Positions 1-64,000 of a stretch of DNA of 64,000 bases are shown here, one piece after another. Each line of letters opens with the position of its first letter. Within the stretch, counting starts at the first letter, position 1. The stretch spans positions 1 through 64,000 of the forward strand of contig AP026148.1 of NCBI GenBank assembly GCA_030295235.1, given 5' to 3'. This DNA comes from Fistulifera solaris (taxonomy: Eukaryota). A model generated the notes under the pieces. The model was not told the DNA's origin. It ran no database searches and worked only from the letters and a program-made list of their open reading frames with translations. A program made the position numbers and the translations under genes.

Positions 1-440
1 CCTAACCCTAACCCTAACCCTAACCCTAACCCTAACCCTAACCCTAACCCTAACCCTAACCCTAACCCTAACCCCAACCCTAACCCTAACCCTAACCCTA
101 ACCCTAACCCTAACCCTAACCCTAACCCTAACCCCTAACCCTAACCCTAACCCTAACCCTAACCCTAACCCTAACCCTAACCCTAACCCTAACCCTAACC
201 CTCTAACCCTAACCCTAACCCTAACCCTAACCCTAACCCTAACCCTAACCCCAACCCTAACCCTAACCCTAACCCTAACCCTAACCCTAACCCTAACCCT
301 AACCCTAACCCTAACCCTAACCCTAACCCTAACCCTAACCCTAACCCTAACCCTAACCCTAACCCTAACCCTAACCCTAACCCTAACCCTAACCCTAACC
401 CTAACCCTAACCCTAACCCTAACCCTAACCCTAACCCTAA
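1..440. repeat. Telomeric repeat array (CCCTAA)n (TTAGGG on the minus strand), ~73 units
   Basis: Read directly from window position 1. A few variant units occur (CCCCAA, CCCCTAA, CCCTCTAA). The C-rich strand at the 5' end is the orientation expected for a true chromosome end. Confidence 0.99.
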
Positions 441-464
441 CTATAACTATAACTATAACCCTAA

Positions 465-655
465 CTATAGTTGGTCGTTCTGCAATAGTCGGACATGTTT
501 CAATAGTCGGACGTTGTGCAATAGTCGGACGTTCTGCAATAGTTGGACATGTTACAATAGTAGGACATTTTGCAGTAGTCGGACATGTTGCAATAGTTGG
601 ACATGTTGCAATAGTCAGACATGTTCCAATAGTCGGACATGTTGCCATAGTCGGT
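465..655. repeat. Subtelomeric 18-bp tandem satellite, consensus CAATAGTCGGACATGTTG, ~10.5 copies
   Basis: Units start at 465, 483, 501, 519, 537, 555, 573, 591, 609, 627 and 645 (partial). Preceded by CTATAA telomere variants (441-464) and followed by degenerate CCTAACCCT repeats (656-720). Confidence 0.95.
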
Positions 656-1123
656 CCTAACCCTATTCCTAACCCTCAGCCCAATTTCCAATTTTTATTT
701 TTTCTAACCCTTAGTCCTAATCTCGATTCCTATCGTTCCGTCTGTCAGTGCATCGTCCTCCGACAGGCTCTTTGATATTTTGGACGGAACACCCGCCATC
801 ATTTCGCGCTTTTTTCTTCTTCGTCCATCCGATCGTTTCCAACCGACACTGGCGGCAAAGGAAGCAATGCGCCATTTTATATTTGTTATATTTGACTTTC
901 ATTGAGTAAGCTAAGCAAAGAGATACGAAATATGACTTTTACACGCATCCGCTTTATTTCGTCGATAATTGCTTTTGCCGCAATCTCATCGGGCCGCGGT
1001 AAGTAAAATGAACGACCGAGGCAGTAATCGCTCGACGGTGGAGGTTCGTCGAATTTAGATTTCCGCATTTTACTTATACCCTGTTTAAGCATTTACTTCA
1101 ATATCAGCAAGTAGGCGGATACA

Positions 1124-2159
1124 ATGTCCTCCGTTATCGAGTACAGCGTCGAATTATGAGCTGGTAAGATCTTATTTCGAAAAATTTGTAAATGCATGTT
1201 TTGATTTTTATCGACTGATTCATTATTTACGACTTCTTGCCTTTTCCAACATCGTGTTGCTTAAGATACCTCTCAACAAAGGATCAACCGTTGCAATGGT
1301 GACGCCAATGTCAGAAAAGGGAGACGTCGACTACGAGGCGACCCGAAACTTGTTGCAATGGCACATCGACCAGGGCACCGATAATTTGTGTATCTTGGGG
1401 ACAACGGGTGAAGCGAGTGTACTAAGTGCAAAAGAAAGAACACAAATCCTCAGGCTGGCAGTCGAGGTATGTAAAGGAAAAATTCCTATCATCGCCGGCG
1501 TCGGCACCATTGATCCGCAAAAGGTGAAAGATATGACACTGGAAGCCATGGATTTGGGATGCGATGCGGGATTGCTGGTCTCGCTCTTACTACGTCAAGC
1601 CACCGCAGCGTGGCTTGTTGAAGCATTTTACTTCAATCGCGGATTTGGGTCTGCCGATTGTGTTGTACAATGTCTCCTGGACGAACTGCCATCGACATTT
1701 CTGACGAAACAATTGCAATGGCAGCGGAACACGACAATATAATTGCTGTCAAGGATGCAACTGGCAAAGTCGAACGTTTAGCTAACTTGAAACGTGAACT
1801 AGGAAAGCGTGGTGTTGCGAATTTTCTTACTTACTCAGGAGATGATGCGACAACTTTAGAATTTGTACGGTTAGGGGAGATGGCGGTATCTCGGTAACTG
1901 CGAATTGCGCTCCACGACTGATGCATGAAATGATCATGGCCACACAAAATGGCGATTTGGATCGCGCCACGATGTTGAACCGACAATTGCAGCCATTGCA
2001 TGACAATTTATTCTGCGAGGCAATCCGATCCCCGCAAAATATGCCATTTTCCGGATGGGTAAAGCTACTTCGCCGTTTTGCCGTCCACCTTTGGATGCAT
2101 TGGATCCATTGCTTTATGACAAAGTTGATGAAGCACTTCGCCACGCTGGTGTCTTGTAG
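1124..2159 (+). CDS. dapA: 4-hydroxy-tetrahydrodipicolinate synthase (DHDPS), multiple frameshifts as assembled
   Basis: Family motifs in order across frames: AMVTP, GTTGE, YYVKP, LYNV-PGRT, KDATG, SGDD, ISVTAN, LFCE. Probable intron 1164-1265 and stop TAG at 2157-2159. Frame breaks near 1140-1150, 1585, 1673, 1878 and 2020-2075. Start codon uncertain. Confidence 0.92.
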
Positions 2160-2775
2160 ACCAGCAGGCAGTAGGCAAAACGATGATTGATTGTTTAAAT
2201 GCCGAGTTCCGTGTTAGTCATTGGTTTCGGATTTGGTTGAAGTAGACACTTATGATGAAAAAGAATATTTACCACCTTCCATAAAAGTCTTTTTCACGTT
2301 GAATGATTCGGTACTAGGTGGATGCGTCATTAGCTATTAAAGCAACTACTTGTACCTGTACGGTACGCATTATTTTTGTGCATGAATACCTAGAGTCACG
2401 AGTAGAGGACAGCCGACAGACCTTCGCCGAATGCAACCTCAATTTGGCAAATAATAGTGAGAACTGTTATTTAGACAGGAAATAAAAACATAAATGCCGT
2501 AGCGGTTTCCAAAATGCTAAATATCAATATTTGCGTTTCGCTGATAGATTCAATTAAGTCGGAACTGTATAGTGTACAGTAACAGTAATCAATCAACGAA
2601 ACACAGCACAAACAAGGCACTTGAAACATGCAAAATCGCGAAGGAACCATTATCAAGACGAGCAAGAAGCAGAACACGGTCATCATTATTATCACAACAA
2701 CGATTGAAGCCAACTGTCTTCCTAAGAGGCAGAACCATCCAACAATTAACTTGCAGATTTTGCAGAAGCAGAGAT

Positions 2776-4798
2776 ATGAAGGTCGCGATAGCAGTAGCGG
2801 TGATTTTGTCTGCTCTTTCGTCGGAAACACTGGCTACATTTGTGAGCCCAACAGGAAAGACGCATAGGGCAATAATTGCTCGATTCAGTGAGAACGACGA
2901 CCGAAAGGAAGTGCCATGGTTATCTGGGGAGGTCGATGGTAACGGACATATCATCGACGGAAACTTACCGGCTAAGTTTCGAAGGATGCAGCTGAACTAC
3001 GAGTCGGATTGTCAGCCAACCTGGAAACGTGCTCCTAATCCGCCCAAAACGACTGCCGACTTTCTGCAACATCTAGAAACCGTCAGAATTGGAGAGGAGG
3101 TTGGAAAGCCCGCAAAGAAAAATCCATATGGTGCTTACGAAAAGCCGGTGTCGTCGTGGATAACTGAAATACCACGTCAACCTTTGGAAGGCGATATTTC
3201 AGTGTATGCACCACCCTCGGGTGCCTCCACCTCTCCGATTGACTTCCGCACTAAAAAAGTTCCAGAGCAACGTCCCTCATCGTTTTCGCCATGGATTAAT
3301 CACACGCAGCGAAAGCCATTGGCGGGCGATTTCTCCGTCCATGAGTACGATATGGAGGAAAAGAAAGGAAATTCATCGCCGTCTCCGGCAGAACAGAGTA
3401 ACGAATTGAAGTTCCCGAGCCATGATCCTGCTCTGACTTTAGGTCTGAATCCTTTGGCTTCCTTGTCATTGGCACCGTTACCGTTGACGCGGCCAGGATT
3501 GACTTCCCGATTCAGCCCGGAATACCATAGTGGTCACCACCCATCGTGGTTCCACTTCTCCACATCCGATGCTCTCATTGGAGGATCGACCTTGAAGAAG
3601 ATCCGTATTACAGAACAATCGCCTTTTTATTTCGGTCAACCGTCAAGTGCAAGTGACAAGTCTGTTACAGACGAGAAAGATATAGCCAGCGCACCATCAA
3701 GTTTCATAGACGCAGAGTTTGAAGAGGATGAGCTGGCCGCAGAAGTAACGAAATTGAGAGAAATGGCATTGGAAGCAGCCGAATCTGCGCGTGTGGCTGA
3801 ATTGGACGCTGCGGAAAAAACACAACAAGCCAGAAGGGCATCTGAAGAAGCTCGATTAGCGGAACTTCATGCCGTTGAAAAGCTGTTGCAGCGAGAGATG
3901 CTGCACAAACAGCCCGACTTGCTTTGGAAAATTTAAGAAAAGTTCGCGAGGGAAGAGGCTGCTCGCCTTGCGGAGGAGGCTCGATTGGAAGCTTTGCGTG
4001 AAAAAGAAGAGCAAGCAAGACTAGAAGCCTTAGCAAAAAAGCGTGAGCTTGCCCGACAAGAGGAAATCGCCCGTGCGATGAAGCGGGAGCAAGACGAACT
4101 GATGCAACTACAACAGGAACGCGCTAAAAAGGAAGAGATGGCCGCTAAGGTGAAATGGGAGCAGGAGGTCCTTTTGAAGAGACAACGCGAGCGAGCGATG
4201 CAAGAAAAAAGCGATAAAAACATGCTGAAGGAGCAGGGCAAAGTGCCGAAACTGCAAAATGAATTGCTCAACGAGCAATATAATGTTGAACGAGCAGGGA
4301 ATCAACAAAGCTCATCTAAGCTGAAAGAACAACGTGCTGAAAGTGAAAGTGAAGTAGAGGCGGCAAGGCTGCGTGAAGAGTTCCGCGTGGCACAGATTGC
4401 AAAAAAAGAATATGGGAACCAAGTGTGACGCAAAGATTGCCAAATCGACAAAACAAAATGATCATGAGGAGGTAGAAAGGCTTCTTGCTCTGGCCATAGA
4501 TAAGCAAAAGGATTTGTTTGAGATTGAGAATAATAAAAACCGGTGGAATGAAGCGGAGTCAGTAACAATCAACAGATGCTCTACGGAGAGAGACTATCAA
4601 AACAACATGAAAAGGTCGTTCCGAAGGGATGAGCGGAAGTCCAGCGATGATGAGGGCAGTGCGAATCTAGACAGCAAGTCTCAAGAAAGTAGCTTAGGCC
4701 AGGAGATTCCAGAAGAAAAAGTATTGCGGTCAAAAATTGATAGTGCTATGAAACACAAAAATGAATCCGAGGGCGACTCCAAGGTAAAAAGCAAATAA
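2776..4798 (+). CDS. Hypothetical signal-peptide protein, Pro/Ser-rich N-half and E/K/R/A-rich helical C-half (frameshifted)
   Basis: ATG 2776 gives MKVAIAVAVILSALSSETLATFVSP (hydrophobic leader). ORFs 2572-3936, 3985-4428 and 4373-4798 continue with similar composition across frame breaks. Confidence 0.7.
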
Positions 4799-5284
4799 AT
4801 CTATAAAGTGATTGAATGCGCAGCAAAAAATGAACCGTCGCGACCTAATGAATGAAGTTGCAGCAATCTTTTCATCGAAGCTTTTTCGTCTCTCTTGAAC
4901 AGTAAGATTCCCACGAGTCAATTTTGTTTAGAGCCGACAGATGAAAATTGGCTAAAATTAATTTGGCTTACTTTCTTTCCCTACAAACATTGAACAGTTA
5001 CTGTCAGGCTGGAAAATGTCCCATTAATTGTTGTTAAACAATGAGTGTGACTTTATGGAGCAAGGCTGTATAAGTTACGGAAACAAAACGTCAAGGATAT
5101 TCCCATGTTAATTTGTAATCGCCAGATCTACTTAGTTATAAGTTCCGGGGAAACCTGGACGTCCAATTCATCGCAGGCTGCTGCGTCTTACGCATGTGCG
5201 GAACCTTTAGAAACCATAGGACGTAAATCTATTATGACATGTCAATGTTAATGTAATATAGTATCAAGTCTAAACCATTTTTTG

Positions 5285-5552
5285 CCACGACTGGATTTCT
5301 GGTCACGAACTCAGCTAAGAAATAACCAGCTTTGTCCTTTTCGTAGTAGCTACGACTAAATACGGCTAACTAAAACATCTCCGTAAGAAAGTAAATTCGT
5401 GAAAATTATAATGAGTGAAGAATTCCCGAATCAGATGCGTCCGAAGTGGTCACGAGTCACGAACGGTTCATTTCAAATTGTACCTGGTACTGGTACTGGT
5501 AGTATGATCCCAACTGAAGGCGACCTTTTCCATGACTAAATTTCTGTCACGA
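5285..5552 (-). promoter_or_regulatory. Dyad element copies 1-2 (5285-5308, 5530-5552)
   Basis: Reverse complements are TCGTGACCAGAAATCCAGTCGTGG and TCGTGACAGAAATTTAGTCATGG. Regulatory role is inferred. Confidence 0.6.
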
Positions 5553-6006
5553 TCATTACGTGCGCTTCTCTTTGAATATTTCACGGCGAATAGCTTTGTA
5601 AAGTAGAAAGAGGATGATTCAGTTCCTTTGCATCCGCTTCTTAATGCTTTTAAATGGTAAAAGTTGCCTGTAGACTGTAGCTGTAGGAGAATTGTGCACG
5701 CGAAAAAATGCACTTGGAAGGTGCAAACTACGGCATTTTCCGTTGTACGTAACACGTAAGCATCATCATGGGAAAAAGATCAGACTCTACGTAGAAAATG
5801 TACGTGAGATTGCCGTACCGAAACCAATGCAACATTGAACATAGGGCAAAAATAACCTGCGCTTCACAGAACGTTTAATTTTGTTGTTTTGCAAGGATTC
5901 GTGTCATCACGTTCTATTTTATTTGTCTTTCACCTTTGAATAGTTCCATTAAACATTGTGGTGGTTATTAAGAAGCAAGAGGTTGTAGTTGAAGCATTGA
6001 TTTATC

Positions 6007-9000
6007 ATGAAATCTCCTTTTAAACCTCCCCCTTTCTGTTTGGCTTCTTTCGGGAACGTTTCTCGCTTCGAATGCGCTGTCATCGAATTTCAACGGCAGG
6101 TCGCAAAAGCCAGAATTTGATGCGGCAAAGGGTGCTACAGGAGAGAGCTTGAATAATTTACCACTTCCTTCTGAATCAGGGCTTCCCCCTCCTTCGAACG
6201 GCTGGTCATCGACTCCTCATGTCATAAGCCCGGATCAATGGCTGAACAGCGTTTCTTTGTCAAGAAGTCCCAATTACTTCCAACAATCATGGTCAGATTC
6301 CACTAACGGAAGAAGTAGCCCTTTCGTTCCAAGTGGAAGCAGCAACAGTCCTTATTCGCAGCCTCTAACTACCGCCTCGCAACCACCAGCATCGAATGGT
6401 TCAATGTCTAACGGACAGTCTTCGACAACGGCTCATCCGCTTTCGCAAGAGAAATTTCAAAGACCTCTCTCTTCGACAACCTCGTGGACGCCAGCTTCGA
6501 TTTCTAACGGCGCAATGCAAGCGGATGTTATCAAGAAAGTCGGACTGTACGACTATCAGACTTCAATTCCATGGAGTAGCACCGAAGCTCAAGCAGCCCG
6601 AATGGCCGAACAAGCTAGAAATGCAAGACTTTTGGCGGAGGAAAAGGTACGCAGGTTGAAAGCTGAGGCCGAAGCGGAGGCGAAACGCTTGGAAGAACGA
6701 AGCCGTAAAGCGGCTGAGGAAGAGGAAGCTAGAGCACGAAAAGCTGCCGAAGAGAAAGAAAAACAACGTATCGCTGCGGAAGAGGAAAAAGCCAGACTCC
6801 GTAAAGCGGCTGAGGAAGAGGAAGCTGGAGCACGAAAAGCTGCCGAAGAGAAAGAAAAACAACGTATCGCTGCTGAAGAGGAAAAAGCCAGACTCCGTAA
6901 AGCGGCTGAGGAAGAGGAAGCTAGAGCACGAAAAGCTGCCGAAGAGAAAGAAAAACAACGTATCGCTGCTGAAGAGGAAAAAGCCAGACTCCGTAAAGCG
7001 GCTGAGGAAGAGGAAGCTGGAGCACGAAAAGCTGCCAAGGAGAAAGAAAAACAACGTATCGCTGCTGAAGAGGAAAAAGCCAGACTCCGTAAAGCGGCTG
7101 AGGAAGAGGAAGCTGGAGCACGAAAAGCTGCCGAAGAGAAAGAAAAACAACGTATCGCTGCTGAAGAGAAAAAAGCCAGACTCCGTAAAGCGGCTGAGGA
7201 AGAGGAAGCTAGAGCACGAAAAGCTGCCGAAGAGAAAGAAAAACAACGTATCGCTGCTGAAGAGGAAAAAGCCAGACTCCGTAAAGCGGCTGAGGAAGAG
7301 GAAGCTGGAGCACGAAAAGCTGCCGAAGAGAAAGAAAAACAACGTATCGCTGCTGAAGAGGAAAAAGCCAGACTCCGTAAAGCGGCTGAGGAAGAGGAAG
7401 CTGGAGCACGAAAAGCTGCCAAGGAGAAAGAAAAACAACGTATCGCTGCTGAAGAGGAAACAGCCAGACTCCGTAAAGCGGCTGAGGAAGAGGAAGCTGG
7501 AGCACGAAAAGCTGCCGAAGAGAAAGAAAAACAACGTATCGCTGCTGAAGAGGAAAAAGCCAGACTCCGTAAAGCGGCTGAGGAAGAGGAAGCTGGAGCA
7601 CGAAAAGCTGCCGAAGAGAAAGAAAAACAACGTATCGCTGCTGAAGAGGAAAAAGCCAGACTCCGTAAAGCGGCTGAGGAAGAGGAAGCTGGAGCACGAA
7701 AAGCTGCCAAGGAGAAAGAAAAACAACGTATCGCTGCTGAAGAGGAAAAAGCCAGACTCCGTAAAGCGGCTGAGGAAGAGGAAGCTAGAGCACGAAAAGC
7801 TGCCGAAGAGAAAGAAAAACAACGTATCGCTGCTGAAGAGGAAAAGCCAGACTCCGTAAAGCGGCTGAGGAAGAGGAAGCTAGAGCACGAAAAGCTGCCG
7901 AAGAGAAAGAAAAACAACGTATCGCTGCTGAAGAGGAAACAGCCAGACTCCGTAAAGCGGCTGAGGAAGAGGAAGCTAGAGCACGAAAGGCAGCAGAAGA
8001 AAAGGAGAGACAACGGATCGCTGCTATGGAAGAAGAAGCTCGACTGATCAAACTTGGCACAGAAGAGGAGGCTAAAGCTCGTGATGCTGCAGCAAAGGAA
8101 GAAGAAAAGCGTCTTATTGCTGCTGCAGAAGAGCAGTGGCGAAAGCGCGTCGCAGCTGAAAAAGAAGAAAAACGTCGGGTACAGGTCCAGGCAGAAGTTG
8201 AAGCAATCCAGCAAATTGCTGAAAGAGCTAGACTTGCCCGCCTTGCAGCCGAAGAAAATGTCCGCCGACTTAAGTCTGAGGCCATGGTTGAAGCTGCTCG
8301 TCTTTCCGCAGCACCACGTTCCTTGACCAAAAACAATTCCCCCAATTAATTCTTACCGTCGTATCGATGCAGAAGACGGAATAATACGAAGTAGGAAAGT
8401 ATCTAAGGAAGAAGAAAATCGGCGAATCGCTGAGGAAGCAGGTCGAAGAATTCCGGTAACCGCTGAAAATGAAGCTCACCGCTCGCAGGCTCAAGCAGAA
8501 GCTGAAGCAATACAAATGGCCGATAAAGTTAAAAAGACTCGACTTAAGGCTGAAGACAGTTTGCTGAGATTGAGAGTTGAAGCTGAGGCTGAAAGTGCTC
8601 GTTCGGAACAGCAACGTAAGAGAGAAGCTGATTTAGTTTCGATGGATCGAACTGCTTCGGAAAATTCACCCTCGAACAACCAGGCAAAAGATGCTCGTAG
8701 AAAACTATCTGGTCTTCGCCCACGACCAAAAGGTTTCTCCGTAATCAATGAAAAGAAAAAGAAGAAACGGAAAGGGAAGAAGAACTTAAGCAAAACGGAG
8801 CAAGGGTCGCATTCTATCATTGCATGGTTAAGTTCTGAAACTAAACTTGAAAGCGATTCCGAGCAGAAGGTAGAGGAGCAATCAACGTTAGAGAAAGCGC
8901 AGGAAATTCAGTCGGCGGTTATTGCTGCGGCAAAGCGCGACGAATCCAGCAGACGAAGCTTGTTGCAGTTTCGCTTATCCAACGAAGCGAAAAGAAGAGA

Positions 9001-11331
9001 GATTATCAGGCTTCACGAAGAGGGGAGGGTGAAGGCAGAAAAAGCCCGTGCAGAGGAGGAAACAAGGTTGGCAGCTATTGCTGCGGCAAAGCGCGACGAA
9101 TCCACCAGACGAAGCTTGTTGCAGTTCCGCTTATCCAACGAAGCGAAAAGGAGAGAGATTATCAGGCTTAACGAAGAGGGGAGGGTGAAGGCAGAAAAAG
9201 ACCGTGCAGAGGGAGGAAACAAGGTTGGCAGCTATTGCTGCGGCAAAGCGCGACGAATCCACCAGACGAAGCTTGTTGCAGTTCCGCTTATCCGACGAAG
9301 CGAAATGGAGAGAGATTATAAGGAAGCAGGAATCGGGGCGAGAAAAAGTAGAGACGGACCGTTTACGAGAATTAGATCGCTTGGAAGCAATTGCACAGTT
9401 TGAAGAAAAGCAGCGACTTGCTGAGCAAGCTCGAAAAGAATACGATGCTCGAATGATCGCGGTGGCAAGGCAGCACGAAATTGAGAGGAGTAAGCAGCTT
9501 GCCCGCGAAAGGGAATTTGCGAGACTTCCTTTGCTCGCAAGGCTAGAGCTTGACACGCAAATTATCCAACGTCCTGCTGATAGTCCCTGGCCGACATCGA
9601 CTGTAATTGGGAGAGATGAGAGTGCTAACGGCAGCCAAAATAATGTCAATCAAACTGATCCTTCTCTTCTTGTCGGCATTCTCAATGTTACAGATGGGGC
9701 CGGTATTGCTACTTCAGCTCAATCCTTATCTTTTTCCTCCGTCAAACAGCAACCTAATTCACACTCTATTGGAGCTGATTCCACTAGCCGACAGTTTTCC
9801 AAGTCCGTCTACGAAGGCATGGAGCGAGGCAATGTGAAGCGAGGCAGCTTACTTTCAAAGTCGAGAATGAGTCCAAAGAGAAAAGTAGAGCAGCTTTCGC
9901 AATCAGGACGTGGGTTTTCAAAAAGAATTTGAAAGACCAATTGAAATCGACGCGGGCTGCTAGATTCATTGAAAATGACGCCAAGAAAGTTGAAGCACAA
10001 ACGACAAGGATTGCCGCCGATGTTAAACCATATTTTTCTGCAAATGATCAAGAAACTAGTCGCCATGAATTGCCACGATATAGTTTTCTAAACGGATCCA
10101 ATGTGACACGAACAGCACTCTTCGAACAAGAAGCAATTACGGAAGCAATGGATTTTCAAATGATATCTCCCGACTTTGCGTCCAATAGCGGAAATGGCGT
10201 GATCTCGTCAGTTGCAAAGCGCGAAGAGGCGATGCGCCGAGGTTTGCTGCAGCATCGATTGTTGAACGAGGCCAGCAGTAAGCGAGCTGCTCAAAAGATT
10301 GAGGAAACATTCACTGAAATTAGAGATAGCCCGGCTACAACCCCAGATATTCAGTCTCGCGATGAAACCGCCGAGCTTTTGTCAATCGTAAAGCGTCAAG
10401 AAGCAACCCATCGCGGTTTATTGCAGCAACGCTTGCTGATCGAGGCCAACCAAAAGCAACTGGCCCAGCAAGATACCATCGACTTAGAAAGGAGCCGCAT
10501 GAATTCTACTGAAATGCCGATCGATAGTGCCAGCGACTTGCTTGAATCAACTGCAGAACGTCAAGAAGTAACCCATCGTGGCCTGTTACAGCACCGATTG
10601 ACGAATGATGCAAACTCCGATAAATTATCTCGGGCTAAGAGAGAGGAATCATCTGTAGTCTTGCCGAAAGTCCGAGCAAATCATACCGAAACATTAGATC
10701 GAACGAATTGTGACGGCCTAGTGACTGGTGCACGTACTCACGAATCGAATCAACGGGCCCTTTTGCAGTACCGTTTGTCTTCCAACTCAAGTGCTGACAC
10801 TATAATTGAGGTTGAGAAACAAACAAAAGCCAAACTGGCCGAAGAGGAAGCCCAAGCAGCTGTCGAGCTGGCAGAATCGATCTTGGCTTCAATCGATGAG
10901 ACTGAAATTCCAACGCGGACTCGCAAGGGTGCATCGCTTGTTGGTTCCCTTCTTACCAATATTGAAAGGTCGAAAGAACTGGAAAGCTCACAATTGAAGT
11001 CGCACGCGGTGTATTCAACATTGTGAGTAGGTTTTTGAAGGACGTTGCCAAAGATCATACGCCAATTGCCAGCGTTGTGAATGGTAAGGATCTAATTTTG
11101 AAACAGAAAGAAGAAAATGCACGAATTGCTGCTGAAGCTGCGCGATTGGCGGAAGAAGCTGCTCGCTTGGAAGCAGCACGCTTAAAAAAGATTGAAGAAG
11201 CGATCGAAGCAAGAAGGAAAACGGCAGAACTTAGCTTGGCCAAGGCTGCCGTACAAGAAGATAAGGAGATACGCCAGAGTAGCCACACAAAAGAACAGTG
11301 CCTTTCTTTGCAAGTCTCAAGAGAGGCGTAG
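6007..11331 (+). CDS. Very large (~1,750 aa if frames are joined) repeat protein with probable signal peptide and long charged single-alpha-helix/coiled-coil tract (frameshifted)
   Basis: Leader LSVWLLSGTFLASNA is in frame upstream of ORF 6149. ORFs 6149-8047, 8026-8349, 8516-9403, 9204-9932, 9929-11026 and 11023-11331 share recurring motifs. Two breaks are visible 1-nt indels inside repeat units (~7843, ~9212). Confidence 0.75.
6703..7990 (+). repeat. Coding 96-bp tandem repeat, ~13.5 copies (32 aa: RKAAEEEEA[R/G]ARKAA[E/K]EKEKQRIAAEEEKARL)
   Basis: CCGTAAAG recurs at 6703, 6799, 6895, 6991, 7087, 7183, 7279, 7375, 7471, 7567, 7663, 7759, 7854 and 7950. Confidence 0.98.
8921..9320 (+). repeat. 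Coding 156-bp tandem repeat, ~2.5 copies (52 aa)
   Basis: ATTGCTGCGGCAAAGCGCGACGAATCCA starts at 8921, 9077 and 9234. The second unit is 157 bp, which causes a frameshift. Confidence 0.95.
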
Positions 11332-11434
11332 AATCTCTTTAACTCTATGGACTTTCAAATCTTGAGACAAAATAAAAATTCCATTATTTATTCAAAATCA
11401 CGCTGCTTTTGCGACTACATAAAATTGCAGCTTT

Positions 11435-12316
11435 TTAAACCTCTAATTGTGATTTCAGAGGCGTTTCTTTTCCATCATACTCCCTTCCAGCAATACAAAT
11501 TGATGTTGTATCATTTGAAGGAACGGGTTCGGCAATGGCTGGCACACGATCTTCCTCTGTAAGAGACAGTGGTGCTACAATTTCTTGTAAGACAACATTC
11601 CCACTATTCGTCGCGTCAACAGAGGGTAAGGAACTTTCATTCACGGACGAATTGGAACTTAAATGAGGGAAACCCATGGCTCGTACTCGGGTTTCTCCCA
11701 AGACTTCTTTAGCGGCAGCGCGCAACTCGGGGGCGGTGAAAAGTTCTCGCCGACAATACGGGCATTCATCGTGTTTCGTTAACCACTCCATGCAACACGA
11801 ATAGTGAAATGTATGCTGACAAGTAGTTCCTCTCAGAATGCGCACACCAGGTTCGTAAGGAAGGAGGCAGATACAACACGCCCGATCATGCTGCAAGTCC
11901 GTCAGAGCGTCTTCGGAGGTTTCTGCTACAAAAGTCACTGGGGGCGCTTCATCGGGTTGCCAGCAAAGAGAGGAAGGAAAGATTCGAGCAAGCAATTTCG
12001 CTCGATCGCTCAAAGTTAACCCAAATAGTTGTGCCTTTCGACTCACCAGCCCCTGATCCATCTCTTCTGGCTCATACACGCAGCAACAGCAACAGCGATC
12101 CATGAAATGATTCAAGAAATATGTCGCCAGAATGAATACACTCAACAAAAAGAAACCCCACAGGAGAAGAAGCCCATATTCGCGTGCTTTTTCCTTTGAC
12201 GTTCGAGTCTCTTCCTCCGTTTGCAATGCTCTAAGATTTCCATGCGAAGCAACCTCAGCGATCTGAAGGATCCAAAAGCAGAGGAGACGCACTTGAAGTC
12301 GATAGTGTACGCTCAT
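11435..12316 (-). CDS. Transmembrane RING-H2 finger protein (putative E3 ubiquitin ligase)
   Basis: Signal-like N-terminus from ATG 12316, one TM helix (YGLLLLWGFFLLSVFILATYFL), and RING-H2 CCICLLPY...CQHTFHYSCCMEWL...CPYCR. Confidence 0.9.
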   Translation of the reverse strand: MSVHYRLQVRLLCFWILQIAEVASHGNLRALQTEEETRTSKEKAREYGLLLLWGFFLLSVFILATYFLNHFMDRCCCCCVYEPEEMDQGLVSRKAQLFGLTLSDRAKLLARIFPSSLCWQPDEAPPVTFVAETSEDALTDLQHDRACCICLLPYEPGVRILRGTTCQHTFHYSCCMEWLTKHDECPYCRRELFTAPELRAAAKEVLGETRVRAMGFPHLSSNSSVNESSLPSVDATNSGNVVLQEIVAPLSLTEEDRVPAIAEPVPSNDTTSICIAGREYDGKETPLKSQLEV

Positions 12317-13370
12317 TGTAAAGGTAGTCGTTGGTTTTTGCAGCGTCTGCGACGTCTTTGGTGGCGTCAAATATTGATCAGAGACTACAAAGTAGCTAGA
12401 CAATCGTAGCGTAGTGTCTTGAAACAATATTCTACTTTGTTTACTTTGGAGGCGGGGAACACAGCGCACAATGTTTAAGTCACAAGGTACGGTACGGTGC
12501 GGTGCGGTACCGGTAGCTTCTCTATCCTGCATAACAAGTACATTCCTCGTTCATCGTTCATCGTCATGGTCTCGTCCCTCTTCATCAAACTTCCGCCGAG
12601 AAGTCGGAACTCGGAACTGTTGCCAAGAAGGAAGCACTCGGAACAAAGCAAACAAAAGTGACGTGTCACGCTCTGAGAGTGTCACGTGTGAACCCTTTGC
12701 TGTGGAATATATTAACACGAAAAAAAAAGTATTTGGTATAAATCATGATAACATAATCAAACCTTAATATTTTGCCCTTTTTCACTCAATCTGTGCCAGT
12801 TTATATTGTAAATCACGTTCGAAAATGCGAATTCAACATTCAACAATACATGTTTCCATTTTCCATCCTTTATCGATAGTTGATAAGTACACAATGATAC
12901 GAAATAATTCCCAGGGAATGGTTCTGACATTCTTCGTTATTCGTTACACGTGCATAGTATTTAATTCGATACATTGAAGTAGTGTACACCAGGTAAGGTT
13001 TGAACATAACGCTGATTTGAAAGACCATGAAACGGACCGAGCGAAGAGCGAAACGCTGAACGCTGAACGCTAATACTAAAAAAAGTTGCGAAAGCAACTG
13101 GCTACGGGCTACCTGGTACCAGTACCTGGTCTTCGTACTTGTGTACTTGTAACCCAGCCAAAAGCCAAACACTGCTCAGCGCTCAGCGTTCTCAACCCGA
13201 AACGAGAAGACACAATTCTCGCCATATAACCAGCTACAGGCCTTTATTGGTGTTCAGTTGCTCATTGTAGTTAATAACAAAGCCATCTTTGCCTTTGCTA
13301 GTTTGGTTTCTGGCTTATCATTCCAGTAGACTGCTGCATTTCATTTCATTGATTTTCGCACGATCGCAAC

Positions 13371-14463
13371 ATGTCTGATTTGCTGATTACCGGAGGACCC
13401 GAAGAATCGTTGCAGTACGGCTCTTCTGCGTTAGGCATCGACGCGACGAGCATTCTCCCTTTGAGCGCGTCTCTCCCGATCAATATCCGGCGTTTGTTCG
13501 TGAAAATGATGCTACGCTTTCCTTTCCGGAAAAGGTACGCTGAGAAGGGCATTTTACATTTTAAGAGGTGGTTGTCTACTTCATCGTTTACTCACTTTTT
13601 CACGCCGCATATTAATACAACGCAACACAATATCAAAGCTAATTATGATGCTCATGCACATCGAACACGTGTGCATCTCGACGGGGCGAAGACCCGAGGA
13701 AGAAGCGATTCACTGGACGAATTCGGGAGATGCTTTTGTTGTTCGCGATGAGAACAGACTTAGTGCGGTGTGGCTTCGTGTCTTCTTCGGGGATACCAAG
13801 TACAGCTCGTTTACGCGCAAGCTATATAGATGGTCTTTCCATAAAATCAGCCCGTCGGTCTACAATCTTGACCGTAATCAAGTCACGATATTCGGTAGTA
13901 TTAACTTTCATCGTGAGCAGAAGCACCTTGTTTTGCAAATGGAAAGTCAGACTGCCGCAAAGCAGCGACGATCTATCATGGCGCAGCAGCGAAAGATCAA
14001 GCAACAGCAGCTATTGAAAAATAAAGAAACCAAGACATCTTTCAACGTGGTCCCCCAGATAGACCAGCAGGCCGATTCGTCATCTGACACGTTACTTGAT
14101 GGATTTGCGAAAGAGAGAGTGCCAAAGCCAGTTAACACAAAGTCTTCTCCCAATCGTCTCTCAACGCATGATCCCCATATTGATGTGATGGAAAGACTAC
14201 AGAAAGGTCTAGTTCTAGCCAACTTTCTCCGCGAAGGAGGTTATCAGGGGTCACTTTTAAACTTTCAGCGTTTGCTCGAGCACAATGGGACTCTACACAG
14301 CCTTGACGCTGGTGTGATCGCCAGTTCAGCATCGATTGCGGACCAACCATCCTTCGCCATGCAGTTGTTGAAACAGAGAATTCAGCAGCAAGAGGTGCAG
14401 TATGAGCGTATGCAAATGCAAGCTTTGGCGGCAATTATTCGTAATCGCTTTGCCCAAGAATGA
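13371..14463 (+). CDS. HSF-type DNA-binding domain transcription factor
   Basis: Splicing a GT-AG intron at 13535-13638 restores SFPEK|LIMML. This is followed by AIHWTNSGDAFVV, FFGDTKYSSFTRKLYRWSF and NFHRE (HSF DBD), then a Gln-rich tail. Exon 1 needs one frameshift to reach ATG 13371. Confidence 0.9.
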
Positions 14464-15165
14464 GGTTTGCCCGACGAAGACCGGCTCTTCGTCGGTCAAG
14501 TCGGCACTATTCCGGCTGTAGGATAGCCTGTTTGTTTGCCTACATGCTGGTTTTGTCCCTCATGTTTTCTGCAGGGACGCAGCTCCCGACTGATTTCGTT
14601 TCTCGTACAGAACGTGACTCCACGCAAACGATGGATCACCCGAGAACGGAATCAACGTCACAGAGACCTGCGCTCTTGCAACCAATGGTGATTGAAACGA
14701 TTCTTCTCGAATGACTTCACGCTTCGGCGTGGACGACACTATGAGAGAGGAATCGAGATTACCGACCCTTTGTGACACTTGTGACGATGGATGTTGTTGG
14801 TATTCGTCACACGTTACGACTATGTTCTTCACTGATTAGCAATAACTTCGAATGCTGAAGCAATTTGATTGCAGGACATATCTTGACCGTTTTGTCGAAT
14901 GACTTCATTCACTTGTGAGTGACTGAACGAAATGACGGAGCGGTACAGTGTGCTTGTAAAGCTATAGCGCAGCAAAACTTTATACTCTATACATATTCAT
15001 GTGTAAGGAAGCAAACCTTATCAACTAGGCTTACATTGAGAGAAGTAAGAGGAACTATACTCGATTGAAACCAAGTAATATGAGAAGGATCGCTTACTTA
15101 GTATTTGTTTACAGCTGCACGCTTCCAAGCCATGTGGTGTACTATCTTACTGCCGAAATTCATGC

Positions 15166-16464
15166 TCACTCTTGTTTGTATTCTCTAAGTCTTCGCTTTG
15201 ACTCTTCTAATTGGAACAAGGCTCGGGCTCTTACTTCGTTACAGCGATTCTCCATCAGATCATGTGGCGAGACTTGCTTTCGCTTCGAAGACAGCACGTC
15301 ATGTTGTTCTTTGGGTTGTGCGTAATTACCAACAAAGTGCCCAAACCCTGAATCCCCGTCTGATTTTCCTCGCCTTTTCGTTGCGGCTCCAAAGAACGAC
15401 ACTATCGGCACAGTCCTGGAGCGAATCATCGTAAGGTCTTTCGAAGCGGGATGCGATACAATCCACGAAAAAGAAAGAAGTTCATTGGGTTTGATCTCAT
15501 TTTCTCGTCGACTTGGTAGCAATGGCTGATAAGACGAATCTTTATCTGTAGTTCTACCTTTCACTCTTCGTCCGGAAAGCTCTAACATGGATTCGGAATT
15601 TCCCGTTTTTAGTTCGATCATGAGTTTTTTGTACCAGAGATGGGTTTCTACCTCGATAGCTAACTCTTCCTTCTTCTTCTCTTCGTGAATGACCAGCTCC
15701 AAAGCTGTTGATTCGTTTCCAACAGGCTTTTCTTCAAAGATTTTCTCAAATTCTTCCAATTGTCGGTCAACAATTCTTCTTCGAGCTTTGAGTTTCTTGA
15801 AAAGCTCATGACTGAAGGGCAAAAGAGGAAGACCAAAGCTATCCCTGGGAGGTGACGACGCTTGACTAACATTACTAGATCCAGATCGAGGGCTCGCTTG
15901 TTCATGCGCAGCGTTGTCAAGGAAACGTTCCGAGCTTTCAATTACGCCCGAAGGGTTCTTGGTTTTGAGAGAGTCCGAAGTCGAAGGAGCAGTTGAGTGA
16001 CTTGCATACCTTGCGTCGTTCTTATCGACTGAGAGTACAGTATGTAGCGCCGAATGATGATTCGGAGGCGTTGCCAATGTTTCATTGTTAGATAAAAGAG
16101 TGATCGATGAATCATCATCACGGCGATCATCAAAGTCTTCCCACCAGTTTAACGATGTATTCAACAAGTCGTCGTCCTGATTTGACAAGTCCATATAGTC
16201 GTCAGATTTCACGATGCCAAGCATAGTCTCTCGGTATGATTTCGGATGATTCGCCGCAGTTTGTGTGCTGTAGGTGCCGCTGCTAGTTGTGCTGTAACTC
16301 TCGTAGCTGTCAACACTTTTTCTTTGATTCACCCAAGTGGGTGCAGCGATACCAACGAGACCCTTATTCTCGTTAATCGTGACATCAACTGTTATGTCCC
16401 TTACCGATTGAATTAGTATTTGTGAGGGCGAAAGTAAGTAAGCTGGTTTTGCTTCTTCGTTCAT
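15166..16464 (-). CDS. Hypothetical protein (432 aa, Ser/Asp-rich with central coiled coil)
   Basis: Long intact ATG-initiated ORF with no recognisable domain. Confidence 0.7.
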   Translation of the reverse strand: MNEEAKPAYLLSPSQILIQSVRDITVDVTINENKGLVGIAAPTWVNQRKSVDSYESYSTTSSGTYSTQTAANHPKSYRETMLGIVKSDDYMDLSNQDDDLLNTSLNWWEDFDDRRDDDSSITLLSNNETLATPPNHHSALHTVLSVDKNDARYASHSTAPSTSDSLKTKNPSGVIESSERFLDNAAHEQASPRSGSSNVSQASSPPRDSFGLPLLPFSHELFKKLKARRRIVDRQLEEFEKIFEEKPVGNESTALELVIHEEKKKEELAIEVETHLWYKKLMIELKTGNSESMLELSGRRVKGRTTDKDSSYQPLLPSRRENEIKPNELLSFSWIVSHPASKDLTMIRSRTVPIVSFFGAATKRRGKSDGDSGFGHFVGNYAQPKEQHDVLSSKRKQVSPHDLMENRCNEVRARALFQLEESKRRLREYKQE

Positions 16465-16971
16465 TTTTCAATTGTTGGGGAGTCTTTTGTTAGTCTATCG
16501 CCTCACTTGATGTGCTCAGCGCCCTTCAAACTTGTCGAATCGCGACTCTATCACTTCCGACGAAAGAAGATCGATTCAGTAGAAGATCAAGTGGATTGTC
16601 TATCTTGAACGGTGTCAATGACTTGTTCGTTCATGAAATAATAATGAAGTGCATGAAAACAAAAAAACAAAGCCTGCATGCATCCAGATATTGGATTTTT
16701 GAAAAACAAGACAACTCTTGAGTGTTACAGAGCGTCGCGGGTATGCCCTATTATGTATCATGCGGTACAGAATTATGCTATGTGAAGAGGCGGCGTTTCG
16801 CAACGTAAAAAAATACTTGCAGGCCAAAGGAATTTACTTAGTAGGAGAGTCGGTACACGAAACGCGCAACGTCGTTCGGATCCGGCCATCCAGTCTCAGT
16901 CAAGGGTAAAACACGACTTTTCGACTCCGCCGCCTACAACCTGATAAGTCCGCCTTGAAAAAACTTATGGT

Positions 16972-18922
16972 CTAGTCACCCGACTTATCGTCATCTAGGA
17001 CGAGACCGCCAAGCACTTTGGTCCACAGATAGTCTATCTGATAATAGGGGTCATGATGGTAGCGTGTAGCGACAGCGCTGTTGACGAAATACTGGACGAA
17101 CCCCGAAGAAATAGAATACGCAAGAAGAAGAAAAAATCCCGGTCCCATGTCTCCATTGACGCCCAGAATGTCCGATCCTGCATCACCTGCTAGGCGATTG
17201 ATTAGTGCATCGAATTTGTACTGCCGATGAGGACGGAGCGTGAGAAAACCACAACTTTGTCAAAAATGTGGCGATAAAGATCTTACCTGAACTATATAAA
17301 CTCCCATTAACAATACGTCAACACTTGCAAATGTCCAAATCGAGTCGCCAAGCTGTAAGATCATGCTATTGGAAACAGCACCGAGCAATGCCAGCACTTG
17401 TATCAAATGCACAACAAGAGGCGACACGACCACAAGGAGCAAGTACGCCATACATAGTGTCCACATGGCAGGTTCCGCGGAACTGTCACGCATCGCTTCG
17501 TCACTTAAAAGTTCCGTTCCTAAAGTGAAAATGTTGTAGCTTCTCTCGCAAACAACATCTCGTTGCTCTCCTTTGGTTGTTTGAAAACGCAATATTTCTG
17601 AAATCGACCCAACAACATAGAGAGCAATGCTCGTCGCCCATGAAAGCCCAACGAAAAAGGTTGCAAACGTCAGGCTACGACAAGAGTGTCCGGGACTCGA
17701 GGAATTGTACGCATTTTGAAACTGCAATACAGCCATTAATGGTTTTTCGACGTCGGTCGTTTCTTGTGCCTCATGGTCGGCCTCCTTATTGTGTTCCTTC
17801 AACGACTCTTGATGCAAGGCTGCCATCCATTCAATGTGCCAAAACTCCCAGAAAGTGGCCAAGAGAAATGCAACAATCGCTGGACGTGCTTCGCCACGAA
17901 TCATAATCGTAGTTTCGCCTATCAACGCTTGGAGCCAAACCCCAACCAGGAGAATGAGAACGACCTTTCGAAACATAGTCTTGTTAGACACGATGCAGCA
18001 TTCACTAACTATCCTTGCGATGCATACTTACGTAGACGTCGACGAGCGTGTATTTGCCCAGTCGCTTGAGCCATTTCAGCAGCGTAGATCTTGTCTCAAT
18101 CGAAGGGGTCATCCAGGCAAACATGAGAAGAATGTTTTTAAGATACGGCCAGATTCCCGAAAAGATCACAACGAGAAAGGCCAGCAGCTTGGCGTCTCCA
18201 TTCCACGCATCTTGCAAAGCGTTCAGAAACTTGATTTCGTACACTGGATAGTACTCAATAGGAGTTCCTTCTTGTTCTTCCGCATCAATGATTATGCAAG
18301 TATCACTTTGTTCTTCTTGTTCTCGACGACGATGATGGTACACATAACGCGCCGAAGAAAAAAATCCAGTGCAATTGTAAAAAACCTCTTGACAGGGAAG
18401 ATTGCATGTTTGACATTCATTTGATTGAGAATCTTGGGCACAGACAAAGGCACATCCATTCTGCAATCCACACTGCGGCAAGACTGCAAAGCAATCTGCA
18501 CATGCGGTCGAATAACCGAAATTTTCAACAAAGCATTCTGTATTGCATTGCACATCAACAAGACAACCTGTTTGTTGCGAACAGAATGAATTGGTAGTGC
18601 TGCGATTCGCGGCTCCTCCCAGTGCATTCCAGACCTCTGTGTCTTTTAAAGTACAAATGCCCGTAGCATTATTTGTTGTGTTTGTATTTATATCGACACG
18701 AGGCTGATTCGAATAAATGACACCCGAAACTCCCAAATGAGCGTACAGCATCAACGCCGCATTCAAAACCAGTGAAAGCGTTTGTAAATATCCCGTTCTT
18801 CGACTGTATTTTAAAGCCAAAGAAAAGAATGATGACAAGGACGAATCGTCAGTCCGAATATCATCGCTTCGTCGATTTTGCTGCTGCAAATCTTCATTCA
18901 TGTCGTCATTCATTGCACTCAT
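16972..18922 (-). CDS. Multi-pass membrane protein, paraquat-inducible protein A (PqiA)-like, with N-terminal Cys-rich domain
   Basis: Motifs LAFLVVIFSGIWPYLK, LGKYTLVDVY and a second half-repeat IWTFASVDVLLMG. GT-AG introns 17965-18031 and 17221-17286 join three exons in frame to a TAG at 16972. Confidence 0.75.
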
Positions 18923-19053
18923 TCTTTCGCTCGACACTGGAAAACCAAAGAATGATTATAAATTAACAATTAAATCAAGTTGCCTCTTATCGAAAGAATG
19001 AAGGCGCATTCACGTTGAGTATGACTATAAAGCAAAGTGTAGGCTAAACTTTT

Positions 19054-19115
19054 CCACGACTAAATATCAGTCATGAATTTATGATGCATGACTCATGACC
19101 GAAAGGCAGTCGTGG
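19054..19115. promoter_or_regulatory. Dyad element copies 3-4, back-to-back pair (19054-19076 minus, 19093-19115 plus)
   Basis: TCATGACTGATATTTAGTCGTGG (minus) and TCATGACCGAAAGGCAGTCGTGG (plus). Confidence 0.65.
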
Positions 19116-19169
19116 ATGATAGTAATGGTGCTTTCGGAGCAGCAGCTCAACATTATTATTTTTGCTGCT

Positions 19170-20963
19170 TTTATTCATCGCAGTCATCAGCAACATCATC
19201 AATTGCTGCTGCTTACAAACTATTCATTCGATCTTGTTCTCTTCTCTTCACCTCATTTCCTTTTTTGATTAAAATTACATCGTGTAGACAGAAACATGAT
19301 ATTTAAGCTAAGGCAATTGGGGAAGAAGGACTTGATTGATCGTAAAGACATTGGCATTGCAAGCTCGACTGTTTTCGCTGACAATCCGCGGCAAAGCATC
19401 CCAATCGTTTCCTTTTCCAATTTGAAAGACAGCGTCATTGACGCAGAGCGTATGCGTATTCTTTCCGTTCACCATTCTCAAATGCTCGTCGCAAAGCGAG
19501 ATCCGTTGAATACAAAACATCATCAGCAACAAAATGAAACGAGAGAATTTCAAGAGGAAGAGGATGATCGCCTGAAATTTGCGTTGAATCGAATGTACCC
19601 CCAAGACTCGCAAAGGCATCATTATTTGGAGCGAACACAGTCCATTCATGATCTTGTAAAATCGATGCGAGGTCGCTGTCCGTCAAAATAGCACAAAAGG
19701 TCGACAAATCGTCCGTGTTACACAGCGTCTCGACCGCCAGGTTGTGAGAGATAATACAAGAGGGTCGCTCAGAGGCATCCATTACTTCCAACTTCTAGCG
19801 TGCAAGGATCAATGCTACGTACCAACGGTTTCACACTCATCTTGAGCCTGCTCTTCGGGGATCGCTAAGGCTTGACGAATTTTCTAGATTTGGAAGGAGA
19901 ACTTGGTTCGTCAAGTGCAGTAGGCCAGAACACGCTTGGATGTCAGGAAAAACGATTTGAGGCTGTAATTCCTCGGCATTGGCATCGCCCGTTTGGAAGA
20001 TCGTGTCACCATCACACATTGTAGTCGTGATTGACGCCGTTCGTCATGGCGATGGATGCATCGCACTGCAAATCAGAAGAAGATACAACTCCTTCCGTTA
20101 AATGATAAAGAAGAACGTTAGTGAGGAGTTCCGTGTTGGAAGCAATGCTGTCCAGTAAACTGCCCAGGTTTGTGAATGCATCATCGATGGGCGTGAAAAG
20201 GTCCAGGATCCTTCGGATAGGACGTTATCGAGGCCAATCTGCCTAACCAATGTGCAATGTGTCGACAATAGACTTGAATCGCATACCATGTTGGCTTTTT
20301 TTTATTGGAAAGAATTATGATGTGAGGAAGTTTATGGTCGTTTTATCAGTGCAATGCGGTTGGTTTAGACGCACCAATGGTTTTGCAATCTGGTACAGTT
20401 TGGGGCACCGGTACAAATTTCGCGGGTAGGATTACGTCATCAATGATATGAAGGACAGAAGAACAGGTGTTGATGTTACTGGCGACAATTTGGGGCATAT
20501 TGTCGGCGCTATTCCCATCTCCAACTTGGTATGCTGTTCGTCTTGACATACAGTGCTACTGGTTTGTCCATTTGCCATTTGTATACTGCTTGCGCCAGCA
20601 AATCATTGAAGAAAAGCAAGCCGTCGAATACATGGTAAAGAATCAAATCGGTTAAGTCGTCAGTGTTGTTGAAAATACTACGAAGATTTTCTCCGATGTT
20701 GAAGAAAGCATTGTTGGTCGGTGCGAATACGGTCCAGTTGCCCTCGTTCAAAGCAGATTTAAGTCCTGTTTGCATGATGGAAGCACAAAGTGTCAATAAA
20801 GAGCTGACGCGACAGACAAGCTCACCTATTGAACAGAACGAAGAGGAATGAGAAATAAGCTAGCTCACACATTCCAATTGGTGGCGTGCTTACCGACACT
20901 CAAGCACTGTCCCCTTGCAATTGAAAGGACTGAGGCCGAAACCAGAAGAAAGAGGAATATCAT
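19170..20963 (-). CDS. Secreted fasciclin protein, 3 FAS1 domains (heavily frameshifted; possible pseudogene)
   Basis: Signal peptide MIFLFLLVSASVLSIARGQC from ATG 20963. Three H1 (WTVFAP.N.AF-like) and H2 (LHII..V.LP-like) motif pairs. 3' end approximate. Confidence 0.85.
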
Positions 20964-21500
20964 TGTTGTACTTCTTGTGCCTAACAAGTTGCAAAAAGTG
21001 AAAGGCGACTGAAAATGCTTGCTGACATGTGCGTAGTCTCGATTCAATTTTCGGCTCGATTGTTGTTAGCAAAGGCGTGCTTTTGGTGCGGTGACTCGTG
21101 CAAAAGGAAAAAATGGGCATAACGTAAAAGTTTTGGATGGGCCGACGGCATTTTTGTGTTTTATGTCTTATGGAAGCAATCGATTTCGTACTGGCTCACT
21201 GCTAAGTTATGCCTCATCACTAAGTCAAGATTACCGGAAAAAGCCGAGCTCAAGATGGTTTTTCTTGACCAGAGGTGATTGAATGGAAGAACAGAGAGAT
21301 TTCACCGCAAGGAAAATCGCCCCTAGGGGTGGTATAGACAAAACGTGTGCAGTACAGGGATCAATTATTGAAAGCATCGTTGATTGAGACTGGGGTCGAA
21401 ATATCTACTGGCGTAAAACCAACTAAGCCACACACGGTTTAGAATGCCACTGATATACTGACTTGTTGTGAAAAGGATTCCTTAAGCTAACCTAAGTAAT

Positions 21501-24112
21501 CTATGAGAGCCTTTTAAGGGCTGGAAGTATGACTTGATTCACGACAAAGATTTGTCCGTTGCATGCCTCAAAATTTGGGCCAATTTGCGGCATGGCTTCC
21601 CAACTGTTGCCCTTGCCCATCTGGAAATTGGAGTCGTCAACACAAACGGTGCAGGTTTTTTTTCCATTGACCATCTTGATTCTGTCATTGCATTTGAGAT
21701 CCGCTGGAGAAAGTTCCTCATCGACAACATGGTACAAGACAATGTTGGTTAGGAGCTCATTATCTGCGAGAACGGCGTGAATCATTTCTGAGCCGAGATT
21801 CATGAAAGCTTCATTCGTAGGAGCAAAGACTGTGAAGGAACCCTCGCTTAACGTCCCTCCTAATCCAGCTTGGCGTGATGGCAGTGCATAATGTCGAAAA
21901 ATCATGGGTGCTACAAGCAATCTCAGCTGAATGAATGGTAAGAGGAAGTGGTATTCCAACAAAATCTCGAAAAAATCTTGTGATTAACTCACCGATTGTA
22001 CTGCAGGAAGTTGGTGTAGCTTTTTCATCGGCGCCCCATTTCAGGCACCATGTCCACCTGGTCAGGCTGCCGCAATCACTGCTATCATGACTTTTGTCTC
22101 CGAGAACTAGCACTATCTCCTCTGCCTCTGTATCACGCATCACATCTTCTATATAAGGGAGGATGACTTGATTCACGACGAAGATTTGTCCGTTGCATGC
22201 TGGGATATCGAACTCGACGATTTGCGGCATTGCGTCCCACGAAGTTACCCTCGCCTGTTTGAAAGATTGCTTCATCAGCACAAAAAGTAGTTGTTTCTTT
22301 TCCACCGGCCATTCTGATCTCTCTATTGCATTCAAGGTCAGAGGAAAGCAGCTCCTCGTCAACTACATGGCACAGAAGAATATCCGTTAGAAGATCACTA
22401 TCGGCGAGCACGGGCGTTCAACATTTCGGAGCCAATATTTGTGAATGCTTCATTCGCCGGAGCAAAGACTGTGAGGGATCCGCCACTTAGCGTTTCGCAG
22501 TCCGGCTTGCGTCACGGCGGTACACAGCGTTGAAAAGTCTTCTGTGCTACAAGCGATCTCAGCTATTATGCCATGTGAGACAATAATCCGCTCTCAAGGT
22601 CTCGATTAGCGAAGCATGATGAAAACTCACCGATTGTACTGCAGGATGTCTGAAGTTCCTCATCAACTGGTTCTGGTTCCGGCATCATTTCCTCCCCCCT
22701 CAGGCATTTCATAATCACTGCTATCATTACGTTCGTCTTCCATATCTGGCTGTCGTCTCCCCCTCTTTCTGTTTCAACCATTAGGTTCTCCATGTTGGGG
22801 AGAACAAGTTGATTCACGACAAAGATTTGGCCGTTGCAGGCGGGGATATCGAATTGGACAATTTGGCGGCATAGCATCAGGAGAGTTTCCTGCGCATGTT
22901 TGAAAGATTGCATCTTCAACACAAACGGTGGTCGTTTTCTTGCCATTAGCCATCGTGATTCTACCGTTGCATTCGAGATTGGTTGAGAGCAACGCTTCAT
23001 CGACGGCGTGATTAAGGAGAATATCGGTGAGGAGTGTGTTGTTGGCAAGGACTATGTTCAGCATTTTGGAGCCAAGATTCTTAAATCCATGATTAGTTGG
23101 AGCAAAGACGGTGAAAGATCCGCCGCTCAATGTTTGTTCCAGTCCGACTTGCGTCATGGCAACGCACAAGTTCGACAATTCTTTGGTGTTACAAGCGATC
23201 TCAGCTTCAATAATTGAGGGAAACAAAACGGAACGGCGCCAATGATGTGAGACTATGGTGGTCTGGCTGTTGTTTTTGTTTTCAAAACCGGGGAAGTCAA
23301 CTCACCGATGGTACTGCAAGTAGTGGGTGCGGCCTCTTCAATCTCCTCTTCTTCGGGTTGCGTTGTCTCCTCATTTTCCTCTTCCGCTTCAGCCATGTCT
23401 CTCATGTTGGGGAGAAGGACCCGATTCAAGACATGTAAGCGTCCTTGACATGTTTGAAGGTCTTGGCTGATGATTCGGGGGAGATCCTCCCATGAATTTC
23501 CGTTGCCTTTCTGATACAAACAATCATTGGCACAGACGGTTGTCGTTTCTTCAGCATTTGCCATTCTGACACTACCGTTGCACGAGATCAGTTGATAGCA
23601 ACTCTTCATCAACAACATGGAACAAAAGAATGTTCGAAAGCATAGTATTATCGGCACGGATAGCGTCAGCGTAATTTGGAAGGAAGCTTCAAAAACGCTG
23701 TCGTCCGTAGGAGCGAAGATGGTAAAAGATCCCTCGCTCAGAGTACTTGTCAATCCAGCTTGTGTCACGGTGGCACACAAAGTCGATAAGTTAACAATGC
23801 TACAAATAGTTTCGGCTGCAATTGAAATGGCACAAACAAGGACGTGAGAAAATCATTTATTCGATCGGTATCTTGGAAAACTTGAAAAAACTGATCTTAC
23901 GGATGGATCTGCAAGCAGTGGGTGCGACGTCATCAGCAGATCCATTCTCAGGCATGATTGCTGTTGCTCCTTGTGTCGCACCCGGCATGGTTGCTGGAAG
24001 CGAGAAAGTAATCGATGACGCACGTGGAATAAAAAATTGCAGTCTTGTCGGGAAACGTACCACTCGCATGCGCAACAAGCGTTGCAATAATCAGATTCCA
24101 AATAGATGTCAT
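21501..24112 (-). CDS. Secreted fasciclin protein, 4 FAS1 domains with acidic linkers (frameshifted)
   Basis: Leader MTSIWNLIIATLVAHASG from ATG 24112. Four FT[VI]FAP / ...NQV.LP-type domains, each preceded by a phase-1 intron after C-x-[ST]-I. Confidence 0.88.
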
Positions 24113-24779
24113 TGTTGATTTTGTGCTGTTATTCTGTAATTTCTATTCCTGGTCGTAGCAGAGATAGGATGATGATTATGACTCAAAAAATGAGGACGGA
24201 AAACGAATTTGGAAGCAATCGTCCCAATCCCTCGACGGCGTAGCCAGGACCCAGGACACAGGACACAGGACTGCTCGTTCGGAGTAGTTCATTTGCTGAC
24301 TGCGACTACAAAGTACAAAGTATCATGTTCGGCGGTTTTGTGCGTCATCGCTCGACTTGCACGGAGTATTATTTAGAAAACAGCACGAAACGGCGTGACT
24401 CAAATTTTAAAAAATCATGTCCAAATGAATCGTGTTTCTTTCAAAATCAATGTAGAAAATATCAAAGCTCTTTGAAAAGAGCGGGAAACAAGCAACTTTT
24501 CCATGCATACTAGAACTAGGACGACGGGGAATGGTTGGAATTGGTGACGAATGAGGAACGCGCTTCATGAATCAACGAACGTTAAGGTGGAGTTAAAGAC
24601 GGAATTCATACTCTAGACTACGTGGCTCTCAGTCCATGCAAATCATTGAGCTTGTGCACGAACACTTGTGCCGAGTGCCAAGTGTGTTTAGCGATGTCAT
24701 CAACCTTTCCAGATGGACGGACTCCACCTAGGTATAAACTCGCTTTTTAATATACATATTATTATTATCAACGAGCGAC

Positions 24780-26459
24780 TTACAACATTGGAAGAATGAC
24801 TTCATCTACAGCATGTAGCACACTATTATTACAAGCCGCAAGATCCACAAGAACGACCAAAGGTAATGCGGTTGCGTCGTTGCCTTGACCCGCTAGAAAA
24901 ATATCGTCGTTCTCACAAAAGGTGCGACTCGTTTGACCATTGACCATTAACACCTCGCTATCGCATACTAGATCCGTCGAGTAGACGGCGCCTTCAACTA
25001 AATGATAAAGTAGGATGTCGGTCAGGAGATCATTGTCGGCTATAACTATGTCGAGTGTGGCTCCCAAATTCGAGAACGCAATATTGGTTGGGGCGAACAA
25101 GGTAAAAGACCCTTCGCTCAGAGTTCCTGCCAAGTCGGCTTGTGTCACAGCAGAACAAAGAGTGGAAAGATTTTCTGTGCTGCATGCTATTTCGACTGCA
25201 CAACGAAGATAAAGTCAATATGAGCCATTAGCAAGTGATCTAGCACAAAGTTTCTGCGGCTGCGACGACGACGAATACTACGTACCGATAGATCGACATT
25301 CTCCGACCGGTGCTTCCATGGGAGTTACTACCGGGAATGCCATCGGATCTTTTTCTGATTCGTTTAGACTAGGCAAAAGGACATCGCTTACCAGATGCAG
25401 TACACCATTGCAGGCGTGAACGGATAATTCAATTTGGGGCAACGATGAGGCTTCGTTTCCGTTGGCGACTTGAAAGATTGAATCAGCGTGACAAACTGTT
25501 GTTGTTTGTTGACTATTTGCCATGGTTAAAGTGCCACCGCACTCCAAAGAACTCGAGTAAATAACGCCTTCAATTGCGTGTGTGAGTAAGATATCTGTTA
25601 GAAGCGAATTGTTCGCTAGAGCTGTCGTAAGCGTATTGCCAAGTCTCGCAAAAGCATCGTTCGTCGGAGCGAATATCGTCCAGGACCCTCCACCCAAAGC
25701 CTCCCGTAAACCAGCTTGTGTGATTGCTGTGCACAGCGTTGAAAACAAACTAGATTCGCATACAATATCAGCTGATTATGATGAACCAAAGTGTTCGTTT
25801 AGATAAAGCTCTTGTGATAACTCGTTTTCGCTGAATAAGCAAGAGACGTACCAATGGTTTTACAGCCAGCCGGTATCTGAGATTCAGGGCCAAGTTCAGC
25901 TGGTAAAAGAACTTCATCCACCATATGTACTACTCCGGAACAGGTTTTGATATTACTGGCTACCACTTGAGGCATTGCACCCAAACCATTCCCCCTGTCC
26001 TTTTTGATAGATAGAGTCTCTTTGACATTCCGTTCTACTTGTCTGCCCGTTTGCCATTTCTAACGATCCTGAGCAAGTCAAATCCTCCGCATTGACGATT
26101 CCTTGAACCGTATGATATAAAATTACGCCCGCAAGAACGTCAGCATTTCCAAGTACAACTCCAAGTCGATCGCCAAGTTTGAAAAAAGCGCCGTTTGTCG
26201 GCGCGAAGACAGTCCAATTTCCTCTATTCAGCTGTGTTCCGATGCCCGCTTGCGTTACAGAAGCGCAAAGCATAGAAAGCGTACTGACGCGGCATATAAA
26301 ATCGACTGTCAAGAAAGATTTGTGTGAGGTAACGTGGACTTACGAGAATGAATTGTGAGGACTTTTTCGACAACGCTTACCAATACTAATGCATTGTGCA
26401 CTCGTAGGCGCCAAAACAGCCGCGGAAACAACAATAAGAAGACCAACAGATCTCTTCAT
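24780..26459 (-). CDS. Secreted fasciclin protein, 3 FAS1 domains
   Basis: Signal peptide MKRSVGLLIVVSAAVLAPTSAQCISI from ATG 26459. Domain exons at ~26305-25852, 25771-25285 and 25195-24780 (WTVFAPTN, WTIFAPTN, FTLFAPTN). One frameshift near 25995. Confidence 0.92.
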
Positions 26460-27948
26460 CTTACTTATTGCTTTATGGAATAAAGAGAACGATTCTTTAA
26501 CAACAATCGTGTGAATCATCAGCCTTTCGTCTCATTCGAATTATGTGTCATGTTTTCCTTCTTTTCATTTTGCTTTGCGTGCGCAAAACTGGATGGCACA
26601 TGACACATGACACATGCTATTTCGTAATTCATGATCTATGATACCGGAATTTTCTAGTGCAAATTTGTCGAGCGTAAGAAAGTCCTAAAAGTTCTCGATG
26701 AAAAATAGATCAAGCCAGAGATCCCCATTTTAATTTGTTTAGCTTTGCATATTAATTTTGCTTTTCTTATTCAGCCAATCAAATCGCTTGATTGATTTAG
26801 CCTTTTGTATACCGTAAACAACGCAACGGAAAACCCCATCACGACTGTCCGCCATCGGTGGTCGATGGTCACTTTTCAAGTATTCAACGGTTTACCGTAT
26901 TCAATAAACTCTTCAGCGAATAATCACCCAAATGTTGCTTTCAGATAGAACGATATTCAAAGGCCCTCTCTAGATTTTCTAGACTGAAAAGCGCGCCCTG
27001 TTATCTGGGTCAACATTGCCGCCATAGTAAGAAGAGTAATGTATCGGTTATTCTCGTCTCCGCTTCTGACTGTTGCCATTCGATGAAAGATTGAGAGGAA
27101 TTTAGTCGAGAGCGACACACTCCAAATACTTCGGAAAAATGAAAGAGTTAGACTAACAACTTAAGTGTGATGTGACTTTTGTAAGAGAAATGTGTCGCAA
27201 ACATCCTAAATCTTCAATCTAAGCCAGAAAACAATAGTCTATCTAAAGTCTCAGTGGTAATAAAGGTCACTAATAACTGGTGAATGGCTGGTGACGTGAC
27301 TTGACACTTGACCTGGAATTCGTTTTAGTTTGAGGTTAACCACGAGCCACAGAGTACAACCGTCTAATCACAAATCACAACGAGGCATAAGTCACTGACT
27401 GCTTTGCTTTATAAAAGAATACAGCAAAGTGTGTAGTAAACAACGACACAAGACACATTTCAGAAACCAGAGAATATTGTTTGTAGAATCTACGATAAGT
27501 GACTGTACCTTCGATTTGCCCAACAGTTTACGCTTCTATCAATGCTACAGATCATCTGGTAAAAACGGTTGATGTTGAAAGTTGATCCCATTACAATACT
27601 ACTCTTTTCGTGATACATAAAGTGAAAAACTTAGGCCCTCAAAGTAGCAGGGTTAAGTCTAATTTACGAATGTCTTGTTTGTTCACGAATCTTACATGTT
27701 GATCTTGGATTAGTACTTATTTAAATTGTTCACTTTTATCGCTGGGTCAAGGGCAATTGTTGAAATTTATTACTGCAAACTACAAAAGATGTCGAGTGCT
27801 CAATAGTTACGAAAGCTTCCAGCTCGTGAAAATCGCGTTGCCTTCGTTTTCGGCAGCTCCCCAAGGTCCCAAAGCGTCGCGTTATTATGATCTCCATGAA
27901 CGCATAGACGAGAAGTATTGTTACAAACCTTTCATTTGGCGGCTGAAC

Positions 27949-28662
27949 ATGTACATACCGGCAAATGAATCCTCGACACGAACTGTCGACGACGAATGCC
28001 TTTGTGAGCTTTCGATGCCACTCTATCAAGAAGAATCCCCGTCACGGAATCAAAAAAAGACAGTGTCGTTTGCTTCGGAAGCCTTATTATACTCGACTCC
28101 TTTCTTCATGGATGAGATCCGTGCGCTATGGTATAGCCAGGACGAATACTTATCACTGAGAGAGGAGCGTCGCACAGCAGTCAAACTTCTTCGAGTCTAC
28201 GGCGTTGAAACCGTGAAGAGAAAGGTTTGCCTTCGTGGTTTAGAAGCGTACTTTTCAGTAGAGACAAACCGAGCGATGAAAGAGGCACGGGATCTAGCTG
28301 TTATCAGTGTTTTGCATGAACAAGATCTACAGAGAAAGCTTGGCTTTTACGATGCAGAAGGCTTGCGAAGTGTTTACGTTCCCGCAACGCAATGTATGCG
28401 CGATTTTGCACTGCAACTAGCGCGCAATAATGACTCCCTCTCGGTTGACAAGTTGGGACTTACTTTGACGCAATCTATTCCGATGAATACTAGGAATACC
28501 TTTCAAGACGCCATGACTCAGCAACGAACACAGAAACGGCAATTACGGGAAGATATCGAAGGCATGGATCGAATAATTAAAAATACCAAAGCACTCGACA
28601 TCAACACGTCGAGTCGAGCATATCACGACGAGTTTGCACATGTACGCATCAACCGTATTTAA
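27949..28662 (+). CDS. Hypothetical protein with KTVSF / LWYS..EY / CLRGLE / VL.EQ..Q motif series
   Basis: Intact ORF; first in-frame ATG at 27949. The motif series resembles an uncharacterised family I recall as expanded in diatoms (not verified here). Confidence 0.7.
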   Translation: MYIPANESSTRTVDDECLCELSMPLYQEESPSRNQKKTVSFASEALLYSTPFFMDEIRALWYSQDEYLSLREERRTAVKLLRVYGVETVKRKVCLRGLEAYFSVETNRAMKEARDLAVISVLHEQDLQRKLGFYDAEGLRSVYVPATQCMRDFALQLARNNDSLSVDKLGLTLTQSIPMNTRNTFQDAMTQQRTQKRQLREDIEGMDRIIKNTKALDINTSSRAYHDEFAHVRINRI

Positions 28663-28823
28663 ACTTCATAGGAAAGCTAATACGCCGTACATTAAACAGT
28701 TTTGATTTTTAATGAAACTAAATTACGTAGGTATCATTCATCATGCGTGCTGAAGCTGCAACGCACAATCCTCCTTTCGAGTCTGGGTTGATATAACTAA
28801 CTTCATTCGATTACCCTGTCGGA

Positions 28824-29655
28824 CTAAATACGGCGGTTGGGAGGAGGAACCCGAATTTGTGTCGCATGATTGCTAGTTGTAGCACTCCACCAGCTTGAAC
28901 GTGAGACCCACATCATGGCACTCATAATCAACCCAGCTGATTTAGGAAATCCCTCATCAGGCACTTTGGGGGAAGCCCGTTGTTGTGATCGAAGGGAAGG
29001 AGGTTTGCGCTCATTTGATCTGACATGTCGAATTTGTTTCCCTGTCTTTGTATCACTCTGTCGAGCATGAGTCGGCTTGCTTCGATTATGGGGCCCTCTC
29101 CTGGGAGCATCTTTTCCAATAGCATTGTTGTCTTCTTTTGTTTTGTAGTCTACAGCTTTACGCACTTCTTCTCGATGCATCGCGATTTCTTTTAAAACAG
29201 AGTCGTTCGTCTTCACCCGTATCGGACGAAGCTGAAAGCGATCGCACGTTTCAGCATCCCACTTTCTTTCCTTTTTCGGTAGATCAGGGCGACTCATGAA
29301 CTGCGGCTTGTGCGTCGGTTGCGAATCGGTCCACATTCCCTTTTGTTTCGCTTCAAACAATGCCTTTTCAAGCTCTTTTCTTTTGCTGCCACAGAAGATC
29401 AATATCGGTTCGAATATCGACGTGATTGGTCGAGATTTGATCATCTGTAATGAAGCTGTAAAGAAGATCATTGCAGCTGCTACTGCAGTCAGGAAATGAA
29501 GTATTGACAATACTAGGCTTTGTGACGCAGGACGCTGATCGACTCATGAGATCTTCTTGTGTCGTAATTAACGAGAAAAACTCGGAATCCAAGGAAATCG
29601 ACACCACGGACCTTTCTTCCTCTTCAATTTCCTTCTTGTTTCTAAGTTCTGCCAT
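28824..29655 (-). CDS. Hypothetical protein (frameshift near 29380)
   Basis: ORFs 29368-29673 and 28824-29510 overlap on the same strand. Low-complexity hydrophilic product. Confidence 0.55.
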
Positions 29656-30142
29656 GGTGACTTTTGCGAACACTTACCTTCTAGAAGCAAGTTGAATTGT
29701 TACTTCTCCTTACGTGTTGCGATTGTGGTGAATATGCCTTCATTTTTGTTCGCTGCTTGTTGAACGCGCAGAATCGGACCACCTACTGTGTAAAGAGGGA
29801 CAAGAAAGTCCTTCAATATCTTTTCTGCTTACATTAAGCTTGCATTCCTTTTTCAAAGACGATATTTACGTATCCTTGAAACTTGAAACGAAAAAAAGTG
29901 TTCAGAGCCGATTGTGGATGTTTTACAAATAAATGGTCTCGATATGCAGTAGGGATAAAGGACTATGTTGTGAATCCTCAACCTTAAAACCCATACGGGT
30001 AGCTGGCTTTCCGCATGACGTATAATCGATCACTGCATTGTGCATTGTGCATTGTGAATGTTTCTGAAAGCCAACAGCTTACACAACGAACAGAAGAGAG
30101 GTTACAGTACGGCACAAAGCATGAACAAGAACAATCCGCTAT

Positions 30143-30663
30143 TCATGACTGAAATGCAGTCGTGGCAAAGTCTGTTGTCGATGCGAAAGACAACTATCAC
30201 TATCCGCAGCCCTTTCGCCATCCCGAATCAATCCGTGCGCTACAAATGCGGCTGATGGATATTAAAACCGATTCAATAGCGGAGAAGTGATTCAGACAAC
30301 CATCTTACTAGAGTATTTAAACGAGGAATGAGTCATTATTTCCTTCATGGACCGGAGTTGTGCCGAGATAACTGTTGATGATTGCCGTGTGGTTACAATG
30401 TTGACTAAAGCGTGATTTGGATTGCTTGGGAGCATCTGAGTAACTGTTACAGAATGAACTATTGTCTACTGTTAACTGGCTTGCTTGCTTCGTGAGAACG
30501 GTAATAGGAATCTGGAACTTTAGTTTGTGAAACGAAGACTTATGACAAAGCCAAGTGTGAACCTAGTCTATATATCGTGGATCCATGCGTTCGTCAGTGT
30601 AAACTGTGAATTCTTACACGAGGCAAGAAGTAACCACGTCTCGTGACTTAAATCCAGTCGTAA
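30143..30663 (+). promoter_or_regulatory. Dyad element copies 5-6 (30143-30165, 30641-30663)
   Basis: TCATGACTGAAATGCAGTCGTGG and TCGTGACTTAAATCCAGTCGTAA. Confidence 0.65.
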
Positions 30664-31506
30664 AACTATGGGCTACGATAAAGAGAACATTACTACGTAT
30701 TTAAAAACCAAGAACCAACGAACACGAAGCGACAAAGAAAGATTTAAGATGCTGCTGTCTGCTGTTGCAACAGGAGCAACTGGAAAGCGCGAACAAGATA
30801 GAACTTGGAAATGTGAATCGACCGTCCCCACTTCCAACACAAACAAGGATACAGCCTTTCCAATGAGCCGTTTCTCACTACTTAGCGTTTCATTTCGAAT
30901 GGTGTTCGTGCAAAGACCCTGACTGTACTATTTATCGGACATGGTTCAGTACTGGGACTGGGCATTTAGCACCAATTATTTGAACGGTCACTGCACCAAA
31001 AATCATAAAATGTTGTCAAATTTTTCAAGAAGCGTTTCCCTTATGCTGCTCAAAGAAATCGCAGCGGTATCTTAGGCCGATCTATACTTTTCGTTCTGCT
31101 GACGTAAAGGAACTAATAGCACAGTTTCTAGATGTTTTCATCAATTTAAGAAAGCTTTCGTTGAAATACCTTATTTATTCTTATTCAAGCTGTTTTTCTC
31201 ACTCAAATCTTCTATTTTTGAAGTTTAAGTTGTGAATTTGAACACTGTCTGATATGCAGTATTATGTGTCAAGACACACCGAATTCCCCGATCTCTGCAT
31301 TCCTTACAACATTTCGTCGTGGCGGTAATCGTGGAGATCTGATCGTTGCGATTGCCAACTGCATACGCTTCTGTACTATTTATTGATCGACCGTGATCGA
31401 ACCTTGACAAAAAGTCAACTCAATGGTTCAGATGTGCAGTGCAAGCACAATTGCAGCGCAAAGAGTTTATCGTTCATTTTCCCCTCATCAAACAGAATAA
31501 TACACC

Positions 31507-32163
31507 ATGACTGCTGATACCTGGAAAGATGATTTCGTTATCGACTTCAACAATCAGCTAGTCGATCTCTCCAATCTGCTCTCAACTCGAGCACAAAGGA
31601 GGAACACCTTCAAGGAAGTGCCTATCTTATCACCTAAACGGCCGCCTCGAAGACGTTTATACCCTATTGTACCAAAAGCGGATTCGATCGAGAAAGAACA
31701 GCTTACGAAAGAGATGGAGCAACTAACACTGGACAATGGCTACGCTCCGAGAAAACACAACCTTCGTGACACATTTAACCTACAAAGCGCCCCTTTACTT
31801 CAAGAAGACTATCCGCACCTTCCGCTTTCGCCTCCTCCTCGTCCCGGAACAGCAACCTTCTGCTCACCGAGAAATTCACGAAAAGAAGACGAGAAGATTG
31901 CGAAAATGTCCAAGGAGAACGGATCGAATGGACCTATGCAAATTGAAGTGTATCCAGGCATATTCGCACCTCTGAGGGGCGCGGAAGAAACAAACCGAGC
32001 GTTCGCGCTTCAACAATATAAGGACGTGACCTGCTTCGATTGTTCTGCAAAGTTAAGATGCATACAAGATGCAGAGTACGTACTATGTCCCAAATGCAAA
32101 GTAATCAGTCCACTTTTGACTGAGAACGGACAAGGAATCGGACTAGGATTGTTGATCGGATAG
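31507..32163 (+). CDS. Hypothetical protein with C-terminal C4 zinc-ribbon-like domain
   Basis: Intact 218-aa ORF with IEVYPG..LRGAEET, CFDC...C...CPKC and a terminal G.G.GLG. Confidence 0.8.
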   Translation: MTADTWKDDFVIDFNNQLVDLSNLLSTRAQRRNTFKEVPILSPKRPPRRRLYPIVPKADSIEKEQLTKEMEQLTLDNGYAPRKHNLRDTFNLQSAPLLQEDYPHLPLSPPPRPGTATFCSPRNSRKEDEKIAKMSKENGSNGPMQIEVYPGIFAPLRGAEETNRAFALQQYKDVTCFDCSAKLRCIQDAEYVLCPKCKVISPLLTENGQGIGLGLLIG

Positions 32164-32412
32164 AACATAAACATTCATTATTATTAACCAGCTTCAGTTT
32201 TGTCATAACTTTGTCATTTAATCTTGCTTGTTGGTTATTAGAATGATCTTCGCTTACTATGACAACTACAAATGATACATAACAGAAATAATCCCAGCGA
32301 AAAAAATAGTCGATGGTGCTATAGAGAATAGACAGATTAAGAGGTACGGTGCTAAAAACTAGTAAATTTCTTATTTATTCAATGCAAAGAAATGGTAGCT
32401 ACCGATTATTCG

Positions 32413-33739
32413 TCACCTTTGATCACTTTCAAGCGAGAGTAGCGAGAACGAGTCCTCGAAAGAAGCAACGCGATTCGAAATTGCTAATTGTTGGTCGGTG
32501 CTTTTCGGGCTAAGCTGGTCTGAAGTTGAGGGCGATGGTCGTTTGGATGCCCTTCGGGTGGCTTCCTTCTGTGCTGGCTTTGCCCAAATCTCTCGTTCCA
32601 AGAGAAAAGAACCACTCTCCGAGACAAACGTATCAACAAAAGTATCATCCTCTTCAGATGAGATACACTCACCTCTTGCTAGTTTAATCGAGTCGACGGC
32701 CGAACAAAAGGGTTTCGGGTCTAGTGAAGAATATGAATCGGCGAAAGTACCGAGAGCCGTATCCTCCTCCGAAGGCAAGTACTCGCGTGTCGCTGCGCGA
32801 GCACTTTCAGAGGCCATTGACATTTGAGCATTTTGCTGGCTAATGAGTACGAGTGGTTCGATCTCGTCTGGGCTTAAGTGTCTCGCTGGTGGCCGCGGGG
32901 CAGCTCGGTTTACCGGAGATTGGTTAGCATCACTCAAGAATCTATGCGTGTTTCTTTCCGAATGGCAGCTACGATGATGGAGCTTATCTCCCGACGGATG
33001 CTGAGAGTATTTGAGATCGAGCGACGGCATTTTTGAGTTGATGATTAACTCATGAGCAGGCACCACGTGTCGGCGATCGTCTCGTACAGGCCGCTGTTCT
33101 CGACTTTTTCTTCTCTCTTTCGATCTGCAGTGCAATCTTCATGTCGATTTGTTTCTGTTCTTTGAGTTTTTGTTGAATCATCTTTAAATCTCGCTTTTCT
33201 TGTTCGCGTGTGTAACGCTCTGCGTCACCAAAACTTCGATGTTTCCCTTTTGTCGAACTAACCCTTCGCTCTCTTTCTTTTTCTTCCTTAACCATCTGTT
33301 TCATTCGCTTTTTCCGTTCATTTCGCTCCTTTTTCTCCTGCAATTCACGTTCTAGCTGCGCATGCATGGTCTTGAGCATTCTGATCGTAATATCTTCATC
33401 TTCGAGTTGTAACACAGTTCTTCCCCCCAAGGGAAGTATCATTTCAGTTTTTTCTCCAGGTACCGGTTGCGGTAATTCGTAAGTCTCAATAGGGCTCTTT
33501 TCTACAATGGTTGATGCAGTGAGACTCTCTTGTCGTCGAACCCGTCGATTCGTAGGTGCTACATTGACGTTTTGCAAAGGATCTAAGCCCGTCAGTCCAC
33601 TGCGAGTTGTGATAGTGCTTGTGCTCGATATGAACGTGTTGTCTTCATCGCGAAGACTCGCCAATGTATCCGAATGACGAACCTCAATCGTCATAAACTT
33701 TCTCGAGTCTCGTCGTTGTAGTAGATCTTCGGGGATCAT
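32413..33739 (-). CDS. Hypothetical protein with central coiled coil (frameshift near 33130)
   Basis: ORFs 33050-33739 and 32413-33135 overlap on the same strand. Confidence 0.65.
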
Positions 33740-36145
33740 TTCTGAAGAAGGAGCAGAAAGAAAGAGCGCGAATTGTTTCTCCTTTGTCCGAGCGCAACTT
33801 CAGTCAGACTGAATACCTCAATGATATTGTCAAAGGTATTAAAAGATAGGGAGGAAGGAAGGAAACAAAGAAAGAAAGCTAGATGCTATCTACCAGGTAC
33901 TGGTTATTGAAGGCGTTTCGTTTTTTCTTTCTCTTTCTTGTCCAAAACATAAAACACAGCAAGTGTCGGGTGTGCGGTTTTTGACGCCCAACGCCCACGA
34001 TCGAAAATTGAAATCATCTACGACGGTGCATACCTGGTACAGTACTGGACCGGTACCGGTACTGGTTACACCCTCCATTCAATTCTGCCTACAGTAAAAA
34101 GTGTCGCTGTTCGCTGTCCTTTGGTTACTGGAAGGCTTTTTCGTAAATGCACTATTTGCAAATATACTGAAATGAGAGCATTCATAGTAATTCAAGACCG
34201 AGCCTCAAAAAATAACGCTAAGGCCTTTCTCATCCATCATAGTCTAGAGAAGAGACACGATAGATACTTCACAAGGAATCAAATTTGTATGATTACCACT
34301 GCGCTTTCCTACTAACAGAAAATAAAATAATGATCTGCTCAAAATCACGTGTTGATTTGATGATGTTCTACGTAGCAAAGGATCTTCTCGCTACTCGCTC
34401 AAGAGCACTAATTGACTTTGGGATCTTGCGTGATTGATCATTGATCGCCATCTCGTTTGTCGCAATGCTCAATGTGCGATCGCATTATTTTTGAATCAGT
34501 AGCTATTGACACTGGCAAACAGCTTGACCAAACGATGCCGATTTCTCATTTATCAACCATAAATGTAGACTAATCTAGCGCTCTAGGTTTAGGATTACCG
34601 CTCGTGGTCATTAGGTTCTCCGTCGTTCGCTTCTCGGTTGGCGGGGGCTGGGGTTGGGAAAGGGTAGCACGACGCGATTTTACTCTTGACTTGGGGTACG
34701 GGGGTTAGGGGGCAGGTTGTGGTGTAGGAATACATAGGAAGGCTACTGCGCAACATGATTAGGGTCTGATACATTGAGTCGGCTCGAAGGTCACGGTCAC
34801 TATTTTGATTCGCAATGCGTGTCGGTAAAGGTTCAGACATTCCATTCACAGATAGAGATTGCGAGGATTCTCATAGTGCAAACGTTCCACAGCAGATAAT
34901 TCCTCTTCCACGGTGAAACTCTGATAGTGAGAATGCCACTGACCTAACAAGCAAGAGATGATACCCTGCTGCAGCTCGGGGTTTCACCGAACTCAGTATC
35001 TATGTCATCTTCATCTCCACATGAGTGTGCACTCACTTTTTCATTTGTTGGTGAGAAGGCACGGAACCTGAACCTACGATGTGAATGCTCACCAGCAAAC
35101 AATTCATCATCTTCTTCATGTGACTGCGATGGAAATGTCAATCCCTGCGCGGACTGCTCGTGAAATTAACCGACAATCAAACCACTTAAAAATACTGATG
35201 CTATGGGAAGCAAAATTGGGACGAAAGACGACCGTCTAAAGTTGTCTATCAAGATGGCGTCACATTTACTTTCCTCACGTTTTCTTCACGACGAAGATGC
35301 TTCAGTTGTCAAGTACGGCAACTATTCGTGCGAGTAATCCTAAGGTCTTTTGATATCAATCAGGCGTAAATGCACATACTAGAAATCAACTTTTTGCTCT
35401 CGAAATGTATCTCTTATCCCATCGTTCAATTTTGTGGTTTGGTTAGTCATTTGGACTATTCACCTTGTTTGATTATCAGCAGTCGTCGCAAATGCAACAT
35501 CGATCCAGCTGATTTTCCGTTTCGTCGCTCTCCCACCAACAATAACTCGAATTAAGGTTAACGATGAAATTCTTGAAGAATAGTGTGAGTCACAGACAAG
35601 TGTTGTCAGTTGTGAGTACTGGTAACTGGTAGTGGGTACTGGTATGACGCACAATCTGTGACATTTATCATTTATTATCTTAAAAAAAGGACCTAAGCTT
35701 AAACTGATACAACAGATACTGACTTATGACCTTTCTGGGTAGCTTTATTCAAGATGCTGGGGAACAATTTCCGGCCCTCCTTCGTTAAATGCAGTAACAA
35801 CTTATCAGGCTGGTTAATATTGCCCTCCCTTAACGAATAAGGTATTTGCTGATCACGGTGCGATGGATTTGTGCTCTTTCTCGGATACTTCTTGCTTCTT
35901 CCATTCATTTTTACTGTCAAGATTCCAAGTGCCGAGGCTTTTTATTCCTTTCTACTCACTTTCCCACTTCCTGCATCCCACTTCGCTCGACGGCGCATTT
36001 TCGTCGTATTCACTTATTGATGCGTTTTTTCATCCAACATTTTCAATTTTGAAAAAAAGTGCTTCTTATCTTCTTCGGCAAGTCGTCGCCATCCATCGGC
36101 CTATGAAGAATCGTCAAACTCTTAAAAACAAAAGTAACCACGACG

Positions 36146-36649
36146 ATGAAAGCCTTTGAAAAATTTACGCTGAAACGATTACGTACGCCCTTCGCGAAAG
36201 CCATAGCCATTCAGCAAAACATCCTTTTAAATGACACGTTGCCCGACTTGTCGCCTGCCGATAGTTACTCGATATCGTCATCAAGTGTTGCCGGCAGCGA
36301 TCGCTCCGTATGTACAAATGCATCACTGCAACAAACCAGTGTCGTGATACAATCTCGATTCTCTAGAATTGTACAAGAAATCCATACCGATCTCCGACAA
36401 AGCATGCAAATGCGACGGAAACAACGCAGCGCTAGACAACAATGGCTCGGACAACAATCACCGGAGTGCCAGTCGAGTGAAATCGTCATGCGGGAGTCTC
36501 CCCGAAAAGACTCTCAGCAATCCATGTCGTTTCTTCCCGAGACGCTGCAAGTCAAACGAAAACTTGTCGCAGTTCGGGAACAACAAGTCCGAAATTTACT
36601 CGCGACAGAGCGACTCATGCTACAACAAGTTGCCTTATCGAAACGGTAG
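36146..36649 (+). CDS. Hypothetical protein (167 aa)
   Basis: Intact ATG-initiated ORF, Ser/Gln/Arg-rich. Confidence 0.6.
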   Translation: MKAFEKFTLKRLRTPFAKAIAIQQNILLNDTLPDLSPADSYSISSSSVAGSDRSVCTNASLQQTSVVIQSRFSRIVQEIHTDLRQSMQMRRKQRSARQQWLGQQSPECQSSEIVMRESPRKDSQQSMSFLPETLQVKRKLVAVREQQVRNLLATERLMLQQVALSKR

Positions 36650-37233
36650 ACAACAACATACTTGACTGCCGCTCTGTTTATCAAATGTTACAGTCTGTTC
36701 CCTACTCTCATAGCAGGCGCTTTCAACATAATTTACTCAATTTAAAATATCTAGAGAGAGGACTGTTGACTTAAAGAAAGTAGTTCAAATCGATGGTGTA
36801 TTACTTCCAGGAGTAGTTCCGACCTACAGTTCGCTGTTGCAACTAAAAAAAACCTGGTTGTCGCCGGACCAGTGAGTGCCGGTTAGTGACTGAAGCTCAG
36901 TTTCTGTAAGACATCATTTCAGATTCAGTATAGTTTGACGTTCGCATCTAAAAATACATAAGCCCTTTGAACTTCGATTTGTGGGAAGAAAAATATTGAG
37001 GATGTTGTTTGAATTGCCCGTGCTGCTCCGCGCTCCCGCACATCTTCGAAACGAACATCCCCGCTGATGTGTGTTCTTTGATTGCCGTCGGCGACGATGA
37101 TGATGTTTTACAATCATCCTTCAAATTTTCGCAATGAAAGGATCCTTGCCTACTTGCAAATTTGTTCACTCAGTAGAAAAGAATCATCTATGTTGCACCT
37201 TTCTTCCAAGCTTTCTTACTGACATTAAATTGA

Positions 37234-38402
37234 ATGAATCATCCATCGCATTTCAACCACGTTCGTCCTCGCGCAGCGGATATAGCTTCGTTAGAACACG
37301 CAAACACTCAGCAACAGCAACAGACTTTAAGCGGCTTTCTATTTCGTCTGGAATTAGAATTAGAAACAAATAGGCGAAAAAGGAATCAGCGGCGTTTACA
37401 GCATCCTACTTGCGCAGAAGCTTCGAATATCGCAATCCCTCAACATACAAATATTACCGAATCTCATGCAGATCGAAAGCCCGCGTCGTTCAAGCTGAAT
37501 GAGCTAGAGTTTTCTCGTCATTCTTGTACGCATAAAAAGGAGTCAAAAATAAAGGAAAAAGGAGAGAAACGCACTGGAACAAAACCACGACAAAGGCCGC
37601 AACATATACTAGATCGCCTGCAAAAACGCACATCGACGGGACCCGTTTCGCCGACCAAAGATCATTCAACAATCAGCAAACGAGCAACAGGAACTATGCT
37701 GATACCCGAAAGTCCACGCAATGGACGTCGGAGATCAATCAAGAACTGTACTGTACGATCTATCCTGCTACATGACTCGGAAAAGAAGAGCTGACACTGG
37801 AATGTCATGACATTGCTACTTCTTCCTCGTCAACGGACGAGCCCCTGGTCAGCAAATCCATTTCTCGCACTAATTCGTCCACAACGTATCAAGGTGACAG
37901 CAGTCAGAGTAGTAGTTCGCACGTAACCGACCTTTCGCACTACAGTGAGAAACTTGCTTTTCCGAATCAGCATCCCATTAGCGTCCGAACAAGCACCATC
38001 ACACGCAGATTATCTGCAAGCGTGCGGTTTAATGAAAGCCTGACGAACCTTGATTGCACTGGCGATACTCCTATGAATCTGTTTGAATCGAAAGATGCGG
38101 ATCTGTTGCCAGCCGGAGGCGTGCACGGAAGTAGCTTGAGCCTTTTGCATACGAGCTATAGCAGTTTACCGATTGACGATACCGACGGCTGTCACAGCTC
38201 TCCAGTCAAACGCCAGCGCGATCCTTTGCGCCGCAATCGCGAAATCTCTTCAGAGACCTTACGTCAACAACAGCGTCAGCTAGAGGAAACCTTGCGACAC
38301 ATTCAAGAGTCTCCGATGGCAATGCGGGAAACCGCGCACTCGTCAGGAAAGAGTTTAGTTTTGAGATTCGGCAGAAAGAAAAGGAACGGCTCCGCTGCAT
38401 GA
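37234..38402 (+). CDS. Hypothetical Ser/Arg-rich protein (frameshifted)
   Basis: ORFs 37234-37794 and 38022-38402 with coding-like Ser-rich sequence between them. Confidence 0.55.
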
Positions 38403-39201
38403 ATGGGCCCTTTAAGGGGAGACCGAGGTAATACCAGATAGACTAGAGCCACGGGTGAGAAATTTTTGATGACCCTCTTGTCAGAGTAATTTTCTAAGGA
38501 TTGTTCAGTTTTATTGCGCAAGTAGATCCAGCTAAACTAGGCCGCAGCCTTAGCAAATCCCGAAGGAAAAAGGTTTCGACTATAAGTAGTCGCTACCTAG
38601 TCAAGAGGAGAAACTATAGATCCCTTCAATCACATCAAAAGATTTCCGATCACACCCCAGACTCCATCCAGCACCCAGTACGTACATTGATTGTGAAACA
38701 GTGATAAAACAAAGGAAAGAATTTAGTTCGATTTGTTATAATCGGGGCTGACACTTGAAACAAACCGTGACACATGGGCCCATTGCCCGCAATTCCTTAT
38801 CAGTAGGGATCCGAATAATCGAAATGGTATTTCGCCGAACCGTGAACCGACGAGTTTTAGTCATTACCAATTACCAGGTACTAGAGTAGACAGAGGCCGA
38901 TCCTGTGCGTGTAGTGGCGCTGGCGGGAAACGGTACTGCACGCTGGTCAAGAGTATATAACACGACCAGGAAAAGAAGAGGGGATCTTCTACTTTTCAAG
39001 GAATAGTCGTTAAAACAGAACGAGGCTGTGTTTCACGAGTTCAATACGATGCGCAAGGTGCGCTTTAAAGCAAAACAGATGCGGAAAACTTCAAAAACGT
39101 TTTATTCACGGTCAACGTGAACTAAAGACCCTTTTTTGAAATTAAAGCGTCGCTCTTATCCGACTTTTTACGACTAGATTGCCATTGATGCCTCTCATAG
39201 G

Positions 39202-40649
39202 ATGGCTGATCTATCTTGCCATTCGCATCATAGCAACAGCTCCTTACAAGATTTATTCGAGACTTCGCTGAATCGTTTCCTCGATGAGCCGGGCCATTTG
39301 AGTGCGTTAGAAATGGTACTCAACGATTCGTCCTATTTGAAGAACCATTGTTCGCACAACTCGAGCGGGTCTCTACTTGGCAATGGTACTAAATTGCTGG
39401 AAACCTCGGCGTCGTCGTTTGATCCGGAAATAAGTCAAGAATTTCTGAAAGGAGAAGTCGCTGACACCCTCATCAATCGAGCGAGGCATACGGATATGGA
39501 AGAAGAAATCAAGAAGCTACGAGAGGAAAAGATGAAATTAGAAGAGGATTTAAAGGCGAAAAGAGAAAGGAAGAAAAGAAGGGCTTTAAAAAAAAAAGAG
39601 GAAGGATGCAAAGAAGGAACACCAGGAGAAGGACGTTTCACCAGTTGATGATAATCAGGTATCTCTCGCAAATATAGACGAGGTACATCAAGAGAAAGCA
39701 CCCGAGAAGATTGAAGATGAATCGAATCGAGAAGCATCGGAAGAGGATCAAGCTCCGATGGGTTCTGTATTCATAGTCGAAACCGAATCATCAAACAAGA
39801 CATCATTTAAGCGAAAGGTTTCGAAGAAGGAGTCCAGTCGGCTTCGTGAACTCTACACAGATACTGGTAGTCTTATACTCGAAGGATACATTCGGGTTGA
39901 CGGTAGCCGACGGCGGCATTCATCTCATGAAATGCCTAGGAGCGTTTTGTCGGACTTTACCAACAGCGAAGAGGCAGAGACGAACCCCGAGAAAGAATCG
40001 ACCAAGGCTTCTGTCAGTGAGCAAGTTAATTTTGGAAAGGAAAAACGAAGACACTCTTCTTATGAAGTACCTCGACAAGCGCCAGAACGTAGAACTTCTT
40101 GTCTTATTCAAGAGATTGCAATTGTAAAAAAAGTCAAAGAAGGATCAGTCAAAGAAGGAGGGAACATTGCGAGAGGAAGGTAGCAAAGCACACGCAAAAG
40201 ACGACGAAGTAAACATAAAAGAAGGCAAAACAGCAAAACATGTAAAAAAGGACAAATGTAAAGACGAAACAGCCCTGAAGGCGACTAAAACCAAGGAGGA
40301 AGTTCCTTTGATCGAATCAGAAGTGAACGTCGCCAGAGACGAGGAACCAGAACCAGCAGCTCTGAAGTCAAGAGAGGAACGTTTGAAGAAGTTTGAAACA
40401 GAGAGAGGGTTGTCCTCGTCGCCTTGTAGGATTCGATCAAAGAAAAGAGCTGGTCTTGCAAACAACCCTCCTCCGAAGTGTATATTGGATGCTCTAAACT
40501 GGGCGTCGCGAAACGGTCTCTTTGGAATGAACAATGATCAGACGAGGCGAGCAAGAGTGATTGCTGCTCACCGTCGTGAGAAGTTTGAGGAATTGGTGTC
40601 TGAGTACGATCAAGGTGTTATTCGTCGTCGGCACTCCGTGTCAAGTTAA
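39202..40649 (+). CDS. Hypothetical Lys/Glu/Ser-rich protein (frameshifted)
   Basis: ORFs 39202-39648, 39758-40183 and 40167-40649. One break lies at or near a 10-A run at ~39590. The motif RRRHS recurs three times. Confidence 0.6.
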
Positions 40650-41044
40650 GCTAGCTACAGAGCCGCTGTATCACTAACAGCTAGTGAACGAAAGGACGTG
40701 CCATGACTTGTTGTAAATGCTCGTACCTGAATAACGTGATAAGTGATATTATTTGTCTATCATCAAATTTTCTAATCAGTTGTTTTCTTTCTTTCTGATA
40801 CTAGCGCTATAAATATTTCGTTCATGGCTCCAGAGCCTCAGGAAGAAAGTGGAAAGCAGGGAAAAAGTAAACTTGAGAGGGATCTGCGACGAATTTTGTC
40901 CAAAGAATCAAGAAATATTTTAGAAAAGAAACGTAAGATGATTCAAATGTATTCTTTTTCTTGATTAATTAAGTATGACGATGGCTAAAATGCGGGCAAT
41001 GCAGAAAGAACTACTCCGTAGTAATACGGAGTATAAACAATAAC

Positions 41045-41067
41045 TCGTGACTTAAATACAGTCGTGG
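41045..41067 (+). promoter_or_regulatory. Dyad element copy 7
   Basis: TCGTGACTTAAATACAGTCGTGG, ~240 bp upstream of the IF1-like ATG. Confidence 0.65.
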
Positions 41068-41307
41068 TTTGAAAAGGTCGCTTACACCTTGTACGTATAC
41101 AAACTATCCCGTAACTTATTCGAGACGGAGAACAAGTTCGCTTCGTGGGAACGCGATTCTCGTTGGTGCGAAGAAAAAAGATGTCACTTTTTCGAAAACA
41201 TTGTTCGAAGCGAATACGATTCATTGCATTCTCATTCTCATATTTTCAAACAAGCAACGCACTCATCCAATAAATTAAAATTAATAGAGGAGACAGAAAC
41301 CTTGAAG

Positions 41308-41728
41308 ATGCTTGCTATTGCACGCAAATCCGTAATCAGCAAAGCACCGGTTATGACAGTCGCAGCTTCGCGAGCGATGTCTTCATTTCAAAGACCATTT
41401 TCAACATCTTTAGGCGACATATTTCACGTTAAGGTACGAAGAAGTATTGTTGTATAGGGGAAACGTGACTAGAAAACACACTGATGTTCTATTCTTTCGT
41501 TTCTATTAGGAAAAAGTCGAAGAAGACAGATATATACGCAAGATGGAACAGCGTGGCGTCGAGCATCGTGACATGGCCAATCCTCAATGGAATAGCACTC
41601 CACCTGCCCACACCAGCAAAACACCCGAGCAACTAGCAATGCAAGAGATCCGGCGTATGTTAAATGAGAAAGACTATTTGACTTATCCTACACTGGAAGC
41701 GTTGGTGCAGTGGAAATTAAAAAAGTAA
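41308..41728 (+). CDS. Small mitochondrial protein, ATP synthase inhibitor IF1-like
   Basis: Presequence-like MLAIARKSVISKAPVMTVAASRAMSS. Intron 41434-41509 joins in frame to give GDIFHVK|EKVEEDRYIRKMEQ, resembling the IF1 inhibitory segment (F.KRE.AEE.RYFR). Confidence 0.65.
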
Positions 41729-41864
41729 TTGTTTCCAGATTGTATGATATTTTGCATCCTACAAGTCGGTTGTCTATTTCAACATTACGTTTTCTTTATC
41801 TGCACAAAATTACTATTAAGTAGAACAATTTTTACTCATTTGTCGTGCTCTTACAACTCAGCCA

Positions 41865-44294
41865 TTACAACGACGTTTTCAGCGGACGTGGAATCGATGC
41901 ATCATACAACGCGGCACGGGTGGACTGCGTAGCACGCAACCATTTGGATACTTCGTCCGCCACAATCTCGGGTACTTCATCGTGTGGACAGTGTCCAGCT
42001 TGAATTGGAACTGCTGTTACACCAGCTCGTAATGCTGCAAAGCGCTCCATTCGATCTTTTGCATCATTCAAAGGGTCTAATACACCCTGTGCGATCAATA
42101 CAGGGCGGTTCGCAAACGTTGCCTCGGGCGATTGCGTGGCCCCCGCTCCAGCGACGGCTTGTAGCAGTTCGTTGGCCGTACGAGGGAGCGGTAATTTTGC
42201 GCCGGCCATCATGACATAAATGGCGCCTGGATCCAGGGAGTCTCGTCGAATATTCTCGCATAAATCGGAATTGACGGCAGATGGATTAGTCGGATACAAA
42301 TTTACACAAATCGACTCTATGCGAGGCCGCAAATATTGTAGGAGTATATTACCAAAGGCTCTTCCCACCCAACGGGGCGGCGGAGAACAGGGAGGGAGTA
42401 GCTGTTGTTGCGTTTGTTGGGCGACACTCAGTTTTGTCTTGTCATCCGCCATGATTTCTTCCTTCGTCCTAACTGGACCAGCCGAATTGAGCAAAATCAA
42501 CCCTGTGCATGATTTTGTTCCAAGAGCTCCGCTGGCCGACAATGGATTAGACGAGCAGGCCATGTCACTGGCAGCCAACGACAATGCTGTGTATCCACCG
42601 ATACTGTTGCCGCCTACAGTATATGTATCATGTTGCATGATTTCTTTCACAAACGCTAACATTTGACTCTCCCACAGGTATCCAGTGTAACTTAGGGCAG
42701 GCTTCTCGGAGTGACCGAACCCCAACAAGTCCGGACAAAACGCTGTATGAGCTGTGTGTTGCTGAGGATATTGTTTTTGAAGGGCTTCCACTGTTCCTTT
42801 CCATTGCACTCCCGACGCACCGAAGCCGTGGACCCACAGAAGTGCTTCCTTTGGAGACTGCTTTGGTGATGAATTGGGGTTGTTTGTAAGATCGGTTTGA
42901 AAGTAACGACACAGAAAGCCATGATACCGCCAGTAATTGGCCGAAGGCTCCTCATGTAAATGCTGCGTCGCCAGCTGAACATGCCATTCACGTGCTAAAA
43001 CCATGGACTGCAGTGGTGTCTCTTTCTTGAAGATAGCAGACCAGGGTTGGTCATTCGTTACTGATAAAGCATGAATACGTCGCGAACTGACGGTCCCCAA
43101 GAACATGGGCGCACTCAAAAAGCGGATGATGCTTTCGCCAGGAAGCCAATTGAGTGGCTTTCCTGAATTGTTTCCAGTCTCCTTCTTCGAATCTGAATTG
43201 CTGCTTTGCAGTTGCCATTGCATCGCCGCATGCTCTAAGCTATTCGGATTGGCCTGTGCGACTGCCCGCTTCGGTGAGGAGAACCACAAGGCATCATCTT
43301 GTTGACAGTCTTGGACGTAGGACCTGACTTGGTCAAGAGCAAGTCGACATCCAACCGTCTCGTAAGGTAAACCTCCCCAATGGGTCGCGTAAAGACCTGT
43401 ATTCCGATTGGCGGCGCTGCTGCTCGCGTCATATCCGATTTGTTCCATGAGATCTTTGCCAGTGGGCAAGGTGGTGGATGTGAATAAGGGCATGTAGGAA
43501 GAAGATGAACCAGAAGCAGCCTGAATAACATCCAATGGTGCCTCATAAGCGACAGACGCATACTGTGCTTGATACGATGGATAATCGTTGGGAATGGTAT
43601 CAATGTCATCGATCGGAATGTCACGCAACAACGCTTTCCACGGTCGAATCGTTATTTTCTCGTCCAAAGTCGTTTGTTTTATTTCCGATAATAGATGTGC
43701 ATAGGGTCCATATTGTATGGAATTATCCGCAGGCCCTAAATCACAAACGTGAATGCTGATGTGCGACGCGTCAGTGCTGTCGTCGCTGTCCTTCAATTTC
43801 GACAATGCGTCTCGAACGGTCTCTTGTATAACGGACAGGATTGACGATTTCTTACTACTAGCCAAAGTAGTGCCATCCCCTTGGCACGACACATACGACA
43901 GGTCTAATTTGAAATCTTGTTGCAGCGATTCTTGTAATTGTTGCAAGGCTTCGGTCAATAAGTGACAGGTATCATACGTATGCGCTTTCATCCCCGGAAT
44001 ATTCTGAAGCATTTGAGTTTTCCCTACAAACATAGGTAATACGAAAGAGCGCGGTGCATTACCGTTTACAGTTTCTTCTCGAGTTGCTTGTAACGCATTC
44101 CATAAGCCAACATGATCGTCGACACGTAAATCGCCGACTCCAAACAGAACGACTTGTACGTTCGTCGACGTTGTCTTTGCAGATAGGGATGGCGTCCATG
44201 CGTGAACGATCGTTACCGACGAATACGTGCAGAGGAAGCACAAGACGTACATCAAGATGTACCTAGGAGAGCGTTGCTGTTGAAGATTTCTCAT
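41865..44294 (-). CDS. Truncated photolyase/cryptochrome-like domain fused to alpha/beta hydrolase (pheophytinase-like), probably plastid-targeted
   Basis: Leader ending VHA-WTP. Photolyase-type motifs DLRVDDH and LSAPMFLGTVSSRR...REW. Hydrolase motifs VHGFGAS, PDLLGFGHSEKP, GNSIGG and AGHCPHDE. Confidence 0.88.
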   Translation of the reverse strand: MRNLQQQRSPRYILMYVLCFLCTYSSVTIVHAWTPSLSAKTTSTNVQVVLFGVGDLRVDDHVGLWNALQATREETVNGNAPRSFVLPMFVGKTQMLQNIPGMKAHTYDTCHLLTEALQQLQESLQQDFKLDLSYVSCQGDGTTLASSKKSSILSVIQETVRDALSKLKDSDDSTDASHISIHVCDLGPADNSIQYGPYAHLLSEIKQTTLDEKITIRPWKALLRDIPIDDIDTIPNDYPSYQAQYASVAYEAPLDVIQAASGSSSSYMPLFTSTTLPTGKDLMEQIGYDASSSAANRNTGLYATHWGGLPYETVGCRLALDQVRSYVQDCQQDDALWFSSPKRAVAQANPNSLEHAAMQWQLQSSNSDSKKETGNNSGKPLNWLPGESIIRFLSAPMFLGTVSSRRIHALSVTNDQPWSAIFKKETPLQSMVLAREWHVQLATQHLHEEPSANYWRYHGFLCRYFQTDLTNNPNSSPKQSPKEALLWVHGFGASGVQWKGTVEALQKQYPQQHTAHTAFCPDLLGFGHSEKPALSYTGYLWESQMLAFVKEIMQHDTYTVGGNSIGGYTALSLAASDMACSSNPLSASGALGTKSCTGLILLNSAGPVRTKEEIMADDKTKLSVAQQTQQQLLPPCSPPPRWVGRAFGNILLQYLRPRIESICVNLYPTNPSAVNSDLCENIRRDSLDPGAIYVMMAGAKLPLPRTANELLQAVAGAGATQSPEATFANRPVLIAQGVLDPLNDAKDRMERFAALRAGVTAVPIQAGHCPHDEVPEIVADEVSKWLRATQSTRAALYDASIPRPLKTSL

Positions 44295-44674
44295 TGCTTG
44301 AATATACGACGATCTCTCCGTTTCACCGTTTCTGTGTAATCGTTCGGACTGCAACACGCTTTTCGCAACGTCGTTTGCACTTGACCTGTCGAAAGAAGAG
44401 GAAAGAACTTTTTCTTTTACTGTGCAGAAGGTAATTAATGGAAAGGAGGAGGCATAAGATGTTTGTATTTGCTAGGTTTTCTTTCTCGCGGTATTGCGTT
44501 TTTTCGTTTTGCGCTGACGCCAAAAACGCACACGGTGGCCGATCAACATGTCAGTGTCTACTGAGACATCAAGACGTTCTGCAGAAAGCAAGTCACCCCG
44601 CATTCCTAACCGATAGCCTCTCCTGAATCCCGTGTTTTCTTCTTCGTCCAATGATAGCTCTAGCTAGAACCAAG

Positions 44675-45532
44675 TCATGGCTCTAATTCATCTTCTTGTT
44701 GATGATGCCGATGCTCGTTTAAAGAAGAGGCGTCACGTTCTACGTCTTGAATTCTAACCATGTTCGTGAGTTCGACTGATCGATTTGGAGGAGGGACTTG
44801 TTGTTCCAGCATGAGTTCTATATTGAGAACACGCGATTCTCCTATTACATGTATTGTCGCGACCCGCCATTCATCGGCCGTAAAGAGTTCTTGACGACAA
44901 TAAGGGCACTCATCGTGCTGCTTCGCCATCCACTCCATGCAACATGAATAATGAAACATATGTTGACAGGTAGTGCCTTTCAAAATATACACGCCCGACT
45001 TGAATGAATTCAGACATATTGAACACGATAAATTGTCCTCTGAGTTGCGTTGTTGCATTTGAGGTCGCCATCGCTCTGATTTGGGAAAGATTCGTGCGAG
45101 TATTTGGGATCTTTCACGTATCGTCATGCAGGGAGAATATCGCCCGGTTCCCGAACTCACTCGATTTACGTCACGGTTTGATTCTGGTGCATCCAGAGAA
45201 ATTAGTCGGGCACAAAAAGTATACCAAAGCCAATATCGGTAATGAAACATCGCAAAGGCAACCACAAGCACAAACGGTCCAATTAGCGTAACCCATTTGT
45301 GCCAATCAGTTGACGAATTGTCGCCGGAAGTAGACGAAAGATCACGCTGCACTTTGAATAAGCTCTTTATATTGGATAGCGTTGCATATTCACTACTAGA
45401 TCTTTCCTCAGTATTGTCTCGTAGACCTCGTAATACATCATTGAAACAAAGGATGGACTTCATTTGCAGCAGTAGCGATATAACAAGCGCGAAAGTCCTC
45501 TCGTAATACGAAAGGTCGAAAGAGACTCGCAT
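44675..45532 (-). CDS. Transmembrane RING-H2 finger protein, paralogue of 11435-12316
   Basis: TM helix plus CSICLNSF...GTTCQHMFHYSCCMEWM...DECPYCRQELF. Shares LARIFP with the other copy. Confidence 0.9.
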   Translation of the reverse strand: MRVSFDLSYYERTFALVISLLLQMKSILCFNDVLRGLRDNTEERSSSEYATLSNIKSLFKVQRDLSSTSGDNSSTDWHKWVTLIGPFVLVVAFAMFHYRYWLWYTFCARLISLDAPESNRDVNRVSSGTGRYSPCMTIRERSQILARIFPKSERWRPQMQQRNSEDNLSCSICLNSFKSGVYILKGTTCQHMFHYSCCMEWMAKQHDECPYCRQELFTADEWRVATIHVIGESRVLNIELMLEQQVPPPNRSVELTNMVRIQDVERDASSLNEHRHHQQEDELEP

Positions 45533-45696
45533 ACGAAAACGAATGGGAATGTTGTTTTATGCTGCTATACGTTATGCGTTACAAATGGCGAACTTGTTTA
45601 CAAAGTATTGCATTCAATTCAATACGATTGTAAAGACTGCGGCGACACAAGCTACCACTAAGGCTACGAGTTACCGAAAAGAAGTCTGACGACGAC

Positions 45697-45719
45697 TCAT
45701 GGCTGAAATGCAGTCGTGG
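45697..45719 (+). promoter_or_regulatory. Dyad element copy 8
   Basis: TCATGGCTGAAATGCAGTCGTGG, upstream of the RING-H2 gene. Confidence 0.65.
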
Positions 45720-46288
45720 AGAAAAACGGGCAACATTTTCACCAATAGTAAATTTTGACATCATTATTTGACTAAAAGACGATCTGCGCAACTTTTAGTC
45801 ATGATAAAATCGTCACAACATCAACACGAATACCTTCCCCTACCTATTATTCCCCTAAAAATCTTTTAGGTGCAGAATTGTGAAACGATCAACGGTGTTT
45901 CTACGTATGTCAGGGAACTGCGTTAAAATTCTTCCTCGTCGTAAACGCTACGTAGAATCTTGTACTGGGAGGCAGAATTTTAACGTCCTTCCCAGACCCC
46001 TCTAAATTTCAAAGCGTTCGTACTGTAGAAAGGTGTTCATCACTGATGCAAAAATAGTGCCTGTCGCAATTTGTTCGTCGCTCAATGATGAAAAGATACC
46101 GAAAAAGTGGAGAGCATATTTCCAGGGTAATGAACAAGAGCAACGAATTAATAGTACGTTATCGTTTTATTTCCGAATGCGCCGCCTCGTGGTCAGTCAC
46201 TACTTCAATCACTTCTTCCATCTAATGACTCAATTTTTCATAACTAATTCTTGACTTTCGTAAATTACCAATACTCTCGCAATCATCC

Positions 46289-47244
46289 TTACTCCGACGG
46301 CAAGTACCCATGTTCGACGTTGTAACGTTGGAAATAATCTTGCAAAAAGTGACGTCCTTCGTGAAACAACGACAAACTGATAATCGCCTTGGCAATACCG
46401 ATTCCTTGTCCTCGGAAGATTCCGCGCATACCGAACGTGGTCATATCGTGGAACATTTCCTTGACGGCGTCTTGAACGGGAATCGATTTACCTTGAATCG
46501 AATTCGTTTGCATAATAACTTCCAGACGACTCAACGGGTTCGTCACCACAACGTAGATGGGAGACACGACACTGGAAGCAATCAAGCCCGTGGCGGAACG
46601 TCCCCAATTGGTCTTGTCGCCGACTTCCTTTTGAATGTACTTTTGTAGACGCGGTTGACCAACCAAACCGAGCAAGGCCGATGCCATCGAGTGCCCCATG
46701 AGCGGGATGGATCCACGGAAGAGCGGAGCAAACTTTTGAGCGGCGGATTCTTTGAGAATATCCCAAATGGGCTTGGCTTTTCCGGTTTGTCGGAAATAGG
46801 CGCGTTGCTGCTTTTCGATCATGCGAATGGGGTTAATGAAAGGTGCCGAGAGAATAGAAGCCGCAGTGGCGGCAGCGAAACCAGGATTCTCGCCTTCCCC
46901 GAGGAAGAAGGAAAAGCCGAGAAGAATACCGAACTTGGGAACTCGTTTGAAGCCGACACCGATCAAACGAGGCGTCACACCCGAAAGGGACGCCGAAATA
47001 GGATGAGCAACAAACACAGCGCGTGCTTCCTTTACAGCGATGCGAGGATCTACCGGCTTACCAGCGGCATCCTTTGCATATTGCTGCACAAGCTGACGGT
47101 AAGCAGTCACAGGATTATCGACGATAGTCTGAAAAGCAGAGCCTCCTAAGTACGCGGTGAGTGCTTGTGCTTGCGAAAGACCTGTCTTTTCACGACGAAA
47201 AAGTCAGCGGGGATAAACGGAATAGAGGAAGCGTTTGAACTCAT
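46289..47244 (-). CDS. Mitochondrial carrier family (SLC25-like) protein, divergent signature
   Basis: Threefold repeat with P at the start of each signature (NPVTAYRQ, NPIRMIEK, NPLSRLEV), plus LFRG and GMRGIFRG. ATG 47244 needs one frameshift. Confidence 0.8.
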
Positions 47245-47608
47245 ATTGTAATCTTATCGTTTGTTTTCTTTAACTGTAAATTCAGAAGAAACAAAGCTGC
47301 TTGCTGTTACAAAACAAAAGACAATAACAGCAACAAAGAGTAGACGACGACAAGAAAATGTCGACGGCAATGCTGCGCAACGCTGCTTAACTTTTTCAAA
47401 ATGACCGGTATGCCGCAAAGATACATATTCGCGCACAATAATGTAGTAGTACCTTCTTGATTGATTGATGCGACACTGACGATGCAGGTATTATTTTAAA
47501 TAAATCACATTAATGACGTTTTCAAATTAGCAATGAAACACGATTCGGAGTAATGTATAGACTTTGAAGTAGTCTTGGGGACGGTTGGTCATGGACCACT
47601 TTCACGAC

Positions 47609-47830
47609 ACCCGACTGAATGCAGTCGTGGTAAAGTTGATAGAACACTTTGTCCTACAGTGTAGAGTCCAATGTTAGAAGGAGCGATTGACCGTCTCTAC
47701 AAAGGAGTCCTTTGGTTTAATCCCAACCAGTGCATTCTTTAAGTATAGCAGCAGGTATTTGTATCATGAGATCAAGTAGAAATGTCGCTCTACAGGAAGT
47801 CGATGATTCATGACTGAAATGCAGTCGTGG
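47609..47830 (+). promoter_or_regulatory. Dyad element copies 9-10 (47609-47630, 47808-47830)
   Basis: CCGACTGAATGCAGTCGTGG and TCATGACTGAAATGCAGTCGTGG. Confidence 0.65.
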
Positions 47831-47927
47831 TGAAGTGCCGCTTACACAATGGGTCAATACAACAGTACCGGTAAGAGGTAAGAAAGGTTTTAAATTGTCT
47901 CTCTTTTTTTTCTCTCGATGTATTTTT

Positions 47928-50900
47928 TTACTTCGCATCTTTCTCAAACATGGCCATGATCGAATCTAAATCGGAAGCACTGTGAACGTGATGCCCAGCT
48001 GCTTTGTTAGAAGACTCTTGTGTCACCATCTTCGGTGGCTCTGAATCCATTGACGGCATCAAGGCCCTTTCACCTTGCATCATGTTCAGATTGACGGGCA
48101 AGGGTGGACTCTTGTAACGCATATCCAACTTTTTCGACAATTCTAATCCGAACGAAGCCACTTCCGCTTTGCTGGTGTTCACGGCACCTACGTTTTGCCA
48201 AGATTCGCGCTGTATTACAGAATAATAGTGAGTAATCACCAAACGTTCGAATGACGATAATACACACAAACAATTAACGTACGTGAACCAAGATGGTAAT
48301 GTACTCTACAGCAGTTAATCAAAAGAAATGAATGAATCATGTGAGACACCAAGACAAAGACAATTACATTAGCCCCCTTGCTTCGAGTCGCACGTACCAA
48401 TATAGCCAAGGTCGGCCATGATCTTCGTAGGCCGAAAGGCCGCAAAGTTCGCCCATTCACGCGGCCGCGCTCGCACAAATTTGCGCAAGGCTTGCTGAAA
48501 TACCTCAACTTTCTCGTATTCTACTTCCACTGAAAATTTGAAAAACACAAACACTTGCGCGTTGGGAGATCGTGCCATGTTCAAGATGCGAGAGTTAGCC
48601 ATGGAGGAGTTCGATAATGTCGCGCGCTCGTTGGTTACACCGTAGACGAGAGTCGTATTGAACAATGTAACGTCCTGAACGATAAAAGATGTAAAAACGT
48701 ATCAGAGTGGATCGATAACTCCAAGCACGGTTGACATCGACATCAGTGCATCGTACCTTTACAATCCAACCAGGGCTTCCATCGGAATTTGTGTCTACTT
48801 GGACATTCGACACGTGGATCCGGTCACCAATGTCATACGGACGCTGCAGCAATATGAACAGCCAGCCTTCGAACATTTTACTCATGGCCGAACCAATCAC
48901 GAAGGCAAAGGCGAGAATGAACGATGACATCGAAATGAACAGCGCCATGGGACTCACTCCGGATTGACTCAACAGGATACAACCCAGCGTCACGTAGAAA
49001 ATGACATTGATGACATTTTCGAACGCGCGGTCGACTTTCTCACTGTTATGTACCGCTGCCCGTAAGAGCTTCGCTTCCCTGTATACTGCGTCCACGCTTT
49101 TAACAAACTCGAGAAGTGTCAGATAACCTTCACGATCCGGGCGTAACAATCGAATCAAATCCTTCAATAGCTGTGGGTCGATTTCGCCAGACTCATCCAC
49201 CGTCGCCAAAGCCAACACGTCAAAGCGGAGAACACTTGTATCGGGGTTTAACACATTTAGACGGTGATACACTTCTTGCGACGAAATGATTGTGCTCTCG
49301 CGAGTCGAAGTATCACCCCAAGCTATACTGAACAAGAATCGATTGTCGAGGAAACTCAGGCTCTGACGAAACTGGAGAATGGCGTCAATCGAAATGGAGT
49401 CTTCAACTCCCAATTCTTTTTCGGGATCTTCCCACGCACCGAGGTATTCGTTGATGCGATTACGATCGGCCTGACTCAAGTCTCGTGGATCATTAACCTC
49501 AATAACGCGTCCCATGAGTTGATCCAGAGAATCGGGGGCTGGAGCAGAGAAATCTTGTGCATTGTTCAGATTATCTTCGGATCCTGTACGAAGCAAGCCA
49601 TTGTATTGCTCCTCACTGAAACCATAGTTTTCGAGAGCAATCGTGCCGGTGAAATTTTTCTTGCGTCGCGTGCTCCGACGCGACAGATCACGTGCAACAA
49701 AGGCGACACGGCCTAGCAGAAGAAGCTTTTTCATGAGCTTGGCCAAATCCTCCGAATAGTTGCGATAGATTTTACGGCCGAGCATGAATCCCACCCACAC
49801 GCGTTTGACGGAGATCGCCAATCCCACTCCGATGCCCATAATCAAAAGACGACGATACCAATCTTCTCCAGGAATACCGCCACTGGGATTTGCTTGTGTG
49901 AAGATCGATAGGTAGTTATCGAAGTAGTACGTTTGCCATTGCCCCCAGTGTTTTGCAAAGTCTGTATTGCCTTGCAACAACGCTAAATCCCATAAGGACC
50001 AGAAGAACATGTGGAACGGCACTCCTCGCGATTGAATGATAAACAAAGTGAAGAACTGTCCAAAGGTGTTGACAAAGATCCGTGTACTGACGCAGAAGAA
50101 ATCAATGATAATCGTTTGACACATTTTGGCGAGGCTCAATGTGATGATTTGTCGAACACAGAGAAAAAGAATCCACCAACTCGCCGATGCCGTTTTCGCA
50201 TCAAATTCTTCTCCATTGGTATTGACGAGAATGGTCGTATTGGTCTCGAAGTCATAAACTAATTTCGAATCATCCTCAATCCGACCCGTCGGAGGATTTC
50301 CTGCCAAGTAAAATAGAATGAACGAAATCCCAATAGCTGGTACAACTAAAAGCATCAACGTCCACAGATACGCCCGCAATGCACTTTTGCGCTGTTGCGT
50401 GAATTCCCTCGCATCGCTCACTAAACCTTGTCCTGCTTGTTGCATGGCCTTTTTCTTTGCCTTCGTTTTCGTCTTGCTCTTTCTTTTGTCTGTCTTCTTG
50501 GGGTCGTCATTCTCATCTGTACGATTCGATTCACCTAATGCGCCGCTGGAATGACCTTCTTCCATATCGGTCAAGGCTGAGTTGGAGGGAATGGTTGACA
50601 ATGGCATTTTCAAATCTCTCTCTTCGTCTTCAGAAAGAGCCGCTTTCATCTGCAAGGTCGTTTTTAAAGCACCCCAGTGTTTGTGCGCCTGTATTTTAGC
50701 CTCTTCCTTTTCCGCATCCGATTTGCCCCGGAATACTAACGTTGCACTTTGATCGAATTGTGACGCCGTTGCGGACGGATTGAGATGATGAATATCATCG
50801 TCGTCGTCGTCATTATCCGAGCCATCATTACTCCCTTCTTCCATCCGATGCATCGCAGCCATGGCTTGCGTCAAGCCAAACAACGTTGACTCCATCGTCT

Positions 50901-51681
50901 TGTTGCGACGGTGCATCTCCGAAGTAGTTGAATGCTTCGAGGTTGCCGCTGAACTGATTTTGGATGCTTTGGATGTCGCGGAACGTGTATCTGACGCCTT
51001 TTCTGGCGGTGACTGCTGTTGTTGAAATGACGTTGCATCATCGGGTACATTCTGTAAAATGCGGGTCCCCGAATCCACCGAAAATCCCCGATCTCTTTGT
51101 TGATTTTGGTGAGCCAGTTTCTCCATGGCGTACACAATCGATTCAATCGCTTCCGCTTCGTGATTCCCGCCGCGCACATCCGCCAGTGACACATGGGTTT
51201 GTATCTCTCGTTTCGGTGGCGGAGGCTCAATGTTGGGGAGTAAGGGAGGTCGATCCGATAGGGGGCGCTGTGTCGTCATGTACGTGGAAGCCGGTGTCAA
51301 AGGACTGTAGGGTTCGTCTTCTTCCTGTACTTGTGTATTCTTCACCATGGAAATCCATCGATCGGCTGTATTGAACGTCGAAGCACGCGTTGCATCATTG
51401 ACTGCTGCGGGACGTGGCGGTGTTGTTGTTGCTGTTGATGTCAGACGATTCACCGTCTCTTGACTCATGGGAATCGGCGGTACTGATTGCGATGGCTGTT
51501 GCTGTTGATCCCCCCACGACAACTGTCGATCTTTCGATGTTTTCGGTTTAGAGAGATACGTAACAAGCGGCTCTTCTTCTTCTTCACTTCCGACGGTTGT
51601 AGCTCGAGGAACAGGGTTGGTTGGAGGTTTTCCTCCGCCTTCATTGCCGTCATTATTCGTCTTAATCGTTTCCGAGCTCAT
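47928..51681 (-). CDS. MscS-like mechanosensitive ion channel (copy 1) with long disordered N-terminus and EF-hand-like loop
   Basis: Motifs FEGWLFILLQRPYDIGDRIHV, NS.MANSRILNMARSP and RPDREGYLTLLEF. Introns ~48676-48756, 48306-48397 and 48211-48282, with a 23-nt micro-exon at 48283-48305. Confidence 0.93.
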
Positions 51682-52366
51682 CTTTTCCAACGCTTTCTCT
51701 AATCTAAGTTGCAAGGCTTGTTTTAGTTGTTCTATTCTTTGTTTAATGATTCACTGAACGTCAATAAATCCTTTCGTTGTGTTAAATCTAATAATTGCCT
51801 CGGTTGCTTTAATGAATGAACTCTCTCTCTCTCGTGTTTCCATGGTTGCGTTTTTTTTTCTCCGACGAAAACGAGATCCGTTGAGACTCGATACAATCTG
51901 TACACCGATTCCGGAATGGAAGAAACACGACAGACATCGATCCAAATGGAATTCAGGAACGGATGGAATGCCGATCAAATTGTAGGAAAAGGACAGGCTG
52001 ACGTGCGATTGGTCATCGGTTTCGATAAATAGATGAGTCTTGCCAAGTTTTCTTCACCAATCGACAGAGTTGAAGTATCTCTCCACCAGTATCAAGCTGA
52101 AGATGCTATCTAGGGCTCTAGGGAGAGAGAGGGAGAGTCGTAAGCAGTCAATGAGGCTGAAATACACAATTTACGGGTCGCCCGGTCGTCGATAAATTTC
52201 CTACGGGGGTTACGTGCCAATCACGTAGACATTCGAAGCATCGCATCTTTCCTCTTTTCGATGTTTACATCGCAATTTTAAGAATCTCAAAACATTGGAG
52301 ATTGGGTGGTACCAGGTACCGGTACCGTAAAAACAACCAGGATCAGTATGCTACTCTATCTCTCTC

Positions 52367-52389
52367 TCGTGACTGAAATCAAGTCGTGG
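52367..52389 (+). promoter_or_regulatory. Dyad element copy 11
   Basis: TCGTGACTGAAATCAAGTCGTGG, upstream of MscS copy 1. Confidence 0.65.
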
Positions 52390-52704
52390 TGGACTCGCAA
52401 AAACTTTCACCTAGGGTGAACTTTGCAGGGCATGGGACCGGTGTAAAATTGGCAGCACCGTATGTGATTTGGGTGATTATCCTCGCAATCGATGTCGTTC
52501 GGCGTTGCCATGCTTGAATTTAAATCAGAAAGTACTCGCTTGAATCTTCTCACTTGCGGAAAGCTGAAAGGAGAGAGTGAAGGTGGAGGATGAGATGTAC
52601 AAGCATTTAAGACGTGTTTCACACTGCAGATTTTTCACATGAATCAATGAGGAACCATTGCTGATTATTGATGAAATGACAAGAAAAAGAGTGTTGCTTA
52701 TTCA

Positions 52705-55700
52705 TTACGCTTCTTTTTTGTCAAATAGCGCCATGACAGAATTCATATCAAACGAATTACCATGAACCGGATGTCCAGGACGACCGCTTGTGCTGTTATT
52801 TTCGTCTAAATTCACGCTTCCCATGCTACCAGAGTTAGCGGCCAGTAGGCTCAGTGTGACGGGTAACGGTGGACTCTTGTAGCGCATATCCAACTTTTTC
52901 GATAATTCATTCCCAAATGAAGCGACTTCCGCTTTGCTCGTCAAGATAGCCGTCACATTTTGCCATGCTTCGCGCTAGAATGAAAACAGTGAAAAGAAAG
53001 AAACATGAATGTGAGGAACAAACAAAAGAGGTACATGCAACTCCCGCCTCTGGACGTACGTGAACTAAAAAGGTAACATATTCAATATACCCGAGATCGG
53101 CCATGATCTTGGTCGATCGAAAGGCCCCAAAGTTAGCCCATTCGCGAGGACGTGCACGCACAAAACTACGGAGGGCTTGGTGGAAGATTTCAATCTTTTC
53201 GTATTTAACTTCGACGGAAAACTTGAAATACACGTAGACTTGAGCATTGGGGGAGCGAGCAAAGTTTATCACTCGCGAAGTGGCCATGGAAGAATTGGAG
53301 AGGGTGGCTTTTTCGTTTGTACCGCCGGATAGAATTGTGGTATGAAATAAGGTTACGTCCTTTGAAAAACAGAAAATACGTGAATGGAGTGAGGGGAATG
53401 GACGACACCACTATATCGTTTCCCCGACAATCCTATCGTACCTTGACGATCCAGCTCGGATTTCCATCCGCGTTCGTGTCTTGTTGCACATTGGAGACGT
53501 GAATTCGGTCGCCGATATCGTACGGACGCTGCAATAGAATAAAGAGCCAGCCTTCGAACATTTTGCTCATGGCTGGACCGATAATAAAGGCGAACGCCAC
53601 TATATTTGTCGACATGGCCACAAACAGAGCGGTGGGATTTACTCCCAATTGACTCAACACGGCAAACCCCAAGATGAAGTAAAACGCAATGTTAATGACG
53701 TTCTCAAACGCACGATCTACTTTTTTCACTGTTCTGCACGGCTGCTCGTAACAATCGTGCTTCTTTGTAGACAACATCCACGCTCTTTTAAATTTGATTT
53801 CAATGTTGACGTAAAGCTGAGTGAACGCTTAAACAGACAAACATAGCTCTTAAATATTGCACTTACCTTGACAAATTCAAGTAGCGTCAAATTACCATCT
53901 CGATCGGGGCGAACTAGTCGAATTAATTCCTTCAATTGCTTGGTATTGATTTCACCGTCTTCATCGACCGCCGCTAGTGTCATAATGTCAAAACGGAGTG
54001 TACTGGAGTCGGGAGACATAATGTTCAGCTTGTGAAAAACGTTTTGGGAAGCCATGATGGTGCTCTCTCGGGTTGATGTATCGCCCCAAGCAATGCTGAA
54101 CAAGAAGCGATTGTCCAAGAAACTGAGACTTTGACGGAACTGCAATATGGAGTCAATGGAAATATCTTCAGCAATGCCCATCTCCTTCTCCGGTTCTTCC
54201 CAGGCGCCAAGATATTCATCGATACGGTTCCGCTCAGCTTGCGTTAACTGTAAAGGATCTTCGCTATCAATGAGTTGTCCCGACAATTCATTCAAATCTT
54301 CATGCACTGTTTCATCGGAGCTATGTTTAACCAGGTCGTCATCGGAATTGCTACGAAGTAAGCCATAGTATTGCTCCTCGCTAAATCCATATTTGTTGAT
54401 GGAAAGACTTTTCACGAGCTGTGCGTTGTGATAGGATGCCCGGCGAGCGACATCGCGTGCTACGAAGGCAACTTTTCCCAGTAAAAGTAGTTTCTTCATG
54501 AGTTTAGCCAAATCCTCCGAGTAGTTTCTATAGATTTTCTTTCCCAATAAAAAGCCCAACCAAACACGTTTGATGGCTACCACCAATCCGACGACCATCA
54601 TCAGAATTAAAACACGTCTGTACAGCGGTTCATCCGGAATACCGCCGCTTGGATTGTGATAAGTGAATAGCGTCAAGTATGACTGCCAATAACCCCAGTG
54701 GTTGACAAACTCTGAATCGCCTTGCAGCAAACCAAAATCTAGCGACGCCCATGTGAACATGAGAAAGGGCCATCCACGTGACTGTATCACAAATAAGGTG
54801 AACATTTGTCCAAATACATTGACAAACGTCCGATTACTGACACAGAAGAAATCAATGATAACGACTTGTAGCATTTTTGCCATGCTGAATGTTATGACGT
54901 GCCGCACACAAAGAAAAAGAATCCACCAACTAGCTGATGCTTGGTTTGCGGCAAATTCTTCTCCGTCCTCATTGATCAAGACGGTCGTATTTGTTTCGAA
55001 ATCGAAAATCAGTTTTGTGGAGCTGTTGATACGTCCCGTTGGTGGATTGTCGGCCCAATAGAACAATATCGCAGAAATAGTAATGGCTGGGGCGATCCAG
55101 AGTGCCACTGCGTACAAATAACCTCGGAAGACTGACCAACGTTGTCGGGTGAATGCCCGTGCATCGCTGATAAGTCCCTGCCTCACTTGCGACTGGAGAG
55201 AACGTCGCCGTCTACGCATTTTGTTCCACCGACTCTGACGGAGACTCCCGTTTTGCCTTGCCGATGGTGTTTTCTCATCCTCGCATTGGACAGCTATTTT
55301 CACCTTTCCTTCTTCCATTTCCGTGATAGGTGTATTCGCGTGGACGCTTGGCGTCGTCGCTTCCCTCTGGGTGCACGCCATGATCCTCGTTGTCTTGACT
55401 ATATGTGCGTCCGCTCGCTTTTATAGTCGTTGCTGTTTGCACTGTTTGTTTCAGAGCATTCCAGTTCTTCTGCGCCGATACCTTTGCTGCAACGAGTTCG
55501 GCCGCCGTTTTCCCACAATACACGGCATTGGCCGTTGCATCAAACACAGGATTAGTCGCAATAGGCGGATGTTCTTTTTCGTTCTCGTTGTCGCTGTCAC
55601 TTGACATGTAGTTGTCATCTCCGTCTCGTCCTTCTTGGTGCATGGCGTTCATGGCTTGTGTCAAATCGAAGAGAGTATTGTCCATAGTTTTCGTATGCCG

Positions 55701-57158
55701 ATGCTTATTGGCGTGAGATGCCGTGCTCATTTGCGGTTTACTAATCATGGCCGGTCGTGCCACATTGGCGTTCGTCGCAGTGCTTTTTTGTGGCTTGTTC
55801 ATCATGGCGGGCCGGGCAATATGGTTAGAGTTGGTCGCCGTACTCATTTGCGGCTTATTGATCATGGCGGGTCTGCCAAGAGGATTGGATTGCGTTGCAG
55901 TACTTTTTTGAGGCTTGTTGATCACATCTGGTTTGGAAGCATTTGGCTTGGAAACATTGGTAGTGCTCGAAGTTGCTTTGGAGTTCACCGACACGCCTTC
56001 TGCGACCGATGTATGATCGGGAATATCTTTACCGGCCAAGGCCCCGTCGCCTTTTTCATCATCATCGTCCTCATCATCGCTTAAAAATACATCGGTATCG
56101 GGAACATGCCGCAAAATCGTGGAACCACTTCGACTGACATTATCAAAGGATTTTGTGCGCGCCCGTTGTTGCTGTTGTTGTTGCTTGGCCAATCGGCGTT
56201 CGACGGCGACAAGAATAGCGTTTTCTGCTTCACTTTCCATACTACTCGGTCCTGATACATCCTGCAGTGTCACCAACATGGGTTGTAGATTTTTACTGGG
56301 TGGTACCAATTGCGGCATGGCCAGAGACTCGGGTGCTGGAGCGCTGGCAAATTCAGTCTCTTCCATCGAACCAGTAGTGAGCGGACTGTAGGCAACACTG
56401 TTTGACGAATCCGCCACCATTGCCATCCACTTCTCGACGTCTGTATTCGAAAAGGCTGGTCGGTTGGTTTTGTTGGATGTCATAGGAACGGGTGGTCGAG
56501 GAGGTGAAAATGTGGGAGGAGGCAATCGGTTGGGGGCAAGAAGACTCGTGGGCGGAGAATTCTGCGTTGGATTACTTTGCGTTGCTAAATCTTTTCCGAC
56601 CTGATCACTCCAAGATAATTGTCGGTTGGCTGTTTTGGGTTTGGGAAGCATCAATTTGTTACTCGCCAAGTCGCTGACAATGTTTTCTTCTTTTAAAGAG
56701 GAAAGAGGAGGAGAAGAGGGCGGAGTGGCATCCCGTGGTTGATTTTGTGTCGCGAGATCTTTTCCGAAATGATCACTCCATGAAAGTTGCCGATTCGCAG
56801 GTTTCGGTTTGGGAAGCAAAGGCTTACTCATGCTACTCGCTGCAGGCAACTCGCTTAAAGTGTCGTAGACTGGCTGGGTAAAAGTAGGAGTATTAGGATG
56901 AAGAGGAGGAGGTGAAAAAGGCGCTGGAGGAGAAATCTGTGGTTGATCGGATGTTGTGGGACTAGTTCCTAGCTGATCACTCCAAGAGAGTTGTCTATCT
57001 TTCGCTGGTTTCGGTTTTAAAAGTATCGGCACGTTCGAATTGTTGCTCGAAGTCAAATCGCTGACACTTTCGTCCTCATTTTCTGATTTCGTTTCTTCTT
57101 TCTTAGATTGTGCGGTCGGCGGCTTTCCGCTATTCGTGAGAGATTCGTCATTATTCAT
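52705..57158 (-). CDS. MscS-like mechanosensitive ion channel (copy 2, tandem paralogue)
   Basis: Same core motifs (RPYDIGDRIHV, SRVINFARSP). Introns 53785-53866, ~53360-53441 and ~52976-53060. Frameshifts near 55380 and in a homopolymer at ~53721. Confidence 0.92.
55715..55925 (-). repeat. Coding ~60-bp tandem repeat, ~3.5 copies (NKPQ[KM]STAT.....RPAM[IM])
   Basis: Visible in the translation of ORF 55275-57347. Confidence 0.85.
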
Positions 57159-57324
57159 TTTATTAGCGCTGACACCGATGCCTTTGTAGGTATCTTGAAA
57201 ATGGTTGATGCAATCGTTCGAAAGAAGCAAGTGTTTGTTTTTTTTTTCGTTTTGCCGGCTCTGTGCGCGGTTGGTTGTTGTGAGGCGGAAAAGTGACATG
57301 ACGTGTAGCGTGTAGCCTCGTGAC

Positions 57325-57349
57325 TCATGACTGAATAATGCAGTCATGA
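57325..57349. promoter_or_regulatory. Dyad element copy 12 (perfect 9-bp arms)
   Basis: TCATGACTG-AATAATG-CAGTCATGA, ~170 bp upstream of the MscS copy 2 ATG. Confidence 0.65.
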
Positions 57350-57751
57350 ATTTCGAATGGGTCTACACTTCGTAACTATAGTGGATTTTGCACCTAGAGT
57401 TTCCACGTACTAGTAACGACTACCATTTAAATTTGCCCGGTGAGTCACAAAGTCTATGGCTTAAACGTTACATTCGCTGGTAGGAAGAAACATCCATACA
57501 TTAATCAGCTGGATTTTCGTAGGTCACTGCTTGGCATCCCTGGTAGCGACATCATCTTCTACTAATTGACTAGCAATTACATTACCAGGTAACGAAATCG
57601 AATAGAACTTTAGATCTAAAGTATAACTTCTACTTATGTCTGCCATAATATGTATGGAGAAAGCGGCAGAGGCGTGTATGAACTGTTCAAAAGATTCGAT
57701 TTTCCTTCATTCAGAAGAAACTTCGGGGACGCCCCATCGCAGCTGTCATGT

Positions 57752-58887
57752 TTAAGGCAACATTACCTCATCAAGGATATGCAGGATTCCGTTACAGGCG
57801 GGCAAGTTCACCTCGATAATCTCCGGCATGTCGCTTCGTGGGTTACCAGCTCCTTTCTGGAAGACGGAGGCCCCACGACAGACGGTGCGGCTGTCCTTTC
57901 CATTGGCCATTTTGACTCGCTTCTTGCACCGAAGATCGGTGGATAGGACTTCACCAGCAACGGCGTGGAAAAGAAGAATGTCCATCAACAAGTCCTTGTC
58001 GGCCAAGACATCATTGAGTGTGTCGCCTAGCTTTTCAAAAGCAGCATTGTTGGGCGCAAATACAGTCCACGAGCCGCTGCTCAGGGCTTCCCCGAGCCCA
58101 GCTTCAGTGACGGCTGTACAGAGCGTCGAAAAATCATCCGTGCTGCAAGCAATCTCGGCTGCAAATGGACGTTAGTGATTTTTAGTATGCGATTTTCCCT
58201 GGTAATTTGTGTTCACGTACCGATGGACATGCAATCACCCGTAGGTGCGGCAACAGGGGTAGGAGCTGGGACCGGAGCCGGTACCGGAACGGGAGCGGGA
58301 ACCGAAACCGGAACAGGAGCTGGAGCTGAAACAAAAAGCATTACCTCATCAATCTCGTGAATCAGCCCATTGCATGCTTTGATGTCTGTGGTTAAAATTT
58401 CTGGCATCGCGTCGCGGCTATTCCCTGCTCCTTTCTGGAAGATGGAATCCCCACGGCAGACAGTACGACTGTCGGCACCGTTCGCCATTGTCACCGTTTC
58501 TCTGCACTTCAGATCCTTTGAAAAGACTTCTCCTTCAACGGCATGGAAGAGCAAGATACTTGTCAACAAGTCCTTGTCAGCCAAGACATCATTGAGGGTG
58601 TCGCCTAACTTTTCAAAAGCAGCATTGTTGGGCGCAAATACAGTCCACGATCCTTCGCTCAAAGCCTCGGCAAGCCCAGCTTCAGTGACTGCCGTACAAA
58701 GAGTCGAGAAATCTTCCGTGCTGCAAGCAATTTCAGCTGCGAATCACAATATTAGGTTAGGGTACAAGTCTTATACATGGGTTCGCAATGAATTTATCTC
58801 AGAACACATACCGATAGAAGAGCACTGAGCTCGCACCGATTCAACGAGAGCGGCAGCCAAGACGAGTTTAGAGAGACGTAGGAACAT
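57752..58887 (-). CDS. Secreted fasciclin protein, 2 FAS1 domains with (PA/PV)n linker
   Basis: Exons 58887-58812, 58736-58221 and 58158-57752. Signal peptide MFLRLSKLVLAAALVESVRAQC; WTVFAPNNAAF occurs twice. Confidence 0.95.
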
Positions 58888-59421
58888 GTTAAATACACTG
58901 TTTTTCAGGTTTGGAGAAGATTTTCTTCGTCAATGTTTGACGTTTTATGAAGAAAAAGGTGATCTGCGATGGAATGCAAATTGGGCGTACTGTTCACATA
59001 CAAGACTTTGCGGTCGGTGAGGTACAGTCATACAGTGATGCACATGACGTACCAGGCACTTTACAGTATCTTTCAAAAGATAAGTGGACTTTTTCCAAAT
59101 AAGCGCGAAGGTGATTTAAGACGCCGGCAGGCAGAAAGCATCTAGCTATTTCTGGAATTTGGCGCGACAGGATGTAGTTGGCGAAAGTTTCCACGGTACA
59201 GTACAAAATTCAGTCGAATGTCAAGATTAGATTCTGACGATTAAAAAATTAGAAAAAATTGACGTGTTGTACTTGTACCAGCGTCAGTTGGAAGAGTCGC
59301 CGAGCCGTTCATAACCGTTCGGATATATGTTGTGACAGTACTTTGTATCATAATATAAACACTCTACTACGCTCCAACCTCGTACCCGGTACCAGGTATC
59401 CTTCGTGTGGATGAAGTGGAC

Positions 59422-59444
59422 TCGTGATTGATATGCAGTCGTGG
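59422..59444 (+). promoter_or_regulatory. Dyad element copy 13
   Basis: TCGTGATTGATATGCAGTCGTGG, upstream of the 2-domain fasciclin gene. Confidence 0.6.
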
Positions 59445-59991
59445 GAAATACCAACCACATTTTGGGACAAATGATTAAAATTGAGGGTATGGAATAATTA
59501 TTTAGAGTCATCAATGTATGAAAAGACAGCGTAAGAGAAAATATCCGTGCTTAGTAGCATTATAAAAGCAGTTTATGCCATAACAGTAATTTATTTACAT
59601 AGGGAGCTTCAATTGGGCAGCAAGGGCGCCTACCATTCCAGACATAAGTTTGCGGATGGGAAGGCAACGGGGACGGTTCCATTGAAGCGGATCGTCTTTT
59701 CCCTCACAATTCCGGTATATCGTACCAGGTATCTGGTCTACCTTAAAAAATAGGTTGTCGGGCAAGAGGATTTGGATCCGTGATGTGATTCGCACAGCAG
59801 ATAATTATACAACAACACCTGTTCTATCCCAGCAAGTGTGTTGGGAATTTGGGTTCAATCAAACACAAAAGGCCTTCATATTTTGGTCATACTTTGTACT
59901 ATTATTATCTGCCATGATATACATAAAAGAGAAGGTGGCATAAACTTTGTTCATAGGGATCACTTTAGACATAGCCCAGACGATTGAATGT

Positions 59992-60565
59992 CTAGGGCAA
60001 CATGACTTCATCCACAATATGAATAACTCCATTGCATGCCTCAATATCAACCGAAACGATGGCCGGCATGTCGCTACGTGGGTTACCAGCTCCCTTTTGA
60101 TAGATGGTGCCCCCACGACAGACTGTGCGGCTATCTTTTCCGTTAGCCATTTCGACACGTTCCGTGCACTTCAAATCCGTCGAAAGGACTTCTCCAGCAA
60201 CGGCGTGAAAGAGAAGGACATCCGTCAACAAATCCTTGTCAGCCAATACAGCATCCAAGGTGTCACCTAGGTTGGCGAACGCCTCATTGCTAGGAGCAAA
60301 AACAGTCCACGATCCTTCACTGAGAGCTTCAGCGAGTCCAGCCTCGGTAACGGCCGTGCAAAGCGTCGAGAAGTCATCCGTGCTGCAAGCAATCTCGGCT
60401 GTGAAATACAAAAGAGGCTTTTGAGTGAACTATCTCCGATGTTCGAGTTTGATGTCAAGAAACCTCATCCTTCATCACAACGCACATACCGATGGAAGAG
60501 CACTGAGCTCGCACCGATTCAACGAGAGCGGCAGCCAAGAGGAGTTTAGAGAAGCGAAAGAACAT
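59992..60565 (-). CDS. Secreted fasciclin protein, single FAS1 domain
   Basis: Exons 60565-60490 and 60398-59992. Signal peptide MFFRFSKLLLAAALVESVRAQC; WTVFAPSNEAF...NGVIHIVDEVMLP. Confidence 0.95.
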
Positions 60566-61497
60566 CTTTGATAACGTATTGAGTGTCAAACTAGGAGAAG
60601 ATTCGTCTGAATCCAACTTTTATGAGATAAATGTAGAGTGATGGGTGGCAAATGTTTGCGGCGGGCATCTGGTATCTCGTGCGTCGTGCTTCCCATGCGT
60701 TCGCGGAACCGATGACTACCGGTACCTGACGACTGACTCAGATCTCGGATTAGATTTCTGAAGATACTGTACGTGTTTTAGTGTTCAGGCCTATCAGGAA
60801 CGAAGGCCGTAAGGCGTTTCTGTCGTCTAAGTATCTTTGAATTTTTGGCGTTATACCAGCTAAATGGCGAACGTCCTGGTCGGTTCGAGTACAACCTTGT
60901 ATCTGGCATGCGTCACGGACTTCAGTTGTTTCCATAATATTACACACGATTGAACACGTAAGGCGTGGCGTAGTGCATCATTTTGTCCATCCTGGATGAT
61001 CTTCGTCCTTCTCATCATGTGGATCTTTGATCTTTGGATACAAATCCACGACAATACGTCCTATTTGCTGAGCGACACCTACTGTATTTAATTCTACTCC
61101 GTACCTGGTAATATTTATTCGCTTGCCTTTCGATATCCACGCAACCTTTCCGCCGTTCAGCCTTCCGCGTTTAGACTAGCGTTAGGGCGATTCAGGATTC
61201 TAGAATCACATGGCAAGATTTGTTTGAATTGTCCACAGTACTGAAAGATATGATATATTCCCTCTTCTGGTTATTTAAAGTCAATGAGACAAGAGATTCA
61301 TTCTAAGACGCGATGTTCGAAGGCCACAAAATCAGCAAGCAGCCTCCCTACTCGGTATCTGAAAACGATCGTGGAAGACACTCACGTTTTGTGTCAGGCA
61401 CTATGAGCTAGCACAGTGAATAAATGTAGAGCTAGAAGGTAACCTTCTGCAAATTTGCTGAGCATGGGAGCGGATCAGTAAGTGTGTGAATGAACGG

Positions 61498-64000
61498 CTA
61501 ATCTCTCTTTTCTGCGCCGCGAACAATTTTTTGGGCTATCTCAAGTGCAACCGGCAACAATGTCTTTTCCTCGGGAGGAAAATCCAGCTCGTCTTCGGAT
61601 TGGGAGTGAAAATTATCACAGAACGCTTGACAAAAGACAATCAGTCTGCTCAACTTATCGATACTGGGTAACGTCAGCGTCAAGTTCAATAACAAGACTA
61701 GACCACGATACATGATTTCTAACCGTCCGGATTCCAATATGGACTCCATGTGTTGCTCAAAATGTTCCAGTTCGACAAGGGCCGGGTTGAGCTTGTCCAC
61801 GCTGAAATCTTCTTGCGTTGCCATTGCCAGACATCCCGCTGCGGCACGTGCACATTCGTACTTTTCGGGATCTTCGTAGTCGGCAGCGAGTGCTAGCCAC
61901 AAATTCGCATTTTCCTGCAAATGCTCCAGCATCTTCTCGTGAGGAACCAAATTGCACAATGCTTCGGTTGCGGCTCGTTGTACCATTGTATGATCCGAAA
62001 ACTGTGCGTAATGCAATGCAGCCAATCCCTTTTCTGAGATAACTCGATTCTGTGCATCCTGTCCAGAAGAAGCCAAATTCGTCAAGCTCAACAAGGCTTC
62101 AAACTGTTGTAAATCTTTGGCATGAATGTCGCGTACAAGCGTAAGGAGAGGCTTGATGCTTCCAAGGCGTTGGGCGGCTGTCAACAGCGAAGGGTTGGTG
62201 GTGATAAGTAACTTAGCAATAACATGACGAGCTTTGCGAAGCGTGTTGACTAGCGTGGGTGATGGCTGATCGTTTGTTTTATCGAAAGCGATACATCTAG
62301 ATAAAACTCCTTGCTGAATCAATAAACCACGGACTGACGCTTCGTCGGCCATCCGCATCCATGTGGTCACAATTTGTTCCATCGTTGCTTCTGATGTAAG
62401 ATTGGATTCGGATAAGCCAACCAGCGCGCGAGGCACTTGGGCTGAGGCACATTTGCGAATGCGTTCACGGCATGCTTCTGGTGTATCTGTATCTTTCTGC
62501 ATTTCTAGTAAATCTTTCTCTTCTTCTGTCTTCCCCATTTTCTGTAGTTCATCGTACTGCTCCATTGTCACCTCTTTACCTTCAAATGCTTCTTTGCGCA
62601 TTTGTAATTGCGTCACACATACCAGCTGAAATAAGTTTGCCATGGCAAATGCGCTTGTTGTGTTCGTCGTATTCGCGTTCTTATTGTTCGAAGCGAGCTG
62701 GTCGCATAGTTGCACCAATCGTTCCAATGCAGGGCGCGATGCACCCGATGACCGAAATCCTGCAGCCAGTTCTTCTTTCATATCCGTGTGAGCCACTAGG
62801 TAAGAGATCATTTCAATGCCACGCTCCATTGTGGCCGTGGTCGGGGAAGCAGCTGAAGTCAAGGCTGTCAACGACTTTTTCTTGTCAATCCCGCTCTTTT
62901 CTTCCGCCTTCGTTGCCTCATCCGGGATGTCTTCTAATAAATCACATGCAGCCACAAGCAGTCCCATTCGTTCAAAATCTCCAGTTTCCTTATCACTCAG
63001 TCCCAATTTGGCGATGCAGGCTGCTGCCCCTCCTTTGATTTCACGATAGGGTGATTGCATGAGGATTGTCATCGTTCCTCCATCGACCCACTGCGCTATT
63101 TGGCCTCTTGCTGTTTCAATTGTCGATGCACCACTCAGAACTTCGCTGGCGCAATGCATTGCCGCAACATGTTCTGACCGAATCATTGCCGGTATTTCTA
63201 CATCCATCGCTTGCCAGGTCGACAGAGCCCAGGCACTTAATTCTTTTATATTGACCATCAATATGGCGGCAGTCAACAACGCATGCTGCATGGCGAGATG
63301 CAGATCCTGAGTCGAGAAACCGTACATATCGTCAATCTTTTCGTCTTCCTCTACTTCCATGATGGCTTGAATCTTTGGAGATTCTAGTAGTGGTGCCAAA
63401 ATTAGTTGAGTGTTCTCGGTTTCAACCGCTTCCAAAGCCCGAATCCAGCGACCCACAACTACAATCAATTCTCGTCGCAACGGAAATGCTGCAGGTTCGC
63501 AACACTCACGAAACAGCAGTTGTCGCAATTGACTGTTCACATCCAGTAATTGACGACTTCGCTCATACGCCCACGCCTGGTCACGTGTCTTGCGCTCCGT
63601 TTCATGTTTACGATGGACTGCCAACTCTTGGGCGGTCATCGAGCGAGTATCGGGTTGCAAATTAGGAAGTGTTGGGTCCGTATGATGATCCAAGGAAGAT
63701 CGAATCCAAACATACCGCTCTGTTCCGCACGTCCAAGTACTCAGTACATCCAACACCGCACGAACGATCAACTCGTGAGTTTCGTCTGAATTATTGCTTT
63801 CCAACGATTCCAGCACGACACGACAAGACTGCTCCAATAGATCACGCTGAACATACGACTCCTTCAAAACAACGCGGTTTGCTTCATCGTCTCTATCCAC
63901 ATGCAAGCAAATACGTGACCATAAGGCCAGACAACTAATCATGACGTCCGTTTGCTTCGCGGCAGCCGCTTCTTGCACACGTATCTTCAACCACTCCTGC
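61498..64000 (-). CDS. UCS-domain (UNC-45/CRO1/She4) myosin chaperone, 5' end outside window
   Basis: Armadillo-type helical repeats with UCS motifs LQQFEALLSLTNLAS, VQRAATEALCNL and ARAAAGCLAMAT. Confidence 0.88.
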   Translation of the reverse strand, partial: QEWLKIRVQEAAAAKQTDVMISCLALWSRICLHVDRDDEANRVVLKESYVQRDLLEQSCRVVLESLESNNSDETHELIVRAVLDVLSTWTCGTERYVWIRSSLDHHTDPTLPNLQPDTRSMTAQELAVHRKHETERKTRDQAWAYERSRQLLDVNSQLRQLLFRECCEPAAFPLRRELIVVVGRWIRALEAVETENTQLILAPLLESPKIQAIMEVEEDEKIDDMYGFSTQDLHLAMQHALLTAAILMVNIKELSAWALSTWQAMDVEIPAMIRSEHVAAMHCASEVLSGASTIETARGQIAQWVDGGTMTILMQSPYREIKGGAAACIAKLGLSDKETGDFERMGLLVAACDLLEDIPDEATKAEEKSGIDKKKSLTALTSAASPTTATMERGIEMISYLVAHTDMKEELAAGFRSSGASRPALERLVQLCDQLASNNKNANTTNTTSAFAMANLFQLVCVTQLQMRKEAFEGKEVTMEQYDELQKMGKTEEEKDLLEMQKDTDTPEACRERIRKCASAQVPRALVGLSESNLTSEATMEQIVTTWMRMADEASVRGLLIQQGVLSRCIAFDKTNDQPSPTLVNTLRKARHVIAKLLITTNPSLLTAAQRLGSIKPLLTLVRDIHAKDLQQFEALLSLTNLASSGQDAQNRVISEKGLAALHYAQFSDHTMVQRAATEALCNLVPHEKMLEHLQENANLWLALAADYEDPEKYECARAAAGCLAMATQEDFSVDKLNPALVELEHFEQHMESILESGRLEIMYRGLVLLLNLTLTLPSIDKLSRLIVFCQAFCDNFHSQSEDELDFPPEEKTLLPVALEIAQKIVRGAEKRD

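Follow-up and report, generated by a model that had tools for sequence, protein, structure and literature searches.

The window, i.e. the whole stretch of 64,000 nucleotides analysed here (positions 1 to 64,000 of contig AP026148.1 of Fistulifera solaris), carries 13 copies of a dyad element in which two inverted 8-bp arms flank a 7-bp loop. All 13 places at which a sequence-only reading had located the element do hold it (Table 1), and the copies are genuine and well beyond what chance would give. Ten are clean 23-mers and three carry indels. With a PWM trained on ten window copies, leave-one-out scores lie between 23.9 and 38.1 bits for nine of them and at only 3.6 for the one at 5285, which is out of register; the copy at 5530, outside the training set, scores 25.5 bits, and none of the 30 order-3 Markov sequences serving as controls reached 20 bits. 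A weak PWM match at 13866, inside an HSF-domain CDS, was dropped. Copies 5 and 10 are indeed identical at 23 of 23 bp, 17,665 bp apart, while the form GACT-N7-AGTC, said to occur in most copies, is exact in only 6 of 13 and holds for 8 of 13 when loosened to GAC-N9-GTC. The genome also carries a homoeologous chromosome, which is the basis of the tests of turnover and arm conservation described below.

Table 1. Copies of the dyad element in the window, with their state at the homoeologous site
Feature	Position	Strand	Remarks
Dyad copy 1	5285..5308	-	single additional base; no copy at homoeologous site
Core copy 2	5506..5552	-	dyad 5530-5552, box decayed; no copy at homoeologous site
Core copy 3	19025..19076	-	dyad 19054-19076, linker, ACACTTT, TATAGT; homoeolog 22/23 identical
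Copy 4	19086..19115	+	dyad 19093-19115, near-copy of its own first 7 bp upstream; common to homoeolog, 22/23; linker and box deleted here, intact in homoeolog
Dyad copy 5	30143..30165	+	without box; common to homoeolog, 21/23
Dyad copy 6	30641..30663	+	without box; common to homoeolog, 21/23
Core copy 7	41045..41092	+	common to homoeolog, 18/23; homoeolog has 2 additional cores upstream, spacings 186 and 204 bp
Full core copy 8	45697..45749	+	without counterpart at aligned homoeologous site; opposite-strand core elsewhere in that gap
Degenerate dyad, additional to the 13	47556..47578	+	exact GACT-N7-AGTC at 47560; partly retained in homoeolog
Core copy 9	47609..47659	+	left arm damaged, loop shorter by one base; no copy at homoeologous site
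Core copy 10	47808..47859	+	consensus dyad; adjoins 3' end of upstream minus-strand gene; no copy at homoeologous site
Copy 11	52367..52400	+	homoeologous gap filled by another repeat family
Core copy 12	57318..57382	+	dyad 57325-57349, loop longer by two bases, right arm CATGA; 7-bp TCRTGAC duplication upstream; common to homoeolog
Core copy 13	59422..59466	+	common to homoeolog (C25:67774)

The extent of ~23 bp first given to the element proved too short, as conservation continues about 32 bp beyond CGTGG, which had been missed. Nor is the dyad a stand-alone motif: it forms the front of a ~55-bp core (dyad, N12-13, ACACTTT, CTATAGT) which, together with a ~165-bp spacer, makes up a repeat unit of ~220 bp (200-240 bp). 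Exact matches to the motif number 347 genome-wide compared to 0 in controls, and the total is probably 2,400-4,400 copies. Tandem arrays of such units, in a set order, were observed directly on no fewer than 18 contigs, the mean identity between loci being 77% for the core and 57% for the spacer. A single spacer was matched 77 times, over 18 contigs; of 71 candidates 40 were scored, and the best at other loci are 80-87% identical, more than the homoeologs are at synonymous sites (77%). The last core was followed by a common tail, CAGACGGAAATTCTG, in 12 of 12 cases, the tail pattern having 61 matches. The core at the start of an array is often unlike the one at its end, and the order is fixed: linker type B closes 8 of 36 arrays, opens none of the 36 and is found in none of 42 internal cores. 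Arrays often start at the dyad and stop just past a core, the phase at which they begin or finish varies, and left ends are ragged. In 9 of 67 copies the dyad is preceded by a duplicated TCRTGAC of 7 bp, by which TGACTCA is created.

In the window copies 1 and 2 are separated by 245 bp, which is the unit period of the family, and copies 9 and 10 by 199 bp. None of the 13 window copies has a detectable spacer, and in a wider set of 67 copies one is present in just 12 upstream flanks and 10 downstream ones; that the window copies descend from full units is thus deduced from the core and the linker types that they have in common with such units. Two other repeats were considered. An obligatory link to CAGAAAATCTG arrays was rejected, the association being seen at only 9 of 31 loci, and a 1,063-bp tandem repeat on contig C1 with perfect TCATGACT..AGTCATGA is a separate family without a long ORF.

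Seven of the 13 window copies are common to the homoeolog and five are not, hence the family turns over like mobile DNA. Young arrays are present in one homoeolog only, with the flanks retained, and new units adjoin old cores common to both. Since many copies are lost or lineage-specific, each single copy is dispensable. The inner arms behave differently from their surroundings: they are identical at 137 of 144 positions in the 18 pairs common to the homoeologs (6 of 24 alignable copies not being counted as shared), compared to 0.784 for flanks, 0.773 for four-fold sites, 0.755 for the linker and 0.817 for the loop. This excess, a direct observation, was reached in 0 of 2000 neutral simulations including ascertainment, where ~0.80 is expected, and in 0 of 20,000 draws of an empirical intergenic null (114.7/144). 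In the worst case, with one lineage frozen by ascertainment, P=0.004 for the 18 pairs, P=0.058 when 2 ambiguous pairs are added and P=0.013 when 6 hand-aligned pairs are added.

A purely selfish relic without host role, in which ascertainment, low mutability or conversion among thousands of copies would make the arms look conserved, is a somewhat unlikely explanation. It agrees with the turnover between homoeologs, with the one version of the worst case at P=0.058, with the presence of copies in convergent gaps and at mid-gap positions (see below), and with the co-location of other repeat families at 9 of 31 young loci compared to 13 of 133 background windows. However, detection used one homoeolog, and the arms of the other are likewise too conserved; within the same copies, loops and linkers have diverged as fast as neutral sequence, which conversion ought to have prevented; and GACT/AGTC tetramers elsewhere are identical at 929 of 1148 (81%; Fisher test, 4e-6). 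Palindrome self-correction does not explain the conservation either, since the outer arms are perfected in 0 of 64 copies.

Only 3-4 positions of each 8-bp arm are invariant, and a spacing of 7 between the arms gives 32 matches compared to 0-6 at other spacings. In REP/IS200-type hairpins, which go with a Y1 HUH transposase, compensatory change preserves the structure. Here compensated pairs were absent from the seven commonest types at 9 pairs among 110 distinct 23-mers, and the suggested REP-like hairpin was consequently abandoned; the dyad is read by its sequence and not in hairpin form. On folding of eight copies, z was above -2 in five. The suggestion of a bZIP-type half-site fails on geometry, because the TGAC half-sites of bZIP/AP-1 sites abut or overlap and those of the element are 9 bp apart.

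With respect to genes, all 13 window copies lie outside coding calls, as first claimed, in a window that is 58% genic, and 0 of 64 copies in a wider set lie inside one. Restriction to promoter-containing gaps fits the window (the gap class of the copy at 52367 being ambiguous because of one 158-bp coding call) but fails outside it, as C26:93035 and C25:126843/127430, two loci, lie between convergent long ORFs; at 36 other loci convergent gaps are under-used (0/36, P=0.047). The orientation bias holds in the direction originally described, with 28:11 in tandem gaps, and 42 of 64 copies are antisense and 22 sense. No fixed promoter position was found: distances for 60 of the 64 copies, measured to called CDS starts and not to true start sites, run from 75 to 1,209 bp without a peak, and in tandem gaps the start is not preferred over the end, positions being mid-gap (7:10:1 and 10:9). 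A core promoter element, with fixed distance and strict orientation, was rejected on these grounds. Three probable RNA runs from one study, used as contigs, show introns and poly-A ends; spliced-gene contigs from two of these runs start at 41243-41246, near copy 7, and absent RNA-contig cover over cores does not count as evidence.

These data also bear on a host cis-element, a general regulator site or boundary that came first and whose arrays arose by local tandem duplication and ectopic copying without a transposon. The constraint, the fixed spacing, the 28:11 bias, the under-used convergent gaps and the occurrence of the element in gaps of at least 300 bp (26 of 128 and 21 of 131) would all suit it, as would the failure to find enzyme or termini in the searches described below. 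Against it, no fixed distance to starts is seen, and the 165-bp spacer, ordered cores and common tail recur on many contigs, so that movement as blocks is needed. We regard it as unlikely.

The reading that we favour, with moderate confidence and from sequence comparison, is a relic of a mobile unit whose dyad is kept as a putative protein-binding site. A small non-autonomous mobile repeat, its ~220-bp units in fixed order and ending in the common tail, would have spread between genes by transposition over a long time, still doing so after the split of the two subgenomes. Spacer, linker and often the ACACTTT box would decay after insertion, leaving solo dyads such as those in the window. Selection, we infer, would keep the inner arms GACT-N7-AGTC through a protein that recognises them, in duplex DNA, as a pair of inverted half-sites separated by ~1.5 turns, and in an oriented manner. 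Against this reading stand the enzyme and termini that were sought and not found (see below), the absence of detectable spacers from the window copies, the worst-case P values and the dispensability of single copies. The earlier idea of a site for a dimeric regulator thus survives as a sequence-read, asymmetric dyad of fixed spacing under constraint and loses its fixed promoter position, and the transposon-terminus relic offered as an alternative becomes part of the answer instead of a rival to binding. Going further, an undescribed class of small self-spreading element might have planted an oriented 8-7-8 site in about one sixth of intergenic gaps, to which a recombinase-like protein, of the host or domesticated, would now bind as a general boundary or organiser, with the ~220-bp unit matching chromatin spacing; this extension is speculative and rather doubtful.

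Profile searches of the genome gave 0 matches for each of five enzyme families, two of the searches having silent controls and three being weak tests: PF14214 (Helitron/Helentron Rep/helicase; control silent), PF05970 (host Pif1 also missed), PF00589 and PF12012 (tyrosine recombinase; both probably miss Cryptons) and PF01797 (Y1 HUH transposase; control working). MITEs have terminal inverted repeats and a target-site duplication; neither these nor a clean empty site were seen at array ends or in homoeolog comparisons, the homoeologs being too diverged for a base-exact empty site. In aligned leads, a small sample of left ends, neither a left end common to them nor the tail in inverted form was seen. 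TRIMs and solo LTRs have identical terminal repeats, TG..CA ends, a primer site and a purine tract; this origin was rejected, as first and last cores often differ in fixed order and start with TC (primer site and tract judged by eye). Neither the window nor any of three arrays matched Rfam, and 0 tRNAs were found in eight loci examined for a tRNA-derived SINE. The tight pattern had 0 matches in metagenome contigs; a looser one hit 34 metagenome loci and 20 loci on viral contigs, which are taken as chance since they are single matches without a spacer match, all 34 metagenome ones at 12 bits or less. Neither 15-mer of the element was found by exact-string literature search in 20 of 25 papers listed, where only 11-mers in unrelated papers appeared, and the available part of a promoter-motif study (PMC5935921) has no motif spelled with ATGAC, GACT, AGTC or GTCAT, degenerate spellings being missed.

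To our knowledge, few genome-wide cis-elements have been characterised in diatoms. With its thousands of copies, its orientation bias and a constraint that can be measured, the 23-bp site lends itself to use as a pull-down bait and as a target for reporter or deletion tests, and gaps that have it in just one of the subgenomes provide built-in controls for effects on homoeolog expression. Furthermore, none of the transposon end-structures tested agrees with the element, whose enzyme may therefore be new.

Among known systems, a tyrosine recombinase (Crypton-like) or HUH enzyme site, with units excised as circles and integrated at cores, is distinctly unlikely. Integration at existing cores would give core-(spacer-core)n arrays and solo cores, and the 8-7-8 inverted geometry with asymmetric spacer, the new units beside old common cores and the arrays that often run from dyad to just past a core are in its favour; against it stand arms of 8 bp and not 11-13 (the 7-bp spacer does fit a tyrosine-recombinase core site), array ends out of phase, the fixed order of unlike first and last cores, the lack of a linked enzyme and, for a hairpin reading, the missing compensation and weak folding. 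In the available portion of PMC3212892, CryptonS is known from a diatom, recombinase sites have 6-8-bp spacers between inverted arms, as here, and non-autonomous Crypton derivatives exist in animals. Unlike CryptonS, the element has shorter arms, thousands of solo cores and no linked recombinase shown; the 5-6-bp terminal direct repeats of CryptonS (mostly TATGG) are likewise not shown, termini being undefined, and TATGG occurs on the reverse strand of the second box in some cores only. Replitrons, with a Rep HUH transposase and short terminal direct repeats, were not detected in diatoms according to the part of PMC10288648 available.

Canonical Helitrons, as far as the accessible text of PMC4067079 describes them, have 5' TC and 3' CTRR ends, insert between A and T and carry a 16-20-nt palindrome ~11 bp from the 3' end. 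The element shares tandem arrays, a short palindrome and a reverse-strand tail starting with TC, but has no constant CTRR ~11 bp from the palindrome and no constant A/T target. CTATAG lies ~25 bp past the dyad and homology continues beyond it; a Helitron on the reverse strand (TC tail, CTAG lead in some) was rejected, the neighbouring bases being variable. HINE/DINE-1 elements (Cg_HINE of oyster), Helentron-associated and non-autonomous in the portions of PMC4067079 and PMC7492417 at hand, are similarly non-coding and dispersed; in both, short satellite-like arrays that differ in unit number move as blocks, short palindromes occur and target duplications are not seen. In contrast, the present element showed neither subterminal inverted repeats of 12-15 bp nor a T-rich target, the profile searches above gave it no Rep/helicase partner, and the palindrome is present in every unit instead of once, at the 3' end.

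Finally, MITEs spread transcription-factor motifs in plants (PMC5950925) and transposable elements are exapted as cis-elements (PMC3649676), each as given in the available part of the paper. Unlike MITE-spread motifs, the present one is a long spaced dyad without terminal inverted repeats or target-site duplication, and its function is backed by conservation between subgenomes alone. As in those systems, a mobile carrier would distribute a short intergenic motif, which may outlast the carrier.

The dyad family is real, abundant and apparently undescribed, and its sequences carry evidence of mobility and of present constraint, any function being putative. All 13 copies that the sequence-only reading had listed in the window were found, three with indels (5285, 47609 and 57325). 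The arm form GACT-N7-AGTC, said to hold in most copies, is exact in only 6 of the 13 while the looser GAC-N9-GTC does reach a majority (8/13). A position weight matrix (PWM) built on 10 window copies recovered 9 of them at 23.9-38.1 bits in leave-one-out assays, and none of 30 Markov controls reached 20 bits. The genome-wide scan proposed by the same reading was performed on the assembly (51.7 Mb, 62 contigs), with 347 matches to the tight pattern versus 0 in the reversed control. The arms-only pattern gave 1,256 rows, some counted on both strands, versus 7 in the control, and a PWM trained on other contigs found 64 copies in 744 kb versus 0 in reversed sequence. Extrapolation from the latter scan gives a total of about 4,400 copies and scaling of the arms-only rows about 2,400, this second estimate assuming about 85% true distinct sites, with 29/64 copies exact. 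No description of the element was found in the literature and one supplement search, a scope outside which lie Repbase and most subscription journals.

A palindromic repeat on nine metagenome contigs (L160, L164, L168, L175, L177, L180, L186, L187 and L190) also matches a loose dyad pattern; at 6-11 bits and with no spacer match, it was rejected as unrelated.

The 23-mer is the front part of a ~ 55-bp core, in which the dyad is followed by a linker, measuring 12-13 bp in 97/102 training cores, and then by ACACTTT, some 5 bp and CTATAGT. A ~ 165-bp spacer links the cores into 200-250-bp units in tandem arrays, a period also displayed by two pairs of window copies, 5285/5530 at 245 bp and 47609/47808 at 199 bp. 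Between arrays of different loci, mean identity is 77% for the core and 57% for the spacer, and a single spacer used as query gave at least 77 matches spread over 18 contigs, with 80-87% identity for the best ones at other loci. The arrays have an internal order: in 12/12 cases the last core leads into a CAGACGGAAATTCTG tail (exact pattern, 61 matches versus 0 in controls), and one linker type occupies the last position in 8/36 arrays, never the first, and is seen in 0/42 internal cores. The left ends are ragged, and the array ends showed neither a TIR nor a TSD nor a canonical Helitron terminus. None of the 13 window copies keeps a detectable spacer; in the 744-kb sample the spacer is kept in 12/67 upstream and 10/67 downstream flanks (reverse-complement controls 0/67).

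Contig C25 is a collinear second copy of C26, the contig whose telomeric start is the window, with best gene blocks 84-87% identical and 77.3% identity at four-fold sites (n=12,067). By eye, 7/13 window copies are shared, 5/13 have no counterpart where the contigs align and one is unclear, in a comparison without an outgroup where gain and loss at a single site are indistinguishable. Young arrays are observed in C25 but not in C26, some adjoining an old shared core and three within short CAGAAAATCTG repeat arrays kept in both homoeologs. Some spacers on different contigs resemble each other more than the homoeologs do at neutral sites (spacer BLAST identities being biased upward), which implies that the units probably spread after or near the homoeolog split.

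Repeats and other features observed in the window, C26, C25 and C1
Feature	Location	Observation
Telomeric (CCCTAA)n with the 18-bp repeat after it	window 1-680	
18-bp tandem repeat	window 446-679	follows the telomeric repeat
Coding 96-bp repeat	window 6600-8150	14 copies, most of them 98% alike, within a long ORF rich in Glu, Lys and Ala; stretch much shorter in homoeolog
Fasciclin-domain tandem repeats	window 19300-26100; 57700-60500	two clusters
Part of first fasciclin cluster	roughly 21.1-27.1 kb	about 5 kb without collinear match in homoeolog
MITE-like inverted repeat, ~ 85 bp	window 45911-45995	separate from dyad; dozens of genome copies at 91-98%
Single-base indels versus public-run contigs	window 47186, 51682, 53721, 55363, others	probably assembly errors breaking reading frames
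Second ~ 200-bp unit family	window 52190-52240; C25:77500-79500	core starts GATAAATTTCC; CTACGT..CGTAG hairpin
Long two-type array of second family	C25, at site of C26:69810-69861	C26 has a dyad core there
Short repeats on CAGAAA(A/T)TCTG	C26:93050-93330, 120088-121362, 165931-166508; several C25 gaps	form arrays; three young dyad arrays inside such arrays
Dyad with interrupted right arm	C26:93035	interrupted by one CAGAAA(A/T)TCTG array
Short CCCTAA pair	C25:165880	adjoins young dyad array
1,063-bp non-coding tandem repeat	C1:1575400-1578100 (L036); second C1 site (L037)	near-identical; L037 adjoins broken retrotransposon-like reading frame (by eye)

Constraint was assessed on 31 PWM matches of C26, of which 24 lie in alignable gaps, 20 align with at most one gap and 18 were kept (shared-pair filter, 14/23 identity). 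Across these 18 homoeologous pairs the inner arms are identical at 137/144 positions (95%), compared to 253/287 (88%) for whole arms, 103/126 (82%) for the loop, 148/196 (76%) for the linker and 78% for the flanks. Neutral simulation under the same ascertainment gave about 80% inner-arm identity and reached the observed value in 0/2,000 runs; random intergenic windows under the same filter gave 114.7/144 (0/20,000 reaching it), and GACT/AGTC tetramers elsewhere are identical in 929/1,148 cases. That the family is a neutral relic is unlikely. Under the harshest null, in which the detected lineage is frozen, P is 0.004 for the 18 pairs, 0.058 with two ambiguous pairs added and 0.013 with six more hand-aligned pairs. 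The inner-arm signal is good, from about 20-26 pairs on one chromosome arm.

As DNA, the consensus dyad folds at -5.5 kcal/mol (z -5.5), but 5/8 of the individual copies folded show z above -2. Among 110 distinct 23-mers each central pair has one dominant type (100-107/110) and at no position is any of the seven commonest types a compensated pair, which holds also for pairs 8/16 and 9/15, unconstrained by the collecting pattern; the REP-like hairpin raised earlier is not borne out. Moreover, the outer arms are asymmetric in 64/64 copies, and arm spacing 7 gave 32 matches versus 0-6 for other spacings in 5-14. Asymmetry, fixed spacing and lack of compensation together suggest a double-stranded site read by a putative protein.

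Gene positions were taken from our own HMM calls, checked over 20 kb against spliced, poly-A-bearing contigs from three runs, probably of RNA, in a single study. In line with the sequence-only reading, 0/64 PWM matches lie inside coding calls. The claimed orientation also held, the TCRTGA end facing the gene start at 28 loci versus 11 in tandem gaps (P=0.009; C26 12:3 plus two window copies by hand, C25-only loci 2:2, other loci 12:6, some of which may be each other's homoeologs); without the hand-added copies the tally is 26:11. Avoidance of convergent gaps, which make up 8% of gap DNA, was seen on other contigs (0/36 typed loci, P=0.047) but two C26/C25 loci are convergent. A fixed promoter position was not supported: copies lie at least as close to ends as to starts (7:10:1 and 10:9), and no fixed distance to the gene start was found. 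'Between genes, oriented' fits the data better than 'promoter element'. Neighbouring genes include a hydrolase, a RING protein, a mitochondrial carrier, a fasciclin and a PqiA-like protein; 17/24 window ORFs had no Pfam match. That a host site was copied around the genome with no transposon involved we consider distinctly improbable; the orientation bias speaks for it and the ordered, spacer-bearing arrays against it.

The preferred account, about evenly poised in our judgement, is one in which a non-autonomous unit repeat would spread through the genome and then decay to its core, the dyad arms being kept for a putative bound protein. Five profile searches of the assembly, two with silent controls, found no mobilising enzyme, and these blanks say little. 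A recombinase or HUH site is very unlikely; the 7-bp dyad spacer fits recombinase sites (PMC3212892), but the dyad arms are short for them.

Among other systems, Replitrons are given as undetected in diatoms in PMC10288648. Few exaptation claims are proven, according to PMC3649676, a warning that holds for the dyad family too. The family fails the end-structure tests for Helentron-type elements and MITEs. In its workings the dyad family is nonetheless most like Helentron-type non-autonomous elements with short arrays (PMC4067079, PMC7492417), and also like MITE-spread binding motifs (PMC5950925).
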